From Thermoanaerobaculia bacterium (lineage in GTDB: Bacteria > Acidobacteriota > Thermoanaerobaculia > UBA5066), in assembly GCA_963719225.1 (NCBI GenBank), contig CAVRAY010000001.1, positions 1,472,001-1,536,000 on the forward strand: DNA of 64,000 nt, given 5' to 3'. This document shows positions 1 to 64,000 of this stretch, one piece after another. Both the position numbers and the translations under genes were made by a program. The notes under the pieces were generated by a model. The model was given only the letters and a program-made list of their open reading frames with translations. It was not told the origin of the DNA and ran no database searches. Numbering within the stretch: the stretch's first letter is position 1; every line of letters starts with the position of its first letter.

Positions 1-1
1 G

Positions 2-532
2 CACGACGCCATCGACTACGACATCGAGTCGCTCGACATCAACGTCAACTGCCGCGTCACGTCGGGCGAGTTCGTCATGCTCAGCCCGTATCCCGGAACG
101 CCCCTGACCGACTACACGATCGCGATCGGGGCCTTCGACGGGGATTACGAGAAGCTCCACGAGACGTTCCAGTCGCAGTCGCCCTTCGGTTGCTTCACCG
201 AGGAAGAGAAGATGAAGCAGCTCAACATCTCGTTCCTCGGCGTGTTCCTCCTCGTCTTCCCGGGACTGAGAAACTTCGCGGTGAAGCATCTCGTGAAGCG
301 GCCGTGGACGCGCCTCTACTTCCTGCTCTATTTCCTCGTACGCGGCTACGTCCTCGGCATGCGCATCTATCCGATGCGGTATACGTTCCGCCAGCTTCTC
401 GGGAAGGTGCGGGCGAGCTTCACCCGCGAGCTGACGAAGCATTTCGTGGACGAGGGCAGGAAGTTCAACAAGAAGCGCCGCCTCGTGCTCGCGCCCGCGT
501 CGGACGTTCTCGGCGGGCCCTGGAAAGGCTAG
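2..532 (+). CDS. C-terminal part of a probable B12-binding radical SAM protein (5' truncated by window edge)
   Basis: Frame open from base 2 (HDAIDYDIESLDINVNC...); SPYPGTPL motif typical of the end of the radical SAM barrel; the CxxxCxxC motif is not in the window. Confidence 0.55.
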   Translation, partial: HDAIDYDIESLDINVNCRVTSGEFVMLSPYPGTPLTDYTIAIGAFDGDYEKLHETFQSQSPFGCFTEEEKMKQLNISFLGVFLLVFPGLRNFAVKHLVKRPWTRLYFLLYFLVRGYVLGMRIYPMRYTFRQLLGKVRASFTRELTKHFVDEGRKFNKKRRLVLAPASDVLGGPWKG

Positions 533-1542
533 CGCGCGCCGGGCCGGGCGAGAACGAAGAGTCCGGCCGTTCCCGCGGCCAGAGTCGCGAGGAGATGCAC
601 GACGACGCCGCTCACCGCCCCCGCCGCGAGAGAGACGCCGTCGAGCGCGAGCGCCGCCATCCAGCCTGACTCGGCCGTGCCGAATGTCCCGGCGGGCGAC
701 GGGACGAGCGCCGCGGCGACGGTGGCCGTGATCGTCGCGAAGGCGAGCGCCGCGAAGCCCACGTCGATCCCGAGGCCCGCCATCGTGAGCCGAAGCCCGA
801 CGATGTGCGCCGCGAGGAACGCGATCGAGAGAAGACATGCCGACGCATAGGCGAGGCGGTCGCGCCGCGCCACGGCGAGGCCGCCCCTGACGTCCTCGAG
901 AACGCGCTCGAATCGCGAGCCTTTTTGCGCGCGAGACGAAAGGGCGTCGAGAACCGCTCCGCCCGCCTCCGGGAGAAGGGCGAGGCCGGCGAGAAGGACG
1001 CAGAAGAGTCCGGCGGCCCACGGGCTTCCCGCCACGCGGTGTCGCAGGAGGACGACCGTTCCTCCTGCGAGGCCCACGAGGACGGCGGAGGCCGTGTCGA
1101 TCAGCTTGACGAGGACGAAGACCCCGCCCGAACGCGACCACGAGACTCCGAGCTCGCGATGTACGAGCCCGAGCGACGCCACGTCGCCGCCCCGGAACGG
1201 AACGACCTGCACGAGGAAATGCGTGGCGCCGGAGAGGCCGAAAGCCCGAGCCGGCGGGATCCGCTCGTTCTTCGGAAGCAGAAAGTTCAGGCGGCCGGCC
1301 CGAAGCGCGTGGGAGGCGAAAAACACCGCGAAGCCGGCGAGGAGCAGCGCAGGATCGGCGTGCCGGAGACTTTCGAGGGCGCCGGGGGGAGCGCGTCGGA
1401 TCGCAAGGACGAACAGTACGGCCAGCGCGGTCGTGAAGAGAAGACCGAAGAGTTTCTTAGAAAGGGTGAGAGGGGCGCGGCGCGGGGAAGTCGCCTCGGA
1501 ATCCTGCTGCGCCGGTGCCGCGGCGGGCATGAGTTCATTCAC
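529..1542 (-). CDS. Lysylphosphatidylglycerol synthase TM / UPF0104 flippase-like membrane protein
   Basis: Multiple hydrophobic helices; VPFRGGD and PSPAGTFGTAE motifs; translationally coupled to the upstream glycosyltransferase. Confidence 0.75.
   Translation of the reverse strand: MNELMPAAAPAQQDSEATSPRRAPLTLSKKLFGLLFTTALAVLFVLAIRRAPPGALESLRHADPALLLAGFAVFFASHALRAGRLNFLLPKNERIPPARAFGLSGATHFLVQVVPFRGGDVASLGLVHRELGVSWSRSGGVFVLVKLIDTASAVLVGLAGGTVVLLRHRVAGSPWAAGLFCVLLAGLALLPEAGGAVLDALSSRAQKGSRFERVLEDVRGGLAVARRDRLAYASACLLSIAFLAAHIVGLRLTMAGLGIDVGFAALAFATITATVAAALVPSPAGTFGTAESGWMAALALDGVSLAAGAVSGVVVHLLATLAAGTAGLFVLARPGAR
1454..1462. repeat. TTCTnAGAA palindromic motif in purine-rich patch (inside CDS)
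   Basis: GAAGAGT-TTCTTAGAA-AGGGTGAGAG; see findings. Confidence 0.6.
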
Positions 1543-2513
1543 CTTCTAAGAATTTCCTCTTCTTCTTCCCTCTTCCCCGACTCCCGGCGGCGCTTCTCGA
1601 GCACCAGCTCCTCGAGGAGGGTGCGGTTGATGGAGATGAGGTCCGCGAGGAGCCCCGAAAGCACGCAGACGACGGCCGCGACGAAGAGCACGGCCGCGAG
1701 GAGAAGCGACTGGATGTGGCCCGCCGGGTTGTGGTCCGCCACGACGAGGTAGACGTAGCGCCCGACGAGCGCGAGGCCGGCGGCGGCGAGGAGCGACGCG
1801 CAGCCGAAGAAGACGGGTAGCGGCTTGTACAGAGCCGTGATGCGCAGGATGTTCGCGCCCTGCACGAGCACGTAGTTCGTCGAGCGCCGGATGAGGCGCG
1901 ACGGCCGCACGGGCGGGTTCGTGCGCACCGGGACCGAGGCGACGGCGATCTCCTTGTTACCGGCCTGGATGAGCGTCTCGAGCGTGTACGTCATTCTCGA
2001 GAAGACGTTGAGCCGAAGAGCGGCCTCACGGGTGAGGGCGCGGAAGCCCGAGGTCGCGTCCGGCACCTCCGTTCCCGAGGCGCGCCGCACCACCCACGAG
2101 CCGAAGCGCTGGGTCAGACGCTTGCCGGGAGAGAAATCCGGCTTCGTCGCGACGCCGCGGTCGCCCACGACGATCTCGGCTTCGCCTTTGAGGAGGGGCG
2201 CCACGAGGGTCTCGACGTCGGCCGCCGCGTACTGTCGGTCCGCGTCCGTCGAGACGATGACGTCGGCTCCGAGGCGCAGGGCCGCGTCGAGGCCCGCGCG
2301 CCACGCGAACGCGAGGCCGCGATGGATCGGAAGCCGCACGACGTGGTCGGCGCCCGCCCGACGCGCGGCCTCTGAGGTCCCGTCGGTGGAGCCGTCGTCC
2401 ACGACCAGGGTTTCCACGACGTCGAAGCCCTGCACCCGGCGCGGCAGCTCCGCGAGGGCCGCGCCGAGCTGCTCCGCCTCGTCCCAGGCGGGAATCTGGA
2501 TGACGAGCTTCAT
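1539..2513 (-). CDS. Glycosyltransferase family 2 (DPM1-like) with C-terminal TM helices
   Basis: MKLVIQIPAWDE start; VVDDGSTDGT, DAD and DATSGFRA motifs; the ORF extension upstream of 2513 overlaps the LysM gene and is not protein-like. Confidence 0.9.
   Translation of the reverse strand: MKLVIQIPAWDEAEQLGAALAELPRRVQGFDVVETLVVDDGSTDGTSEAARRAGADHVVRLPIHRGLAFAWRAGLDAALRLGADVIVSTDADRQYAAADVETLVAPLLKGEAEIVVGDRGVATKPDFSPGKRLTQRFGSWVVRRASGTEVPDATSGFRALTREAALRLNVFSRMTYTLETLIQAGNKEIAVASVPVRTNPPVRPSRLIRRSTNYVLVQGANILRITALYKPLPVFFGCASLLAAAGLALVGRYVYLVVADHNPAGHIQSLLLAAVLFVAAVVCVLSGLLADLISINRTLLEELVLEKRRRESGKREEEEEILRR
1544..1552. repeat. TTCTnAGAA palindromic motif in purine-rich patch (purine strand is minus)
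   Basis: Minus strand reads GAAGAAGAGGAAA-TTCTTAGAA-GGTGAATG. Confidence 0.6.
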
Positions 2514-2576
2514 GGCGTGCCTGCAAGAGGTTAGCAGGGGACCGTGATATGACGGCCCCCTCATCAGGAGGTCGAT

Positions 2577-2837
2577 ATGAGCTATCCCGACGAAAAAGAA
2601 AACGAGCCGGATTTCTCGGACGTCACGAGCGGCAGCTCGAGCACAGCGGGCGCGCCCGCGGGCGAGACCGTCACCCGGACGTACACGGTCGTCTCGGGCG
2701 ACAGCCTGTCGAAGATCGCGAAGAGGATCTACGGCGACGCGAACCGCTGGAAGGAGATCTGGGAGGCCAACAAGGACAAGGTCAAGAACCCCGACCTCAT
2801 TCACCCCGGCCAGGAACTGAAGATTCCGGGCGCCTGA
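2577..2837 (+). CDS. Small LysM domain protein
   Basis: YTVVSGDSLSKIAKRIYGDANRWKEIWEAN...NPDLIHPGQELKIP; AGGAGG RBS upstream. Confidence 0.9.
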   Translation: MSYPDEKENEPDFSDVTSGSSSTAGAPAGETVTRTYTVVSGDSLSKIAKRIYGDANRWKEIWEANKDKVKNPDLIHPGQELKIPGA

Positions 2838-2854
2838 TCAACAAGGAGATGACG

Positions 2855-3319
2855 ATGAGAAACCGCTTTGCCCTGCCCGTGCTCGTTTTCGTCGCGACCG
2901 TCTCGCTCGCCGCTTGCGCGAAGAAAGAGCCCCCAGCGCCGGCGCCGACGCCCGTGCCGGTCCCGACGGCCGTGCCCACGCCCGTTCCGTTCAAGGTCGC
3001 GTCGGTCGACCTCGGGAAGTCCATCGGGGACGACAAGAAGATCAAGGACGCCGCGACGGCGTTCGGTCCCAAGGACACGATCTACGCAGTCGTCTCGACC
3101 GAGGGTGTCGCCGCGAAGGCCACGCTCAAGGCGCGCTGGACGTTTGGCGCGAAGGGGACGCTCGTGAACGAGGAAGCGCGCGACATCGCGCCGACGGGAC
3201 CCGCCGCCACGGAATTTCACATCGCGAAGGCCTCGGGCTGGCCGGTGGGCCATTACAAGGTCGAGATCTCGGCCGACGGGACGGTCGCCGCAACGAAGGA
3301 GTTCGACGTCAAGAAGTAG
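2855..3319 (+). CDS. Putative lipoprotein (Pro-rich linker + Ig-like domain)
   Basis: AAGGAG RBS at 2843-2848; lipobox LAAC; PAPAPTPVP linker. Confidence 0.75.
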   Translation: MRNRFALPVLVFVATVSLAACAKKEPPAPAPTPVPVPTAVPTPVPFKVASVDLGKSIGDDKKIKDAATAFGPKDTIYAVVSTEGVAAKATLKARWTFGAKGTLVNEEARDIAPTGPAATEFHIAKASGWPVGHYKVEISADGTVAATKEFDVKK

Positions 3320-3393
3320 ACCGCGCGTTTCGGTGAGAGGAAGGGGTGCGACGGTCTGAGTCGCGCCCCTTTCCGTCGGCGGGAGGTCGCCCG

Positions 3394-4800
3394 ATGAAGA
3401 GAATCCTCCGGATCCTGCCCATTGCCCTCGGCCTGGCCGCCGCGTCCGCCTTCGCGCAGGAGGGGCCGCCCAGGGAAAGTCGTTCCTTTCGCGAGCCGGA
3501 CCTCGTGGAGATCGTGCGGCTCGATCCGACCATTCGGCTCGACGTCCGGTACGCGACTTCGAAGAACCTTCTCGGCCGTCCCGTGTATGCCGAGGCGCGT
3601 GCGTTCCTCCAGCGCCCGGCCGCCGAGGCGCTCGTGCGCGTGAACCGCGCGCTGAAGGAGAAGGGATACGGGCTCATGATCTTCGACGGCTACCGGCCCT
3701 GGGCGGTCACGAAGCTGTTCTGGGACGCGACGCCGGCCGACAAGAAGATCTTCGTCGCCGACCCGAAGAAGGGCTCGCGGCACAACAGGGGCTGCGCCGT
3801 CGACCTCTCGCTTTACGAGCTCGCAACGGGGCGTGAGGCCGACATGGGCGGCGCTTACGACGAGATGTCGGCGCGCTCGTACCCGACCTGGGACAAGGGG
3901 ACCAGAGAAGTCCTCGCCCGCCGGGCCCTCCTCGCCGCCGCGATGGAAAAAGAGGGTTTCTTCGAATATGTGGCCGAGTGGTGGCACTTCGACTACAAGG
4001 ACTGGCTCGAGTATCCGATTCTGGACGTTCCGTTCACGGCTCTCGGAGCACCGAGGGCCGCGTTCAGCGAAGTCCTGAACCTGCGTCAGGCGCACGTCGT
4101 CGATCTCACGCACTCCTTCGACGAGAAGACGCTCTACTGGCCGACCTCGCCTTCCGCCTTCGAGCTGAAGACGCTCGCGAAGGGAACGACCCCCGGCGGC
4201 TGGTTTTATTCGTCGAATTCGTTTTGCACGCCCGAGCACGGCGGAACGCATCTCGACGCGCCCGTACACTTCTCGGCGGCGGGGGAGAGCGCCGACAAGG
4301 TGCCGGTCCGGAAGCTCGTCGCTCCGGCGGTCGTTCTCGACGTGACGGCCAAGGCGGCGCAGGACCCGGATTACCGGCTCACGGCCGCGGACGTGAAGGA
4401 CTGGGAGGCGGCGCACGGTGCGATTCCGCGCGGCGCGATCGTCCTGCTCAGGACCGGGTGGTCGGCGCGCTGGCCGGACCGCAAGCGCTATTTCGGCGAC
4501 GACACGCCGAACGACGCGTCACATCTCCACTTTCCCTCCTACGGGAAGGAGGCGGCGGAATTCCTCGTTCGGGAGCGCGCGGTCGGAGCGCTCGGCGTCG
4601 ACACGGCCTCCATCGATTACGGTCCCTCGCAGGACTTCCCCGTCCACCGCATCGCGGCGGCCGCCCAGGTCCCCGGGCTCGAAAACCTCACCGGCCTCGG
4701 GGAGCTTCCCGAGACCGGTGCGTGGCTCGTCGCGTTGCCGATGAAGATCGCCGGAGGCTCAGGCGGCCCGCTGAGGGTCGTGGCGCTCGTCGGAGACTGA
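3394..4800 (+). CDS. Secreted fusion: M15D D-Ala-D-Ala dipeptidase (VanX/DdpX-like) + cyclase/kynurenine formamidase-like domain
   Basis: Signal peptide; SRHNRGCAVD and EWWHF zinc motifs; second domain with HGGTHLDAP, GVDTASID and GGSGGPLR. Confidence 0.85.
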   Translation: MKRILRILPIALGLAAASAFAQEGPPRESRSFREPDLVEIVRLDPTIRLDVRYATSKNLLGRPVYAEARAFLQRPAAEALVRVNRALKEKGYGLMIFDGYRPWAVTKLFWDATPADKKIFVADPKKGSRHNRGCAVDLSLYELATGREADMGGAYDEMSARSYPTWDKGTREVLARRALLAAAMEKEGFFEYVAEWWHFDYKDWLEYPILDVPFTALGAPRAAFSEVLNLRQAHVVDLTHSFDEKTLYWPTSPSAFELKTLAKGTTPGGWFYSSNSFCTPEHGGTHLDAPVHFSAAGESADKVPVRKLVAPAVVLDVTAKAAQDPDYRLTAADVKDWEAAHGAIPRGAIVLLRTGWSARWPDRKRYFGDDTPNDASHLHFPSYGKEAAEFLVRERAVGALGVDTASIDYGPSQDFPVHRIAAAAQVPGLENLTGLGELPETGAWLVALPMKIAGGSGGPLRVVALVGD

Positions 4801-5267
4801 TGGCCACGCTGCGCCAGCGCCTGATGATCCGGCTGGTGAGCCTCTACCCGCCGTACGTCGGCGCGGGGATCCGGGTCTCGTATCCGAAGGACGATCCGCA
4901 TCGGATCGTCGTGCGGATGGGGCTCCACTGGTGGAACCAGAACCTCTTCGGCACGCAGTTCGGCGGCTCGATGTACTCGATGTGCGATCCGCACTTCGTC
5001 TTCATCGTCACGAAGAACCTCGGACCCGGCTACGTCGTGTGGGACAAGGCCGCCCAGATCGAGTTCCTGAAGCCGGGACGCGGCGCGGTCAGGGCGACCT
5101 TCGTCGTTCCGCCGGAGAAGATAGAGGAGATCCGCGCGGCCGCCGACCGGGGAGAAAAAGTCGAGCCCGTCTTCGCGGCCGACGTCGTCGCGGAAGCCGG
5201 CGGCGAGGTCGTCGCACGCGTCACGAAGCGACTCTGGGTGAGAAAGAAGGATCCCTCTAGAACTTGA
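4800..5267 (+). CDS. DUF4442/YiiD-like hotdog-fold thioesterase domain protein
   Basis: YPPYVGAGI, NLFGTQFGGSMYSMCDP and VWDKAAQIEFLKPG motifs; TGATG coupling with upstream gene. Confidence 0.8.
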   Translation: MATLRQRLMIRLVSLYPPYVGAGIRVSYPKDDPHRIVVRMGLHWWNQNLFGTQFGGSMYSMCDPHFVFIVTKNLGPGYVVWDKAAQIEFLKPGRGAVRATFVVPPEKIEEIRAAADRGEKVEPVFAADVVAEAGGEVVARVTKRLWVRKKDPSRT

Positions 5268-5457
5268 AGTTGAGGCCGGCCGTCCCGTGCCAGAAGTCGG
5301 CTTTCGGGTTGTTGTTGTAACGGTCGCGGATCGTGTCGATGGAGTCGACGCCGATGAAAACATAGCGGACGTCGACGTGGAGTGCTCGGGCGGGTTTCGA
5401 GGCAAGGAACACAACCGCGGCGCCGAACGCAAGAAGAGTCTTTCTGGAAAAATTCAC
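5257..5457 (-). other. 66-aa ORF: signal peptide fused to a beta-barrel C-terminal hairpin (truncated outer-membrane protein or small protein)
   Basis: (V)NFSRKTLLAFGAAVVFLASKPARA then LHVDVRYVFI...DFWHGTAGLNFKF-stop. Confidence 0.5.
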
Positions 5458-5501
5458 AGTCCGAGCCTTCCACGGTCTGTGGAGCAAGTTCTCTGCCCGA
5501 C

Positions 5502-10852
<5,351 letters not shown>

Positions 10853-10902
10853 AGTCCGCACCCGTCGAACGCGCGCGGGCGAGGGCCGGAGCGACCTCGC
10901 TG

Positions 10903-10946
10903 TGCTATCCTCCGCCGCTCCGGCCGAAACGCCGGAACTGCTCTTT
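10903..10946 (+). promoter_or_regulatory. Extended -10 (TGCTATCCT) followed by hairpin and boxA-like TGCTCTTT upstream of tRNA/thrS operon
   Basis: TGnTAnnnT at 10903-10911; TCCGGC-CGAAAC-GCCGGA at 10919-10936; TGCTCTTT at 10939-10946. Confidence 0.45.
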
Positions 10947-11040
10947 GGAGAAGACGATCCGGGTCGAGGTCGGGGCTCATAAGACGTTCTAGCGGACGGC
11001 CCCCGGCGGCAGCCCTCGGAGAGAATTGGCGAGCGTTTGC

Positions 11041-11115
<75 letters not shown>

Positions 11116-11155
11116 TCGCCGTTCTCTCTCGTGCCGCCGCCCAGAAGCCGCTCGA

Positions 11156-11231
11156 AGGCGCTTAGCTCAGTCGGTAGAGCACTTCCTTCACACGGAAGGG
11201 GTCAGCGGTTCGAGTCCGCTAGCGCCTACCA
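11156..11231 (+). tRNA. tRNA-Val(CAC)
   Basis: Acceptor AGGCGCT/AGCGCCT; anticodon arm CTTCC-TTCACAC-GGAAG; encoded CCA. Confidence 0.97.
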
Positions 11232-11302
11232 ACCTCTTTCGCCCCCAAGAGACCCGTTCGTGAATTTCTTTCTTGTTCGGAAGAACGAAGAGAAGACGAT
11301 TT

Positions 11303-11311
11303 TTCTGAGAA
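11303..11311. repeat. TTCTnAGAA motif in purine-rich patch upstream of thrS
   Basis: GAAGACGATTT-TTCTGAGAA-GGGAAGAGGG. Confidence 0.6.
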
Positions 11312-11327
11312 GGGAAGAGGGTTTGGT

Positions 11328-13327
11328 ATGTCCTCGGTGGCGAGCTCGAATCGGATTGACCCGGCGGTTGGAGAAGGCGGCGGAAATATCCGTCTGACGC
11401 TGCCCGATGGTTCCGTGCGCGAAGTCCCTTCGGGCACGACGGGCCGTGCCGTGGCCGAGTCGATCGGGCCCCGCCTCGCCAAGGACGCGCTGGCCGTGAA
11501 GCTCGCCGGCGAGGTTCTCGACCTTTCCCGCCCGCTCCGGACGTCCGGCTCCTTCGAGGTCGTCACGCCGAAGCACCCGGACGCGCTCGAGCTGTACCGC
11601 CACTCCACGGCGCACCTCTGCGCGAACGCCGTCAAGCGCCTCTTCCCGGGCGTGAAGATCGGCATCGGCCCGGCCATCGAGAACGGCTTCTATTACGACT
11701 TCGACCCGGGCCGGCCGTTCACGCCCGAAGACCTCGAGAAGATCGAGGCCGAGATGAAGAGGATCGTCGCCGAGGACAACGCCGTCGTCCGCAAGGAGAT
11801 GTCGAAGGCCGAGGCCGTGAAGCTCTTCGAGGCCCAGAACGATCCGCTCAAGGTCGAGATCGTCGACGGGCATTCCCGAGGGCAGCCTCTCCTGCTACGA
11901 GCAGAAGGACTTCATCGACCTCTGCCGCGGACCCGCACGTGCCGTCCACGGGAAAGCTCGGCGTCTTCAAGCTCACGCACGCGGCGGGCGCGTACTGGAA
12001 GGGCGACGAACGGAACCCGATGCTCCAGCGCATCTACGGAGCCGTCTTTCTCACGCAGAAGGAGCTGGACGCGCACCTCGCGAGGCTCGAGGCTGCGCGA
12101 GCGCGCGACCACCGAAAGCTCGGCAAGGAGCTCGCGCTCTTCGTGTTCCACCCGTGGGCCCCGGCGTCGCCGTTCTTCCTCCCGCGGGGCGCGACGGTCT
12201 ACAACCTCCTGATCGACTGGATCCGCGCCCTGTACGTCAAGTACGGGTATCAGGAGATCCTCACGCCCCAGATCTTCGACGAGGAGCTGTTCACGACCTC
12301 GGGGCACACGGGCAACTACCGCGAGAACATGTTCTTCGTCCAGGTCGACGAGCGCGAGTTCGGCGTGAAGCCGATGAACTGCCCGGGGCACTGCCTCGTG
12401 TTCGGATCTCAGGCGTTCAGCTACCGGGACCTGCCCGTGCGGTACGCCGATTTCGCGCGCCTCCACCGGTACGAGAAGTCGGGCGTCACACAGGGCCTCA
12501 CGCGCGTCCGCTCCTTTTCGCAGGACGACGCTCACATCTTCGCGGCTCCCGAGAGCATCGATCGCGAAGTGGCGTCGTTCCTGACGTTCCTCGACGAGGT
12601 CTACGGGACGTTCGCATTCCAGGACGTCGCGATCTCCCTCGGGCTGAGGCCCGAGAAGCGCGTCGGAGCCGACGCCGTCTGGGATCGGGCCGAAAAGGTG
12701 CTCGAGGCGGCCCTGAAGGCGACCGGCCGCCCCTTCGTCGTCTCGCCGGGCGACGGAGCCTTCTACGGTCCCAAAATCGACTTCCGCGTGAACGACGCGA
12801 TCGGGCGGCCCTGGCAGCTCGGCACGTTCCAGTGCGACTTCAACCTCCCCGAGCTCTTCGATCTGCACTACACGGCCGAGGACGGGACGAAGCAGCGCCC
12901 CGTCCTCCTGCACCGCGCCATCCTCGGCTCGCTCGAGCGCTTCCTCGGAATCCTCATCGAGCACACGGGTGGCGACTTTCCGTTCTGGCTCGCGCCGGAA
13001 CAGGTGCGCGTCGTGCCGGTCTCGGAGAAGTTCAATGAATACGGGGAGAAGATTCTTAGAAGGGTAAGAGAGGCCGGGCTGCGCTCAACGAGCGACCTCA
13101 GGAGCGAAAAGCTGGGCGCGAAGATCCGCCACGGGGAGCTCGAGAAAGTTCCCGCGCTCCTCATCGTCGGCGAGAAGGAGCAGGCGGCCGGGACGGTCTC
13201 CCTGCGCGTCCGACACGGCGGGGAGTTCAAGGATCAGAATATCGAAGAGCTTCTAAGAACGATGAAGAGCGCGGTTGCGAACCGCTCGCTCACATGGCAC
13301 CAAACGTCAACCGCTCGCGAACAGTAA
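11328..13327 (+). CDS. thrS: Threonyl-tRNA synthetase (two apparent +1 homopolymer insertions at ~11870 and ~11933)
   Basis: TGS domain; HSTAH; DLCRGPH in the intermediate frame; KPMNCPGH, FYGPKID, HRAILGSLERF. Confidence 0.95.
13053..13061. repeat. TTCTnAGAA motif inside thrS
   Basis: GGAGAAGA-TTCTTAGAA-GGGTAAGAGAG, forcing codons ATT CTT AGA AGG GTA AGA. Confidence 0.6.
13251..13259. repeat. TTCTnAGAA motif inside thrS
   Basis: GAAGAGC-TTCTAAGAA-CGATGAAGAG, codons CTT CTA AGA. Confidence 0.6.
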
Positions 13328-13340
13328 GGAGGACATCCCC

Positions 13341-13892
13341 ATCGCATTTTTCAGAGGCGGCCCCCGCGTTCCCCCCACGAAGAACTCTCCCATAAACGAG
13401 TTCATCCTGCGCTTCCAGAACGTCCGGCTCATCGGCTCGGACGGAGCCCAGCTCGGCGTCGTCGATCCGCCCTCCGCCATCGCGAAGGCGCGCGAGGAAG
13501 GCCTCGACGTCGTCGTGATCGCCGAGCAGGCCGACCCTCCGGTCTGCAAGATCATGGATTTCGGCAAGTTCACGTTCGAGAAGAAGAAGAAAGAGCACGA
13601 GTCGAAGAAGAAACAGAAGATCACCCAGGTCAAGGAGATCAAGTTCCGGCCGAACATCGACGAGCACGACTACGACTTCAAGCTGCGGAACATCCTCCGG
13701 TTCCTGGAGGAGGGCGACAAGGTGAAAGCCACCGTCCAGTTCCGCGGCCGCGAAATGTCGCGCCTCGACAACGGGCGGAAGGTCCTCGACCGGCTCATCA
13801 AGGACCTCGAGGGCCGGGCACACGCCGAATCCGGCACGGAGATGATGGGAAACCGGATGCACCAGATCCTCGGCCCGATCAAGAAGCACTGA
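13341..13892 (+). CDS. infC: Translation initiation factor IF-3 (non-canonical ATC start)
   Basis: PPVCKIMDFGK, VKEIKFRPNIDEHD, GDKVK..FRGRE; AAGGAGG RBS at 13326-13332 then in-frame ATC at 13341. Confidence 0.92.
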   Translation: MAFFRGGPRVPPTKNSPINEFILRFQNVRLIGSDGAQLGVVDPPSAIAKAREEGLDVVVIAEQADPPVCKIMDFGKFTFEKKKKEHESKKKQKITQVKEIKFRPNIDEHDYDFKLRNILRFLEEGDKVKATVQFRGREMSRLDNGRKVLDRLIKDLEGRAHAESGTEMMGNRMHQILGPIKKH

Positions 13893-13907
13893 GAAGGAGC
13901 CCCGAAC

Positions 13908-14108
13908 ATGGCCACCAAGAGAAAGACGCATCGCGGCGCGGCGAAGCGGTTCCACAAGACTGCCACCGGCAAGTTCAAGCGCGGACACGCGATGAAACGC
14001 CACATCCTCACGAAGAAGAACGCGAGCCGTCTGCGGGGCCTCAAGAAGGCCACTCTCGTGTCGAAAGCCGACACGAAGAACGTCCGGTCGATGCTCCCGT
14101 ACGCCTGA
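13908..14108 (+). CDS. rpmI: 50S ribosomal protein L35
   Basis: [15 protein letters not shown]; HILTKK; synteny. Confidence 0.97.
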
Positions 14109-14136
14109 ACGAAGTCACTAGACAAGGAGAGACACC

Positions 14137-14535
14137 ATGCCTCGCGTCAAGCGTGGACCAAAGAGGAAGAATCGCCGGGTACGAGTTCTGAAGCTCGCGA
14201 AGGGTTACTACGGCACCAAGCACAACTGCTTTCGCATCGCCGAGCTGCAGGTCGAGCGCTCGCTCGTCTTCGCGACGCGCGACCGCAAGCAGAAAAAGCG
14301 TGAGTTCCGGGGGCTCTGGATCGTCCGCATCAACGCCGCCGCACGCCAGCACGACCTCAGCTACAGCAAGCTCATGGCAGGCCTGAAGAAAGCCGGGTCC
14401 GACGTGAATCGCAAGGTTCTCGCCGAGATCGCCGTCGAGGATCCGAAGGGATTTGCGAACATCGTCGCGTCGGCGAAGACCGCCCTCGGGCTGCCTGCGG
14501 CGGGCGCGTCCGCGAGCGCGAGCGTGGGCGCGTAA
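14137..14535 (+). CDS. rplT: 50S ribosomal protein L20
   Basis: [36 protein letters not shown]. Confidence 0.97.
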
Positions 14536-14561
14536 GCGCCTGCGGGCGAAGCGCACGAGCG

Positions 14562-15659
14562 GTGGTGGACCTTCTTCAGGCGATCGAAGAAAGACGAAGA
14601 GATTTCTTCGAAGAGTTGAAGACCGCCGAGGGAAAGGTCGCGGCCGGGGTGCTCCTCCCGGCGGATGTGCGCGCTCTGCACGTGCGTTGGCTCGGACAGA
14701 AGCAGGGCCTGGTGACTGAGCTCCTGGCGGGCCTTCGGACCCTTTCGAAGGAAAACAAGGCTCCCGCCGGCGCCGCCATCAACAAGCTCAAGAAGGACGT
14801 GGAGACTGCGCTCTCCACCCTCGAAGAATCTTCGGTGCTCTTCGAACGCCAGCAGAGGCAGAGGGCGCTCGCCGTCGACGTGACGCTCCCCCCGCGCGCT
14901 CCGCGCCTCGGGCGGCTGCATCCGCTTACGGTCGTGAGGCGGCGGATCGAAGCCGCCTTCGCGTCGTTGGGCTACGAGGTCGCGCACGGCCCGGACGTCG
15001 AGACCGACTGGCTGAACTTCGGGGCGCTGAATTTCCCGCCCGACCATCCTGCGCGCGACGCGGTGGACACGTTCTTCGTGAAAGGCGGCGGGGAGGGCGA
15101 CGACCGTCTGCTCCTGCGCACGCACACGTCGCCGGTCCAGATCCGGACGATGCTCGCTCAAAAGCCCCCGATCCGGATCGTGATCCCCGGCCGCGTCTAC
15201 CGGAAGGACGACATCGATCCGCGCCACTCGCCGGTCTTCCATCAGATGGAGGGGCTCACGGTGGACGAGGGCATCACGTTCGCCGACCTGAAAGGCACGC
15301 TTGCGGCGTTCGCCCGGCTGCTCTTCACGCCCGAGACGAAGATCCGGTTCGGACCGACGTTCTTCCCGTTCGTCGAGCCGGGAGTGGACGTCGCGGTTTC
15401 GTGCGTCTTCTGCAAGGGCACGGGCAGCGCCCAGGGGGGCGCATGCCGACCGTGCTCGGGCACCGGCTGGATCGAGATCCTGGGCGCGGGGATGGTGCAT
15501 CCCGCGGTGCTGAGGAACGGAGGCATCGACCCCGAGAAGTATTCGGGATTCGCGTTCGGCATGGGAATCGACCGTGTCGCGTTCCTCGTCTACGGCGTGC
15601 CGGACCTGCGGCTCTTCTTCGAGAACGACGTGCGCTTCCTCGATCGCGTGTGGAGCTGA
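14562..15659 (+). CDS. pheS: Phenylalanyl-tRNA synthetase alpha subunit
   Basis: HPARD, LLRTHTSPVQIR, FHQMEGL, FPFVEP, GFAFGMGIDR; CxxC...CxxC insert; start approximate. Confidence 0.96.
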   Translation: MVDLLQAIEERRRDFFEELKTAEGKVAAGVLLPADVRALHVRWLGQKQGLVTELLAGLRTLSKENKAPAGAAINKLKKDVETALSTLEESSVLFERQQRQRALAVDVTLPPRAPRLGRLHPLTVVRRRIEAAFASLGYEVAHGPDVETDWLNFGALNFPPDHPARDAVDTFFVKGGGEGDDRLLLRTHTSPVQIRTMLAQKPPIRIVIPGRVYRKDDIDPRHSPVFHQMEGLTVDEGITFADLKGTLAAFARLLFTPETKIRFGPTFFPFVEPGVDVAVSCVFCKGTGSAQGGACRPCSGTGWIEILGAGMVHPAVLRNGGIDPEKYSGFAFGMGIDRVAFLVYGVPDLRLFFENDVRFLDRVWS

Positions 15660-15666
15660 GAGCGCG

Positions 15667-17808
15667 ATGAAGTTCTCCCACGAGTGGATCGCGTCGTATC
15701 TGCCCGGCCCCGCGCCGGACCCGAAGGGTCTCGGCGACCGCCTGACGGCGGTGGGTTTCATCGTCGAGGGAGTCGAAGGCTCGGGCGCGGACACCGTTTA
15801 CGACGTCGAGATCACGGCGAACCGGCCCGACGGGATGAGCCACCGGGGCCTCGCGCGCGAAGCGGCCCTCGCGCTGTCCCGGACCTTCGCAGAGCCCGCC
15901 CGTCCCCCGCTGCGCGAGAGCGATACGACGGCCGACATGCGGGCCCGCGTCTACGTCGAGGAGCCGGAGCTCTGCTCGCGGTATTCCGCGCGCGTCCTAG
16001 AGGGGATCCGCGTGGCCGCGCCTGGCGGCGCCGTGGCGGCACGGCTTCGCGCGATCGGCGCCGGAACGATCTCAGCCCCGGTGGACGCCACGAACCACGT
16101 CCTCTGGGACATCGGCCAGCCGCTCCACGCTTTCGACCTCGACTCGCTCGCGAAAGGGGTCGACGGATTCCCGACGATCATCGTTCGGCGCGCCCGGGCG
16201 GGAGAGACGCTCGTGACGCTCGACGGCGTCACGCGCGCGCTGTCGCCGCAGCACCTCGTGATCGCGGACGCCGAGAAGCCCGTCGCCCTCGCGGGCGTCA
16301 TGGGCGGACTCGAGACGGCGATCTCGGATCGGACGACGCGCGTCCTCCTGGAGGGAGCGCATTTCGATCCGCGCGCGGTGCGCAGGACGTCACGCTCTCT
16401 CGGCATGCACACGGACGCGTCGCACCGGTTCGAGCGGGGAGCCGATCCCGAAGCGACGCGCGACGGGCTCGACCGCGCCGCCCGCCTGATCCTGGAGTCG
16501 TGCGGCGGCACTCTGTGTCGGGGGACGATCGACGTCCGCGAACGGCGGTCGAGCCCCCACGCGCCCCGGGTGCTCACGCTCCGCCTCGCGCGGCTCACGG
16601 CATTCCTCGGGATGGACATCGCGGCCGGGCGCTGCGTGGAGATCCTCGCCGCGCTCGGGTTCTCTCCGGTCCACGTCGGCGACACCGTGCGCGTCACGGT
16701 ACCCTCCTGGCGTGTCGACATCGCCGGTGAGGAGGACCTCGTCGAGGAGGTCATCCGCTGTGAGGGCTACGAGCGGCTGCCCGAGACGCTGCCGAGTTCG
16801 TACGCGCCGGCGCGTCCGCCCGAGGCGGCGCTCGTCGAGGACCGCGCGCGCGACCTCCTCGCGGGCTTCGGGCTCCTCGAGTGCGCGACGTACTCGTTCG
16901 TCTCGGAAGCAGAGAATGCCCCGTTCGTCTCCGCCGCGCCGGGCGCGCCGGTCCTCGTCGAGAACGCACTCGGCGAGCCCTTCACGACGATGCGCGCGAC
17001 CCCCGTGATCGGGCTCCTGCAAAGTGCCCGTCACAACGTGCGGCGCGGCCAGAAGGACCTCGCTCTCTTCGAGGTAGGGACGGCGTTCGGGTGGAATCAA
17101 GAGAAGATTTCTGCTGAAGAGAAGACGGGGGAAGGAAGAGTCATCGAAAGAACGAAAGTCGGGATCCTCCTCGCCGGCGCAAGAAACCGCCATTGGTCGC
17201 AGGGGGAGACGGCGAATTCGGATTTCTTCGATGGGGCGGGAATTGCAGAGGCGCTCATGAAAGGCCTCGGCTTGGGGGGCGCTTCGTCCCCTATTACCTT
17301 CAAAGAAAATCTTCCGGTCTCTTCGTACCTGGCCCCTGGGCGCGCTGCCCGCATTCTCTGCGCGGGCCGCGAAGCCGGATGGGTTGGCGTCCTCGAGCCT
17401 TCGCTCGCCGCCTCCTGGGATCTGACCGATCCCGTCGTGGCCGATCTCGACCTCGATGTCCTTGCGGCCGCGCTGCCCCCTCCCGAGACGTCCGTCGAGC
17501 CCCCGCCCCGTTTTCCCGGCAGCGAAGTGGATCTCACCGTGACACATCCGCTTTCGACTTCGTGGAGAACGCTCGAATCGGCCGTGCGCGCGGGCGCGCC
17601 AGTGGAGCTCGTGGCAGTCGAGGCGAAAGGACGCTACCAGGGTCCCGGCGTCAAGGGTGGTTTCGTGAAGACGACGTTGACCCTGCGGTTCGGCTCGCCG
17701 CTCGGCACTCTCGCGCGTGAGGACGTGAACGCGTGGCGCGACGCCGCGGCCCGGCGCCTTCTGGCGCTGAAAGATGCCGCGGTGGACGGCGTACCGGCGT
17801 CAAATTGA
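15667..17808 (+). CDS. pheT: Phenylalanyl-tRNA synthetase beta subunit (short form, no B2 OB-fold)
   Basis: EITANRPD, GQPLHAFD, ALAGVMGG, TDASHRFERG, DLVEEVIR. Confidence 0.93.
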   Translation: MKFSHEWIASYLPGPAPDPKGLGDRLTAVGFIVEGVEGSGADTVYDVEITANRPDGMSHRGLAREAALALSRTFAEPARPPLRESDTTADMRARVYVEEPELCSRYSARVLEGIRVAAPGGAVAARLRAIGAGTISAPVDATNHVLWDIGQPLHAFDLDSLAKGVDGFPTIIVRRARAGETLVTLDGVTRALSPQHLVIADAEKPVALAGVMGGLETAISDRTTRVLLEGAHFDPRAVRRTSRSLGMHTDASHRFERGADPEATRDGLDRAARLILESCGGTLCRGTIDVRERRSSPHAPRVLTLRLARLTAFLGMDIAAGRCVEILAALGFSPVHVGDTVRVTVPSWRVDIAGEEDLVEEVIRCEGYERLPETLPSSYAPARPPEAALVEDRARDLLAGFGLLECATYSFVSEAENAPFVSAAPGAPVLVENALGEPFTTMRATPVIGLLQSARHNVRRGQKDLALFEVGTAFGWNQEKISAEEKTGEGRVIERTKVGILLAGARNRHWSQGETANSDFFDGAGIAEALMKGLGLGGASSPITFKENLPVSSYLAPGRAARILCAGREAGWVGVLEPSLAASWDLTDPVVADLDLDVLAAALPPPETSVEPPPRFPGSEVDLTVTHPLSTSWRTLESAVRAGAPVELVAVEAKGRYQGPGVKGGFVKTTLTLRFGSPLGTLAREDVNAWRDAAARRLLALKDAAVDGVPASN

Positions 17809-17818
17809 GGAGGAAGAC

Positions 17819-18121
17819 GTGAAGGAAGCGAAAGGTCGGAACGAAGGCAGGGCGGAGTTGGCCGGGGATGCGACTCTCGAGGGCGTGCTCGACGCGATCG
17901 AGTCGCGGCTCGAATCTCTGCTGGAGGTCGTCAAGGGCCTGTCCCATGAGAATGCGCGCCTCGAGTCCGAGCTGGCGTCGGCCCGCGAGGCGAGCGAGAA
18001 AAACGGCGGCGCCGCGGCCGCCCTCGCGCGTCACGAGGCCGAGCGGACGGCCGTCCGGACGCGCATCGAAAGGCTCCTGAAAACGCTCGAGGAGACGAAC
18101 CTGCCGGCCCGTCGCGCCTGA
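17819..18121 (+). CDS. Coiled-coil cell division protein, ZapB-like
   Basis: GAGGAGG RBS then GTG; coiled-coil heptads; ERxAVRTRIERLL; position between pheT and zapA. Confidence 0.7.
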   Translation: MKEAKGRNEGRAELAGDATLEGVLDAIESRLESLLEVVKGLSHENARLESELASAREASEKNGGAAAALARHEAERTAVRTRIERLLKTLEETNLPARRA

Positions 18122-18171
18122 GGCCGCGTGCTATCCTCTCGTCGCGGCAGAACCTCGAGCCGCGAGAGAAA

Positions 18172-18531
18172 ATGGCTTCAAAACCGTCCGTCACACAGGT
18201 GGAAATCTTCGGCCAGACGTACTCCGTCCGGGCCGCGGGGGATCCCGCGTACATCCAGGAGCTCGCAACCTTCGTGGACCAGAAAATGCGCGAGGTTTCC
18301 GAGCACGCGCCGACGGTCGACGCCGCGAAAATCGCCATCCTCACGGCGCTCAACATTTCCGACGAGTTCCATCAGTACCGTTCCAAGTCAGGCTCCGAGG
18401 GTGATCCGGGGCGGGTCGCGAAGCGCGCGACCCGTCTCGTCGAAAAACTCGACGAGATCCTGAAGTCGTCTACTCGGGCCATTCCGGCGAGGGCCGGCAG
18501 CGAATCGATCGGCACCCTGCGCGGTGCGTGA
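18172..18531 (+). CDS. zapA: Cell division protein ZapA
   Basis: VEIFGQTYSV, LATFVDQKM, AILTALNISDE; extended -10 TGCTATCCT at ~18129. Confidence 0.9.
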   Translation: MASKPSVTQVEIFGQTYSVRAAGDPAYIQELATFVDQKMREVSEHAPTVDAAKIAILTALNISDEFHQYRSKSGSEGDPGRVAKRATRLVEKLDEILKSSTRAIPARAGSESIGTLRGA

Positions 18532-18689
18532 ATGGGATATGTCCTTGAACCGATATTTCAATCGTGGAGTCACCGTACCTGGGCCGTCCTGTGATGCCCC
18601 TTCGGGGGAACTAATGGTCTGCCCCGTGGGCTCCCCCTGTCTTACGACGGGTTCAATCGACACACCCCACACGGCCGAGGCGGGGCGCC
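18511..18689 (+). ncRNA. ssrS: 6S RNA
   Basis: Canonical zapA-6S-rny position; ~180-nt rod with GGCACCCTGC/GCGGGGCGCC ends, TTGAACC/GGTTCAA and GGAGTCAC/GTGGGCTCC stems around a central bubble. Confidence 0.85.
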
Positions 18690-18785
18690 TTTATCGCGCC
18701 CATCCGAGGAGACCCTTCCGGGTTCGCGTCTAGCTTTCGACCGGATCACCCTCGAAAGAACGTTTCGATCGAGGGGGACCGACCC

Positions 18786-20387
18786 GTGAATTCCATTCAA
18801 GTCATCGCCGTCGAGGCCGCGCTCGCGGTCTTCGCCGTGGGTGTCCTCATCTGGGCCCTGAGGACCCGGGGGGCGGCCTCGATCGCGAAGGCCGAAGCCG
18901 AGCTCGAGGCTCGCAAGAAGCTCGAGGAGGCGAAGCTCGCCGCCGAGTCCGCCGTCCGGCGCGCCGAGGCCACCGCCCAGAAGACCGAGCTCGATGCGAA
19001 GGAGCGGGCGCTCAAGGCACGCGAGGCCGCGGAGCAGGAGGCCGCGAAAAGGCGCGCCGAGCTCCTGGACCAGGAAAAGCGCCTTCTTCAGAAGGAAGAG
19101 ACCCTCGACAAAAAGATCGTCGTCGCCGAGAAACGCGAGATGGAGTCCGAGAATCGCGCCCAGAACCTCACGAAGCGCGAGAAGCGGGTCGAGGAGACCG
19201 AGGCCGAGGCCCAGAAAAAGGCCGAGGAGATCGTCCAGGAGCAGCGCGAAAAGCTCGAGAGGATCGCCGGTCTCACGGCCGAGCAGGCCAAGCGTGACCT
19301 GATCCGCGAGCTCGAGAACGAGGCGCGCCTCGAGGCGACCGGCCTCGTGCGCCGGATCGAGGAAGACGCCGTCGAGAGCGCGAACTGGAAGGCGAAACGG
19401 CTCCTCTCGATGACGATCCAGCGCATGGCGTCCGAGCACGTCGTCGAGACGACCGTGTCGGTCCTCGACCTCCCGTCCGACGACATGAAAGGGCGGATCA
19501 TCGGCCGCGAAGGCCGCAACATCCGGGCCGTCGAGGCCGCGACGGGCGTCGACATCATCATCGACGACACGCCGGAAGCGATCCTTCTCTCCTCGTTCGA
19601 CCCGATCCGCCGCGAAGTCGCGCGGCGCGCGCTCGAGCGCCTCATCCAGGACGGGCGCATTCATCCGGCGCGGATCGAAGAGGTCGTCGAGAAGGTCCGC
19701 GAGGAGCTGTGGCTGGACGTCAAGACCACGGGTGAAGCCGCGGCGTTCGAGTTCGGAATCGCCGACCTCCATCCGGAGGTCGTGAAGCTGCTCGGGCGGC
19801 TGAAGTACCGCACGAGCTACGGCCAGAGCGTCCTCCAGCACAGCAAGGAGGTCGGATGGGCCGCGTGCCACCTCGCGAGCGAGCTGGGGGCCGACGTGAC
19901 GGTCGCCAAGCGCGCGGGACTCCTCCACGACATCGGCAAGGCGATCGACCGCGAGCAGGAAGGAACCCACCTCGAGCTCGGCCGGCAGATTCTCAAGAAA
20001 TACGGCGAGACGGAGTCCGTCATCCACGGCATGGAATGCCACCACGGCGACTACGAGCCCCGCACGATCGAGGCGGTCCTCGTGAACGCGGCCGACGCGA
20101 TCTCGGCCGCGCGGCCGGGAGCGCGCCGCGAGATCCTGGAGACCTACGTCAAGCGCCTCGAGAAGCTCGAGAAGATGACGGAAGGCATGAAGGGCGTCGA
20201 GCGCACCTTCGCGATCCAGGCGGGCCGCGAGCTGCGCGTGATCGTGGACGCGAAGAAGGTCACGGACGACGAGTGCCTCTGGATGTCGAAGGACATCGCC
20301 AAGCGCGTCGAGGCGGAACTGCAATATCCAGGGCAGATAAAGATCACCGTCATCCGAGAGACAAGGGCCGTTGATTTTGCAAAATAA
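18786..20387 (+). CDS. rny: Ribonuclease Y
   Basis: N-terminal TM, coiled coil, KH (MKGRIIGREGRNIR), HD (LLHDIGK). Confidence 0.97.
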   Translation: MNSIQVIAVEAALAVFAVGVLIWALRTRGAASIAKAEAELEARKKLEEAKLAAESAVRRAEATAQKTELDAKERALKAREAAEQEAAKRRAELLDQEKRLLQKEETLDKKIVVAEKREMESENRAQNLTKREKRVEETEAEAQKKAEEIVQEQREKLERIAGLTAEQAKRDLIRELENEARLEATGLVRRIEEDAVESANWKAKRLLSMTIQRMASEHVVETTVSVLDLPSDDMKGRIIGREGRNIRAVEAATGVDIIIDDTPEAILLSSFDPIRREVARRALERLIQDGRIHPARIEEVVEKVREELWLDVKTTGEAAAFEFGIADLHPEVVKLLGRLKYRTSYGQSVLQHSKEVGWAACHLASELGADVTVAKRAGLLHDIGKAIDREQEGTHLELGRQILKKYGETESVIHGMECHHGDYEPRTIEAVLVNAADAISAARPGARREILETYVKRLEKLEKMTEGMKGVERTFAIQAGRELRVIVDAKKVTDDECLWMSKDIAKRVEAELQYPGQIKITVIRETRAVDFAK

Positions 20388-20398
20388 GGAAGAAGATT

Positions 20399-20407
20399 TT
20401 CTTAGAA
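20399..20407. repeat. TTCTnAGAA motif, rny-ymdB intergenic
   Basis: GGAAGAAGATT-TTCTTAGAA-GGAAAGAGGGG. Confidence 0.6.
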
Positions 20408-20462
20408 GGAAAGAGGGGCATCGTGCCCTATTCACCTTGAAAGAAAGTTTGCAGACCGGTTC

Positions 20463-21254
20463 ATGAAGCTCTTGTTCATCGGAGACGTGGTGGGCAAGCC
20501 CGGCCGCAAGGCGCTTTCTCTCCTCGAGAAAGTCATCGGGCGAGAGCACATCGATTTCACGATCGTGAACATCGAGAACGCGGCCGGGGGATTCGGCGTG
20601 ACGGCCGAGCTCTTCGCCGAGATGACGAAGCTCCCGATCGACGTGTTCACGTCCGGCAACCACATCTGGGACAAGAAGGAATTCGTGCCGCTCCTCTCGG
20701 ATCTCGAGAACCTGCTGCGTCCCGCGAACTACCCGCCGGGCAACCCGGGCCGCGGCTGGGCCATCCAGGACACGCCGTCGGGAATTCCCGTGGGCGTCCT
20801 GAACCTGCAGGGGCAGGTTTTCATGGCGAACACGGACTCGCCCTTTCGGGTGGGCGATCAGGCGCTCGCCGAGATGAAGACGAAGCGCCCGGATCTGAAG
20901 GTCGTGGTCGTCGACATCCACGCGGAGGCGACGTCCGAGAAGCAGGCCGTCGGGTGGTGGTTCGACGGCCGGGCATCGCTCGTCATCGGCACGCACACGC
21001 ACGTGCCGACCGCGGACGCGCGGATCCTGCCGAAGGGAACGGCCTATCAGGGAGACGCGGGCATGACGGGGGCGTACGAGGGAATCATCGGCTTCGACCC
21101 GAAAGCCATTCTCGAAAAGTTTCTGTATCAGACGCCGCGTTCGATGGAAACCGCCACGCGCGACGTCCGGATGTGCGGCGCGATCGTGGACGTGGACGAG
21201 GCGACGGGGAAGGCCCGCGGGATCACGCCGATCCAGGAGAGGTTCGCCAGCTAG
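20463..21254 (+). CDS. ymdB: YmdB/TIGR00282 metallophosphoesterase
   Basis: GDVVGKPG, NIENAAGG, TSGNH, DIHAEATSEK, GTHTHV; follows rny. Confidence 0.93.
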   Translation: MKLLFIGDVVGKPGRKALSLLEKVIGREHIDFTIVNIENAAGGFGVTAELFAEMTKLPIDVFTSGNHIWDKKEFVPLLSDLENLLRPANYPPGNPGRGWAIQDTPSGIPVGVLNLQGQVFMANTDSPFRVGDQALAEMKTKRPDLKVVVVDIHAEATSEKQAVGWWFDGRASLVIGTHTHVPTADARILPKGTAYQGDAGMTGAYEGIIGFDPKAILEKFLYQTPRSMETATRDVRMCGAIVDVDEATGKARGITPIQERFAS

Positions 21255-21279
21255 CCCGGCGCCCGGGTACGATTCGGAC

Positions 21280-22558
21280 ATGAGAATGGTTCGCATCGCG
21301 GTTCCTTTCCTGCTGCTCGCCTCCCTTCGCGCGGCCGGCCAGGGCCAGGAGACTCCCTGCGCCGTCATGAAGACCGAGACGCGCCGCCGAACGAGGAAAG
21401 CCTCCGGAAGGAGTACGAGGACAAGAAGAAGTGGTACCCGGACACGCCTTTCGAGGAACTGCGCCAGCGGCTCGCGAGCGTCGTTCTGGAAGCGAATCGG
21501 GAGAAGCGCGAAGCCGAGTTCGCCCGGTCGCTGAGGGACCGGTTTCCCGTCACGATGGGGAAGGACCCGAATAAGGTCGATTTGCCGCCGGATGCCGTTC
21601 TCGCGACCGTCGGGGATCGGAGGATCACGAGAGCCTCGGCGAAAACCCGCCTCGACGCGGCGGCGTTCAACGCGAGAGACAGGGTTCACTGGGCGGAAAG
21701 GGACGCTCTCGAGAAGTTCGTAACCGACCAGCTCGTCAAGGCCGAGGCGGAAAAGCGCGGCGTCACGGTGGAGGCGCTGCGCAAGGCAGAGATCGTCGAC
21801 CGGATCGTGAAGCCGACGGACGAGGAGATCGCGCAGGAATGGGAGAGGTCCGGCGAAAAGGCCAAGGGAGGCCTCGAAGGCGCTCGTTCGAGGATCTCCG
21901 AGTTCCTGCGGATGCAGCGTAAAGATGCCCTCGAAGAGGAGCTCGACAAGAAGCTTCGGGCGGGCCGCGCCATCAAGGTCGACCTTCCCGGGCCCGTGCC
22001 CCCCGCCGTGGAAATCGACCTGGCCGGCGCCGCGTCGCGGGGGCCGGCGGACGCTCCGGTCACGGTCGTCGAGTTCGCGGACTTCCAGTGCCCTCATTGC
22101 GGGAAGATGTGACCGTCGTCGAGGACGCGCTCAAGCCCTATGGCACCCGCGTGCGCCACGCATTCCTGAACTTTCCGCTGCCGTTCCACGAGTTCGCGCT
22201 CGAGGCGGCGATGGCAGGCCGTGCCGCTCAGCGTCAGGGACGTTTCTTCGAGCTCGCGAGTCTTCTGTTCGCGAACCAGAAGGCGCTTTCCCGTCCGGAC
22301 CTCGTCCGGTGGGCCTCGAAGGCAGGCCTCGACGTCGGTCGCTTCTCGCGTGACCTCGAGGCAGGCACGGGCGCCGTCGACGTCCTCCTGGAAAGAAGGG
22401 AGGGGCAGCGAATCGGTGTGCAGGGGACCCCGATGCTCTTCGTGAACGGAGTCTTCGCGGGATGGGAGGTCCATGACGTGGCCGGCATTCGCGCCGTCGT
22501 GGACACGGCTCTCGCGAGGCGGGGCGTGGCACCCCCGGCGAAGGCCGCGGTCCGATAG
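21280..22558 (+). pseudogene. Secreted DsbA-family thioredoxin with SurA-like N-terminal helices, broken by frameshifts at ~21385 and ~22110
   Basis: Signal peptide; GPADAPVTVVEFADFQCPHC; FPLPFH; GVQGTPMLFVNG spread over three frames; likely consensus errors. Confidence 0.75.
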
Positions 22559-22607
22559 GGTTCCGCGCACCCGGCGTGCGCGAGCGGAACCCTGCTAGGA
22601 TCTCCGC

Positions 22608-22865
22608 ATGGCCGTCGACAAGGAGCTCCTCGACATCCTCGCGTGTCCCGCCTGCGACACGCGCCCCCCGGTGACTCTGTGCCTCCTGAAGGCCGACGTG
22701 GCGAAAAACGTCGTGGAAAAATACCGTGAGAGCCTGAAGGACGAAGAGCCCGTCGTGACCGAGGGGCTCTCGTGCGCAGCCTGCGGACGCGTCTATCCGA
22801 TCGTCTCCGACATCCCCGTGATGCTCGTCGAGGAGGCCCTTCCGGCCGACGCCCGGATGGCCTGA
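22608..22865 (+). CDS. Trm112/YcaR-family protein
   Basis: LLDILACPAC...CAACGRVYPIVSDIPVMLVEEA. Confidence 0.88.
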   Translation: MAVDKELLDILACPACDTRPPVTLCLLKADVAKNVVEKYRESLKDEEPVVTEGLSCAACGRVYPIVSDIPVMLVEEALPADARMA

Positions 22866-22929
22866 TTCGTTCCTGAGGCTCTTTCCCGAACCGATCGCAC
22901 GCCGAAGCGGATGGGAACGCGCGGCGTTC

Positions 22930-24084
22930 GTGTTCTTCCTGCTGGCCGTCGGGAGCGTCCCGGGAATCGGCGTCGCGAACGTCTGCCTCGCGCTGACCCT
23001 CGCCTGCACGATCGCGTGGCGCCTGTCGGCACGAATGCGCGGCGAGGATTTTCTCGGCCCGTTCCGCCGCACGACGCCGCTTCATGCACCCATCGGGGCG
23101 TTCGTTCTTCTCTCGGTCCTGTCCTGCCTGTTCTCGACCCTTTCCTCGCGCTCGATCATCCAGGTGAAAGGCTTCGGCACGTTCCTCCTGGTCGTCTTCA
23201 CGGCCGCTCTTCTCGACGACGAGGCGGACGTGAAGCTCGTCGTGGACGCCTGGCGGATCACCGCCCTGTACCTCGTCCTGCGCGGGCTCGTGGAGTGGAT
23301 CTCGGGCTCGCCGAGCCTCGACTTCCGGATCGCCGGGGGATTGTCGGTCTACATGACGTACGCCGGCCTGCTCCTCGTCTTCGTGACGCTCCTCGGAGCG
23401 CGCGGAATATCCGGGGGTTCTGCCGCGGCGCGATGGGCGGATGTCGGAATCGCGCTCGCCGGAGTCCTCGCGGTCGCCCTCACGCTCACTCGCGGCGCGT
23501 ACGTAGGCCTCGCGGTCGGCCTTCTCGCGGTGCTCCTGACGGCACGTCCGCGGTTCGCCTTCGCGGTCCCCTTCATCGTGGCCCTTTTCTTCGTCCTCAT
23601 GCCGCTCGCCGTGCGCGACCGTCTCGCGTCCGTCACGAATCCGAAGGACGTCACGATGAACGACCGCATCGCGATGTGGAAGGCTGGAGGTTCCATGATC
23701 GCCGAGCGGCCTCTTTTCGGAGTGGGGCCCGCCCGCGTGAAGGCGCTCTATCCCTCTTATCGCGTCCCCGGGTGGGTCGAGGCGCGTCCGGGGCATCTCC
23801 ATAACAACGTCGTCATGATCGCCGCCGAGACCGGGATTCCCTCCGCCGTCGCGTACCTCGCGTTCGTCGGGGCGTTCTTCCTCGGCTCGGTTCGGATCGT
23901 GCGCCGCACTTCCCGCGGCGACCCGGCGCGCGGGATCGCGCTCGGCGCCATCGGCGCGATGGCGGCTCTTTTTGCGGCGGGGATGTTCGAGTACAACTTC
24001 GGAGACGTCGAGGTCCTCATGGCGACTCTGGTCGTCGCGACGCTGCCGTTCGTCGTGGGCCGCGGGATCCGGCCCGCCGTCTAG
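22930..24084 (+). CDS. O-antigen ligase (Wzy_C)-family membrane protein; true start may lie slightly upstream
   Basis: TLTRGAY, RIAMWK..P.FGVG, HLHNN..AAETG. Confidence 0.85.
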   Translation: MFFLLAVGSVPGIGVANVCLALTLACTIAWRLSARMRGEDFLGPFRRTTPLHAPIGAFVLLSVLSCLFSTLSSRSIIQVKGFGTFLLVVFTAALLDDEADVKLVVDAWRITALYLVLRGLVEWISGSPSLDFRIAGGLSVYMTYAGLLLVFVTLLGARGISGGSAAARWADVGIALAGVLAVALTLTRGAYVGLAVGLLAVLLTARPRFAFAVPFIVALFFVLMPLAVRDRLASVTNPKDVTMNDRIAMWKAGGSMIAERPLFGVGPARVKALYPSYRVPGWVEARPGHLHNNVVMIAAETGIPSAVAYLAFVGAFFLGSVRIVRRTSRGDPARGIALGAIGAMAALFAAGMFEYNFGDVEVLMATLVVATLPFVVGRGIRPAV

Positions 24085-24093
24085 AATCGGGAA

Positions 24094-25527
24094 ATGTCGA
24101 GTCGCCCCCCCGGCCGTGGGTTCGTCGTTCGCCGCGTGACCATGCGCCGCGTCGCCGAGACGCAGATGTCCTTCGGAGACACGGGCCCGGACGCGACGGC
24201 GATGACCGTGTCGGAACTCGTGCGGCGAATGAACGGGATTCTCAAAGGGGGGATTCCGGACGTTTGGGTGAAGGGTGAGATCGCCAACTTGCAGCGCCCG
24301 GGCTCGGGCCACCTCTATTTTTCTTTGAAGGATGAGCGGGCGGCGATGCCGTGTCTGATGTGGCGGAGCACCGTCGTCCGTCTTCCCTTCGAAGCAGAAG
24401 AAGGACTTCTCGTCCTGGCGCGAGGCTACCCGGACGTGTACGCATCGTCCGGGAAGCTCTCTCTCGTCGTTTCCGAGCTGCAGCCCTCGGGCATCGGCGC
24501 GCTCCAGCTCGCCTACGAGCAGCTGAAAGCTCGCCTTGCCGCGGAGGGGCTCTTCCAGGCCGCCCGGAAGCGGCCGCTGCCGCTCCTGCCGCGGCGCATC
24601 GGCATCGTGACGTCGCGTCACGCGGCCGCTCTGCGCGACATCCTCAAGGTCCTGGGGGCGCGCTTTCCGAACGCGCACGTGACGATCTACCCGGCCTCGG
24701 TCCAGGGTCCGACGGCGGCATGGGAAATCGTGCGCGCGCTCAACGCCTTCACCCGAGTTCCTGGATCCGCGGACGTCCTCATCGTCGCGCGCGGCGGAGG
24801 CTCGAAGGAGGACCTCGCGGCGTTCAACGACGAGGCGGTCGTCCGCGCCGTCGCGGCCTCGCGCGTGCCCGTGATCTCCGCCGTCGGCCACGAAGTCGAC
24901 GTGACGCTCACCGATCTCGCGGCGGACCTCCGCGCGGCGACGCCCTCCCAGGCGGCGGAGCTCGTCGTGGAGCGTCTCGACCGCTTCGAGGAGCGCCTCG
25001 AGCGCGGGGAGAGGGATTTGAGGATTTCCTTGAAGGGGAAAATGGACAGGGCCGCGCACCGCGTCGCCGGGCTCGCATCGGCGCCTGCCCTGACGCAGTT
25101 TCGAGCGACCGTTCGCCAGGCCGGGGTCGATTCGCGCGCCACGGCGCGCGCTCTTTTCTCTTCCTTTCAGAGAATCCCCTCTTCTCTTCTCTTACGTGTC
25201 TCGCGCTACGAAGAGAGCGTGCGGGGCTGGGTCGACCGCGCGGCACTCCCGTTCCTCCTCGACCGGGTCGCGTCCGAGAGACGCGCCGCCGCCGACCGCA
25301 TCGCCGCGCGCATCGCGGCCGCGAACGAGAAGCTGAGCGTTGCGGTCGGGCGCCTCGAGGCATTGAGCCCGCTGCGGGTTCTCGCGCGCGGGTATGCGAT
25401 CGTGACGAAGGAAGGCCAGACGGTTCCCGTGACCGACGCCGGGAGCCTTGCGGCCGGCGATTCCGTGCAGGTGCGACTCGCCCGCGGGCGCGCCTCCGCC
25501 CGCGTCCTTTCTACGGAGACCACATGA
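24094..25527 (+). CDS. xseA: Exodeoxyribonuclease VII large subunit
   Basis: SGHLYFSLKD, ARGGGSKEDL, SAVGHEVD, AATPSQAAE, LSPLRVLARGY. Confidence 0.96.
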   Translation: MSSRPPGRGFVVRRVTMRRVAETQMSFGDTGPDATAMTVSELVRRMNGILKGGIPDVWVKGEIANLQRPGSGHLYFSLKDERAAMPCLMWRSTVVRLPFEAEEGLLVLARGYPDVYASSGKLSLVVSELQPSGIGALQLAYEQLKARLAAEGLFQAARKRPLPLLPRRIGIVTSRHAAALRDILKVLGARFPNAHVTIYPASVQGPTAAWEIVRALNAFTRVPGSADVLIVARGGGSKEDLAAFNDEAVVRAVAASRVPVISAVGHEVDVTLTDLAADLRAATPSQAAELVVERLDRFEERLERGERDLRISLKGKMDRAAHRVAGLASAPALTQFRATVRQAGVDSRATARALFSSFQRIPSSLLLRVSRYEESVRGWVDRAALPFLLDRVASERRAAADRIAARIAAANEKLSVAVGRLEALSPLRVLARGYAIVTKEGQTVPVTDAGSLAAGDSVQVRLARGRASARVLSTETT

Positions 25528-25808
25528 GCAAGATCAAGGCCCCGCCGAAGAACCTCTCGTTCGAGAAGGCGCTCGAACGCCTCCAGGAGATCGTCGCCGA
25601 GCTCGAAGACCCCGACAAGGGCCTCGAGGAGAGCCTCGAGCTGTTCGAAGAGGGCGTGGGGCTCTCGCGCTTCTGCCGGGGCCGCATCGACGAGATCGAA
25701 AAGCGGGTCGAGGTCGTCCTGAGGGAGACGCCGGACGCGCTCGTGACGGAACCTCTCGACGACGAGCTCGACGAGGACGCGCTCGACGGGGAAGAGCCGG
25801 AGCGATGA
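25524..25808 (+). CDS. xseB: Exodeoxyribonuclease VII small subunit
   Basis: SFEKALERLQEIV..LE..LEESLELFEEG; ATGA overlap with xseA. Confidence 0.93.
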   Translation: MSKIKAPPKNLSFEKALERLQEIVAELEDPDKGLEESLELFEEGVGLSRFCRGRIDEIEKRVEVVLRETPDALVTEPLDDELDEDALDGEEPER

Positions 25809-26731
25809 CGGGAGGAAAGGCCGGCACGACCCTGCCGGCGGCCCTCGAGAATCGACGCCAAGACGTCGAGGAGGCGCTTGTCGCCATCCTTCCCCCGGAG
25901 GGAGCCGAGCCGGCCTCCCTCGTGGCCGCGATGCGCTACAGCGTCCTCGCGGGCGGCAAGCGGCTTCGGCCGCTCCTGTTTCTCGCGGGAGCCGAAGCCT
26001 GCGGCAAGGAGCTCCGCGCGAACGATGCCCTTCCGGCCGCGGCGGCGCTGGAGCTTCTCCACACGTACTCGCTCATCCACGACGACCTCCCGTGCATGGA
26101 CGACGATGCGCTCCGGCGGGGAAGGCCGACGTGCCACGTCGTGTTCGGCGAGGCGACGGCGCTCCTCGCGGGCGACGCGCTCCAGACTCTCGGCTTCGAG
26201 GTCCTCGCAACGCGGCCCTCCGGCGACGCCTACGCGGCTCGGCGCGCGCGCGCCGTCGCCTGGACGGCGGCGGCGATCGGAGTCGCGGGGATGGCCGGCG
26301 GCCAGGCTCTCGATCTCGAGGCCGCGGGGAAGGTGCTTCCCGAACCCGAGCGCGCCGACCTCCTTCGCCGCATTCATACCCTGAAGACGGGGCGCCTCAT
26401 CCGTCTCTCGCTCGAGCTTGGAGCGCTCCACGCCGGGGCGGACGAAGGCCAGCTTCAGCACATCTCGCGCTACGGCGACGCCCTGGGCCTCCTGTTTCAG
26501 ATCGCCGACGATCTCCTGGACGTCACGCAGACGTCGGCGACGCTCGGAAAGACCGCCGGAAAGGACCTCGCCCAGGACAAGCTCACGTATCCGGCCGTCT
26601 TCGGTCTCGAGGGAGCGTTCCGCGAGCGCGATCTCGCGCTCGCGGCGGCACGCGACGCCGCCCGGGGTCTCGAAGGCGAAACGGGTCCGCTCGCCGGTCT
26701 GGCGGCGTTCGCGGCGGGACGCGACCGGTGA
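25805..26731 (+). CDS. ispA: Farnesyl/geranylgeranyl diphosphate synthase
   Basis: GGKRLRP, SLIHDDLPCMDDDALRRG, FQIADDLLD, GKTAGKD. Confidence 0.93.
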   Translation: MTGGKAGTTLPAALENRRQDVEEALVAILPPEGAEPASLVAAMRYSVLAGGKRLRPLLFLAGAEACGKELRANDALPAAAALELLHTYSLIHDDLPCMDDDALRRGRPTCHVVFGEATALLAGDALQTLGFEVLATRPSGDAYAARRARAVAWTAAAIGVAGMAGGQALDLEAAGKVLPEPERADLLRRIHTLKTGRLIRLSLELGALHAGADEGQLQHISRYGDALGLLFQIADDLLDVTQTSATLGKTAGKDLAQDKLTYPAVFGLEGAFRERDLALAAARDAARGLEGETGPLAGLAAFAAGRDR

Positions 26732-26753
26732 TGAGGAACACGGAGGGCGTACA

Positions 26754-29225
26754 GTGATCGACATGCCTCTCGTGCGCCGCATCTCGCTCTCCTTCGCGCT
26801 CCTGTGTCTCGTGACGGCTGCGATCCTCGTGGTCCGCCTCGCGGGCTCGGAAGCGCGCGCACTGGAGGCCGCCACGAGGGAGGCGGATGCGGTCGCCGGC
26901 CGGGCGGCGGCCGCGATCGGCTCGCTCCTCGTCTTTCAGGACGCCGACGGAGCCCTCGAGACGGTCAAGGACATGGTTCCCGGCCGGCGCCTCGTCTCGG
27001 TCGTCGTTCTGAACAGGGCCGGCCTCTCCGCAGCGGCCTGGCAGGCTCCGACGACGGGAGAGGCATGCGTCGCGCGCGCCGCGGTGATTTATGAGGGAAA
27101 ACGCGTCGGCACACTCGTCCTTGGTCTCTCGCTCGCTCCCGCTCGCGAGGCGGCGGGCCGGGAAAGCCGCGGTCTGCTCGCGGCAGCTCTCGCCCTCGCC
27201 GCACTGGGGGCCGGAGCGGGGACCTTGTCGTTGCTCTTTCCCCTGAAGAAGCGGATGAAGCAGGTGTCCCTGGAGCGCGAGCGCCTCACGGTCGAACGTG
27301 ACGCGCTCGCCGAGTCCGCCGCCCAAACGGACGTCCTTCTTCAGCGCGAGCGGAAGGACCGGCGCTTCGTGGAAAACACGCTGTCGGGGCGAGACCTCCT
27401 CGATCGCGATCGGCGGCTGATCCTGGAGAAGATCGCGCGCGGCGAACCGCTGCGCGTCGTCCTCCCGGAGATCGCGTCGCTCGTCGAGCACCAGCGCCCT
27501 CGCACGATCTGCGCGATCTCGCCGCTTCGACAGGGTGTTCGCGCCTTGGGCTCCGCCGGCCCGGTCGGACCTTTCGGCACGGCGCAGGAAGACATCCCGC
27601 TCGGGTCCACGACACCGCCTCTCGCGCGGGCGGTCGAAGAGCATCGCCTCGTCGTCACGCGCGACGTCCCCGGAGACTCACTTTGGGCCGAGTGCCGCGA
27701 GACCTTCGCGCCGCACGGGATCGTCGCCTGCTGGACGATTCCCATCGAGACCGGAAACGGAGTCGTCCTCGGCACCCTGAGTGTTCTTCTTCACGAGACG
27801 CGGCGGCCGGAACGGGCCGATGCGGCCCTTCTCTCGAATGCGGCGTCTCTGGCGGCGATCGCGATCGAGCAGCGCCAGCTCGCCGAGCAGCTCGCATTCC
27901 AGGCGCGCTTCGATTCGCTCACGAGCCTGCCGAACCGGTTTTCGTTCGAGGAGAGCCTGCAAAAGGCGGTTTCACGATCCGCGGGAAGCGGGGAACGCGT
28001 GATCCTCGCCTACGTCGATCTCGACCGTTTCAAGCAGGTCAACGATACGTTCGGGCATGCGGGCGGCGACGTGCTCCTGCGCGAGGTCGCGTTCCGGCTC
28101 TCGGGCGCGCTCGCCAACGGAGACGTTCTCGCACGCATGGGTGGCGACGAGTTCTGCGTGATCCGTTTCGAGGCATCCGCCGACCCGCTCGCCGTGCGTT
28201 CCCTTCCGGAGCAGGTTCTCGAGACGCTCAAGGCCCCGTTCGACCTGAGGGGCGAGGAGGTCTTCGTCGGGGCGAGCGTCGGCGTGAGCGTGTTCCCGGA
28301 CGACGCGCGCGACGTCGTGGCTCTCCAGAGGCACGCGGACGCCGCGATGTACGCGGCGAAGGGTTTCGCCGGGAACGGCTACCGGGTGTTCGGACCCGAC
28401 GTGACTCTCGGCGGAGGCGAACGCCTTCGGCTCGAGAACGACCTGCGCAGGGCTCTCGTGCGGGGAGAGCTCGAAATCGCCTACCAGCCGCAGGTGGATC
28501 GCAACGGCGAGGTCATGGGCGCCGAGGCTCTCCTGAGGTGGAACCATCCGGAGCTCGGCCTCGTGAAGCCGAATCGCTTCATCCCCATCGCCGAGGAGAG
28601 CGGCCTCATTCTCTCCATCGGGCTGTGGGTCTTCGAGGAGGTCTGCAACCGGCTCGCGGCCTGGCGGCGCGACGGGATCGCGAGCGTTCCGGTCTCCGTC
28701 AACCTGTCGCCGGTCCAGTTTTCACAAGCGGACCTCTCGGAGACCCTCGAACGCATTCTCGCGACACACGCGGTGCCTGCATCCCTCCTGCGCCTCGAGG
28801 TCACGGAGAGTCTTCTCGTGAAGGACGTCGCGGCGACGATGGCGCTCCTCGGCCGGCTGAAGACCCTCGGGCTCGGCCTCGCCGTGGACGACTTCGGGAC
28901 CGGTTATTCGTCGCTGTCGTATCTCCAGCTTCTGCCGATCGACGAGCTGAAGATCGACCAGGCATTTCTTCGCGAGCTCTCCACCCCGGTCGACCCCGAC
29001 AGCCGGAACGCGAAGCTCGTCCAGACGATGGTGACGCTCGGTCACGACCTCGGCCTCGTGGTGGTGGCGGAGGGTGTCGAGACGGCGGGCCAGATCGAGT
29101 TCATGCAGCGTGCCGGCTGCGATCGCCTGCAGGGCTTCGGCGTGAGCCCCCCGCTCTCCGCGTCCGCCTTCTCGGAGCTGCTCGGCTCCATGCCCGTGCC
29201 CGGCCGCTTGCACCGGGCGAGCTAA
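26754..29225 (+). CDS. Membrane-anchored GAF-GGDEF-EAL diguanylate cyclase/phosphodiesterase
   Basis: Two TM segments, GAF-like region, intact GGDEF, EAL and DDFGTGYSS motifs; GGAGG RBS before GTG. Confidence 0.92.
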   Translation: MIDMPLVRRISLSFALLCLVTAAILVVRLAGSEARALEAATREADAVAGRAAAAIGSLLVFQDADGALETVKDMVPGRRLVSVVVLNRAGLSAAAWQAPTTGEACVARAAVIYEGKRVGTLVLGLSLAPAREAAGRESRGLLAAALALAALGAGAGTLSLLFPLKKRMKQVSLERERLTVERDALAESAAQTDVLLQRERKDRRFVENTLSGRDLLDRDRRLILEKIARGEPLRVVLPEIASLVEHQRPRTICAISPLRQGVRALGSAGPVGPFGTAQEDIPLGSTTPPLARAVEEHRLVVTRDVPGDSLWAECRETFAPHGIVACWTIPIETGNGVVLGTLSVLLHETRRPERADAALLSNAASLAAIAIEQRQLAEQLAFQARFDSLTSLPNRFSFEESLQKAVSRSAGSGERVILAYVDLDRFKQVNDTFGHAGGDVLLREVAFRLSGALANGDVLARMGGDEFCVIRFEASADPLAVRSLPEQVLETLKAPFDLRGEEVFVGASVGVSVFPDDARDVVALQRHADAAMYAAKGFAGNGYRVFGPDVTLGGGERLRLENDLRRALVRGELEIAYQPQVDRNGEVMGAEALLRWNHPELGLVKPNRFIPIAEESGLILSIGLWVFEEVCNRLAAWRRDGIASVPVSVNLSPVQFSQADLSETLERILATHAVPASLLRLEVTESLLVKDVAATMALLGRLKTLGLGLAVDDFGTGYSSLSYLQLLPIDELKIDQAFLRELSTPVDPDSRNAKLVQTMVTLGHDLGLVVVAEGVETAGQIEFMQRAGCDRLQGFGVSPPLSASAFSELLGSMPVPGRLHRAS

Positions 29226-29234
29226 TATCCAAAG

Positions 29235-29624
29235 GTGGCAACGAGCTCCGAGAACCGCCGCTTCGGATGGACTGTGGGAGGCGTCTTCGCCGTCCTGGGC
29301 GGCCTCCTTCTGTGGCGTCATCGGAACGCCGCGGCCGTCGTCGCTTTCGCGATCGGCGGGCCCCTCCTCCTTCTGGCCGCGATCTTCCCGGCGGGCCTCG
29401 CCCGGCCCCATCGCGCATGGCTCGCGTTCGCGCGCGTTCTCGCCCGCGTCAACTCCACGATCTTCCTGTTCCTCACGTTCTTTCTGATCCTCACGCCGCT
29501 CGGGTTCGTCCTGCGCCTTTTCGGGCGGGACGAGCTGAAGCGCCGCGCACCCGCGCCCGCCTCGATGTGGTCGCCTTATCCGGAGAGGAACGGCGACCCC
29601 AGCCATTACGAGACGATCTGGTGA
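29235..29624 (+). CDS. SxtJ-family membrane protein
   Basis: RRFG..VG, W..FA..L..VNS..L...FF.ILTP.G...R.FGRD.L. Confidence 0.8.
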   Translation: MATSSENRRFGWTVGGVFAVLGGLLLWRHRNAAAVVAFAIGGPLLLLAAIFPAGLARPHRAWLAFARVLARVNSTIFLFLTFFLILTPLGFVLRLFGRDELKRRAPAPASMWSPYPERNGDPSHYETIW

Positions 29625-29782
29625 TGAGCAAGAGCGAGGTCCTTTCGCAGCTGTGGCAATTCCTCAAGTACCGCAAGAAGTACTGGCTCATGCCCATCGT
29701 GTTCCTCCTCGTCCTCGTCGGCCTTCTCCTCGTCCTCGCCGAGAAGAGCGTCATCGCTCCCTTCATCTACACGCTGTTCTAG
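29624..29782 (+). CDS. SxtK/DUF5989-family small membrane protein (52 aa)
   Basis: LWQFLKYRKKYWLMPI...APFIYTLF. Confidence 0.85.
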   Translation: MSKSEVLSQLWQFLKYRKKYWLMPIVFLLVLVGLLLVLAEKSVIAPFIYTLF

Positions 29783-29786
29783 AGCC

Positions 29787-31751
29787 GTGACGGCGATCCT
29801 CGGCCTCTCGGCCTACTACCACGACGCGGCGGCGTGTCTTCTCGTCGACGGGACGATCGTCGCCGCGGCCCAGGAAGAGCGCTTCACGCGCAAGAAGCAC
29901 GACGCGGAATTTCCCGCTCACGCGGCGCGCTATTGCCTCGAGGCGGGCGGGCTCACCGCCGACCGCCTCGACCACGTCACGTTCTACGACAAGCCGCTCG
30001 TGAAATTCGAGCGCCTCTTCGAGACGTATCTCGACTACGCGCCGCGCGGATTCGCGTCCTTCCGCAAGGCGATGCCTCTCTGGATCACCGACAGGCTCTG
30101 GATGTCCGAGCGCATCGGGAAGGAGCTGGGCTTTTCGGGCCGGATCCTCTTCTCCGATCATCACGAGTCGCACGCGGCGTCGGCCTTCTACCCGTCGCCG
30201 TACGAGGAGGCCGCCGTGCTCACGATGGACGGCGTCGGGGAATGGGCGACGTCCTCCCTCGGAGTCGGGAGCGGCAACCGGCTCGATATGCAGTCGGAGC
30301 TCAAGTTTCCCCATTCCATCGGCCTTCTCTATTCCGCGTTCACGTACTTCTGCGGTTTCAAGGTGAACAGCGGCGAGTACAAGCTCATGGGCCTCGCGCC
30401 CTACGGCGAGCCGAAGTACACCGGGGTGATCCGCGAGAAGCTCGTCCATGTCTGCGAGGACGGCTCGATCCGCCTCGACATGGATTACTTCGATTTTGCC
30501 GACCGCCTGACGATGACGGGCAGAGGATTCGAGAGGCTCTTCGGCGGCCCGGCGCGCGCGCCCGAGTCGAAGCTCACGCAGCGCGAGATGGACCTGGCAC
30601 GCTCGATCCAGGACGTCACGGAGGAGATCGTCCTGAAGATGGCCCGGCACGCGAAAAAGACGACGGGCGCACGGTATCTCTGCATGGCGGGCGGCGTCGC
30701 TCTGAATTGCGTGGCGAACGGCAAGCTCCTCGAGGCGGGGATCTTCGACGACATCTGGATCCAGCCCGCCGCGGGCGATGCGGGCGGGGCCGTGGGCGCG
30801 GCGCTCTCGATCTGGCACCGCCACCTCGGCAAGTCGCGTGAGAGCGCGGAGACGCGGGGGACATGGAGGCTGGGAAATGAGAAAGAGAAGAAAAGAGAAG
30901 ATTCTTTGAATGAGAATGCAGCAGGTGCGGACGGCGGCGCGCCGCGGGCGACCGATGCGCCCGCCTCAGCGGCGTCCGTTGCCGATCTGCCGCCGTACGA
31001 AGACGGCATGTCGGGCGCGTTCCTCGGCCCCTCTTACCCTTCCAAGCAAATACAGACCTGGCTCGAGTCGAAACATTACCCGTACCGAACTGTTGATCCC
31101 GCCGCGCTCCCAGGCGAAGTTGCCGACCTCCTCGCTTCCGGCAAGATCGTGGGCCTCCTCCAGGGACGCATGGAGTTCGGGCCGCGGGCGCTCGGCGGGC
31201 GCAGCATCCTCGGCGACCCGCGTTCGCCGGCGATGCAGTCGGTCATGAACCTCAAGATCAAGTTCCGCGAGTCGTTCCGGCCGTTCGCGCCGTCCGTCCT
31301 CCGCGAGGACGTGTCGCGCTGGTTCGCGTTTTCGGGAGACTCGCCTTACATGCTCCTCTGCGCCGACGTCGTGGCGGAGAAGCGCCGCGCGATGACCGCC
31401 GAGGAGAACGCGCTCTGGGGAATCGAGAAGCTCAACGTGCCGCGCTCGTCGATCCCCGCGGTCACGCACGTGGATTATTCCGCGCGCCTTCAGACCGTCC
31501 GCCGGGAGACGAACCCCGTCTATCACGCGATCCTTTCCGCATTCCAGGAGCGCACGGGCTGTCCCGTCGTCGTGAACACGTCGTTCAACGTGCGCGGCGA
31601 GCCGATCGTCTGCACACCCGAGGACGCGTACCGCTGCTTCATGCGGACGGCGATGGACGTCCTCGTCCTCGAGAACCACGTCCTCCTGCGCGACGATCAG
31701 CCGCCCGCCGCCGACGGAGAGGACTGGAAGAAGACGTTCACGCTCGACTGA
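29787..31751 (+). CDS. O-carbamoyltransferase (NodU/CmcH/SxtI family)
   Basis: SAYYHDAAA, QEERFTRKKH, HHESHAASAF, GEYKLMGLAPYG, EFGPRALG.RS, NTSFNVRGEP. Confidence 0.94.
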   Translation: MTAILGLSAYYHDAAACLLVDGTIVAAAQEERFTRKKHDAEFPAHAARYCLEAGGLTADRLDHVTFYDKPLVKFERLFETYLDYAPRGFASFRKAMPLWITDRLWMSERIGKELGFSGRILFSDHHESHAASAFYPSPYEEAAVLTMDGVGEWATSSLGVGSGNRLDMQSELKFPHSIGLLYSAFTYFCGFKVNSGEYKLMGLAPYGEPKYTGVIREKLVHVCEDGSIRLDMDYFDFADRLTMTGRGFERLFGGPARAPESKLTQREMDLARSIQDVTEEIVLKMARHAKKTTGARYLCMAGGVALNCVANGKLLEAGIFDDIWIQPAAGDAGGAVGAALSIWHRHLGKSRESAETRGTWRLGNEKEKKREDSLNENAAGADGGAPRATDAPASAASVADLPPYEDGMSGAFLGPSYPSKQIQTWLESKHYPYRTVDPAALPGEVADLLASGKIVGLLQGRMEFGPRALGGRSILGDPRSPAMQSVMNLKIKFRESFRPFAPSVLREDVSRWFAFSGDSPYMLLCADVVAEKRRAMTAEENALWGIEKLNVPRSSIPAVTHVDYSARLQTVRRETNPVYHAILSAFQERTGCPVVVNTSFNVRGEPIVCTPEDAYRCFMRTAMDVLVLENHVLLRDDQPPAADGEDWKKTFTLD

Positions 31752-31755
31752 GCGG

Positions 31756-32610
31756 TCAGTAGACGGTGACGCGGCCGTCCTTTGCGATGCGGCGGACGCG
31801 CACGGCGTTCGTCACGGAGGCCTCGAGGAGCCACAGGTCGCCGTCCGGAGAGAACGTCCCGCCCGTCGGCGCCCAGGGAAAGGAAGACCGGGCGGCAACC
31901 GTGACCGTCCCGTCCGCAGCGATGCGGAGGACTTCGCGCGTCGCATAGCGCGCGACGTAGACGCCGCCCGGTCCCGTCCAGATCCCCATGAGCGCGTGGC
32001 GGGCGGCGACGAACGTCTGGGTGAGGCTCTTGGATCCGAGGCCGCGCGCGAGCGTCCGGATCGAACCCCCGGGAGAGATCGTGCGCAGGTCGCCGGAGTC
32101 GACGAAGTACAGAGTGCCGTCCGGAGAAACGGCGAGCCAGCGCACGTCCCGGCAGTCGGAGCACACCGCCCGAACGACGGTCGCGCCCGCCGAAGTCTTC
32201 ACGAAGAAGCGGGCGGCTGTATCCCCCTCTTTCCAGTAGGCGTTGCCGGCGGCGTCCCGCACGAAGCTCCAGTCGGTGCGGAACCCTTCGCGGGCGGGGA
32301 CGACGTCCGAGAGCCCGCCGTCGGGTCCGAGCCGCCAGACCCGGTACCCCCACCTCTTCGTCGCGTCTCCCTCGTACCAGAGGTGCTCGCCAAAGAGAGC
32401 GCCCGATGCGTCCAGCCACAGCTCGTGCGTGTGGACGTGCCCGACGGCGATCGTCCTGACGCCCGAGGGGTCGATCCGCCAGACGTTCGCGAGATCCGTG
32501 TAGAAGACGTTACCCCGCGCGTCCCGGACGATTCCGATGGCCGGGTGCGCGGCGGCGGCCCCGGCGAAGACGAGGAAGGCCAGAACGGCGAGCCGGCCGC
32601 CCGTGCGCAT
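31756..32610 (-). CDS. Secreted beta-propeller-like hypothetical protein
   Basis: Signal peptide MRTGGRLAVLAFLVFAGAAAA; repeated D..GN.Y / PDG.L[YW] blades. Confidence 0.7.
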   Translation of the reverse strand: MRTGGRLAVLAFLVFAGAAAAHPAIGIVRDARGNVFYTDLANVWRIDPSGVRTIAVGHVHTHELWLDASGALFGEHLWYEGDATKRWGYRVWRLGPDGGLSDVVPAREGFRTDWSFVRDAAGNAYWKEGDTAARFFVKTSAGATVVRAVCSDCRDVRWLAVSPDGTLYFVDSGDLRTISPGGSIRTLARGLGSKSLTQTFVAARHALMGIWTGPGGVYVARYATREVLRIAADGTVTVAARSSFPWAPTGGTFSPDGDLWLLEASVTNAVRVRRIAKDGRVTVY

Positions 32611-32612
32611 TC

Positions 32613-34022
32613 TCAGGGGAAGATTCCGAGCTCCATGTAGCTCACGGCGATCTTGTCGATCGCCGAGATGAACGCCGCGGTGCGGAGATCGGCTTTCGGG
32701 TGTTTTTTCTGCACGTCGCGGATCTGCCGCCACGCGACGGACATGGTCTCCTCGAGGCCCGAATTGACGAGATCTTCCTCCTCGGCCCCGTGAATGACGA
32801 GCTTGCGCTCGCCCGAGGAGAAGTGCTTGCCGGTCGCCCCTTCGATGGACTTCACCATCTCCTCGGCCCGCATCTCCTCGAAGCGCTTCTCCATGCGCCC
32901 GAAGCGCACGTGCGAGAGGTTTTTCAGCCACTCGAAGTACGACACGGTGACGCCGCCCGCGTTCAGGTACATGTCGGGGATGACGCAAACGCCTTTCTGG
33001 CGGAGGATCGCGTCGCCGTCGGCCGTGATCGGGCCGTTCGCGCCCTCGGCGATGATCTTCGCGCGGACCTTGGACGCGTTCGCGGCCGTGATCACGTTCT
33101 CGAGTGCGGCCGGGACGAGGATGTCGCAGTCGAGAAACAGGGCTTCCTCGCCGGGGAGGTCCGCCGCGCCGGGGAAGCCGGTGATCTTCCGCGTCTCGGC
33201 TCGGTGGTTCATGACCTCGGCGACGTCGAGGCCTTTCGGGTTCGCGATCGCGCCTTCCCACTCCAACAGGCCCACGATCACGGCACCGCCCTCCTGGAGA
33301 AAGCGCGCCGCGTGTGACCCGACGTTGCCGAGGCCCTGCACGACGACGCGCTTGCCCGCGAGGCCGCCGGAGAGGCCCAGCGTCTTGAGCAGCGCGGAGT
33401 CCGTGAGCGCCTCCTTGACGCCGAAGAAAACGCCGCGGCCCGTGGCTTCCTTGCGCCCGCGGATGCCGCCCTGGCTGATCGGTTTGCCCGTGACGCAGCC
33501 GATCGCGTCGATCTCGCCGGGGTGGAACTGGGCGTACGTGTCGGCGATCCAGGACATCTCCCGCGGGCCCGTTCCGTAGTCGGGAGCGGGCACGTCGATC
33601 CCGGGCCCGATGAAATTCTTCTTCGTGAGCTCGGCCGTGTAGCGTCGCGTGATGCGCTCGAGTTGTTCGACGGACACCTTTCGCGGGTCGATCTTGATGC
33701 CGCCCTTCGCACCGCCGAAGGGCACGTCCACGATCGCGCATTTGAACGTCATGAGGGCCGCGAGCGCGAGGACCTCGTCTTCGTTCACCTCCGGCGAGTA
33801 CCGGATTCCTCCCTTGACGGGCAGCTTGTGGTGGCTGTGCTCGGCGCGCCAGGCCTCGATGACCTCGTATCCGCCCCCCTCCTTTCGGACGGGGAAACGA
33901 AACTTGTAGATGCTGTTGCAGACCTTGATCTGATCCAGAAGTCCAGGCGGATAGTCGAGAAAGCTCGCGGCGGCGTCGAAATTCCGGTTCACGGTCTCCA
34001 GGAATCCGTTGGCTGCGGTCAT
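32613..34022 (-). CDS. Glutamate dehydrogenase 1 (Glu/Leu/Phe/Val family, animal-like C-terminal insert)
   Basis: [46 protein letters not shown]. Confidence 0.93.
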
Positions 34023-34202
34023 CGATCCTCCGAATCCCGAGTGTAGGCGAGGTCCTCGGCGGGGTCGAGGTGATCCATATGACTCATGACGGACGAGGGG
34101 ACGGGCCCCTACGATGTCCATGATGAGCCGGTTGGAGGAGGGCGCCGTGTCCCAGGTCTCCGGCCGGGAACAAAAAGACTGGACAAAAGAGGGAGACTCC
34201 CG

Positions 34203-35486
34203 ATGAAAAGTGCGTTCAATCCGTTCGAAATGGCGCAGGCGCAGTTCGACAAATCCGCGGACATCCTGGGGCTCGACGACGCCTCACGGGAGCTCTTGAG
34301 GTGGCCTCTCCGCGAGTTCCACTTCGCGATTCCGGTGCACATGGACGACGGCCGCGTGAAGGTGTTCCGCGGGTTCCGCGTCCAGCACAACGACGCCCGA
34401 GGCCCGTCCAAGGGAGGAATCCGGTTCCACCCGCAGGAGACGATCGACACGGTTCGGGCGCTCTCGATGTGGATGACCTGGAAGTGCTCGGTCGTGGACA
34501 TCCCGCTCGGCGGGGCGAAAGGCGGCGTCATCTGCGATCCCCACAACCTGAGCGCGCGCGAGCAGGAGCAGATCTGCAGGGGCTGGATCCGGCAGATTTC
34601 GCGGAACGTCGGCTCGGCACTGGACGTACCGGCGCCCGACGTCATGACGACTCCCCAGCACATGCTCTGGATGCTCGACGAGTTCGAGGTGATCCACGGC
34701 GGCAGGGAGCCGGGTTTCATCACCGGAAAGCCGGTGGGGATGGGAGGCTCTCTCGGCCGGACCGAGGCCACGGGCTATGGCCTCGTCTTCGCGCTGCGCG
34801 AGGCGCTCAAGCTCCTCGAGCTCAAGGTCGACAGGACGCTGGCGAGCGTGCAGGGCTTCGGAAACGTGGCGCAGTACGCCATCAAGCTCTACATGAAGCT
34901 GGGAGGGAAGGTCGTCGCCGTCTCCTCGTGGGACCAGGCCGACCAGACTTCCTACTGCTTCCGTAAGGAGACCGGGGTCGATCCCGACGCGCTCCTCGGC
35001 ATCACCGACCGCTTCGGGGGCATCGACAAGGGGAAAGCCGCGAAGCTGGGATACGAGGTCCTTCCGGGCGACGCCTGGATCGAGCAGAACGTCGACATCC
35101 TGATGCCCTCGGCCATCGAAAACCAGGTGACCGCGGAGACGGTGGGGAAGATCAAGGACCGCGTGAAGGTGATCGCCGAAGGCGCGAACGGCCCCACGAC
35201 TCCGGAGGCCGACAAGTGCCTGCAGGCGCGGGGCATCTTCGTCATCCCCGATTTTCTCGCGAATGCCGGCGGCGTCACGTGCAGCTACTTCGAGCAGGTG
35301 CAGAGCAACATGAACTATTTCTGGGAGCAGGACGAGGTTCTCGGGAAGCTCGACGTGAAAATGACTTCGGCTTTTCATGCCGTGGCCGACCTGGCGAAGA
35401 AGCAGAAGCTCTACATGCGGGACGCGGCCTACGTGATCGCCGTGAGCCGTGTCGCGAAGGCCTGTCACGACCGCGGGTGGGTCTGA
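34203..35486 (+). CDS. Glutamate dehydrogenase 2 (Glu/Leu/Phe/Val family)
   Basis: [51 protein letters not shown]. Confidence 0.93.
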
Positions 35487-35503
35487 ACGGCGCCGAGCCG
35501 CCG

Positions 35504-37258
35504 ATGACGAACGCGACAGAGCCGGCGCTTCCGCTCTTCGACCGGAGGCTCTTCGACGGGAAGGAACCCGCGACGCTGATGGGCGAGGGGCCGGTCGGAG
35601 GAAAGGCCGCCGGGTTGATCCGGATCCGCGACACCCTTGCCTCGGCCTTCCCGGGCGACCTGCCGGAGTTCGAAGTCTCGATTCCCACGATGTCCGTGAT
35701 CACGACCGAGCGCTTCGACCGGTTCATGGAAGAGAACGGACTCGGGGAGATTGCTTTTTCGGGCGAGAGCGACGACGCCATCGCCCGCGCCTTCCTGAAG
35801 GGCGATTTTCCCGCCGACCTCGTGGGTGATCTGCGGTCCCTCGCCGATCACATACACGCGCCTCTCGCCGTGCGCTCCTCGAGTCTCCTCGAGGACGCCC
35901 TGAATCGACCCTTCGCCGGCGTGTACGCGACGAAGATGATTCCGAACAACGAGCCAGAGGCGGACGCCCGGTTCCGGAAGCTGGCCGAGGCCGTGAAGCT
36001 GGTATGGGCTTCGACCTACTTCCGGGCTGCGACGGCCTACCGCTCGACGGTCGACGCCGCACTGCGGAAGGAGAAGATGGCGGTGCTTCTGCAGGAGGTC
36101 GTGGGCCGCCGGCACGGAGATCGCTACTACCCCGACATTTCCGGCGTGGCGCGCTCCTACGGCTTCTACCGCTTCGGCTCGGCCCGCCCCGAGGACGGGA
36201 TCGTGCTCCTCGCGCTCGGCCTCGGGAAGACGATCGTGGACGGAGGGGCGTCCTGGACCTACTCTCCCGCCCACCCGCGCGCGCCCGCGCCTTTCGCCTC
36301 GACCTCCGACCTCCTCAAGAGCACGCAGACGGAGTTCTGGGCGGTGAACATGGGCAAGCCCCCGGCCTACGATCCCGTGCGCGAGACGGAATACCTCGTG
36401 AGAGGCTCCATCGTGGACGCAGAAGAGGACGGCACGCTGCAGGCGACCGCCTCCACGTGGAACGCCGCCTCGGAGAGACTCGTGTCCGGAACGGGCACGC
36501 CCGGGCCGCGCGTCCTGAATTTCGCGTCGCTTCTGATCCACGATCAATACCCGCTGAACGACGCGGTCAGATTGCTCCTGTCGGCCTGCGGGAGCGCGGC
36601 CGGCGGGCCGGTCGAGATCGAGTTCGCCGCGACGCTCGAGCCTCGTCGGGAGCCGCCCTTGAGGATCGGTCTTCTCCAGGTGCGCCGCATGGCGGTCTCG
36701 ACGGAGAGCGTCGACGTCGACGCCGCCGCTCGGTCCGGCCTCAGGGTCCTCCTCTCGTCCGACCAGGTCATGGGGAACGGGATCGTCGACGGGATCCGCG
36801 ACGTCGTCTACCTGCGGCCCGATCGCTTCGACGCGCGCCACTCGCGCGCGATCGCGGAGGAGGTCGCCGCGAGAAATCGTGTGCTGCTCGAAGAGGGCAC
36901 TCCGTACATCCTCATCGGGTTCGGACGGTGGGGAAGCGCGGATCCGTGGCTCGGAGTTCCGGTGGCATGGGGAGACGTGGCGGGGGCCAGGGTCCTCGTC
37001 GAGGCGTCACGGCCCGAGCGAGGGATCGAGATGAGTCAGGGTTCGCACTTCTTCCACAACATCTCGAGCTTCGGCGTGAGCTACTTCTCCTTGCCGCCCG
37101 AGGGCGCCGGCACGCTCGACTGGGAGTGGCTGGAAAGCCGGCCCCTCGTCGCCGAGAGTTTCTTCCTCCGCCACGTCCGTGCGGCCGGACCGCTGCGCGT
37201 GGAAGTCGATGGTCGCGCCGGACGTGGGATCATCTGGAGGTGCGACGAGGAGACATGA
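35504..37258 (+). CDS. PEP-synthase-like ATP-grasp (PPDK_N) protein A, no added sensor domain
   Basis: GGKAAGL, VRSSSLLED, FAGVYAT, EKMAVLLQ, GLGKTIVDG, IEFA..LLQVR; C-terminal GRWGS / SQGSHFF domain. Confidence 0.88.
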   Translation: MTNATEPALPLFDRRLFDGKEPATLMGEGPVGGKAAGLIRIRDTLASAFPGDLPEFEVSIPTMSVITTERFDRFMEENGLGEIAFSGESDDAIARAFLKGDFPADLVGDLRSLADHIHAPLAVRSSSLLEDALNRPFAGVYATKMIPNNEPEADARFRKLAEAVKLVWASTYFRAATAYRSTVDAALRKEKMAVLLQEVVGRRHGDRYYPDISGVARSYGFYRFGSARPEDGIVLLALGLGKTIVDGGASWTYSPAHPRAPAPFASTSDLLKSTQTEFWAVNMGKPPAYDPVRETEYLVRGSIVDAEEDGTLQATASTWNAASERLVSGTGTPGPRVLNFASLLIHDQYPLNDAVRLLLSACGSAAGGPVEIEFAATLEPRREPPLRIGLLQVRRMAVSTESVDVDAAARSGLRVLLSSDQVMGNGIVDGIRDVVYLRPDRFDARHSRAIAEEVAARNRVLLEEGTPYILIGFGRWGSADPWLGVPVAWGDVAGARVLVEASRPERGIEMSQGSHFFHNISSFGVSYFSLPPEGAGTLDWEWLESRPLVAESFFLRHVRAAGPLRVEVDGRAGRGIIWRCDEET

Positions 37259-40200
37259 CCTCACCGGACAGCCCCGTCGACACGATTCTTGACGCCCTGC
37301 AGGAACGCGCCAAGGAGCTCACCTGCATCTACCGGGTGAACGAGATCTGCAATCGGCCGCAGGCCTCGCTCGACGAGATTTTCCGGGACGTCATCGACAT
37401 CCTCCCGCCGGGCTGGCAATACCCGGCCGAGTGCCTGGCGCGGGTCACGGTGGACGGCGTGGTCTACGAGCCGCCGGGTTTGATCGGCACCCCATGGGTT
37501 CAGGTGGCACCGATCCGTGTGCAGGGTCTGGTGATTGGCAGCGTCGAGGTGTTTTACGTGAAGGCGATGCCGGCCTCCGACGAGGGTCCGTTCCTGAAAG
37601 AGGAGAGGAAGCTCATCGACACGGTCGCCGAGCGCCTCGGGCAGCTCCTTCTGCACCGCAAGCTGCTGGACAGGATCCAGGGCCGGCAGGAGGCGTTCGA
37701 AGGCCTCCCGGCGACGCCGCGCGGGAACTGGTGGATCATCATCGACTTCCTGCGCAAGACCGACGAGCACCTCCTGATGAGGGTCTCGCGCCGGATGATC
37801 AACTACCTCTGCTGGAACGGAATTGCCGAGGCACGGGACCTGCTGCCGCACTTCACCGCGGGCCGGAGCGGCGGGCGCGAAGAGAGCGGAGGCGAGAACC
37901 GGCCCCTGGAGCGGCGCGGCATCGACTCTTTGATCAAGGTCGCCGACGAGGTCTTCCGCATCGCTTCCCAGCACCTCGCTTCCGACGAGATCCTCTCGTG
38001 CATTCAGAAGTGGATCAGGGACGAGAAATCGGGCTTTCTGGTCGAGGCGGTCGAGAACCAGGGAACGCCTTTGATGGAGATTGCCCAGGCGCTGGGCCGC
38101 TTTCACAACACGGCCGTCGACGACCACGAGCTGTCGCGCACCGTACAGGTGGAATTGAGGGTCTCGTTGATCCGCCGGTTCCTCACCGATGACCTCGACT
38201 TCCTCGGCACGGCCAAGAACTACATCGACGTGGGCGACTTCTACGAGCTTTCCCGCCGTGTCATCTGTCCCCCCAGGAGCCACGGCAAGCTCGGCGGGAA
38301 GAGTTCGGGCCTGTTTCTGGCGGCCCAGATCGTCCGCAAGTCGCCCGAGTACGCCGACGCGCTCGGACGCATCCGGATCCCGAGAACGTGGTACGTCACG
38401 TCGGACGGAGTTCTGAACTTCATCGAGTTCAATCAGCTTCAGGACGTCTACAATCGGAAGTATCTGGAGATCGAGGAGGTGCGGCGCGAGTACCCGCACA
38501 TCGTCCAGGTCTTCAAGGACTCTCATTTCTCGCCGGAGATCGTCAAGGGCCTGTCCGTCGCGCTCGACGACCTCGACGGACGCCCCCTCATCGTCCGCAG
38601 CTCCAGCCTCCTGGAGGACCGCATCGGGTCGGCGTTCTCCGGCAAATACAAGAGCCTCTTCCTGTCCAATCAAGGCACGAAGAGCGAGCGCCTTAGTGCG
38701 CTGATGGATGCCATCGCCGAGGTTTATGCCTCGATCTTCGGGCCGGATCCCATCGAATACCGCGCCGCGCGCGGGCTCCTGGACGTGCACGAGGAGATGG
38801 GCGTGATGATCCAGGAGGTCGTGGGCAGCCGCGCCGGCAAGTACTTCCTGCCGACGTTCGCGGGGGTCGCCTTCTCCAACAACGAATTCCGATGGTCGGC
38901 GCGGATCAGGCGAGAGGACGGTCTCGTGCGTCTCGTGGCGGGCCTCGGGACGCGCGCCGTGGACCGCCTCGGCGACGACTACCCGGTGCTGATCGCTCCG
39001 GGCCAGCCCGGACTGAGGGTGAACGTCACGCCCGACGAGGTGGTCCGCTACTCGCCGAGGAAGCTGGACGTCATCAACCTGGAGTCGCGGCGTTTCGAGA
39101 CGGTCGCCTTGAAGGATCTCCTCGCGGAGTGCGGCCCGGAGATCCCCGGCGTTCAAAAGATCGTCTCGCTCGCGGATGAAAGCGGAATTCGCCGCCCCCT
39201 CCTGATCGACTGGGCGTCGGACGCGGACCGCCTCGTCGTGACCTTCGACGGGCTCATCGAGTCCACTCCGTTCCTCACCCAGATGCGCGCGCTGCTCCGC
39301 CTTCTGAAGGAGAAGACCGGAGGGCCGGTGGACATCGAATTTGCTTCTGACGGAAAGGACTTCTATCTCCTGCAATGCAGGCCGCAGAGCTTCTCGGAGG
39401 ATGTCGCGTCGGCGCCGATCCCGCAGGACCTGCCGGCCGAGAAGCTGGTCTTCGAGGCGCGGCGCTACGTTTCCAACGGCCGGATGCCGGACATCACCCA
39501 CATCGTCTACGTCGACCCCGAGCGCTACGCGGCGCTCGCAGACGAGGAGGATCTCAGGCGCGTGGGACGGGCCGTCGGCCGGCTCAACAAGGTTCTACCG
39601 AAAAGTCAGTTCATCCTCATGGGCCCGGGCCGCTGGGGCAGCCGCGGCGATGTGAAGCTCGGCGTCCCCGTCACCTACTCCGACATCAACAACACCGCTG
39701 CCCTCATCGAGATCGCACGGAAGAGGGGGAACTACGTCCCGGACGTCTCCTTCGGCACGCACTTCTTTCAGGATCTCGTCGAAGCCTCCATCCGCTACCT
39801 CCCGCTTTTTCCCGACGATCCCGACATCGCCTTCCACGAGAAGTTCCTGCGGGAGTCCCCCGATATCCTGGCGGACGTCGCGCCGGAGTTTGCGGACCTG
39901 GCGGGAGTCGTGCGTGTCATCGACGTGCCGCGCGCCACGGGAGGCCTCGTCCTGCGCGTTCTGCTGAACGCGGACCAGGACCGTGCGGTCGGCTTCCTGT
40001 CGAGTCCCGGGGTCGGAGCCGACACGTCGGTGGAAAGGAAGCGCCTCCCGGAGCCGGCGCCGCCGGAGGACCACTCGCCCTGGCGTCTGCGGATGGCCGA
40101 GCGCATCGCGGCGGTGGCCGACGTCGCGCGTTTCGGCATCAAGGGGCTCTATCTCTTCGGCAGCACGAAAAACGGCACGGCGTCGCCCGGCAGCGACATC

Positions 40201-40446
40201 AATCTCCTCGTCCACTTCTGCGGCACTCCGGAAATGCGCAGCGATCTGCTGGCCTGGCTTGAAGGCTGGAGCCTGTGCCTGTCCGAGATGAACTACCTGC
40301 GCAGCGGCGTCGCGACCTCGGGCCTGCTGGACGTCCACGTCGTGACGGACGCGGAGATCGAAAGCGCCTCGGGTTACGCCGCGAAGATCGGTGCCGTCAC
40401 GGACGCGGCGCGGTCCCTGACCCTTGGAACGAAGGCTTCAGAATGA
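37255..40446 (+). CDS. PEP-synthase-like ATP-grasp (PPDK_N) protein B with N-terminal sensor-like and C-terminal nucleotidyltransferase-like domains
   Basis: LQERAKELTCIY N-terminal domain; GGKSSGL, VRSSSLLED, DIEFA..LLQCRP; SFGTHFF; LFGSTKNGTASPGSDINL. Confidence 0.88.
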   Translation: MTSPDSPVDTILDALQERAKELTCIYRVNEICNRPQASLDEIFRDVIDILPPGWQYPAECLARVTVDGVVYEPPGLIGTPWVQVAPIRVQGLVIGSVEVFYVKAMPASDEGPFLKEERKLIDTVAERLGQLLLHRKLLDRIQGRQEAFEGLPATPRGNWWIIIDFLRKTDEHLLMRVSRRMINYLCWNGIAEARDLLPHFTAGRSGGREESGGENRPLERRGIDSLIKVADEVFRIASQHLASDEILSCIQKWIRDEKSGFLVEAVENQGTPLMEIAQALGRFHNTAVDDHELSRTVQVELRVSLIRRFLTDDLDFLGTAKNYIDVGDFYELSRRVICPPRSHGKLGGKSSGLFLAAQIVRKSPEYADALGRIRIPRTWYVTSDGVLNFIEFNQLQDVYNRKYLEIEEVRREYPHIVQVFKDSHFSPEIVKGLSVALDDLDGRPLIVRSSSLLEDRIGSAFSGKYKSLFLSNQGTKSERLSALMDAIAEVYASIFGPDPIEYRAARGLLDVHEEMGVMIQEVVGSRAGKYFLPTFAGVAFSNNEFRWSARIRREDGLVRLVAGLGTRAVDRLGDDYPVLIAPGQPGLRVNVTPDEVVRYSPRKLDVINLESRRFETVALKDLLAECGPEIPGVQKIVSLADESGIRRPLLIDWASDADRLVVTFDGLIESTPFLTQMRALLRLLKEKTGGPVDIEFASDGKDFYLLQCRPQSFSEDVASAPIPQDLPAEKLVFEARRYVSNGRMPDITHIVYVDPERYAALADEEDLRRVGRAVGRLNKVLPKSQFILMGPGRWGSRGDVKLGVPVTYSDINNTAALIEIARKRGNYVPDVSFGTHFFQDLVEASIRYLPLFPDDPDIAFHEKFLRESPDILADVAPEFADLAGVVRVIDVPRATGGLVLRVLLNADQDRAVGFLSSPGVGADTSVERKRLPEPAPPEDHSPWRLRMAERIAAVADVARFGIKGLYLFGSTKNGTASPGSDINLLVHFCGTPEMRSDLLAWLEGWSLCLSEMNYLRSGVATSGLLDVHVVTDAEIESASGYAAKIGAVTDAARSLTLGTKASE

Positions 40447-43438
40447 CTCCCTCGTTCCTGCGGCCGTTCATCTTGATGAGGACGGGGCGCTCGAACGTCA
40501 GGTGCCTCACGCACGACTTCGCGCTCGCGACCGCCTGCGCCGAGAGCCAGTCCCAGTCGACGAAGCCGTCTCCGAGCTCCGGGTTGACGGTGAAGTAGCC
40601 CGTGTCGTTCGCGGTGAGGTTCTGGAAGAAATGAGTGCCCTGTGAGGGCGTCACGCGGAAGTCCTTGAAGCCGGTCTCGACGATGACGCGCGCGCCGGAG
40701 ATCTGGTCCCACGTGACCGGAATTCCGAGGAACGGGTCCGCCGACCCCCAGCGACCCACTCCGATGAGGACATAGGGAGTTCCCCGGCTGGAAAGGTGCG
40801 CGTTGAAGGCGGCGACCTCGTCCGCCGCGACACGGCTTTTCGAACGGTCGAAGCGGTCGTAATCGACGACGACGAGGTCGCGGACGTCTTCGATGCGGCC
40901 GTTCCCGAGAACAGTCGCGCTCTGACAGACGAGGTCCTCGCGCGCGACGTCGCCGATCTGGAGCTCGGTCAGCTCCCTCGAGAGAGCCAGCGGCCGGAGC
41001 TGCAGGAAGCCGAACTCCTTCAGCGCGCTCTCCGGCTTCAGGAGGTCGACGGCGAACTCGATCTCCACCGGGGCTCCCGTGCCGCGCGTCGCGACCCGGA
41101 GCAGCGCGGCCAGGATCTCGGCCAGCGGGAAGGTCTCGTGCTTGAGGATCGGAGCGAACGTGACGAGGCGGATGCCGGGGCGCGAGATGCCGTCGTAAAC
41201 GGCTTCGTTTTCCGGGGAGTACGTGGAGGCCACGAGAGCCAGCGTCCCATCCTCTTCGGCCGCCTCGAGGCCGTGGCGCTCGAGCACGAACTCGTGGAGG
41301 GCGGGCCGCGCCTGCGAGTTCTCGAGGTCCAGGGCGAAGAACTCCCGCTGCGAATTCTGACGGATGTCCTCGACGGACGAGAACTGCACGAGGTGGCGGG
41401 GGTATTTCGGGCAGAACCTCACGCAGGCCTCGCCGTCCACGACGCTTTCCCCGAAGCCGAGGGCGACGGCCGCGATGCCGTCCTCCGTCCGGATGGGCGA
41501 CGACGGATAGAAGTTGTGCGACCGCGCCACGCCCGAGAGGGACGGGTAGAAGCGACCGCCGTGCGAGGCCCCCACGATCCGCTGGAGGACGACGGCCATC
41601 TTTTCCTCTTCGAGACGGTAGGGAGTAGCGTCCAGATAGGACTTCGCGCGATGGGAGAACGTGGAGGCGTAGACCCGCTTGATGGCCGCGAGGAGCTGGG
41701 AGAGGCGGATCGCGCGGCTGCCGTGGTTGTTCGGCAGCATGTACGTCTCGTAGACGCCGGCGAAGGGCTGGTACTGCGAGTCCTCGAGAAGGCTCGAGGA
41801 GCGCACGGCGATCGGGTAAGGAACAGCCCTGAGGTACGTATCCAGGTCCTGCGCGGTCTCCTCGGGGAACGCGGCCGCGTGGAAGCGCCGGCGGATGGCC
41901 GTGTCGTCGTCCGTCTCGATCGCGAAGTCTCGCAGGCCGTTCTCGTCGAGGAACCGGTCGAAGAGGTCCGAGCCGAGCACGACGGCGGAGGGAACGGAGA
42001 TGTTGACGTTCTGAAAGCGGCTTCGGACCCGGTCGTCGTCCAGGAGCACGTTGACGAACGCGAGGCCGCGCGCCTTGCCGCCGAGGGACCCGCCGCCGAG
42101 GCGCCAGAATCCCGGCGAGCCGTCGAACGTGGCACGGTCGAAATCGGCCACGATGCGCCGGCCACGTTGCGTGCGGTACTCCTGGATCGAGCGGATCAGC
42201 TCCCGCCTCAGGTTCTCCAGGCCGCCGAAGTCGGCGACCGTGCGCGGCCGGAGGCTGTGGGCGAGAGCGAACTCGGTGCGGGCCTTCAGCCAGGTCGAGA
42301 AGTGGTTTCGCTCGCCGTGATAGGCGAGGCAAGAGGCGGGAACGGTGTGGAGCATCTCCTCCAGCGCCTTCAGGTCGTGCGCCCGCCCCACCTCGGTGCC
42401 GTCGGGCAGGCGGAACAGAAAATCGCCGAAGCCGAAGTTCTCGACCATGAAATGCCGGAGCTGCTGGAGGAGGACGGGCGAGCCCTTCAGGTGAAAGGTG
42501 GCGCCGACCTCTTTCGCGAGCGCCGCGTTCTCCTGGCGGCTGGACTGGAGCATGAACGGAATGTCGGGCTGCTCCTCGCGCACCCGTCGCGCGAGCTCCA
42601 CGCCGGCCAACGGGGTGAGCGTCCCGCCCCGCGGGAACTCGATGTCGGAGATGATTCCCAGGACGTTCTCCCGGTAGGTCTCGAAGAGGTCCCAGGCCTC
42701 CTCGAAGGTGCGGCAGAGAACGATCTTGGGCCGCGCCTTGAGCCGCATGAGCTTGTGCGAGAGGTTGATTCCCTCCGGCGCGAGGTTGTGCGACTGCTTG
42801 ATCACCTCGGTGTAGAGCACCGGCAGGAACGAGGAGGCGAAGGGCACGCTGTCCTCGACGAGGATGATCGCCTGAACTCCCTTCACGCCCGTGTCGTGCG
42901 CGAGGTTCATGCGGTCCTCGACCAACTTCACGATCGCCAGGAGGATCCGCACGTCGCCCCGCCAGAGGTAGATCCCGTCGAGGGCGGAGACGTCGTGCCG
43001 CTCGAGGAGGAGGGCGAGCTCGCGGTGGTCGTAGGCGAGGACGACGACGTGGGCTTTCACGCCGGCCTCCTTGAGCCGGCGCGCGAGCGCCGGGGCGTCC
43101 ATGTCGCCCACGTGGAGGGACGTGATGACGAGGTTGAAGCGGGGCTCCGCGCGCGCCCTCTCGAGCGCCTCCTCGCCCGTGGAGACGCGGGTGATGCCCG
43201 GAACGTGCCGGAGGTTCAGCTCGAGAGATTCGGAAAGGATCCGCTCGTTCAGCTGGCCGTCCTCGGCCAGGATGAAGTAATCGTAGAGGCTCGAGACGAG
43301 CAGGATGTCCTGGACCCGGTACTGCATCAGGTCGTGGAACCCGCCCCACGGACTCTCCGAGCGGAGGGACGGGCCGTCCGGGCCTCGTTCGGACATCGAT
43401 GACTCCCCGGGAAGCGGCGTGAAGGAAGAATCCTCCAC
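40397..43438 (-). CDS. PEP-synthase-like ATP-grasp (PPDK_N) protein C with N-terminal receiver-like domains
   Basis: ILLVSS, IILVED, GIISDIEFP receiver-like segments; GGKARGL, VRSSSLLED, EIEFA..FLQLRP; SQGTHFF; start may be the second Met (~43396). Confidence 0.88.
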   Translation of the reverse strand: MEDSSFTPLPGESSMSERGPDGPSLRSESPWGGFHDLMQYRVQDILLVSSLYDYFILAEDGQLNERILSESLELNLRHVPGITRVSTGEEALERARAEPRFNLVITSLHVGDMDAPALARRLKEAGVKAHVVVLAYDHRELALLLERHDVSALDGIYLWRGDVRILLAIVKLVEDRMNLAHDTGVKGVQAIILVEDSVPFASSFLPVLYTEVIKQSHNLAPEGINLSHKLMRLKARPKIVLCRTFEEAWDLFETYRENVLGIISDIEFPRGGTLTPLAGVELARRVREEQPDIPFMLQSSRQENAALAKEVGATFHLKGSPVLLQQLRHFMVENFGFGDFLFRLPDGTEVGRAHDLKALEEMLHTVPASCLAYHGERNHFSTWLKARTEFALAHSLRPRTVADFGGLENLRRELIRSIQEYRTQRGRRIVADFDRATFDGSPGFWRLGGGSLGGKARGLAFVNVLLDDDRVRSRFQNVNISVPSAVVLGSDLFDRFLDENGLRDFAIETDDDTAIRRRFHAAAFPEETAQDLDTYLRAVPYPIAVRSSSLLEDSQYQPFAGVYETYMLPNNHGSRAIRLSQLLAAIKRVYASTFSHRAKSYLDATPYRLEEEKMAVVLQRIVGASHGGRFYPSLSGVARSHNFYPSSPIRTEDGIAAVALGFGESVVDGEACVRFCPKYPRHLVQFSSVEDIRQNSQREFFALDLENSQARPALHEFVLERHGLEAAEEDGTLALVASTYSPENEAVYDGISRPGIRLVTFAPILKHETFPLAEILAALLRVATRGTGAPVEIEFAVDLLKPESALKEFGFLQLRPLALSRELTELQIGDVAREDLVCQSATVLGNGRIEDVRDLVVVDYDRFDRSKSRVAADEVAAFNAHLSSRGTPYVLIGVGRWGSADPFLGIPVTWDQISGARVIVETGFKDFRVTPSQGTHFFQNLTANDTGYFTVNPELGDGFVDWDWLSAQAVASAKSCVRHLTFERPVLIKMNGRRNEGVILKPSFQGSGTAPRP

Positions 43439-43457
43439 GCCGCCTCCGGGGCCTAGG

Positions 43458-44894
43458 TTAGACGAGTCCCTGGTCGATCATCGAGTCGGCGACCTTGATG
43501 AAGCCGGCGATGTTCGCCCCGTTGACGTAGTTGCCGGGCGTCCCGAACTTCTCGGCCGTCTCACGGCAGGCCGCGTGGATCGACTTCATGATGAGATGCA
43601 GCCGGTTGTCCACTTCCTCGCGAGTCCACGAGAGGCGCATGCTGTTCTGCGACATCTCCAGCCCCGAGGTCGCGACGCCGCCCGCATTGGCGGCCTTTCC
43701 GGGCCCGTAGAGAATACCGGCGTCGAGGAAGACCTTCACGCCGTCGAGCGTCGTCGGCATGTTGGCGCCCTCGGCCACTGCGTAGACGCCGCCCCTCAGG
43801 AGGTGGGCCGCGTCGAAGCCGTTGATCTCGTTCTGCGTTGCGCTCGGGAAGGCGCACTGCGCCTTGTGGGCCCAGAGCGGGTTGTGGTCGAGCTTCGGGT
43901 TCACCGGCGTGAAGACGACGCCCTTGTACTTGTCGGCGTACTCCTTGATGCGGCCGCGCCGGACGTTCTTGAGGTCCATCACGAAGGCCAGCTTCTCGGC
44001 CGTGATTCCCGCCTCGTCGTAGATGTAGCCCTCCGAGTCGGAGAGAGTCACGGGCTTCGCCTTGAGCTGCAGGAGCTTCTCGACCGTGTACTGCGAGACG
44101 TTGCCGCTGCCCGAGACGAGACAGGTCTTGCCTTCCAGCGTCTGACCCCTCGTCGCGAGCATCTCGGACGCGAAGTAGACGGCGCCGTAGCCGGTGGCTT
44201 CCGGGCGGATCAGCGAGCCGCCCCAGGAGAGGCCCTTGCCCGTCAGGACGCCGGAGAACTCGTTCCGGAGCCGCTTGTACTGGCCGAACAGGAAGCCGAT
44301 CTCGCGCCCGCCCACGCCGATGTCACCGGCCGGAACGTCGGTGTCGGGTCCGATGTGGCGGAACAGCTCCGTCATGAAGCTCTGGCAGAAGCGCATGACC
44401 TCGCCGTCGCTCTTGCCCTTCGGGTCGAAGTCGGAACCACCCTTGGCGCCGCCCATCGGCAGCGTCGTCAAGGAGTTCTTGAGGACCTGCTCGAAGGCCA
44501 GGAACTTCAGGATTCCCAGGTTGACCGAGGGGTGGAAGCGGAGCCCTCCCTTGTAGGGCCCGATGGCGCTGTTCATCTGGATCCGGAAGCCCCTGTTGAT
44601 TCTGTAGGTCCCCTGGTCGTCCTGCCACGGAACCCGGAACATGAGGACGCGCTCGGGCTCGATGATGCGCTCCAGGACCTTCGCGCTCCGGTACTCCGGC
44701 CGCTGCTCGAGGACGAGCTGAAGCGAGTCTGCAACCTCCTCGACGGCCTGGTGGAACTCGGGTTCGGCCGGATTCTTGGCCTTGACCTCGGCCATCAGGT
44801 TCTTCACATACACGGATTTGGATCCTCCCGTGGGACGCCCCGGCTTTTTCCCGACCTCGACCTCGGCATCGAGGGTCTTGACACTTTCTGACAT
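43458..44894 (-). CDS. gdhA: NADP-specific glutamate dehydrogenase
   Basis: EPEFHQAV, GPYKGGLRFHPSVNL, FLAFEQ, DVPAGDIGVGGREIG, RPEATGYG, NAGGVATSGLEMSQN. Confidence 0.95.
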   Translation of the reverse strand: MSESVKTLDAEVEVGKKPGRPTGGSKSVYVKNLMAEVKAKNPAEPEFHQAVEEVADSLQLVLEQRPEYRSAKVLERIIEPERVLMFRVPWQDDQGTYRINRGFRIQMNSAIGPYKGGLRFHPSVNLGILKFLAFEQVLKNSLTTLPMGGAKGGSDFDPKGKSDGEVMRFCQSFMTELFRHIGPDTDVPAGDIGVGGREIGFLFGQYKRLRNEFSGVLTGKGLSWGGSLIRPEATGYGAVYFASEMLATRGQTLEGKTCLVSGSGNVSQYTVEKLLQLKAKPVTLSDSEGYIYDEAGITAEKLAFVMDLKNVRRGRIKEYADKYKGVVFTPVNPKLDHNPLWAHKAQCAFPSATQNEINGFDAAHLLRGGVYAVAEGANMPTTLDGVKVFLDAGILYGPGKAANAGGVATSGLEMSQNSMRLSWTREEVDNRLHLIMKSIHAACRETAEKFGTPGNYVNGANIAGFIKVADSMIDQGLV

Positions 44895-45220
44895 GAGTCC
44901 TCCTGTTTGATTCTATTCGGCCCGCCGGTTTTTCGCCGGACTGGAGGTCGAACGCGGAGTCCGAATCGAGGGCAACTCCCTACAGGATGCGTCCGGGCCT
45001 GGCCGAAAGACTGATGCACCTTACCTAGTGGCCGGACAAACTGCGGGGCTCCAAGATTTCCTCGAGACCGATTGACGGCGCCCCTCGATCCCGCGATAGG
45101 ATCGGGACGCATCTCGGAAAGATTTTTCATGACTTCGTCTTCACGAAATGTTTACAGCCGACTGCAAGTCTGCGTGTTGTTTTCCTTCCTTTCATTTCCA
45201 ATTTCAGCAGAGGTGACTAC

Positions 45221-48200
45221 ATGAAACTGCGTTCCCGTCTCGGATTTCCGTTCGCCTTTGTCTCGATGGCGGCCCTCCTTTTATCGGCCGCCCCGGCGCC
45301 CGGCCAGGAGACCACCGGCGGCCTTCAGGGCGCCGTGACCATGAAGTCCGACAAGAGCCCCCTCCCCGGCGTGACGGTGGAGGCCGTTCACGTCCCCACC
45401 GGCACGCGGTTCACGTCCGTGACCACGTCCACTGGACGGTTCACGATCCTCAACGTCCGCGTGGGCGGCCCCTACACGGTGACCGCGAAGATCGCGGGCT
45501 TCAAGACGGAGACTCTCAGGGACATCGACGTCGCCCTCGGGGAAAAGCGCGATCTCGAATTCGAGCTGGAAGTCCAGGCGAGGGCGGAGACCGTCAGCGT
45601 CACGGCCGAAGCGGAGCCGCTCATCAGCCCGAACCGGATGGGCTCCACGCAGTCGGTCTCGCAGAACGAGATCAAGTCGCTGCCGACGATCAGCCGGCAG
45701 TTCCAGGACTTCGTGAGGACGAACCCGTACGCCAACGTGCAGCCCTACGATTCGACGCAGACGGCCATCTCCATCGCGGGGATGAACAACCGGTACAACA
45801 CGATCCAGATCGACGGCGCCGTCAACAACGACCTGTTCGGCCTCGCCGCGACCGGCACGCCGGGCGGCCAGACGAACACGCAGCCCATCTCGCTCGACAC
45901 GATCCAGGAGATCCAGGTCGCCGTCTCGCCCTACGACATCAAGCAGGGCGGGTTCACGGGCGGCGCTATCAACGCGATCACGAAGAGCGGAACGAACGAC
46001 TTCCACGGCTCCGTCTACGGCTCGACGCGGGACGAGAAGTACGTCAGCAGCGACGTCCCGCAGGCCTACGGCGACGCGCTCCACAAGCCGATCGCGACGT
46101 TCGACTCGGACCAGTACGGCGCCCGCGTGGGCGGACCGATCCTGAGGGACAAGCTCTTCTTCTTCGGGAGCGTCGAGCGGAACAAGCTTTCGCAGCCGAC
46201 GGGCGGCTCCGCCGACGGATCCACGAGCAACTCGTACAAGGACCCGGCACAGGCAGCGCTCTTCAAGAGCGTGCTCACCACCAAGTACGGCTACGACCCG
46301 GGCGGCCTCGGGGACTACAACCAGAGGACGAACAGCGACCTGCTGCTCGGTAAGCTCGACTTCAACGCGGCCGCGAGCCACCAGCTCTCGCTCCGGTACA
46401 ACTACGTCGACGCCCTGACCGACACTCTGGGTTCGAGCCGCAGCTTCAACGCCTACGCGTTCGAGGGGGCCGGCTACACGTTCGCCAACAAGACGAACTC
46501 GGGAGTGCTGCAGCTCAACAGTGTCTTCGGCACGAGCTCGTTCAACCAGGGCCGCGTCGGCTACCAGACCATTCGTGACAGCCGGCAGGTGCCCGCGGCG
46601 TTCCCGTCGGTTTACATCTGTGCGACTCCCAACTCGTTCTGCACCGGGTCCAACGCGTACCAGCTGGTCGCCGGGACCGAGCGCTCGTCCGGGGCGAACG
46701 CGCTCAACCAGGACATCTTCGAGGTCACGGACGACTTCACGGTGATCAAGGGCAACCACACGCTAACGATCGGGACGCACAACGAGTTCTTCAAGTTCGA
46801 GAACCTCTTCATCCAGGACATCACCGGGACGTACTTCTTCAACAGCGTCGACGCGCCCGGCGACGCCCACAGCCTCAATAGCGGAAACGCCGCCCGATAC
46901 CAGGTCAAGTTCGCGAACGGGGCCGATCCGCGCCGCCCGACCCAATTCGCCGCCCAGCAGTGGGGTCTCTACGCGGGCGACCAATGGAGAGTCAACGAAA
47001 AGCTCACGCTGACCCTCGGCGTGAGGTTCGATCTCCCGCGGCTCACGGACCAGCCGACGTACAACCCGCTCGTCGACACCACGTTCGGGATCGATACGAC
47101 CGACGTCCCGACCAACAACCTCATGTTCTCGCCTCGCCTCGGCTTCAACTTCAACCCGACCGGTGGCGGCAGGGACCAGATCCGCGGGGGCATCGGCGTC
47201 TTCGCGGGCCGCACACCGTTCGTCTGGATCTCCAACGCCTACGGCGGCACCGGCATCGAGATCACGGGCCTGAGCGCGAGCAACGTCCCCTTCAACGCGG
47301 ATCCCAACAACCCGCCCAAGAACTTCCCCCCGGGACGGCCGCCGTCTCGGTCGACACCGTCGATCCCGATTTCAAGTTCCCCCAGGTTCTTCGCAGCACC
47401 CTGGCGTACGACCGGGAGCTCCCGTACGGGATCCGAGGTACGGTCGAGTTCATGTTCACGAAGACGCTGAAGGACGTCTTCTATTACAACAGGAACAAGG
47501 TCCCGAGCGGGGCCACGACGTTCTACGGATCGCCTGTCTACAAGAACTTCAATTCCGGGTTCTCGAACGTCACGTTCCTGACGAACACGACCCGGGGCGA
47601 GCAGCAGAACCTCAACGTGATGCTCGAGAAGCGCTTCCCCTTCGGCCTCTACGTCAACGGGTCGTACGCCTACATGAACGCGAAGTCCGCGTTCGAGGCG
47701 ACGTCCAGCGTGGCGTTCTCGAACTGGCAGTTCCAGACGACGGACGGCAACATCGATACCCAGCAGCTCACGCGCTCCTTCTTCGACGTGCCGCATCGCT
47801 TCAACATCGTTCTGACGCAGGCGTTCAAGACGGGGCCTCTGCTCCACAACGTCGGGCTGGTCTACTTCGCTCAGTCGGGGCAGCCCTATTCGATCCTGAT
47901 GGGGGGAGACCCGAACAGCGACGGTGGCTTCAGCAACGACCAGATTTTCGTTCCCCAGAACTACAGCGACGTCGTCTGGGCCGGAGCGGGAGCTCCCACC
48001 GAAGACAAGTGGAACACGTTCCTCGCGACGACGGGTCTCGACAAATACAGGGGCCGGGTCGCGCCGCGCAACGCGCTCAGCGCCCCCTGGATCCACACCC
48101 TGGACTTCCACTACGACATCACGCTGCCCATCTCGGTCGTCCAGGTCCAGCTCACGTTCGACGTCTTGAACCTGATCAACCTGATCGACAGCAACTCGGG

Positions 48201-48381
48201 ACTCCTCCGTTACGTCAACTTCCAGACGTACACGGCGCTCACCGCCTCCAAAACCGTCGACGCGGCGGGCAGGCCGACCTACACGGTCAACTCGGGCGCG
48301 CTCGACGAGGGGCGGCAGTACAGCACGAACGACCTCCGCTCGCGCTACCAGCTGAAGTGGGGAGCGCGCCTTTCCTTCTAG
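45221..48381 (+). CDS. Oar-like TonB-dependent receptor with carboxypeptidase-regulatory-like N domain (one frameshift at ~47330)
   Basis: Signal peptide; IDGAVNND, GGAINAITKSGTN; C-terminal ARLSF; frame change at CCCCCCGGG homopolymer. Confidence 0.9.
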
Positions 48382-48404
48382 CTCCAGACCCTCTCATTTC
48401 CTGC

Positions 48405-48438
48405 AAGCGCCGGGACTTCATGTTCCGGCGCTTTTTTT
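48405..48438 (+). terminator. Rho-independent terminator
   Basis: AAGCGCCGGGAC-TTCAT-GTTCCGGCGCTT followed by T-run. Confidence 0.85.
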
Positions 48439-48504
48439 GATGCATTCGCTTTCTAAGAGATTCTTCTTCTTTCCGATATTCTACGGTCGCGGAGGAGTTT
48501 TTCG

Positions 48505-49680
48505 ATGCCCGTTACCGCTGAAACGCCCGCGATCCCGCCCGTGTCCGTCCTCTCCGACCACGAGCGGGAGCTCGCAGAAGGCGTTTACGACTTCGCCCTG
48601 GAGGCGATCGGCCCGAGAGTCCGGGAGATGGACCAGGCGAACGTCATGGACCCGGACCTCATCCGGAAGTTCTTCGACCTCGATCTCATGGGAATCGAGA
48701 TCCCGGAAGAGTACGGCGGCCTCGGCGCGAATTTCGGCACGTCCATCGCCATCATCGAGGCGCTCGCGCGCGTCGACGCCGCCTGCGCCGTCGTCGTGGA
48801 CGTCCAGAACACCCTCGTGAACAACGCGCTCCTGCGCTGGGGCTCGCCGGCTCTGCAGAAGAAGTACTTCCCGCAGCTCGCGAAGCAGAAAGTCGCCTCG
48901 TACGCGCTGTCGGAGGCCGGGTCGGGATCCGACGCGTTCGCGCTCGCGACGACGGCGACGCCGAAGGGCGACCGCTACATCCTCAACGGCGAGAAGCTCT
49001 GGATCACGAACGGCCTCGAGTCCGAGCTGTTCCTCGTCTTCGCGACCGTCGACAAGAGCAAGGGCTATAAGGGCATCACCGCGTTCTTCGTCGAGTCGCA
49101 GTGGAAAGGCTTCCACAAGGGTAAGAAGGAAGACAAGCTCGGAATCCGCGCGTCTTCCACACTCGCGCTCGCGTTCGAGGACCTCGAGGTGCCCGCCGAG
49201 AACGTCGTCGGCAACGTGGGCGAGGGATACAAGATCGCGATCGAGACGCTGAACGAAGGCCGCATCGGGATCGGCGCGCAGATGCTCGGCATCTCGCGCA
49301 ACGCGCTCGACTACACGGCGAAATACGTGAAGGAGCGCCGGCAGTTCGGCCAGCCTCTCGCGCAGTTCCAGGCCGTTCAGCACGAGCTCGCGCGCATGGA
49401 CATGGAGATCGAGTGCGCGCGCCTCGCCGTCTACAACGCGGCGCGCCTGAAGGAAAACGGCCTGCCGTTCGCGCGGGAGGCCGCGATCGCGAAGCTCAAG
49501 GGCTCCGAGGTCGCCGAGATGTGCACGTCGCGAGGGCTGGAGCTCCTCGGCGGCTACGGCTACGTGAAGGACTATCCCCTCGAGAAGCTGTTCCGCGACG
49601 CGAAGATCGGAAAGATCTACGAGGGAACGTCGTTCATGCAGCTCAACACGATCGCGAAGGACGTCCTGAAGCGCGCCTGA
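48505..49680 (+). CDS. Acyl-CoA dehydrogenase (short/branched-chain-like)
   Basis: YALSEAGSGSD, KLWITNG, KLGIRASST, RRQFG, IYEGT. Confidence 0.93.
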   Translation: MPVTAETPAIPPVSVLSDHERELAEGVYDFALEAIGPRVREMDQANVMDPDLIRKFFDLDLMGIEIPEEYGGLGANFGTSIAIIEALARVDAACAVVVDVQNTLVNNALLRWGSPALQKKYFPQLAKQKVASYALSEAGSGSDAFALATTATPKGDRYILNGEKLWITNGLESELFLVFATVDKSKGYKGITAFFVESQWKGFHKGKKEDKLGIRASSTLALAFEDLEVPAENVVGNVGEGYKIAIETLNEGRIGIGAQMLGISRNALDYTAKYVKERRQFGQPLAQFQAVQHELARMDMEIECARLAVYNAARLKENGLPFAREAAIAKLKGSEVAEMCTSRGLELLGGYGYVKDYPLEKLFRDAKIGKIYEGTSFMQLNTIAKDVLKRA

Positions 49681-49731
49681 CGGGCCTTCATCGCGCCGGA
49701 CGCCAGAAGGGCAGGCTATCCTCTCCCGCTG

Positions 49732-51081
49732 ATGGCGCTGAAGCGCGAGATCGGGCTCTGGCAGGGCACCGCCCTGAACATCATCGACATGGTGGGGATC
49801 GGTCCCTTCGTGACCCTTCCCCTCATTCTCGCCGCGATGGGCGGAGGCCGCGCGCTCGGCGCCTGGATCCTGGGTGCCGTGCTCGCGATCGCGGACGGGC
49901 TCGTCACGGCCGAGCTGTCGGCCGAGCTGCCGCGGGCCGGCGGCTCGTACGCGTTCCTGAGAGAGGCCTACGGCCAGGCGCGCTGGGGCCGGCTCGTGTC
50001 GTTCCTGTTCCTCTTCCAGATCATCTTCTCGGCTCCGCTCTCGATGGCTTCCGGGGCGATCGGCTTCTCGCGCTATCTCCACTTCGTGTTTCCCGAAATC
50101 CCGGAGAGGTGGGAGGCGCCCGTGGCGTCGCTGCTGTGCGTCGCCGTCACGCTCCTCCTCATGCGCCGGATCGGCGCCATCGGGAAATTCTCCGTGGTCC
50201 TCTGGATCGGCGTCCTCGCGACTCTCGGGATCGTGATCGGACTCGGCCTTCCGCACCTGAAGCTCGAGGCGTTCCGGTTCTGGGAGGCCCCCGTGGTGTC
50301 GGCGCCGGGAATCGCACCGCCCGCCGGCGTCCTCGGCGGGCTCGGACTGGCGCTCATCCTCGCCGTGTACGACTATCTCGGCTACTACAACGTCTGCTAC
50401 CTCGCGGAGGAGATCGTCGAGCCGACGAAGACGATCCCACGCGTGATCGTCATCTCGATCCTTTCGGTGGCGGTCCTCTACATCCTCATGAACGCCTGCA
50501 TCGTCTCCGTCCTTCCGATGGCGGAGGCCATGAGCTCGAAGTCCACGGTCGCGGACTTCGTCGCGGTGCTCGCGGGCCGGCCCGTCGCGCGGCTCGTGAC
50601 CGGTCTCATCCTCTGGACCGCGTTCGCCTCCGTCTTCTCGCTGACGCTCGGCTACTCACGCATCCTCTTCGCGGCCGCGCGGGACGGAAATTTCTTTCCG
50701 ATCTTCGCGCGACTGCATCCGACCGAAGGCTATCCCGTCGTCGCGATCGCCGCGCTCGGCGGTGCGGCGGCCGTGTTCTCATTCCTCGACCTGAGGACCG
50801 TCGTCTCGGGCATCGTGTCGATCCGCGCCGTCATCCCGTTCATCGCGCAGATCGCGGCGGCCCTCATCCTCCGGAAGACGCGTCCGGACCTCGCGCGCCC
50901 GTTCCGCATGTGGCTCTACCCGCTGCCGGCGTTGATCGCGCTTCTCCTCTGGGGATTCGTCCTTCTCTCGCCCGAGAAAGGGTTCAAGGTGACGGGCCTC
51001 GTCGTGATGGGCGCCGGCGTCGTGGCGTACCTCGGGATGGCGCGGAGAAAGGCACAATGGCCTTTCACCCGTCCCGCCTGA
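49732..51081 (+). CDS. APC-family amino acid permease
   Basis: LKREIG, MVGIGPF, AELS..P.AGG.Y, EI..P.K.IP, RPFRM..YP; multi-TM. Confidence 0.9.
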   Translation: MALKREIGLWQGTALNIIDMVGIGPFVTLPLILAAMGGGRALGAWILGAVLAIADGLVTAELSAELPRAGGSYAFLREAYGQARWGRLVSFLFLFQIIFSAPLSMASGAIGFSRYLHFVFPEIPERWEAPVASLLCVAVTLLLMRRIGAIGKFSVVLWIGVLATLGIVIGLGLPHLKLEAFRFWEAPVVSAPGIAPPAGVLGGLGLALILAVYDYLGYYNVCYLAEEIVEPTKTIPRVIVISILSVAVLYILMNACIVSVLPMAEAMSSKSTVADFVAVLAGRPVARLVTGLILWTAFASVFSLTLGYSRILFAAARDGNFFPIFARLHPTEGYPVVAIAALGGAAAVFSFLDLRTVVSGIVSIRAVIPFIAQIAAALILRKTRPDLARPFRMWLYPLPALIALLLWGFVLLSPEKGFKVTGLVVMGAGVVAYLGMARRKAQWPFTRPA

Positions 51082-51103
51082 CAGGAAAACGAAGGGAGTC
51101 CGC

Positions 51104-52075
51104 ATGAAAAGCATGGCCGTCCTGACGAGCGGAGGCGACGCGCCGGGCATGAACGCGGCGATCCGCGCCGTCGTCCGCGCGGGGATCGCGCAGGGCTGGA
51201 GCGTTTTCGGCGTCCACCACGGCTTCGCGGGGCTCCTCGGCGGCGAGCTCTCGCCGCTCGGCCCACGGGACGTGGGCGGCATCATCCAGCAGGGCGGAAC
51301 GATGCTCGGGAGCGCGCGCTGCGACGCGTTCAAGACCGCGGTCGGGCGGGAACAGGCGCTCGGCGTTCTCAGGGCCCGCGGCATCGAATCCCTCGTCGTG
51401 ATCGGCGGCAGCGGCTCGCAGGTCGGGGCGCACTCTCTCGCGAAGGCCGGGTTCCCCGTCGCGGGAGTCGCGTCCACGATCGACAACGACCTGCCGGGCT
51501 CGGACATCACGATCGGCGTCGACACGGCTCTCAACATCGCGCTGGAAGCCATCGACCGCCTGAAGGTCACGGCGTCCTCCCACGAGCGCGCGTTCCTCGT
51601 CGAGGTCATGGGACGGGACTGCGGATACCTCGCGCTCATGGCGGGAATCGCGGGAGGTGCCGAGGCGATCGTCATTCCCGAGGTGGAGACGAGCCCCGAG
51701 GATCTCGCGAAGGAGCTCTTCGCGTCGCGCGAGCGCGGAAAGAGACACGCGATCGTGGTCGTCGCCGAAGGCGCGCGACACAACGCGCGGGCGCTCGCGC
51801 AGTACTTCCGGGAGAACGAGAAGCGCCTCGGCTTCGACCTGCGCGTCACGCAGCTCGGGCACGTGCAGCGCGGCGGGTCGCCGGGTGCTTTCGACCGGCT
51901 CCTCGCGACGCGCCTCGGCGCGGCAGCGGTCCAGCGTCTCGCGGCGGGGGAGTCCGGCATTCTCGTCGGCCAGCTGAAAGGCGCCGTGTCGGCGACGCCG
52001 CTCGAGGACGTCGCGGGCAAGACGAAACCTCTGGATCCATCGCTCTTCGCCCTCGCGCGCGCGATGTCGAGTTAG
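51104..52075 (+). CDS. pfkA: 6-phosphofructokinase
   Basis: LTSGGDAPGMNAAIR, TIDND, EVMGR, LGHVQRGG. Confidence 0.93.
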   Translation: MKSMAVLTSGGDAPGMNAAIRAVVRAGIAQGWSVFGVHHGFAGLLGGELSPLGPRDVGGIIQQGGTMLGSARCDAFKTAVGREQALGVLRARGIESLVVIGGSGSQVGAHSLAKAGFPVAGVASTIDNDLPGSDITIGVDTALNIALEAIDRLKVTASSHERAFLVEVMGRDCGYLALMAGIAGGAEAIVIPEVETSPEDLAKELFASRERGKRHAIVVVAEGARHNARALAQYFRENEKRLGFDLRVTQLGHVQRGGSPGAFDRLLATRLGAAAVQRLAAGESGILVGQLKGAVSATPLEDVAGKTKPLDPSLFALARAMSS

Positions 52076-52112
52076 AGCGGGCCCTGCTAACATCCCGCCT
52101 CCGAGGCGGGAC

Positions 52113-52188
52113 GGCGACGTACCCAAGTGGTTAAGGGAAGGCTCTGCAAAAGCCTCATTCGTCGGTTCGACTCCGACCGTCGCCTCCA
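52113..52188 (+). tRNA. tRNA-Cys(GCA)
   Basis: GGCGACG/CGTCGCC acceptor, U73, CCA; anticodon arm AGGCT-CTGCAAA-AGCCT. Confidence 0.95.
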
Positions 52189-52234
52189 ATCCCGCCCCTC
52201 CCTCGCGCACGGCTCCCGGCGTAAGCTTCTCGGC

Positions 52235-52319
52235 GCCGGAGTGGCGAAATGGCAGACGCAGGGGACTTAAAATCCCCAGGCCTGAAAGGGCCGTGAGGGT
52301 TCGAGTCCCTCCTCCGGTA
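52235..52319 (+). tRNA. tRNA-Leu(TAA), CCA not encoded
   Basis: GCCGGAG/CTCCGGT acceptor; GGGGA-CTTAAAA-TCCCC anticodon arm; long variable arm. Confidence 0.95.
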
Positions 52320-52326
52320 CGAACTC

Positions 52327-54519
52327 ATGCGGCCCGCGCTGGTTCTCGCCCTGGTGTTCCTGGCGGCTCGCCCGCTGGGCGCTCAGGGCATCCTCGAGTT
52401 CCCGCTCCCGGCGTCGGGAACCCCGTACGGAATCGCCTCGGGGCCTGATGGGGCGCTGTGGTTCACGGAGTTCGGCCTCAACAAGATCGGGCGGATCACG
52501 GCGGGAGGCGTGCTGACGGAGTTTCCCCTCGCCTTCGCCACGTCGCCGCGGGGGATCGCTTGGGGTCCGGACGGGGCGTTATGGTTCTGCGAGCTCAGCA
52601 CGAACATGATCGGCCGCATCACGACGGCCGGAGTGATCACGGAGTTCCCGGTTCCGGGGGGCGGCAGTCCGGAAGCGATCACGGCGGGACCCGACGGCGC
52701 TCTGTGGTTCACGGAGCTCTCGAGCAACCAGATCGGGCGGATCACGACGTCGGGCGTCATCACGGAGTACCTCGTGCCTTCGGCGGCCGGCGGTCTCTAC
52801 TCGATCGTGGGCGGCCCGGATGGGGCGCTGTGGTTCACGCTCTCGGGCGCCGACAAGATCGGGCGGATCACGACGTCCGGTGTCTTCACGCTCTTTCCCC
52901 TGCCCACGGCGGTCTCCTCTCCCGTGGCCATCGTGCCCGGCCCGGACGGAGCGCTTTGGTTCGTCGAGCGGGATGCCCATCAGGTCGTCCGGATCACGAC
53001 GTCGGGGGCCGTGACGGAGTACCCGATGCCGGAGACGACGCGCAGCTTTGGAATCGCGTCGGGTCCGGACGGGAACCTGTGGTTCACCGCGTTCGACGCC
53101 AACAAGATCGGTCGCATCACTCCCTCGGGCACGATCACGGAGTTCCTGATTCCGACGACCGACAGCGGGCCCTACGGCATCGTGACCGGAGCGGACGGCG
53201 GCCTGTGGTTCACGGAATACCGGGGTCAGAAGATCGGACGCTTTCAGATCGGGGGAACGCCGCCCCCGCAGATCGACGTCGAATTCTCCGCGGCCGGCAC
53301 GCCGTACGGGATCACGTCCGGCCCCGACGGCGCCGTCTGGTTCACGGAGGCCGGCCTCGGCAGGATCGGGCGGATCACGACGGGCGGCGTGTTGACGGAG
53401 TTTCCGGTTCCGACATTCGCCGCGCAACCGCGGGGAATCGCCGCGGGGCCGGACGGCGCCCTCTGGTTCACGGAGTTCGGCGCGAACAAGATCGGGCGCA
53501 TCACGACGTCGGGCGCGCTCACGGAGTTTCCCGTCCCGGGCGGGGGAAACGCCGAGGCGATAACGGCGGGGCCGGACGGGGCGCTGTGGTTCACGGAGTT
53601 CACGAGCAATCAGATCGGGCGAATCACGACCGCGGGGGCCATCACGGAATACGCGGTTCCGGTGGCGGCGGGCGGTCTCTATTCGATCGTCAGAGGCCCG
53701 GACGGCGCGCTCTGGTTCGCGCTATCGGGCGCCAACAAGGTCGGCCGGATCACGACCGCAGGGGCGATCACCCTGTTTCCGATCCCGACGAACAACGCCT
53801 CGCCGGTCTGGATCACGTCCGGGCCGGACGGAGCGCTCTGGTTCGTGGAGCGCGACGCCGGAAAGATCGGGCGGATCACGACGGCGGGGTCCGTCACGGA
53901 GTACCCGCTGCCGGTTTATTCACGGACCTTCGGCATCGCCACCGGCTCCGACGGGAACCTCTGGTTCACCAGCTTCGATGCCGACAGGATTGGCCGTATC
54001 ACGCCGGCCGGGGCGATCTCGGAATTCCTGATCCCGACGCCCGAGGCCGGGCCGTACGCCATCGCGGCCGGACCGGACGGCGCTCTCTGGTTCACGGAGT
54101 ACCGCGCGAACAAGATCGGCAAAATCACGCCGCCGGCGCCGCTCACGGGAGCCCACCTGCATCCGATCGCCCCGTGCCGCGCGGTCGATACGCGGAACAC
54201 GGACGGGCCGGTCGGAGGCCCCGCCCTCGTCGCCGGCACCGAGCGTCTCTTCGCGCTGGCCGGCCGGTGCGGGGTGCCTTCTGGCGCACGCGCTCTCACG
54301 GTCAACATCACAGTTACCCGGGGAACGGCATCAGGCTCGCTGAGCCTTTATCCCGCGGGATCGGGACTGCCGATCGCGACGTCGATCAGCTACGGCACCG
54401 GACAGACGCGTGCGAACAACGCGATCGTCGGGCTCGGGAGCGGCGTGACGTTCGTCTTCTGCCGTCAGCCGGCGGGCACGGTGCACTTCATCGTGGACGT
54501 GAGCGGCTACTTCCAGTGA
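52327..54519 (+). CDS. Secreted protein: two tandem Vgb-lyase-like 7-bladed beta-propellers + C-terminal PCR-x-x-DTR domain
   Basis: Signal peptide; 14 G[PAS]DGxxWF repeats; internal duplication at 879-bp offset; PCRAVDTR...DVSGYFQ. Confidence 0.88.
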   Translation: MRPALVLALVFLAARPLGAQGILEFPLPASGTPYGIASGPDGALWFTEFGLNKIGRITAGGVLTEFPLAFATSPRGIAWGPDGALWFCELSTNMIGRITTAGVITEFPVPGGGSPEAITAGPDGALWFTELSSNQIGRITTSGVITEYLVPSAAGGLYSIVGGPDGALWFTLSGADKIGRITTSGVFTLFPLPTAVSSPVAIVPGPDGALWFVERDAHQVVRITTSGAVTEYPMPETTRSFGIASGPDGNLWFTAFDANKIGRITPSGTITEFLIPTTDSGPYGIVTGADGGLWFTEYRGQKIGRFQIGGTPPPQIDVEFSAAGTPYGITSGPDGAVWFTEAGLGRIGRITTGGVLTEFPVPTFAAQPRGIAAGPDGALWFTEFGANKIGRITTSGALTEFPVPGGGNAEAITAGPDGALWFTEFTSNQIGRITTAGAITEYAVPVAAGGLYSIVRGPDGALWFALSGANKVGRITTAGAITLFPIPTNNASPVWITSGPDGALWFVERDAGKIGRITTAGSVTEYPLPVYSRTFGIATGSDGNLWFTSFDADRIGRITPAGAISEFLIPTPEAGPYAIAAGPDGALWFTEYRANKIGKITPPAPLTGAHLHPIAPCRAVDTRNTDGPVGGPALVAGTERLFALAGRCGVPSGARALTVNITVTRGTASGSLSLYPAGSGLPIATSISYGTGQTRANNAIVGLGSGVTFVFCRQPAGTVHFIVDVSGYFQ

Positions 54520-54557
54520 GTGGCGACCGGACGACCTAGAATCGCGCGGGAGGTCCG

Positions 54558-55265
54558 ATGTCCGCGGAGAGCCCCGACGCCGTCGACGCGCTCGAGCGCG
54601 CTCTCGGCCATCGCTTTCGCGATTCCGTCCTGCTTCGCCGCGCCCTCACGCACGCCTCGTTCGCGAACGAGAACGTGGACGTGGAGGACAACGAGAAGCT
54701 GGAGTTCCTCGGCGACAGCGTCCTCAACTTCCTCGTGGCGGAAAAGCTCTTCGCGGCGTTTCCTCTCGAGAACGAGGGCACGCTGTCAAAGGCCCGTTCG
54801 CAGCTCGTCTCGGAAGAGCACTTCGCGTCGCTCGCGCGACGCATCGGGCTCGGTTCGGCGCTGCGCCTCTCGCCCGGCGAGGAACGCTCGGGCGGCCGCG
54901 ACCGCGACGCGCGCCTCGCGGACGCCTTCGAGGCGGTGTTCGCGGCGCTCCTGCTCGATGGCGGGATCGAGGCGGCGCGCGAGGCGGCCGGACGCCTCTT
55001 CGACGCGGACCTGGCCGCGCTCGACCTCGGAGAGCTCCACCGGCACGACCCCAAGACGGCGCTCCAGGAGAGGGCGCAGGCGGAAGGAAAGCCGCTGCCG
55101 GCCTATCAACTCGTCGAGGAGAGCGGCCCGCCGCACGACAGGCGCTTCGCCTATGAAGTGACTTATGGCGAGGAATTCAGCGCACGCGGACAGGGGAACT
55201 CGAAGAAGGACGCCCAGCGGGCCGCGGCTGACGCCCTGCTGAAGAGTCTGGAGAAGAAAGAATAG
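54558..55265 (+). CDS. rnc: Ribonuclease III
   Basis: ALTHAS, NEKLEFLGD, ADAFEA; dsRBD (DPKTALQE, GPPH, SKKDAQ). Confidence 0.95.
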   Translation: MSAESPDAVDALERALGHRFRDSVLLRRALTHASFANENVDVEDNEKLEFLGDSVLNFLVAEKLFAAFPLENEGTLSKARSQLVSEEHFASLARRIGLGSALRLSPGEERSGGRDRDARLADAFEAVFAALLLDGGIEAAREAAGRLFDADLAALDLGELHRHDPKTALQERAQAEGKPLPAYQLVEESGPPHDRRFAYEVTYGEEFSARGQGNSKKDAQRAAADALLKSLEKKE

Positions 55266-55276
55266 AAGAATTTCTT

Positions 55277-55349
55277 CCTGCAAGGAAATGACTTGGCTTG
55301 CGCATATCGATCTGGAGCCGGTTCACGTGTGGCCGGCCGGGAGGTTGGT
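55277..55349 (+). promoter_or_regulatory. Conserved upstream element, copy 1 (TGCAAG-N17-GCATAT + leader/RBS)
   Basis: Aligns without gaps to 58185-58257 at offset 2908. Confidence 0.55.
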
Positions 55350-58085
55350 ATGCGCTGTGGTCGCCTCGCCCGGGAGTCCCTTGCCGCGGTCGTCCTGCTG
55401 CTCGCGTGTCCCGCCTCCGCCCAGTCGACCTGGACGATCCCCGGGATCGTGAACGCGGGCGGACTCAACAACACACGCTTCGTCTCGGACGTGATGATGA
55501 CGAACCCGGGGGCGACGGCGACGGAAGTCACGATCTCCTTCGTCCCGTCGTCGACCTCGAACGCGAGAACCGTCACGCTGAACGCCGGCGAGACGCTGGT
55601 GTACCGGAACGTCGTCGACTCGCTGTTCGGAACGTCGGGCGCCGGAGCTCTCTCGATCTCGTCCGACCAGCCGCTCCTCCTGCGCGCCAGGACGTACAAC
55701 ACGGCATCGGGCGGGACTTACGGCGTTGCGCTGCCCGTCTACCCGAACGACAGGCTCATGAGCGCGGGTGACAGGATGGACAGCCTCTGGATCAGCCAGG
55801 ACGCGTCGGGAAGGTCGGGGTATCGAACCAACATCGCCGTCGTGTTCCCGGACGAAAGAGGCGGTGCCGCCATCGTGACTGTCTTCGATGCGGAAGGGAA
55901 CGAGCGTGGCAAGCAGGACTACGCACTCGACACGGCCGGGCTCCAGCAGTTCGCGGTCGGCGGCTTCGCGGGGGCGGTTTCGATCGGACGAGCAGAGATC
56001 GCCGTGACGCGCGGACGGGCGGGAGGCTACGCGGTCGTCGTCGACAACGTGACGGGCGACAGCTCGCTCTTTGCGTTCGAGGATCGGCCCGCAGGCCGGC
56101 AGGACGTCCTCGTCAATGGCGTGGCGAGGGCGAACGGCCGCAACAACGCCTTCTTCCGGACGGACGGGCGCTTCTATAACCCGACGGACACGGACGCGAC
56201 GGTTCAAGTCGCCTTTCACGCGAGCGGCAATTCGAACCCGGCGCCCGCGACTGCATCATTCACGTTGCCCGCGGGGAAGATCCGCGACGTCGTGGACGTC
56301 CTCGACTCGCTTCTGGGCCTGCCCGTTGGATCCGCAGGCGCGCTGCGCTTCAAGTCCGACTGGCCGGTCGCGATCCTGTGCCGCACGAGCAATGTGGATC
56401 CCTCGGGCGCGCGGCAGGGAACGTTCGGCTCGCAGCAGAAGCCGGTGCCGGTCCTTTCGTTTCTGATGTCGGCGGACGCCGGAGCCGCGATCACGGGAAT
56501 GCGCCAGGACGCGGCCTTCCGGACGAACGTCGGTTTCGCAGCCGGTGGGGAGGGCGCGGTCTACACGCTGACGCTGACGACAGCCCCGGGCGCGACGGTG
56601 GCGACGACCTCGGGGTCGCTCGGCTCGTGGGGATGGACCCAGCCGAACATTCAGGACCTCTTCCCGGGTGCTTCGATCCCGGCGGACGCAACGCTGAAGG
56701 TCCAGGTGACCCAGGGCAGCGTCGACGTCTACGACTCCTCGATCGACAACCTCTCGGGGGACCCGGTCGTCACGCCGATCGCGCCGCTCCCGGCCGACAT
56801 TCCGTCCGCGGCGACGATCGGTCCCGCGGGCGGATCGATCCGCTCCAGCGACGGGCGGCTGACGCTGAAGGTGCCGGCGGGCGCGCTGAGCCAGCCTGTG
56901 GCGTTCTCCTTCCAGTCCACGACGAACGACGCGCCGCAGGGGATGGGGCCCGGTTACCAGCTCTCTCCGTCGGGAGTCACATTCGCCAGGCCCGCGCTTC
57001 TGACGCTCGCTTACGTTCGCGCGGACACGGACAGCTCGAGTGCGGAGGCGCTGACCATCGTGAGGCGCAACGCCGCGGGTTGGACCATCGTCGGCGGAGG
57101 CACGGTCGACCCGGTTCGTCACAGTCTGACGGTCCCCCTGCTCTCGTCGTCTCCGGCCCCGGCGGCGCGTGGGCAGGTGCGGAGCTCCGCCGCGGCCGGA
57201 CTGGGCGACCTGGAGGTCGTGAGGAGCTGGGAGCTCCAGCCGTCGGGCCGTCAGACCGTCTTCACGAAGAAACAACTCAAGTTCTCGGTCTACTCGGTTT
57301 CGGAGTCGTCGAGCAGCAGCCTGGGCGACTTCCTGAATGGGCCCATCCTCTCGAACTCACCGTACGAGGTGAAGGCCGATTGGTACGCGAACGACGTTCC
57401 ATATGGAGACACCGAGAATGGCTACATCGCCCCCGAGACAGGAACTCTCAGCGCGCTCTATCAGGCGCCCAACTGTGCCCCGCACGAGAACCCCGTGAGG
57501 ATCGACGCCGTGATCATCAACAGGACCGGTTTCAAGATGCCGTACCGGCCGAGTGGCCTCGCACAAGTGCGCGTTGTCCCGCGAGATTGGAAATTGAAGA
57601 TCGCGCCGCACTTCTTCATTGTCTGTGCTGTCAACAAGAACCCGTTCTCGGACGAAGTCAAGTGGGTCGAGGGCATGGAGGTCGATTTCAGCCTCCAAGA
57701 CGACTTCCATACTCAGACGAATTTCCTGCTTCCCGCGCCGAGTTCCCATGCGCGGTCCGCGTGCCCGGTCTGCCCGGGCGGGAAATTGATAACGCATGAC
57801 CCGGGCGGCGCGGACAGTCCGCTGCTGGTGATCCTCCCCGAAATCCGGTGGAACAAGGAAACCGACAACATGACATTGGACCTCACCCTCTCGTATGACG
57901 GCCGCACAGGGGCCCGGAGCAAATGCGATAAGGAAGAGTTCTACCCGGAAACCGACTACGGCGGCTTCGATGATTCCACGAGGTACGTCTTCGCGCCAGG
58001 TGAGACCAAGGGGTTCATCCATCATCTGGAGAGAGGCGTGAGTACCCTGCTCGGCAGCGTGAAGCTTGAGGAGCACTGCCGCTAG
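55350..58085 (+). CDS. Large secreted protein, paralog 1 (repeated beta-sandwich-like units, ZU5-like domain, variable Cys-containing C-terminus)
   Basis: GGGAGG RBS; signal peptide ..ASAQ; internal repeats (F.SD/FRTD..NP; RTNIAV/RTNVG); IGPAGGSIRSSDGRLTLKVPAGAL. Confidence 0.85.
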   Translation: MRCGRLARESLAAVVLLLACPASAQSTWTIPGIVNAGGLNNTRFVSDVMMTNPGATATEVTISFVPSSTSNARTVTLNAGETLVYRNVVDSLFGTSGAGALSISSDQPLLLRARTYNTASGGTYGVALPVYPNDRLMSAGDRMDSLWISQDASGRSGYRTNIAVVFPDERGGAAIVTVFDAEGNERGKQDYALDTAGLQQFAVGGFAGAVSIGRAEIAVTRGRAGGYAVVVDNVTGDSSLFAFEDRPAGRQDVLVNGVARANGRNNAFFRTDGRFYNPTDTDATVQVAFHASGNSNPAPATASFTLPAGKIRDVVDVLDSLLGLPVGSAGALRFKSDWPVAILCRTSNVDPSGARQGTFGSQQKPVPVLSFLMSADAGAAITGMRQDAAFRTNVGFAAGGEGAVYTLTLTTAPGATVATTSGSLGSWGWTQPNIQDLFPGASIPADATLKVQVTQGSVDVYDSSIDNLSGDPVVTPIAPLPADIPSAATIGPAGGSIRSSDGRLTLKVPAGALSQPVAFSFQSTTNDAPQGMGPGYQLSPSGVTFARPALLTLAYVRADTDSSSAEALTIVRRNAAGWTIVGGGTVDPVRHSLTVPLLSSSPAPAARGQVRSSAAAGLGDLEVVRSWELQPSGRQTVFTKKQLKFSVYSVSESSSSSLGDFLNGPILSNSPYEVKADWYANDVPYGDTENGYIAPETGTLSALYQAPNCAPHENPVRIDAVIINRTGFKMPYRPSGLAQVRVVPRDWKLKIAPHFFIVCAVNKNPFSDEVKWVEGMEVDFSLQDDFHTQTNFLLPAPSSHARSACPVCPGGKLITHDPGGADSPLLVILPEIRWNKETDNMTLDLTLSYDGRTGARSKCDKEEFYPETDYGGFDDSTRYVFAPGETKGFIHHLERGVSTLLGSVKLEEHCR

Positions 58086-58184
58086 TCGCATCCGTCACGC
58101 GCCCTGAGCGCTTCGGCAAAAGGGAAACCCGGCCTCAGGCTGACACGCGGCCCGCGGCCGGCTGCACGCATCTTTCCAGCAGAG

Positions 58185-58257
58185 CCTGCAACGAATCTCC
58201 TCCGTTTGCGCATATCTGTCTGGAGCCGGTTCACGTTTGGCCGGCCGGGAGGATCGG
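58185..58257 (+). promoter_or_regulatory. Conserved upstream element, copy 2 (TGCAAC-N17-GCATAT + leader/RBS)
   Basis: Aligns without gaps to 55277-55349. Confidence 0.55.
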
Positions 58258-61029
58258 ATGCGCGTCAGTCGCCTTGCAACGGAGTCTCTTGCCGCGGTCG
58301 TTCTGCTGCTCGCGTCTCCCGCCCAGGCCCAGTCGGCCTGGACGATTCCGGGGATCGTGAATGCAGGCGGCCTCAACAACACCCGCTTCGTCTCGGACTT
58401 CACGGCGACGAACCCGGGGACGGCGGCCGCGCAGGTGACGATCGACTTCTTCCCCTCGTCGACGCCGAACCCGAAGAGCGTCATGCTGAGCCCCGGTCAG
58501 ACGATCGTCTATAGGAACATCGTCGACTCGCTGTTCGGAACATCGGGCGCCGGAGCGCTCTCGGTCTCGTCGGCGCAGCCCCTCCTCCTGCGCGCCCGGA
58601 CGTACAACACGGCCTCCGGCGGAACCTACGGCGTCGCGCTGCCCGTTTACCCGAGCGACAGGCTCATGGCCCCGGGTGACAGGGCGGACAGCCTCTGGAT
58701 CAGCCAGGACGCGTCGCGGGGCTCGGGGTACAGAACCAACATTGCCGTCGTCTTCCCGGATCAAACGGGCGGCTCCGCGACCGTGACGGTCTTCGACGCG
58801 GACGGGAAGGAGCTCGGCCGGAAGAACTACTTTCTCGACGCGGCCGGCTTCCAGCAGTTCTCGGTCGGGTCGTTCGCGGGGGCCGTGTCCGTCGGCCGGG
58901 CGCAGATCCACGTCACGCGCGGCCGCGCTGCTGGCTATGGCGTCGTGGTCGATAACGTGACGGGCGACAGCTCGCTCTTCACGTTCGAGGACCTGCCCGG
59001 CGGCATCCAGGACGTCCTCGTCAACGGCGTCGCGCGGGCGAACGGCCGGAGCGGGGCGTTCTTCCGGACGGACGGCCGTTTCTACAACCCCACTGACACG
59101 GACGCGACGATCACCGTTTCATTCCACGCGAGTGGTAACGGGAACCCCTCCCCCGCGACCGCGTCATTCACTCTCCGGGCGGGGAAGATCCGGGATGTCG
59201 TCGACGTCCTCGACGCTCTCCTGGCCCTTCCCGTCGGCTCCGCGGGCGCGCTCCACTTCCAATCGGACTGGCCGGTTGCGATCCTGTGCCGCACGAGCAA
59301 CGTGGATCCGACAGGCGCGAACCCCGGCACGTTCGGCGCCCAGCAGAAACCCGTGCCGATTCTGTCGTTCCTCACTTCGGCGGATCCCGGAGCGGCGATA
59401 ACGGGCATCCGCCAGGACGCGGCCTTCCGGACGAACGTCGGCTTCGCGGCCGGCTGGGATGGCGCGCAGTACACACTCACGCTGGCAACGGCCACCGGCG
59501 CGACGGTGGCGACGACCACGGCCTCGCTCGGCGCGTGGGGCTGGACGCAGCCGAACGTTCAGGACCTCTTCCCGGGCACCTCGATCCCGGCCGACGCCAC
59601 GCTGAGGATCAAGGTGACGGAGGGGAGCCTCGACGTCTATGACTCGTCGATCGACAACGCCTCGGGCGATCCGGTCGTGACGCCGATCGCGGCGCTGCCG
59701 GCAACCATCCCGTCTTCCGCGACGATCGGGCCGCAGGGCGGATCGATCCGCTCGAGCGACGGGCGGCTGACGCTGAGGGTACCCGCCGGCGCGCTCAGTC
59801 AGGCCACGTCACTCTCATTCCAGAACGCGACGAACGACGCGCCTCAGGGCACCGGGCCTGGTTACCAGCTCTTTCCGTCCGGAATCACATTCGCGAGGTC
59901 CGCGCTTCTGACGCTCGCCTACGGCCGCTCGGAGGTCGAAGGGTCGAGCGCGGAGGCGCTGACGATCACGAGGCGGACTGCCGGCGGCTGGGCCATCCTT
60001 CGAGGAGGGTCGATCGACCCGGCTCGGCACACTCTGACGGTCCCGCTCCGCTCGAGCGTTTCAGGCGCAACGTTCTCGGATCCCCGGTCGCGCGCTCCCG
60101 CCGCGACCGGGCTGGATGATCTCGCCGTCGCGAGGAGCTGGGAACTCGTGCCGTCGGGCCGTTGGGGCGTGTTTACGGGAAGCCAGAAAAGATTTTCCGT
60201 CTATTCTGTTGGAGAATCTTCCAGCATCCTGCGGTACCTCTTCGACCCGAACGAACCCCTCCTCTCGAACTCCCCACTGGAAGTGGCGGCGGACTGGTAT
60301 GCGAACCGTTTCCTCTATGGAGACGAAGAGAATGGCTTCATTGGCCTCCTGCAGGGATCTCTGTCCGTCATCTACAAGGCGCCCGATTGTCCTCCGCCGT
60401 TCAATCCGGTCGAAATCGAGGCGACGATCATCAACAGGAGCGGTTTCCGGATGGCGTATCGGCCCTCCGGCCGCATACAAGTGCGCGTGCTTCCTCGGAA
60501 GTGGAAATTCGAATTCACTGTCGATACGCGGTTCGACTGCAGGAGCCGGCGGGTGGGGGGCGGTACGCCGTCGAATTTCTCGGACCATCTCGGTTGGGAC
60601 GTCACGGTGAGCTTCACTCTGGACGACGAGTTCAGGGTCGTCGAGAACACTCTCGAAAGTCTGACGGCTCGCCACGGCACACCGACCTACTGCGGGCCCT
60701 ACCCCGACTGCGGGGCGGACCCGGTCATCCGGGAGGGCTCCCCGCCGTTCCTCGCGGTACCGAACGTAAGCGGGCTCTGGGACCGCGACTCCGACACGTT
60801 CGGGCTTCGCATCATCATCGCTGGCTTCGGCCCCGGCGATTATCGAGTGCACTGCACCGGCGACACTTACGCCCAGACGACCGGCAATTACGCGCACTTC
60901 GGTTACTCCTCAATACACACGTTGCTTCCGGGCAGGAGCGTCCCGTTCAGGGCCTCCCCCGACGGGTTCGACAACGAGGTCGAGGACTCGACGACGATCA
61001 CCGGCACGCTGTATTACGAGTGCCCCTAG
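58258..61029 (+). CDS. Large secreted protein, paralog 2
   Basis: Colinear with and highly similar to 55350-58085 up to QVRV.PR.WK, then strongly divergent. Confidence 0.85.
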   Translation: MRVSRLATESLAAVVLLLASPAQAQSAWTIPGIVNAGGLNNTRFVSDFTATNPGTAAAQVTIDFFPSSTPNPKSVMLSPGQTIVYRNIVDSLFGTSGAGALSVSSAQPLLLRARTYNTASGGTYGVALPVYPSDRLMAPGDRADSLWISQDASRGSGYRTNIAVVFPDQTGGSATVTVFDADGKELGRKNYFLDAAGFQQFSVGSFAGAVSVGRAQIHVTRGRAAGYGVVVDNVTGDSSLFTFEDLPGGIQDVLVNGVARANGRSGAFFRTDGRFYNPTDTDATITVSFHASGNGNPSPATASFTLRAGKIRDVVDVLDALLALPVGSAGALHFQSDWPVAILCRTSNVDPTGANPGTFGAQQKPVPILSFLTSADPGAAITGIRQDAAFRTNVGFAAGWDGAQYTLTLATATGATVATTTASLGAWGWTQPNVQDLFPGTSIPADATLRIKVTEGSLDVYDSSIDNASGDPVVTPIAALPATIPSSATIGPQGGSIRSSDGRLTLRVPAGALSQATSLSFQNATNDAPQGTGPGYQLFPSGITFARSALLTLAYGRSEVEGSSAEALTITRRTAGGWAILRGGSIDPARHTLTVPLRSSVSGATFSDPRSRAPAATGLDDLAVARSWELVPSGRWGVFTGSQKRFSVYSVGESSSILRYLFDPNEPLLSNSPLEVAADWYANRFLYGDEENGFIGLLQGSLSVIYKAPDCPPPFNPVEIEATIINRSGFRMAYRPSGRIQVRVLPRKWKFEFTVDTRFDCRSRRVGGGTPSNFSDHLGWDVTVSFTLDDEFRVVENTLESLTARHGTPTYCGPYPDCGADPVIREGSPPFLAVPNVSGLWDRDSDTFGLRIIIAGFGPGDYRVHCTGDTYAQTTGNYAHFGYSSIHTLLPGRSVPFRASPDGFDNEVEDSTTITGTLYYECP

Positions 61030-61047
61030 CCGGGGGGAGAACGAGCC

Positions 61048-62949
61048 ATGAAGACGTTGCGCTGCACGGTGAGGAGCCTGCTCGTGGCCACGATGTCGCT
61101 GCTTCCTTGCGCGGGCGCCCTCGGCCAGACCCCCACGATCGCCCGGGTCGTCCCGGCCTTCGGATCGGCCGCGGGGAACAACGTCGTGATCGTGACAGGC
61201 ACCGGCTTCGCAGTTGGGGCGACCGTCACGTTCGGGGGCGTTCCCGCGACGTCGGTGAATGTCGTCAATTCGACCTCGCTGACGGCGCATCCTCCCGCCC
61301 ATGCCACGGGATCGCTCACCGTTTCGGTCACGAACCCGGGGGGCTCGCCCGGCAGCCGCGCCAACGCGTACAAGTACCTCGCGACGTCGGGTCAGTTCGG
61401 CATCCAGTTCTTTCCCATCACCCAGGGCGCCGTCACCGACATCACGGCGGGCCCGGACGGCAACCTCTGGCTCCTCAACAACGGAGGCGAGGACCTCGCG
61501 ACGTGGAGCGTCTCGAAAATGACCCCGTCGGGCGCCTTCACGAACTATCCCCTGCCCGATGCCGGCCTTCTGACGGACATCGCGCCGGGTCCGGACGGCA
61601 ACGTCTGGTATACGCGGGAAAGGGAGGGGTTCACAACGCCCAATGCGGCCGTCGGTCGTATCACTCCCTCCGGCGCCGCGACCGAATACCCGCTCAACCC
61701 CCTGAGTGATCCGAAAGGAATCAGCGCCGGGCCTGACGGCGCCGTGTGGTTCGGCGAAAGCTACGACACCATCGTCGGGAGAATCACGACGAGCGGCTCG
61801 CTCACCGAGTTCACCGTCGATGCCAAACCGCACGGGATCACGCTCGGGCCGGACGGGGCGCTGTGGCTCGCCGGATTCAAACAATACGGCTTTTGACTGC
61901 GCCTACTGCCCGGCGGGCAGTTTCAGGACTTCCCAATCCCCAGTCTCCCGGCTGGTGTCTATCCGGACAAGATCATTGCGGGCCCCGACGGAAATCTCTG
62001 GTTCCAGTTCTCCGCCCTCCGCTCGAGCATCGGACGCCTCACGACGGCCGGGGCTTATACGGAGTTCCCCGTGCCGACTGGATTCGCGGTGCACGACATC
62101 GCGGCCGGTGTGGATGGCAACCTGTGGTTCACGAACAGCGATTTCGCATTCAACGTGTTCGTCGGACGCATCACGCCCTCCGGCCAGGTGACCACGTTTC
62201 CTCTTCCCTTCGGGAGTGTTCCCCGCGGGATCACTGCGGGTCCGGACGGCGCGATCTGGTTTGCGAACGGATACGACGTTGGGCGGATCAATCCGGGCGC
62301 GCCCCCGCCGTCGGTAACGCGCGTGACGCCTTCCTTCGGGCGGGACGCGGGAGGGACGCCGATTACGCTGCTGGGCGCGGGCTTTCAGTCCGGCGCCGCG
62401 GTGTCGGTCGGCGGCGTCCCCGCGACCGGCGTGACGGTCGTGGATTCGACGACGATCACCGCGACGACCGGACCTCACGTCACGGGGACGGTGGACGTGA
62501 CGGTCACGAATCCCGGCGCTCAGCCCCTCGTTTTTCCCGGGAGCTTCTTCTACAGCCCTCCTCCGGCGACGTCGCGTCTCTTCCCGCTGACACCGTGCCG
62601 CATCGTCGACACGCGCAACCCGATTGGGCCTCATGGAGGTCCCGCTCTCGTCGGCAACGGGACGCGGCGGACCTTCGTCCTGGCGGGAAGCTGCGGCGTG
62701 CCGGCTGACGCGAAGACGATCTCGGCGAACGTCACGGTGACGGGGCCCGTCGCGGGAGGAACCCTGACCTGCTTCCCCGGGAACGCCGTCCCGACCGGAA
62801 CCACCACGATCGCTTTCAGGGCCGGCCAGACCCGGGCGGACAACACGATGCTCTATCTCGCTACCGACGGCGCGGGCTCGATCGGCGTCCAGAACGACGC
62901 CAGCGGCTCCGTTCATTTCATCGTGGACATCAACGGCTATTTCCGATAG
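61048..62949 (+). pseudogene. Secreted IPT/TIG - Vgb-like 7-bladed propeller - IPT/TIG - PCR-x-x-DTR protein with one in-frame TGA at 61894-61896
   Basis: ORFs 61048-61896 and 62071-62949 are in the same frame; readthrough gives LRLLPGGQFQDFPI..GPDGNLWF and completes 7 blades. Confidence 0.8.
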
Positions 62950-64000
62950 GCGGCGAAGCGTCGACGCGCGCCATCAACTCCGCGAAGCGCCGGTCGCGCC
63001 GGAGAGCCTCCAGCAACGGATACACCTGCAGGATCGCCATGTTGTCCGAGCGGTCTTCGTACGCCCGCTCGAGCAAGGCGAACGCGCGATCGTTCTCTCC
63101 GAGACCTGCGTTCACGAGCGCGAGCTGGAAAGGAGAGACGTAGCGCTTTCTCGAGAGAGCCTCCAGCCGCTTCTCCATGGCGCGCGCGTCGGCGCGGCGG
63201 CCCGCGACGCCGTACGCGTAGCCGAGCGTCGCGAGAAAACGCGGAGAGCCGTCGATCTGAAACGCGCGCTCCAGCTCGTCGACCGCCTCCTTCACCCGCC
63301 CCTCCTTGAGGTGGACGATCCCCAGCATGTTGTGCGCGACCGCGAAGTTGGGCTCCATCTCGAGCGCGGCCTCGAGCTGCTGAATCGCCTCGTCGTATCG
63401 GCCGGCCCAGCAGTGGATTTCGCCGACGTCGGTCGCGATGCTGACCGAGAGCGGATCGAGCTCCTGAGCCCTGCGGATCTGGGCGATCCCCTCGTCGAAG
63501 CGGCCGCGCGACGCGAGGAAATACGCGTACCACTGTGACGCCGTGGCGTATCCGGGATTGAGCGTGATCGCGCGGCGAAACGCACGGTCAGCGCCCTCCC
63601 AGTCCCAGTCGTAGATCCAGCGGACGAACGCCGCCGAAGCGTGCGCCTCGCCCGGAGCGTCGTCGGAAGATACGGCGCGGAGCGCGGCGGCGCGGGCCTC
63701 GTCCAGGGTTTCGCGGGGCGGCCCGGCACCCCAGACGCTCAGCAGGCTGTAGCAGTCGGCGAGGCCGGAGTGGGCCAGCGCGTATCCGGGGTCGGCGGCG
63801 ATCGCCTGCCGGAAGAAGCCGATCGCCTTCCGGAAGTCGGCTTCGGTGCGCCGGTTCCAGAAATAGCGGCCCTTGAGATACGCGTTGTACGCGGAGAGAT
63901 CGTCGGTTCCGCGCCTGGCGAGGCCGGCCCGCGCTTCGGCGCTCAGATGGGGAATCAGGGCCTCGGCGACGCGCTGTGCGATCGCGTCCTCGACCGCGAA
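62930..64000 (-). CDS. C-terminal TPR region of a TolB_N/TPR signalling protein (5' truncated by window edge)
   Basis: Open frame from 64000: AYNAYLKGRYFWNRRT, DPGYALAHSGLAD, YDWDWEGA, ELDPLS, LRRDRRF. Confidence 0.85.
   Translation of the reverse strand, partial: FAVEDAIAQRVAEALIPHLSAEARAGLARRGTDDLSAYNAYLKGRYFWNRRTEADFRKAIGFFRQAIAADPGYALAHSGLADCYSLLSVWGAGPPRETLDEARAAALRAVSSDDAPGEAHASAAFVRWIYDWDWEGADRAFRRAITLNPGYATASQWYAYFLASRGRFDEGIAQIRRAQELDPLSVSIATDVGEIHCWAGRYDEAIQQLEAALEMEPNFAVAHNMLGIVHLKEGRVKEAVDELERAFQIDGSPRFLATLGYAYGVAGRRADARAMEKRLEALSRKRYVSPFQLALVNAGLGENDRAFALLERAYEDRSDNMAILQVYPLLEALRRDRRFAELMARVDASPPIGNSR

Follow-up and report, generated by a model that had tools for sequence, protein, structure and literature searches.

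A directional DNA motif in facing pairs, imposed on coding and non-coding DNA in a genus of Thermoanaerobaculia

The window analysed here, a stretch of 64,000 nucleotides from the genome of a Thermoanaerobaculia bacterium, raises a simple question: what is the word TTCTnAGAA doing in it, inside tRNA synthetase genes as well as between genes? An initial annotation had seen in this word a dispersed palindrome, with exact copies at 1454, 1544, 11303, 13053, 13251 and 20399, and all six are in place. Only 0.38 copies would be expected in the window (the earlier estimate of ~0.1 was somewhat low), and none of 100 shuffles reached six. The five near matches described along with them also exist and are real when taken with their flanks (weight-matrix scores of 15.6-27.9 bits). 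Without the flanks, cores with one mismatch show no enrichment in the window (15 versus 11.2 expected, with 18 of 100 shuffles as high). The palindrome, on the other hand, proved to be the wrong unit, as core and flanks are asymmetric and the sites act as facing pairs.

The motif and its arms

We found that TTCTTAGAA is the core of a directional motif of ~30 bp and not a stand-alone palindrome. A purine run comes first, followed by TTTCTTNGAARG and then by KRAAKRGGG, and the centre base, position 5 and both flanks of the core are all asymmetric. This genome carries ~820 copies of the motif, for ~16 expected. The exact word alone occurs 318 times genome-wide against 14.3 under an order-4 Markov model, and 185 times inside genes against 4-7 in 10 synonymous-codon shuffles, a codon-shuffled null of the kind which the initial annotation had called for. 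The set of sites was built from 948 weight-matrix sites above 14 bits, of which 822 were kept. A first filter removed 110 sites lying in six crowded 2-kb bins (five of them artefacts and one, at C1 3.81 Mb, real) or having more than two core mismatches, and a second one removed 16 in multi-copy context, 14 of them adjoining two IS families. A reversed-genome null for the weight matrix was invalid, inflated as it was by a C-free artefact stretch (C1 54-64 kb), and an order-5 Markov simulation was therefore used in its place, with 5 hits in 1.5 Mb. Literature searches on the motif or on such a system found no description, BLAST of phages with the motif gave nothing, and the 12 matches of a viral scan, all in contigs of 24-50% GC and devoid of the motif flanks, were taken as chance. 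The copies in the window, hereafter arms, are the following:

1442..1475, + strand: arm, core 1454-1462, 33 bits, in a flippase-like gene on the opposite strand; left arm of a 90-bp facing pair
1531..1564, - strand: arm, core 1544-1552, 27.5 bits, at a gene junction; right arm of the 90-bp pair with 1454
3946..3979, + strand: unpaired arm, core 3958-3966, 21 bits, within a gene
11291..11324, + strand: unpaired arm, core 11303-11311, 21 bits, between tRNA-Val and thrS; conserved in relatives
13041..13074, + strand: arm, core 13053-13061, 31 bits, in thrS; made without insertion; in 10 of 10 close relatives covering it
13239..13272, + strand: weak arm, core 13251-13259, 11 bits, close to the thrS end
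13363..13396, - strand: weak facing arm, core 13376-13384, 13.8 bits, infC 5' region
14592..14625, + strand: arm, core 14604-14612, 18 bits, at the pheS start; left arm of a 216-bp pair
14807..14840, - strand: facing arm, core 14820-14828, 13.5 bits, in pheS; partner of 14604
17097..17130, + strand: weak arm, core 17109-17117, in pheT
17212..17245, + strand: arm, core 17224-17232, 12.8 bits, in pheT; left arm of a 75-bp pair
17286..17319, - strand: facing arm, core 17299-17307, 31 bits, in pheT; in 11 of 11 close relatives covering it
20387..20420, + strand: arm, core 20399-20407, 33 bits, after the RNase Y gene; left arm of a short 38-bp pair
20424..20457, - strand: facing arm, core 20437-20445, 24 bits; partner of 20399
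24309..24342, + strand: arm, core 24321-24329, 14 bits, in xseA
25014..25047, + strand: arm, core 25026-25034, 28 bits, in xseA; made without insertion; left arm of a 140-bp pair
25153..25186, - strand: facing arm, core 25166-25174, 15.6 bits, in xseA; partner of 25026
30890..30923, + strand: arm, core 30902-30910, 26 bits; left arm of a 138-bp pair
31027..31060, - strand: facing arm, core 31040-31048, 29 bits; partner of 30902
48438..48471, - strand: unpaired intergenic arm, core 48451-48459, 22 bits

Most of these sites are paired (1454/1544, 14604/14820, 17224/17299, 20399/20437, 25026/25166 and 30902/31040). The pair at 20399, whose left arm is present in 9 of the 12 relatives covering it, spans 77 bp in some of them, and several relatives have at 13251 a stronger arm together with a facing partner 76-85 bp further on. 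As the initial annotation had it, sites lie inside thrS, pheS (at its start and within it) and xseA, to which pheT can be added. By eye it had also noticed no exact site in the GDH locus or the 52-64 kb accessory genes; nothing above 14 bits was found in 31.1-48.4 or 48.5-64 kb. A codon or Shine-Dalgarno effect, already rejected in the initial annotation, is excluded because sites occur sense, antisense and in all frames.

Facing pairs on the chromosome

Among the 822 sites, neighbours face each other in 313 cases, stand back-to-back in 10 and point in the same direction in 36 and 33, when 9.6 per orientation would be expected by chance and strand permutation gives 98 facing pairs (maximum 122). 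Facing pairs take in 65% of the sites, and 197 strong unpaired sites have a weak partner in front in 83 cases and behind in only 4. Once 11 pairs in kinase paralogues were left out, pair spacing showed a sharp onset at ~65 bp (63), a mode at 75-79 (~76) bp and a tail to ~250 bp; the mode of metagenome pairs is also 76 bp (25 of 99, partly orthologues). No helical period of 10-11 bp was detected in the spacing (power 1.8 versus a null 95% of 4.6), and a weak term at 29 bp (power 7.2) may be no more than a product of the sharp mode.

Facing arms could in principle be RNA or single-strand hairpins, or could bound segments that invert or are excised. By their consensus the two arms are roughly complementary, and 13 short pairs of 37-58 bp are able to fold. 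Against this, likeness or complementarity between the arms of a pair is no greater than between random arms, there is no covariation (duplex energy -22.76 versus -22.64 +/- 0.29), and the interiors, conserved coding sequence in many pairs, are unrelated to one another and unfolded (z -0.05 versus -0.01). Moreover, pairing would favour facing no more than back-to-back arrangements, and the motif pairs have no match in Rfam. As for inversion, the arms are not identical, and no strand-switch joint was seen among the matches listed, which came from four public runs and from contigs of related strains only. This explanation is largely refuted, and we regard it as very unlikely.

On the scale of the chromosome, 69-70% of the sites are in genes, on either strand, and their density is 2-3-fold higher on the terminus side: the comparison with ori and ter proposed at the outset gave 249 sites in the origin half and 573 in the terminus half. 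The bias holds for coding as well as intergenic DNA and for all codon-usage classes. The oriC region lacks any arm, and a thin block around the origin-type parB is also seen in the relative G019 (8 sites in 1.14 Mb versus 18 in 0.64 Mb). Sites are clumped (cluster spacing CV 1.55) and show neither polarity along the replichores (132 versus 155 unpaired sites by leading-strand orientation), nor excess between convergent genes (731 per Mb versus 889 and 494), nor any trend with an expression proxy. A single canonical parS lies near the origin of this genome, which also has a polarised G-rich word distinct from the motif.

The reading that we prefer, with a probability of about 0.4, is that directional facing sites are a landing site at which a putative lineage-specific protein complex is loaded from both sides. 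The motif would be read by a protein, each arm probably on its own since arms match the consensus and not each other, and complexes bound at the arms would load from either side onto the intervening DNA. Such complexes may slide until they meet, without bridging a fixed loop, as suggested by the lack of helical phase and by a lower limit resembling the footprint of two rings. The process served would be the upkeep of the chromosome, mainly on its terminus side. The archaeal ORB is known as a directional site with a quasi-palindromic core and a G-rich tail. Inverted ORC and ORB pairs would thus offer a likeness both in this anatomy and in an inverted arrangement with an optimum near 70 bp, the value given in part of PMC12183775 for yeast helicase loading at two inverted ORC sites; the match in pair geometry is an analogy only. 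Unlike those systems, this genome (97% complete) has no Cdc6_C winged-helix domain of Cdc6/Orc1, which the same search found in 3 control archaea, it has one dnaA origin with normal skew, and its sites are thinnest near the origin.

Origin and conservation of the arms

Within the genus, 27 of 27 genomes are rich in the motif; the sister genus has it at a low level and in part decayed (16-95 copies, with decayed relics), and elsewhere it is at background level. The genome-wide count, the relatives and the shuffles in this way support the notion of a signal which is specific to the lineage, spread over the whole chromosome and imposed on coding and non-coding DNA alike. Copy number within the clade ranges from 16 to 548, which is hard to square with one fixed essential need, and sites have decayed in the genomes G082 and G177. 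Conservation in relatives, another of the suggested checks, was confirmed: sites are kept, and core positions 2, 6, 7 and 8 differ in 0-9% of aligned coding sites, versus 14% for the background and higher values for the flanks. Unpaired sites are kept as often as paired ones (19/24 versus 65/82), so that the prediction of their faster decay failed; this counts against a function of pairs only. With the preferred loading of complexes, selection on the sites would outweigh selection on the proteins that they interrupt.

Alignments with outgroups show that some arms were made in place by substitutions and that others came in 60-102-bp in-frame insertions. The 76-bp pair of hisA, the 140-bp pair of xseA and the thrS arm arose without length change; in hisD, an in-frame insertion of 102 bp swapped a 64-bp pair for one of 78 bp, and in the RNase R gene a 60-bp insertion brings the other arm, for a spacing of 80 bp. 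New arms were not copied from their partners. Indels are concentrated at coding sites, in 43 of 76 cases against outgroups (18 expected) and in 16/24 and 18/31 against close relatives, versus 6-9%.

Such insertions suggest that the repeat could write itself, a selfish nicking followed by slippage or templated repair depositing and lengthening the arms. The motif would then be a degenerate kin of repeats like the convergent GGGAATC heptamers of Xanthomonas. The excess of indels, the new arms found in 66-102-bp insertions and the one whole pair inside a 93-bp insertion are in its favour, as is the outward growth of purine runs (25 of 37 poly-serine runs lie within 80 bp of sites, versus 2.8% expected). 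Moreover, G033, from a different family, contains heptamer arrays that converge at distances of 50-70 bp and have words in common with the arm tail, and Xanthomonas has 70-75 convergent pairs; these arrays share with the motif a purine-rich arm placed first, convergent close pairs and a place kept between species (PMC4692102 section 10). The motif differs from them in having no tandem or repeating 7-bp unit, no G-quadruplex pattern and a non-repeating conserved core, and in its terminus bias and 70% of sites in genes, since the Xanthomonas repeats are ~90% intergenic and free of terminus bias (PMC4692102). The many pairs born without length change and the unrelated, unstructured interiors also speak against self-writing, and neither nuclease nor transposase genes were recognised by eye among 24 bracketed genes. 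REP/REPIN doublets have a preferred spacing near 70-110 bp. The motif likewise forms inverted doublets, but 69% of its sites are in genes, its arms are not hairpins and the Y1/RAYT transposase is present in 1 of 12 genus genomes versus 25 of 29 others, with none in G000. Ku, found in 12/12 high-copy genomes and 1/8 of the sister genus, counts in favour of self-writing but also occurs in motif-less genera. Altogether, we consider self-writing rather unlikely.

Facing sites might instead steer a nuclease, with a geometry like that of type III restriction, and end joining of the cuts would give the indels. These peak 30-50 bp inside the arms (24 and 31 sites), and Ku and a LigD-like gene are present. 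However, cut sites are normally lost and the motif is enriched, G176 has 95 sites but no Ku, and four-fold-site divergence near sites is only slightly raised (0.37-0.44 versus 0.34) while amino-acid divergence doubles, which makes this explanation most improbable. A base-modification site, also put forward in the initial annotation, seems unlikely because the motif is 30 bp long, degenerate and paired.

Known systems and candidate readers

To our knowledge, parS, matS and SlmA/Noc sites number in the tens and force no insertions of 20-40 residues into enzymes, a cost explained more easily by a drive process than by organising sites of known type. The motif might in this line be a directional signal for DNA uptake or recombination spread by molecular drive, which would make it a third uptake-sequence system. 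Each arm would then favour transfer of the DNA 60-250 bp in front of it, so that facing arms would carry each other even with costly insertions. The USS of Pasteurellaceae and DUS of Neisseriaceae, as described in parts of PMC2397512 and PMC2817400, resemble the motif in their hundreds of directional copies on both strands and mostly in genes, in a conserved core (with flanks, ~30 bp here) amid permissive surroundings, in the reshaping of protein sequence and in their presence in shared rather than unshared genes; here, 30 sites fall in 151 shared genes and none in 25 unshared ones (~4.5 expected), the core versus accessory contrast anticipated at the outset. Drive would account both for sites overriding protein constraint and for their decay in G082 and G177, and ComEC, ComEA (one with two HhH domains), pilin and PilT-like genes are present in the genome. 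However, ComEC and ComEA are family-wide, motif-less genera included, and single sites decay no faster than paired ones. The uptake sequences described so far are distributed more evenly than chance would give in the account of PMC2817400, whereas the motif is clumped and terminus-biased, and two USS less than 100 bp apart do not raise uptake, in tracts averaging 6.9 kb (part of PMC7811141). Sequence and phylum differ too, many arms came with in-frame insertions, and pairs 63-250 bp apart, starting near 65 bp, are unlike the overlapping USS/DUS terminator hairpins (<30 bp apart). Altogether, we consider uptake by drive doubtful.

Compared with chromosome-organising signals, the putative loading sites would be, like KOPS/Chi, parS and matS, dispersed motifs for candidate protein recognition tied to chromosome position, and matS and KOPS are terminus-biased as well. 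They differ from all of these in their far higher copy number and pair geometry, from KOPS/Chi in the lack of replichore polarity, and from parS in having no palindromic 16-mer.

The search for a reader protein discarded several candidates. The histone fold was found in 0 of 41; a second, terminus-linked ParAB beside dif has the same ParB recognition helix in motif-less relatives; and neither a four-helix-bundle IVS protein (one weak match) nor a reverse transcriptase (a single gene, of group II intron type and at the end of a contig) tracks the motif. None of RAYT, ComEC, ComEA, ComP and Ku follows its distribution exactly, the search for ComP giving no match either for the protein or for its control. 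Among 456 terminus-region genes, 62 were common to two relatives and missing from two outgroup stretches of 400 kb each, with no convincing reader by eye.

Taken more broadly, with odds somewhat closer to even than for the loading site itself, the motif may be a new bacterial signal, made of sites that work only head-to-head, which place a ring-like machine on the DNA they enclose or carry one another via gene transfer, driven hard enough to alter and extend essential enzymes, tRNA synthetases among them, and fading where the putative reader is lost. If so, relatives with a lost reader and fading sites would point to the reader gene, and the graded sister genus, with its 16-95 copies and relics, makes a candidate findable by comparative genomics. 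The motif also accounts for odd runs of serine, glutamate and lysine that would mislead protein annotation in the clade. We know only of uptake sequences as signals written by hundreds into bacterial proteins regardless of function (see also part of PMC2817400). A second such architecture, with measured geometry, position bias and visible damage to enzymes, would indicate that its hosts, uncultured Acidobacteria abundant in soil, carry out a DNA transaction not described before.

Directional arms and facing pairs

The initial annotation described a dispersed palindrome, TTCTnAGAA, and its six exact sites in the window are all present (0.38 expected). Genome-wide, 318 copies were counted where 14.3 would be expected, and the 185 genic copies compare with 4-7 after synonymous codon shuffling. 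One-mismatch cores by themselves are not in excess within the window, and the symmetric unit had to be given up since the flanks are asymmetric, with a purine run and T upstream of the core and RG, then KRAAKRGGG, downstream. In purine-strand orientation, 273 sites read TTCTTAGAA; position 5 is unconstrained (A, C, T, G), and the core is therefore written as TTTCTTNGAARG. A 34-bp weight matrix with a threshold of 14 bits found 948 sites. Once artefact bins, sites with poor cores and those in multi-copy contexts had been taken out, 822 were left, where an order-5 simulation predicts about 16.

Neighbouring arms 30-300 bp apart among these 822 sites face each other in 313 cases, stand back-to-back in 10 and point the same way in 36 and 33, when each orientation should reach 9.6 by chance and 98 under strand permutation. 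The 267 pairs take in 65% of sites. Facing pairs begin at a spacing of roughly 65 bp and are most frequent at 75-79 bp, with a tail as far as about 250 bp and no helical phase; the median spacing is 130 bp in coding versus 81 bp in intergenic DNA. Strong single sites have a weak partner in front in 83 of 197 cases and behind in 4 of 197. The similarity of partner arms is not raised over that of random arms (p about 0.04 for the core, 0.11 and 0.44 for the flanks), their duplex energy is equal, and pair interiors showed no folding.

From these sequence patterns we tentatively read the motif, with a probability of roughly 40%, as a site of putative protein complexes that would meet between facing arms for chromosome upkeep. 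Each arm is likely read by a putative protein, because arms approach the same consensus whatever the sequence of their partners. Two complexes, each covering about 30 bp, would slide and meet, which fits better than a rigid short loop because of the ~65-bp lower limit without helical phase. The analogue in geometry is helicase loading in yeast at two inverted sites, with an optimum of 70 bp (PMC12183775).

Range of the motif and origin of the arms

Copies of TTCTTAGAA number 56-346 in 24/24 genomes of the genus, whereas the 16 genomes from two other families have 0-4, a contrast that holds without the unpublished G025 and G030 included among the 16. In a class-wide draw, an 11-mer has 0-6 copies in 140 non-genus genomes versus 64-243 within the genus, and a wider pattern gives 137-548 in the genus (27 genomes), 16-95 in its sister genus (8) and 0-10 in the family's other genera (26). 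Related genomes not being independent, this distribution is one origin. As for conservation in relatives, on which the initial annotation had made its claim depend, three window sites are held in place by 10/10, 11/11 and 9/12 covering relatives, with 8 stray matches in 67 distant loci. Single sites are retained as often as paired ones (19/24 versus 65/82), which speaks against all pair-centred readings. A perfect pair is present in 120 metagenome stretches. The GC-rich ones among them number 99, of which 98 have a homologue in our genome. The one perfect pair of G082, a low-copy genome of the sister genus (C1:1,973,692-1,973,778, L197), spans the rarA stop codon and is also found in G176.

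Coding sites alignable with outgroups have a gap within 8 residues in 43/76 cases (18 expected), and of the 26 in-gene pairs, some lengthen the protein by 20-40 residues and others leave its length unchanged. Compared with two relatives of 86% identity, indels lie within 45 bp in 16/24 and 18/31 coding sites (background 6-9%), and four core positions are nearly unchanged. Amino-acid divergence near sites is doubled, with four-fold-site divergence only slightly raised; four-fold sites are about twice as AT-rich across pair interiors, and outside the pairs they show a purine skew for up to 100 bp. Of the proteome's 37 poly-serine runs, 25 have a site no more than 80 bp away. The cost to proteins would be better accounted for by an uptake or recombination signal spreading under drive, which has several features in common with the uptake sequences (DUS) of Neisseriaceae (PMC2397512 and PMC2817400). 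Known uptake sequences, however, are evenly spread (PMC2817400) and gain nothing from pairing (PMC7811141), and we consider this reading unlikely.

Five loci aligned family-wide, judged among the alignment rows listed, had arms both built in place and brought by insertion. In hisA, a 76-bp pair was built in place, the outgroup G159 being nearly equal in length there, and its purine run later expanded into a serine run in our genome. In the RNase R gene, arm one was built in place and arm two lies within a 60-bp insertion, and our hisD gained 102 bp and with them a new arm, 78 bp away, the former 64-bp partner having faded. At the hemB-hemL junction, G176 has an entire pair in 93 extra bases where our genome is empty. 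Faded relics in G082 and G177, at several of the same places, are read as decay, the alternative being slower gain. A self-writing repeat would explain the insertions and resembles convergent heptamer pairs (PMC4692102, and the G033 arrays), but leaves the in-place pairs unexplained and seems to us slightly less likely than the uptake reading. In G033, heptamer tandem arrays belonging to several families occur in C1:780-1180 kb (L136-L155). Those of at least one family stand 50-70 bp apart as convergent pairs, and G028 has no such arrays.

Genome setting and candidate readers

The assembly comprises 4.75 Mb (68% GC) in two contigs, C1 and C2, with the window at C1:1,472,001-1,536,000, and its RNase Y has as nearest named relatives uncultured Thermoanaerobaculia, Acidobacteriota (91-97%). 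Gene limits are approximate because the 4,153 calls come from a purpose-made hexamer model. Origin and terminus were placed by dnaA at the skew minimum (C2 326 kb) and by what we take to be a dif-like site at C1 2,037,574, close to the skew maximum, assuming that both contigs close into one circle. Other features are:

Window 11328-13327: thrS, broken over two frames by one extra base near 11866 and another near 11931 in comparison with L005; likely long-read assembly errors.
Window 18511-18690: 6S RNA gene (Rfam RF00013), upstream of RNase Y.
Window 52113-64000: tRNA-Cys and tRNA-Leu, then genes free of the motif, among them one whose repeats match propellers of the streptogramin lyase type; possibly an island.
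C1:54,000-64,000: assembly artefact, plus strand nearly C-free (2 C in 2 kb).
C1:2,037,400-2,040,300 (L085): second parA-parB pair adjoining dif, opposite the origin (orthologues L086-L115, L286-L303); it occurs throughout the order, with a ParB match in 41/41 genomes, and three motif pairs bracket dif and this operon.
C1:2,293,000-2,315,500 and others: tandem array of Ser/Thr kinase paralogues with one inherited 93-bp motif pair, also in sister-genus kinases.
C2:867,798-871,493 (L157): reverse transcriptase of the group II intron type, located at the contig end among foreign-looking genes; possibly contamination (6% reported).
Two IS families (9 and 5 copies): single arm carried or adjoining, near one end.

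As readers of the arms, Cdc6, histone, the second ParB, RAYT, IVS protein, reverse transcriptase, ComEC, ComEA, ComP and Ku gave negative or non-specific results (in the ComP search the control was also silent). Three proteins are leads only: a secreted, ComEA-like protein that has two HhH domains, in both motif genera and also in two motif-less ones; Ku, in 12/12 high-copy genus genomes; and Tex (Spt6-like), found in 0/20 genomes of the two motif genera versus 16/21 others, perhaps a loss in the motif clade. In our genome, a motif pair flanks the start of the gene for this ComEA-like protein (C1:1,007,226-1,007,921), and the protein's linker has an arm-derived serine run. Y1 transposases are nearly absent from the genus (1/12 genomes). 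No description of the motif string or of such a system was found in the literature covered, which takes in few subscription papers, and the motif is assigned to no known family because a defining test failed for each one considered.

Terminus bias

Genic sites, 69% of the total, occur in all frames and both orientations, and 160 of the 267 pairs are contained in a single gene. No leading-strand polarity was found. In a 250-kb stretch, 30 sites fall in 151 genes shared with two relatives and 0 in 25 unshared genes, a small sample. The compared genome G019 has a site-poor block around its origin-type parB, but a lopsided one. Coding DNA has 61-77 sites per Mb close to the origin and 181-215 close to the terminus; the corresponding intergenic values are 222-293 and 562-1180. 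The bias is present in every codon-usage class. This terminus bias points to chromosome upkeep as the process that the putative complexes would serve.

Follow-up and report, generated by a model that had tools for sequence, protein, structure and literature searches.

Barrel-less dikinase-like proteins encoded beside glutamate dehydrogenases in a Thermoanaerobaculia bacterium: possible phospho-histidine switches of their cognate enzymes

Glutamate dehydrogenase (GDH) sets the flow between 2-oxoglutarate and glutamate, and we know of no general system of covalent control for the bacterial enzyme. In the DNA analysed here (a stretch of 64,000 nucleotides, 'the window'), six genes lie in the order gdh1(<-) gdh2(->) A(->) B(->) C(<-) gdhA(<-) at 32613..44894, so that three dikinase-like proteins, A, B and C, are encoded among three GDHs. 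What are these proteins, and do they act on their neighbours? Gene order and orientation are as an initial annotation had described them; the features, in window positions, are:

32613..34022, minus strand: gdh1, animal-GLUD1-like glutamate dehydrogenase (nearest solved structures human/bovine GLUD1, E 2e-142)
34203..35486, plus strand: gdh2, glutamate dehydrogenase of a distinct family-II-like clade (Pfam; best solved relative 1euz, E 5e-121)
35504..37258, plus strand: A, bare core, 584 aa (AlphaFold2 pLDDT 93, folds, conserved residues)
37046..37048, plus strand: His515 codon of A, predicted phospho-carrier (SQGSHFF; His in 127/129 aligned relatives)
37255..40446, plus strand: B, GAF, helical domain, ATP-grasp, histidine carrier and minimal nucleotidyltransferase, 1063 aa
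37282..37680, plus strand: GAF domain of B, residues 10-142 (fold match to 3cit)
39760..39762, plus strand: His836 codon of B, predicted carrier His (SFGTHFF; His in 103/103)
40066..40428, plus strand: nucleotidyltransferase domain of B, with D983N (Pfam PF01909 above cut-off)
40397..43396, minus strand: C, pseudo-receiver, intact receiver, DUF5752-like helical part, ATP-grasp and histidine carrier, 999 aa (Pfam, conserved residues)
42644..42646, minus strand: Asp251 codon of C, canonical receiver phospho-acceptor (Asp in 109/110)
43458..44894, minus strand: gdhA, NADP-type family I glutamate dehydrogenase (NCBIfam NF006929, 742 bits, cut-off 536)

The last 4 bp of A are shared with B, and the convergent B and C genes share 50 bp at their 3' ends. 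Gaps of 17-19 bp had been proposed within the two convergent gdh+PPDK_N operons; the 17 bp between gdh2 and A stand, but gdhA and C are separated by 61 bp if C starts at the ATG used in its database copy (999 aa), and by 19 bp only with an upstream GTG. No sigma-70-like promoter was found in the region, and terminators are not in excess there. An expression search gave shares of merely 0.05-0.10 in five runs, which we count as no evidence.

That A, B and C are ordinary PEP synthases or PPDKs is very improbable, in spite of database names such as 'pyruvate, water dikinase' and Pfam matches to PPDK_N (PF01326) in all three. The C-terminal PEP-utilizer barrel gives no Pfam match in any of them at E<=0.5 and is absent from the models of A and B; the NCBIfam models for PEP synthase reach only 30-51 bits where the cut-off is 740; and the genome encodes a complete PPDK elsewhere, to which A, B and C show no match by tblastn at E 1e-4. 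The initial annotation had read them as lacking the barrel and as something other than metabolic PEP synthases, and on both counts the present data agree with it.

The AlphaFold2 model of A (pLDDT 93) comprises an ATP-grasp domain (about 1-400) and, directly after it with no domain between, a predicted histidine carrier domain (about 408-583) bearing His515. Over both domains it superposes on PEP synthase 2ols (Z 24.8, rmsd 4.4, 359 residues, model 11-581 to chain 4-467). The C-terminal part alone (408-583) finds its best match in the phosphoryl-carrier domain of PPDK, 2fm4 (Z 6.5, rmsd 3.9, 116/128 residues), and residues 475-583 match 2e28 (Z 6.5, rmsd 3.0). The likeness is seen by fold alone: comparison of this domain with the His domain of the genome's own PPDK by HMM and hhalign gave nothing, an Atlas search returned just unnamed fragments, and A matched solved structures by sequence only weakly, to rifampin phosphotransferase (RPH) at E 0.03 and worse. 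K34, R124, E373, Q392, R394 and H515 of A are near-invariant among aligned relatives, as are the ATP-site residues and the His of B and C, and the His domain, which has grown to about 175 residues, has the additional invariant residues R475, E500 and GRWGS. The PEP synthase/PPDK ATP-grasp recognised earlier in A, B and C is intact by Pfam and catalytic residues, and in the models of A and B by fold. The carrier had been overlooked; fold comparison of A places it in cis, and we reject the view that A, B and C have no His carrier domain on the matches to 2ols and to 2fm4/2e28. A Z of 6.5 is middling, and A, B and C appear to carry a remodelled phospho-histidine carrier domain, marked by GxHFF. 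It closes A (in the model) and C, while B ends in a modelled transferase fold.

Since the other closest folds of A are small-molecule dikinases (RPH, Z 25; HpeI, Z 17.8), one may ask whether A, B and C are halves of such an enzyme. GDH or another partner would then contribute the substrate pocket, in the manner of HpeH with HpeI, and the phosphate would go to a bound metabolite, for instance 2-oxoglutarate, glutamate or ammonia. Two-component dikinases exist (PMC12167813), and R475, E500 and GRWGS could make a pocket in the His domain. In HpeHI, however, the His goes with the substrate domain, whereas A, B and C have it beside their ATP domain; an enzyme that would use a phosphorylated product downstream does not recur in the neighbourhoods; and modules such as the receiver, GAF and transferase domains are what regulators typically carry. 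We consider a split dikinase of this kind quite improbable.

The attached modules vary, as had been noted at the outset: A has none, B has a GAF domain and a nucleotidyltransferase, and C has a pseudo-receiver and an intact receiver. In 110 relatives of C the receiver residues are near-invariant (E181 110/110, D251 109/110, S/T285 110/110, K304 110/110), as are D182 and His922. Because the receiver aspartate is intact, C has a possible phosphate acceptor in cis. The GAF domain of B matches 3cit (Z 13.1, rmsd 2.1, 123 residues), and this module is also found on C-type proteins and on histidine kinases, which in a few family loci adjoin receiver proteins. For the helical domain of B (about 155-335), the whole-model search of B listed no fold match, a result that is uninformative on its fold.

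At the second metal-binding position of the B transferase, relatives have Asp in 95/103 and Asn in 8/103. The site (GS, DxD, third Asp) is intact in those 95/103; the window's copy has Asn (D983N). Elsewhere, a phosphoesterase neighbours B in 37/44 cases with an intact transferase and in 0/23 without the domain; this partner is a separate, calcineurin-like protein, and it was not found in the window's genome, which is 97% complete. The D983N domain is under purifying selection (dN/dS 0.14) and so is not simply decaying. In relatives, the nucleotidyltransferase of B and its phosphoesterase neighbour might add a layer of reversible nucleotidylation, like GlnD/GlnE for glutamine synthetase; this writer/eraser pair is altered or absent in the window's genome, and the layer is likely inactive there. 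MntA of type VII toxin-antitoxin systems, a small stand-alone MNT gene beside a HEPN toxin, is no match for the transferase, which is a fused domain (NF047752, 19 bits against a cut-off of 60; no HEPN-sized gene in the cluster).

The three GDHs had been described as differing subtypes, and they share only 31-32% pairwise identity and have distinct closest relatives and families. Each retains three active-site lysines and the aspartate, in Gdh2 as K70, K94, K106 and D146; the Gdh2 clade has support of 100/99. They do not form one cassette, however. Outside this genome gdh1 adjoins the cluster only in the same-genus genome G136, which leads us to reject a three-GDH unit and to regard gdh1, grouped with the others in the initial annotation, as a neighbour here that lies outside the conserved system.

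The dikinase-like family (845 clusters at 50% identity, E<=1e-30) is linked to gdh far above chance. In an even Acidobacteriota sample, 61/74 family loci have a gdh within 3 kb, where rough arithmetic (about 2 gdh genes per 4 Mb) gives an expectation well under 1%, and the linkage extends across phyla. Apart from gdh, the phosphoesterase is the one enzyme gene that recurs beside the family across phyla. The pairing is specific to subtype: B and A go with Gdh2, C goes with GdhA, and gdh1 stands outside. Among 121 Acidobacteriota genomes, in counts where related genomes are not independent, 34 have a Gdh2-like enzyme and B is present in 34/34 of these, 34/35 genomes with B also have a Gdh2-like enzyme, and the receiver-type C accompanies a GdhA-type enzyme in 48/50. 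In a second phylum B is found in 16/17 Gdh2-like genomes, within 1.5 kb in 14/17; 12/28 genomes with B-like proteins there, mostly distant ones, have no Gdh2-like match at the cut-off. Fusions of A with B occur among relatives and are among the evidence suggesting, from sequence, that A is an accessory to B. Local triplication as the origin of A, B and C was rejected: in a quick tree of 65 of 227 cores, A, B and the GdhA-linked C are separate supported clades across phyla. The linkage also has exceptions, since 15/29 fully flanked receiver-only loci have no nearby gdh.

In Bacteroides the family is present in 41/41 genomes searched, and a C gene lies downstream of the NADP-type gdhA; the nearest gdh is within 1 kb in only 13/41, divergent or distant arrangements being common. 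A 1996 study reportedly dealt with trans-acting genes in Bacteroides, and the C gene downstream of gdhA is a candidate for such a trans-acting factor. In the literature covered, largely papers outside subscription journals, no description of a dikinase-GDH pairing was found, just as the initial annotation knew of none.

Does the pairing reflect physical contact? Complex prediction for the core of B with Gdh2 gave a score of 0.59, as compared with 0.00 for the best control; contacts agree between runs by at least 66%, and partner pLDDT is at least 88. The mark used for such scores is reached by 116/157 solved pairs and 2/215 mismatches, and scores of 0.60 or under comprise 18 of the 116 mark-reaching solved pairs and both mark-reaching mismatches. 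The support is weak, because the score lies in the range of both mismatches, and the model weakly suggests that the core of B docks on Gdh2. The earlier idea was of an acceptor supplied in trans, most simply by GDH; the contact with GDH has this weak predicted support, and C has in Asp251 a possible acceptor in cis.

If there were no contact, A, B and C could be nitrogen-related signalling enzymes merely co-regulated with gdh and acting elsewhere, for example on a transcription regulator. The arrangement in Bacteroides and the weak complex score would fit this. Nevertheless, subtype-specific co-occurrence persists where the genes lie apart, and family clusters contain no conserved regulator gene; we regard co-regulation alone as improbable.

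The explanation that we prefer, with slightly less than even confidence, is that A, B and C phosphorylate themselves on histidine and act as switches, each docking on its cognate GDH and controlling it; in logic they would resemble VadK, from which they differ in lineage. By the chemistry of PEP synthase, RPH and VadK, each would load its conserved His with phosphate as ATP is converted to AMP + Pi. C would dock on GdhA, and B, helped by A, on Gdh2, switching GDH activity; gating would fall to the receiver in C and to the GAF domain in B. The phospho-His domain could control GDH by direct phosphoryl transfer, which takes up roughly half of this reading, or by phospho-dependent binding, which makes up the other half.

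All four catalytic residues are kept in 132/146 GDH-like proteins of family loci; 14/146 deviate, and 8 of the 14 are cognate partners. G141 and G077 each have a single GdhA-type copy, in which Gln replaces the catalytic Lys, beside an intact C; simple on/off control leaves this unexplained. Dead partners beside intact kinases argue for a link that goes beyond switching catalysis on and off, and the maintenance of such copies makes GDH possible as a sensor. The direction would then be reversed: GDH would be a sensor subunit whose 2-oxoglutarate, glutamate or NAD(P)H state sets His autophosphorylation, the phosphate leaving by the receiver Asp of C, in a His-to-Asp relay with no classical histidine kinase, or the B transferase modifying some other target. 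Some of the dead cognate GDHs keep both substrate-binding lysines, the receiver site of C is near-invariant, the GAF module of B is shared with histidine kinases, which in a few family loci neighbour receiver proteins, and the predicted contact between B and Gdh2 is compatible with either direction. Nevertheless, C and A have no output domain, most GDH-like proteins keep the catalytic set, and in nine Acidobacteriota genomes with B and Gdh2 no receiver-type protein was found (25/34 Gdh2 genomes have one). We judge the reversed direction unlikely. A broader synthesis also seems to us rather doubtful: GDH, often active and sometimes dead, would sense metabolites and at the same time be acted on by a histidine kinase of dikinase type, and this kinase would be connected to a receiver Asp (in C) or to a writer/eraser pair for nucleotidylation (in B). 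Such a new class of system would be for GDH what the well-known cascade is for glutamine synthetase; it would extend from Acidobacteriota and Bacteroides to archaea and include the 1996 trans-acting factor for Bacteroides GdhA.

Reversible inactivation of GDH is an old observation in gut Bacteroides. If the family controls GDH, it would provide a named candidate both for this and for the trans-acting factor downstream of gdhA; many annotations would be corrected, the family usually being mislabelled PEP synthase; and a new dikinase-based signalling chemistry with cognate specificity would stand at the carbon-nitrogen junction. The locus is a compact test bed, with two cognate pairs and a non-cognate GDH side by side.

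The closest known logic is that of VadK (Rv1127c), a barrel-less, PPDK-derived autokinase that phosphorylates its own His and is co-purified with the enzymes of neighbouring genes (PMC13400623). VadK likewise has an ATP-grasp and His domain with no pyruvate barrel, exactly the layout of A, and its gene lies beside the metabolic enzymes presumed controlled. It is, however, a truncated PPDK acting on methylcitrate-cycle enzymes, whereas the ATP domain of A, B and C is of RPH/PEP-synthase type, their His domain has GxHFF in place of the PPDK His motif, and they show no match to the genome's own PPDK; they also differ in their receiver, GAF and transferase modules, in forming three old paralog clades and in having GDH as partner. 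With PEP synthase, PPDK and RPH (2ols, 1dik, 5hv1/5hv3) they share the ATP-grasp fold, the catalytic Lys/Arg/Glu/Gln/Arg and a swivelling His-type domain, but they have no acceptor-binding domain in cis and their His domain is unrecognisable by sequence; NCBIfam models for RPH, PigC and HpeHI fall far under cut-off. HpeHI also divides dikinase chemistry over more than one protein, with the ATP domain alone in HpeI and the His and substrate pocket in HpeH (PMC12167813). It differs in that A, B and C keep ATP domain and His together and have a dehydrogenase as proposed partner. A phosphorylatable-type receiver, as in two-component hybrid histidine kinases, is shared by C only, and neither HisKA nor HATPase_c has a Pfam match in A, B or C. 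Bacterial GDH is reportedly controlled by protein binding in the GltAB-GudB counter-enzyme complex and, it is said, in HPF-YwlG; neither has an ATP-driven phospho-His enzyme or receiver/GAF inputs. The nucleotidylation cascade of glutamine synthetase, GlnD/GlnE, resembles the present family in setting a nucleotidyltransferase writer and a hydrolase eraser beside a central nitrogen enzyme, and differs in that in B-type proteins a minimal transferase is joined to the dikinase core and the phosphoesterase is a protein of its own, a pair altered or absent in the window's genome.

All six genes of the layout proposed in the initial annotation are present as claimed. The gaps of 17–19 bp that it gave between gdh genes and their PPDK_N partners hold for gdh2–A (17 bp), but for gdhA–C the 19 bp figure is obtained only from an upstream GTG, the distance from the likely ATG being 61 bp. 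A and B overlap by 4 bp, while B and C, tail to tail, overlap by 50 bp. Comparison with G136, a genome of the same genus, showed purifying selection on all five genes compared (dN/dS 0.10–0.20 by simple counting). GdhA is an NADP-type family I enzyme, Gdh2 falls in a family-II-like clade (support 100/99; tree of 55/146 sequences) and Gdh1 is animal-GLUD1-like; a fourth gdh lies elsewhere in the 4.75 Mb genome. All three window enzymes keep K70, K94, K106 and D146 (Gdh2 numbering), which we take to be catalytic or active-site residues. The analysis excluded gdh1 as a member of the system. Two window features were recorded separately:

32613–34022, minus strand: Gdh1, scoring ~478 bits with human/bovine GLUD1 against 326 or less with bacterial structures; the GLUD1 alignment continues across the antenna region, the insert being shorter.
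45221–48381, plus strand: outer-membrane receptor-like gene, apparently in two frames near 47400, possibly through a frameshift or assembly error.

A core of ~570 residues is common to A, B and C (identity A–C 40%, B–A 27%, B–C 31%). AlphaFold2, given 129 sequences, models A (pLDDT 93) as two domains. In the fold search the first resembled RPH (Z 25.0, rmsd 2.8, 285 residues), and the whole model matched PEP synthase 2ols over residues 4–467 (Z 24.8, rmsd 4.4, 359 residues) and PPDK 1dik over 6–510. For the C-terminal part, the list of matches is headed by 2fm4, an isolated phosphoryl-carrier domain of PPDK (Z 6.5, rmsd 3.9, 116/128 residues), and by the related domain in pyruvate kinase 2e28. 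With Z values in the middle range and no likeness picked up by sequence methods, the His domain of A is strongly remodelled. K34, R124, E373, Q392, R394 and H515 of A are each found in 124–129 of 129 relatives, the B equivalents of the conserved ATP-site residues and His in 103 of 103, and His922 of C in 110 of 110. B (model pLDDT 82) carries a GAF fold at its N-terminal end (Z 13.1) and a minimal nucleotidyltransferase fold at its C-terminal end; of the two receivers of C, the first lacks the acceptor Asp and the second has a canonical site. A–B fusions occur in 4 of 10 long matches examined, and some of these fusions could be frameshift artefacts, since the two genes overlap at the window locus; a B-type GAF module is found on C-type proteins in three. 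PEP synthase, RPH-type enzyme and classical histidine kinase were each rejected as the identity of A, B and C. The first is very improbable for proteins with no pyruvate barrel; the genome encodes a complete PPDK elsewhere, in which both the SHAA motif usual for such enzymes and the barrel are present.

The family comprises 845 clusters at 50% identity (E ≤ 1e-30). A locus scan took the 79 most A-like of 627 loci; this set is biased and covers many phyla as well as Thermoplasmatota. Among the 35 loci with A and B, gdh lies within 1.5 kb in 30 and the remaining five end at most 35 bp upstream of A; receiver-only loci (n = 35) have gdh in 14, that is, 14 of the 29 in which 2 kb is visible on both flanks. 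A less biased set was sampled evenly and consists of 120 Acidobacteriota genomes and the window genome (121 in all, G068 and G093 contributing only to the denominator). With the Gdh2-like cut-off fixed in advance (E ≤ 1e-125) and B rows counted at 430 bits or more, Gdh2-like matches occurred in 34 of 121 genomes, exactly the 34 with a B row. One further genome, G113, has a weaker B-like row on a 1.8 kb contig, which was excluded, and no Gdh2-like match; its inclusion gives 34 of 35 B genomes. Of the 50 genomes with receiver types, 48 also have a GdhA-type enzyme, which is present in 57 genomes. Where a GDH is in view, 33 of 37 C rows have a GdhA-type enzyme as the closest one, and 25 of 31 B rows a Gdh2-type enzyme; short A accompanies B in 11 of 12 genomes. 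The initial annotation had proposed a neighbourhood survey for gdh linkage; gdh indeed recurs by family loci, within 3 kb at 61 of 74 in this sample. In a second phylum (201 genomes, centre L060 labelled Desulfobacteraceae), 16 of 17 genomes with a Gdh2-like match have B, 14 of them within 1.5 kb; a B-like match was found in 28, 12 of which lack Gdh2 at the cut-off. These counts carry no p-values because related genomes are not independent. A, B and GdhA-linked C form separate clades in the core phylogeny. We conclude that the genes for B (and A) pair with gdh2, and that for C with gdhA.

The predicted complex of B residues 343–915 with Gdh2 scored 0.59 against 0.00 for the best control, with at least 66% of contacts agreeing between runs and partner pLDDT of at least 88. 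Of 157 solved pairs, 116 attain the score mark, as against 2 of 215 mismatches; among these, both mismatches and 18 of the solved pairs do so with scores no higher than 0.60. The prediction thus adds a little to the suggestion, already likely beforehand, that the B core contacts Gdh2. Co-regulation with gdh and no contact we think improbable. The most likely reading, at just short of an even chance, is that A, B and C are ATP-driven His autokinases: ATP would drive autophosphorylation of the His carrier in the core, receiver or GAF input would gate this step, and the core would dock on its cognate GDH and switch it. In about half of this reading the phosphate would pass on to GDH. The analysis itself establishes the layout, the residues and the gene pairing, and predicts binding; the chemistry and the effect on GDH are inferred.

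Of the 146 GDH-like proteins at the loci, 14 have an altered catalytic set (one conservative, five in a separate dead-paralog pair, eight cognate), and in G141 and G077 the sole GdhA-type copy has Gln for the catalytic Lys, with C intact. These departures count against plain on/off control of GDH. The cognate ones could suit GDH acting as the sensor, which we regard as unlikely, if the strongest of the alternatives. Loss of active-site residues in cognate GDHs, with the dikinase-like genes intact, was seen at L143:5226–6551, L148:7086–8420, L028, L029, L031, L034, L075 and L100. Close to gdh2–B clusters lie tandem GDH-like gene pairs without the catalytic Lys (L113:17999–19901, L117:11820–14301, L118:5479–7993), and near such clusters are proteins with B's small GAF module followed by a receiver-domain gene (L102:10728–11852, L107:16128–17228, L113:14790–16274), those in L102 and L113 being histidine kinases by Pfam.

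A split small-molecule dikinase, to which an RPH-like first domain would be suited, is a shade less probable than co-regulation; the only other enzyme recurring across phyla beside the family is a calcineurin-like phosphoesterase (PF00149). Where 1 kb or more of DNA follows the gene (13 rows dropped; one gene seen twice), this putative 'eraser' adjoins 37 of 44 intact transferases ('writers'), four of the 37 being stand-alone genes far from B. It adjoins neither of the two degenerate transferases and none of the 23 B genes without the transferase domain. It occurs in 15 of 121 genomes, every one with B and the transferase domain. In the window genome and G136 the transferase carries D983N, and a search of both found no phosphoesterase; it is also missing in three further transferase genomes. 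The transferase domain of B in the window genome is still conserved (dN/dS 0.14). L164–L167 (~7100–7800) hold pairs of a stand-alone nucleotidyltransferase gene and a phosphoesterase gene; B in these genomes has neither GAF nor transferase domain.

A C homologue was found in 41 of 41 Bacteroides genomes searched, with gdh within 1 kb in 13, 5 kb in 27 and 50 kb in 33 (gene ends estimated). Four loci examined have a maeB-like gene, an NADP-type gdhA and then C, convergent to gdhA directly or with one to three genes between (a catalase in L088), and a second gdh divergent from C. Eight Bacteroidales loci (L050, L057, L059, L062, L068, L073, L074, L083) carry tandem receiver-type paralogs, usually one GAF-fused, in several cases lying downstream of 2-oxoacid:ferredoxin oxidoreductase-like genes and not of gdh. 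A 1996 study of trans-acting genes for Bacteroides gdhA reportedly had an active fragment of ~3 kb; C is a candidate for such a trans-acting factor, a lead only, as such a fragment may not span the whole C gene. B. fragilis GDH is said to be reversibly inactivated (Yamamoto, 1987). In a proteomics table, B. fragilis NAD(P)H-GDH appears on 2D gels as three spots, which modified forms could explain; the hint is weak, since PPDK forms four in the same table (PMC4539542).

No description of the family–gdh pairing was found in the mostly open-access main texts searched. New here are the cognate rule, the correlation of writer with eraser, lost in the window genome, and the exclusion of gdh1. [quoted passage not shown] HpeHI (PMC12167813) is a dikinase split in another way than A, B and C.
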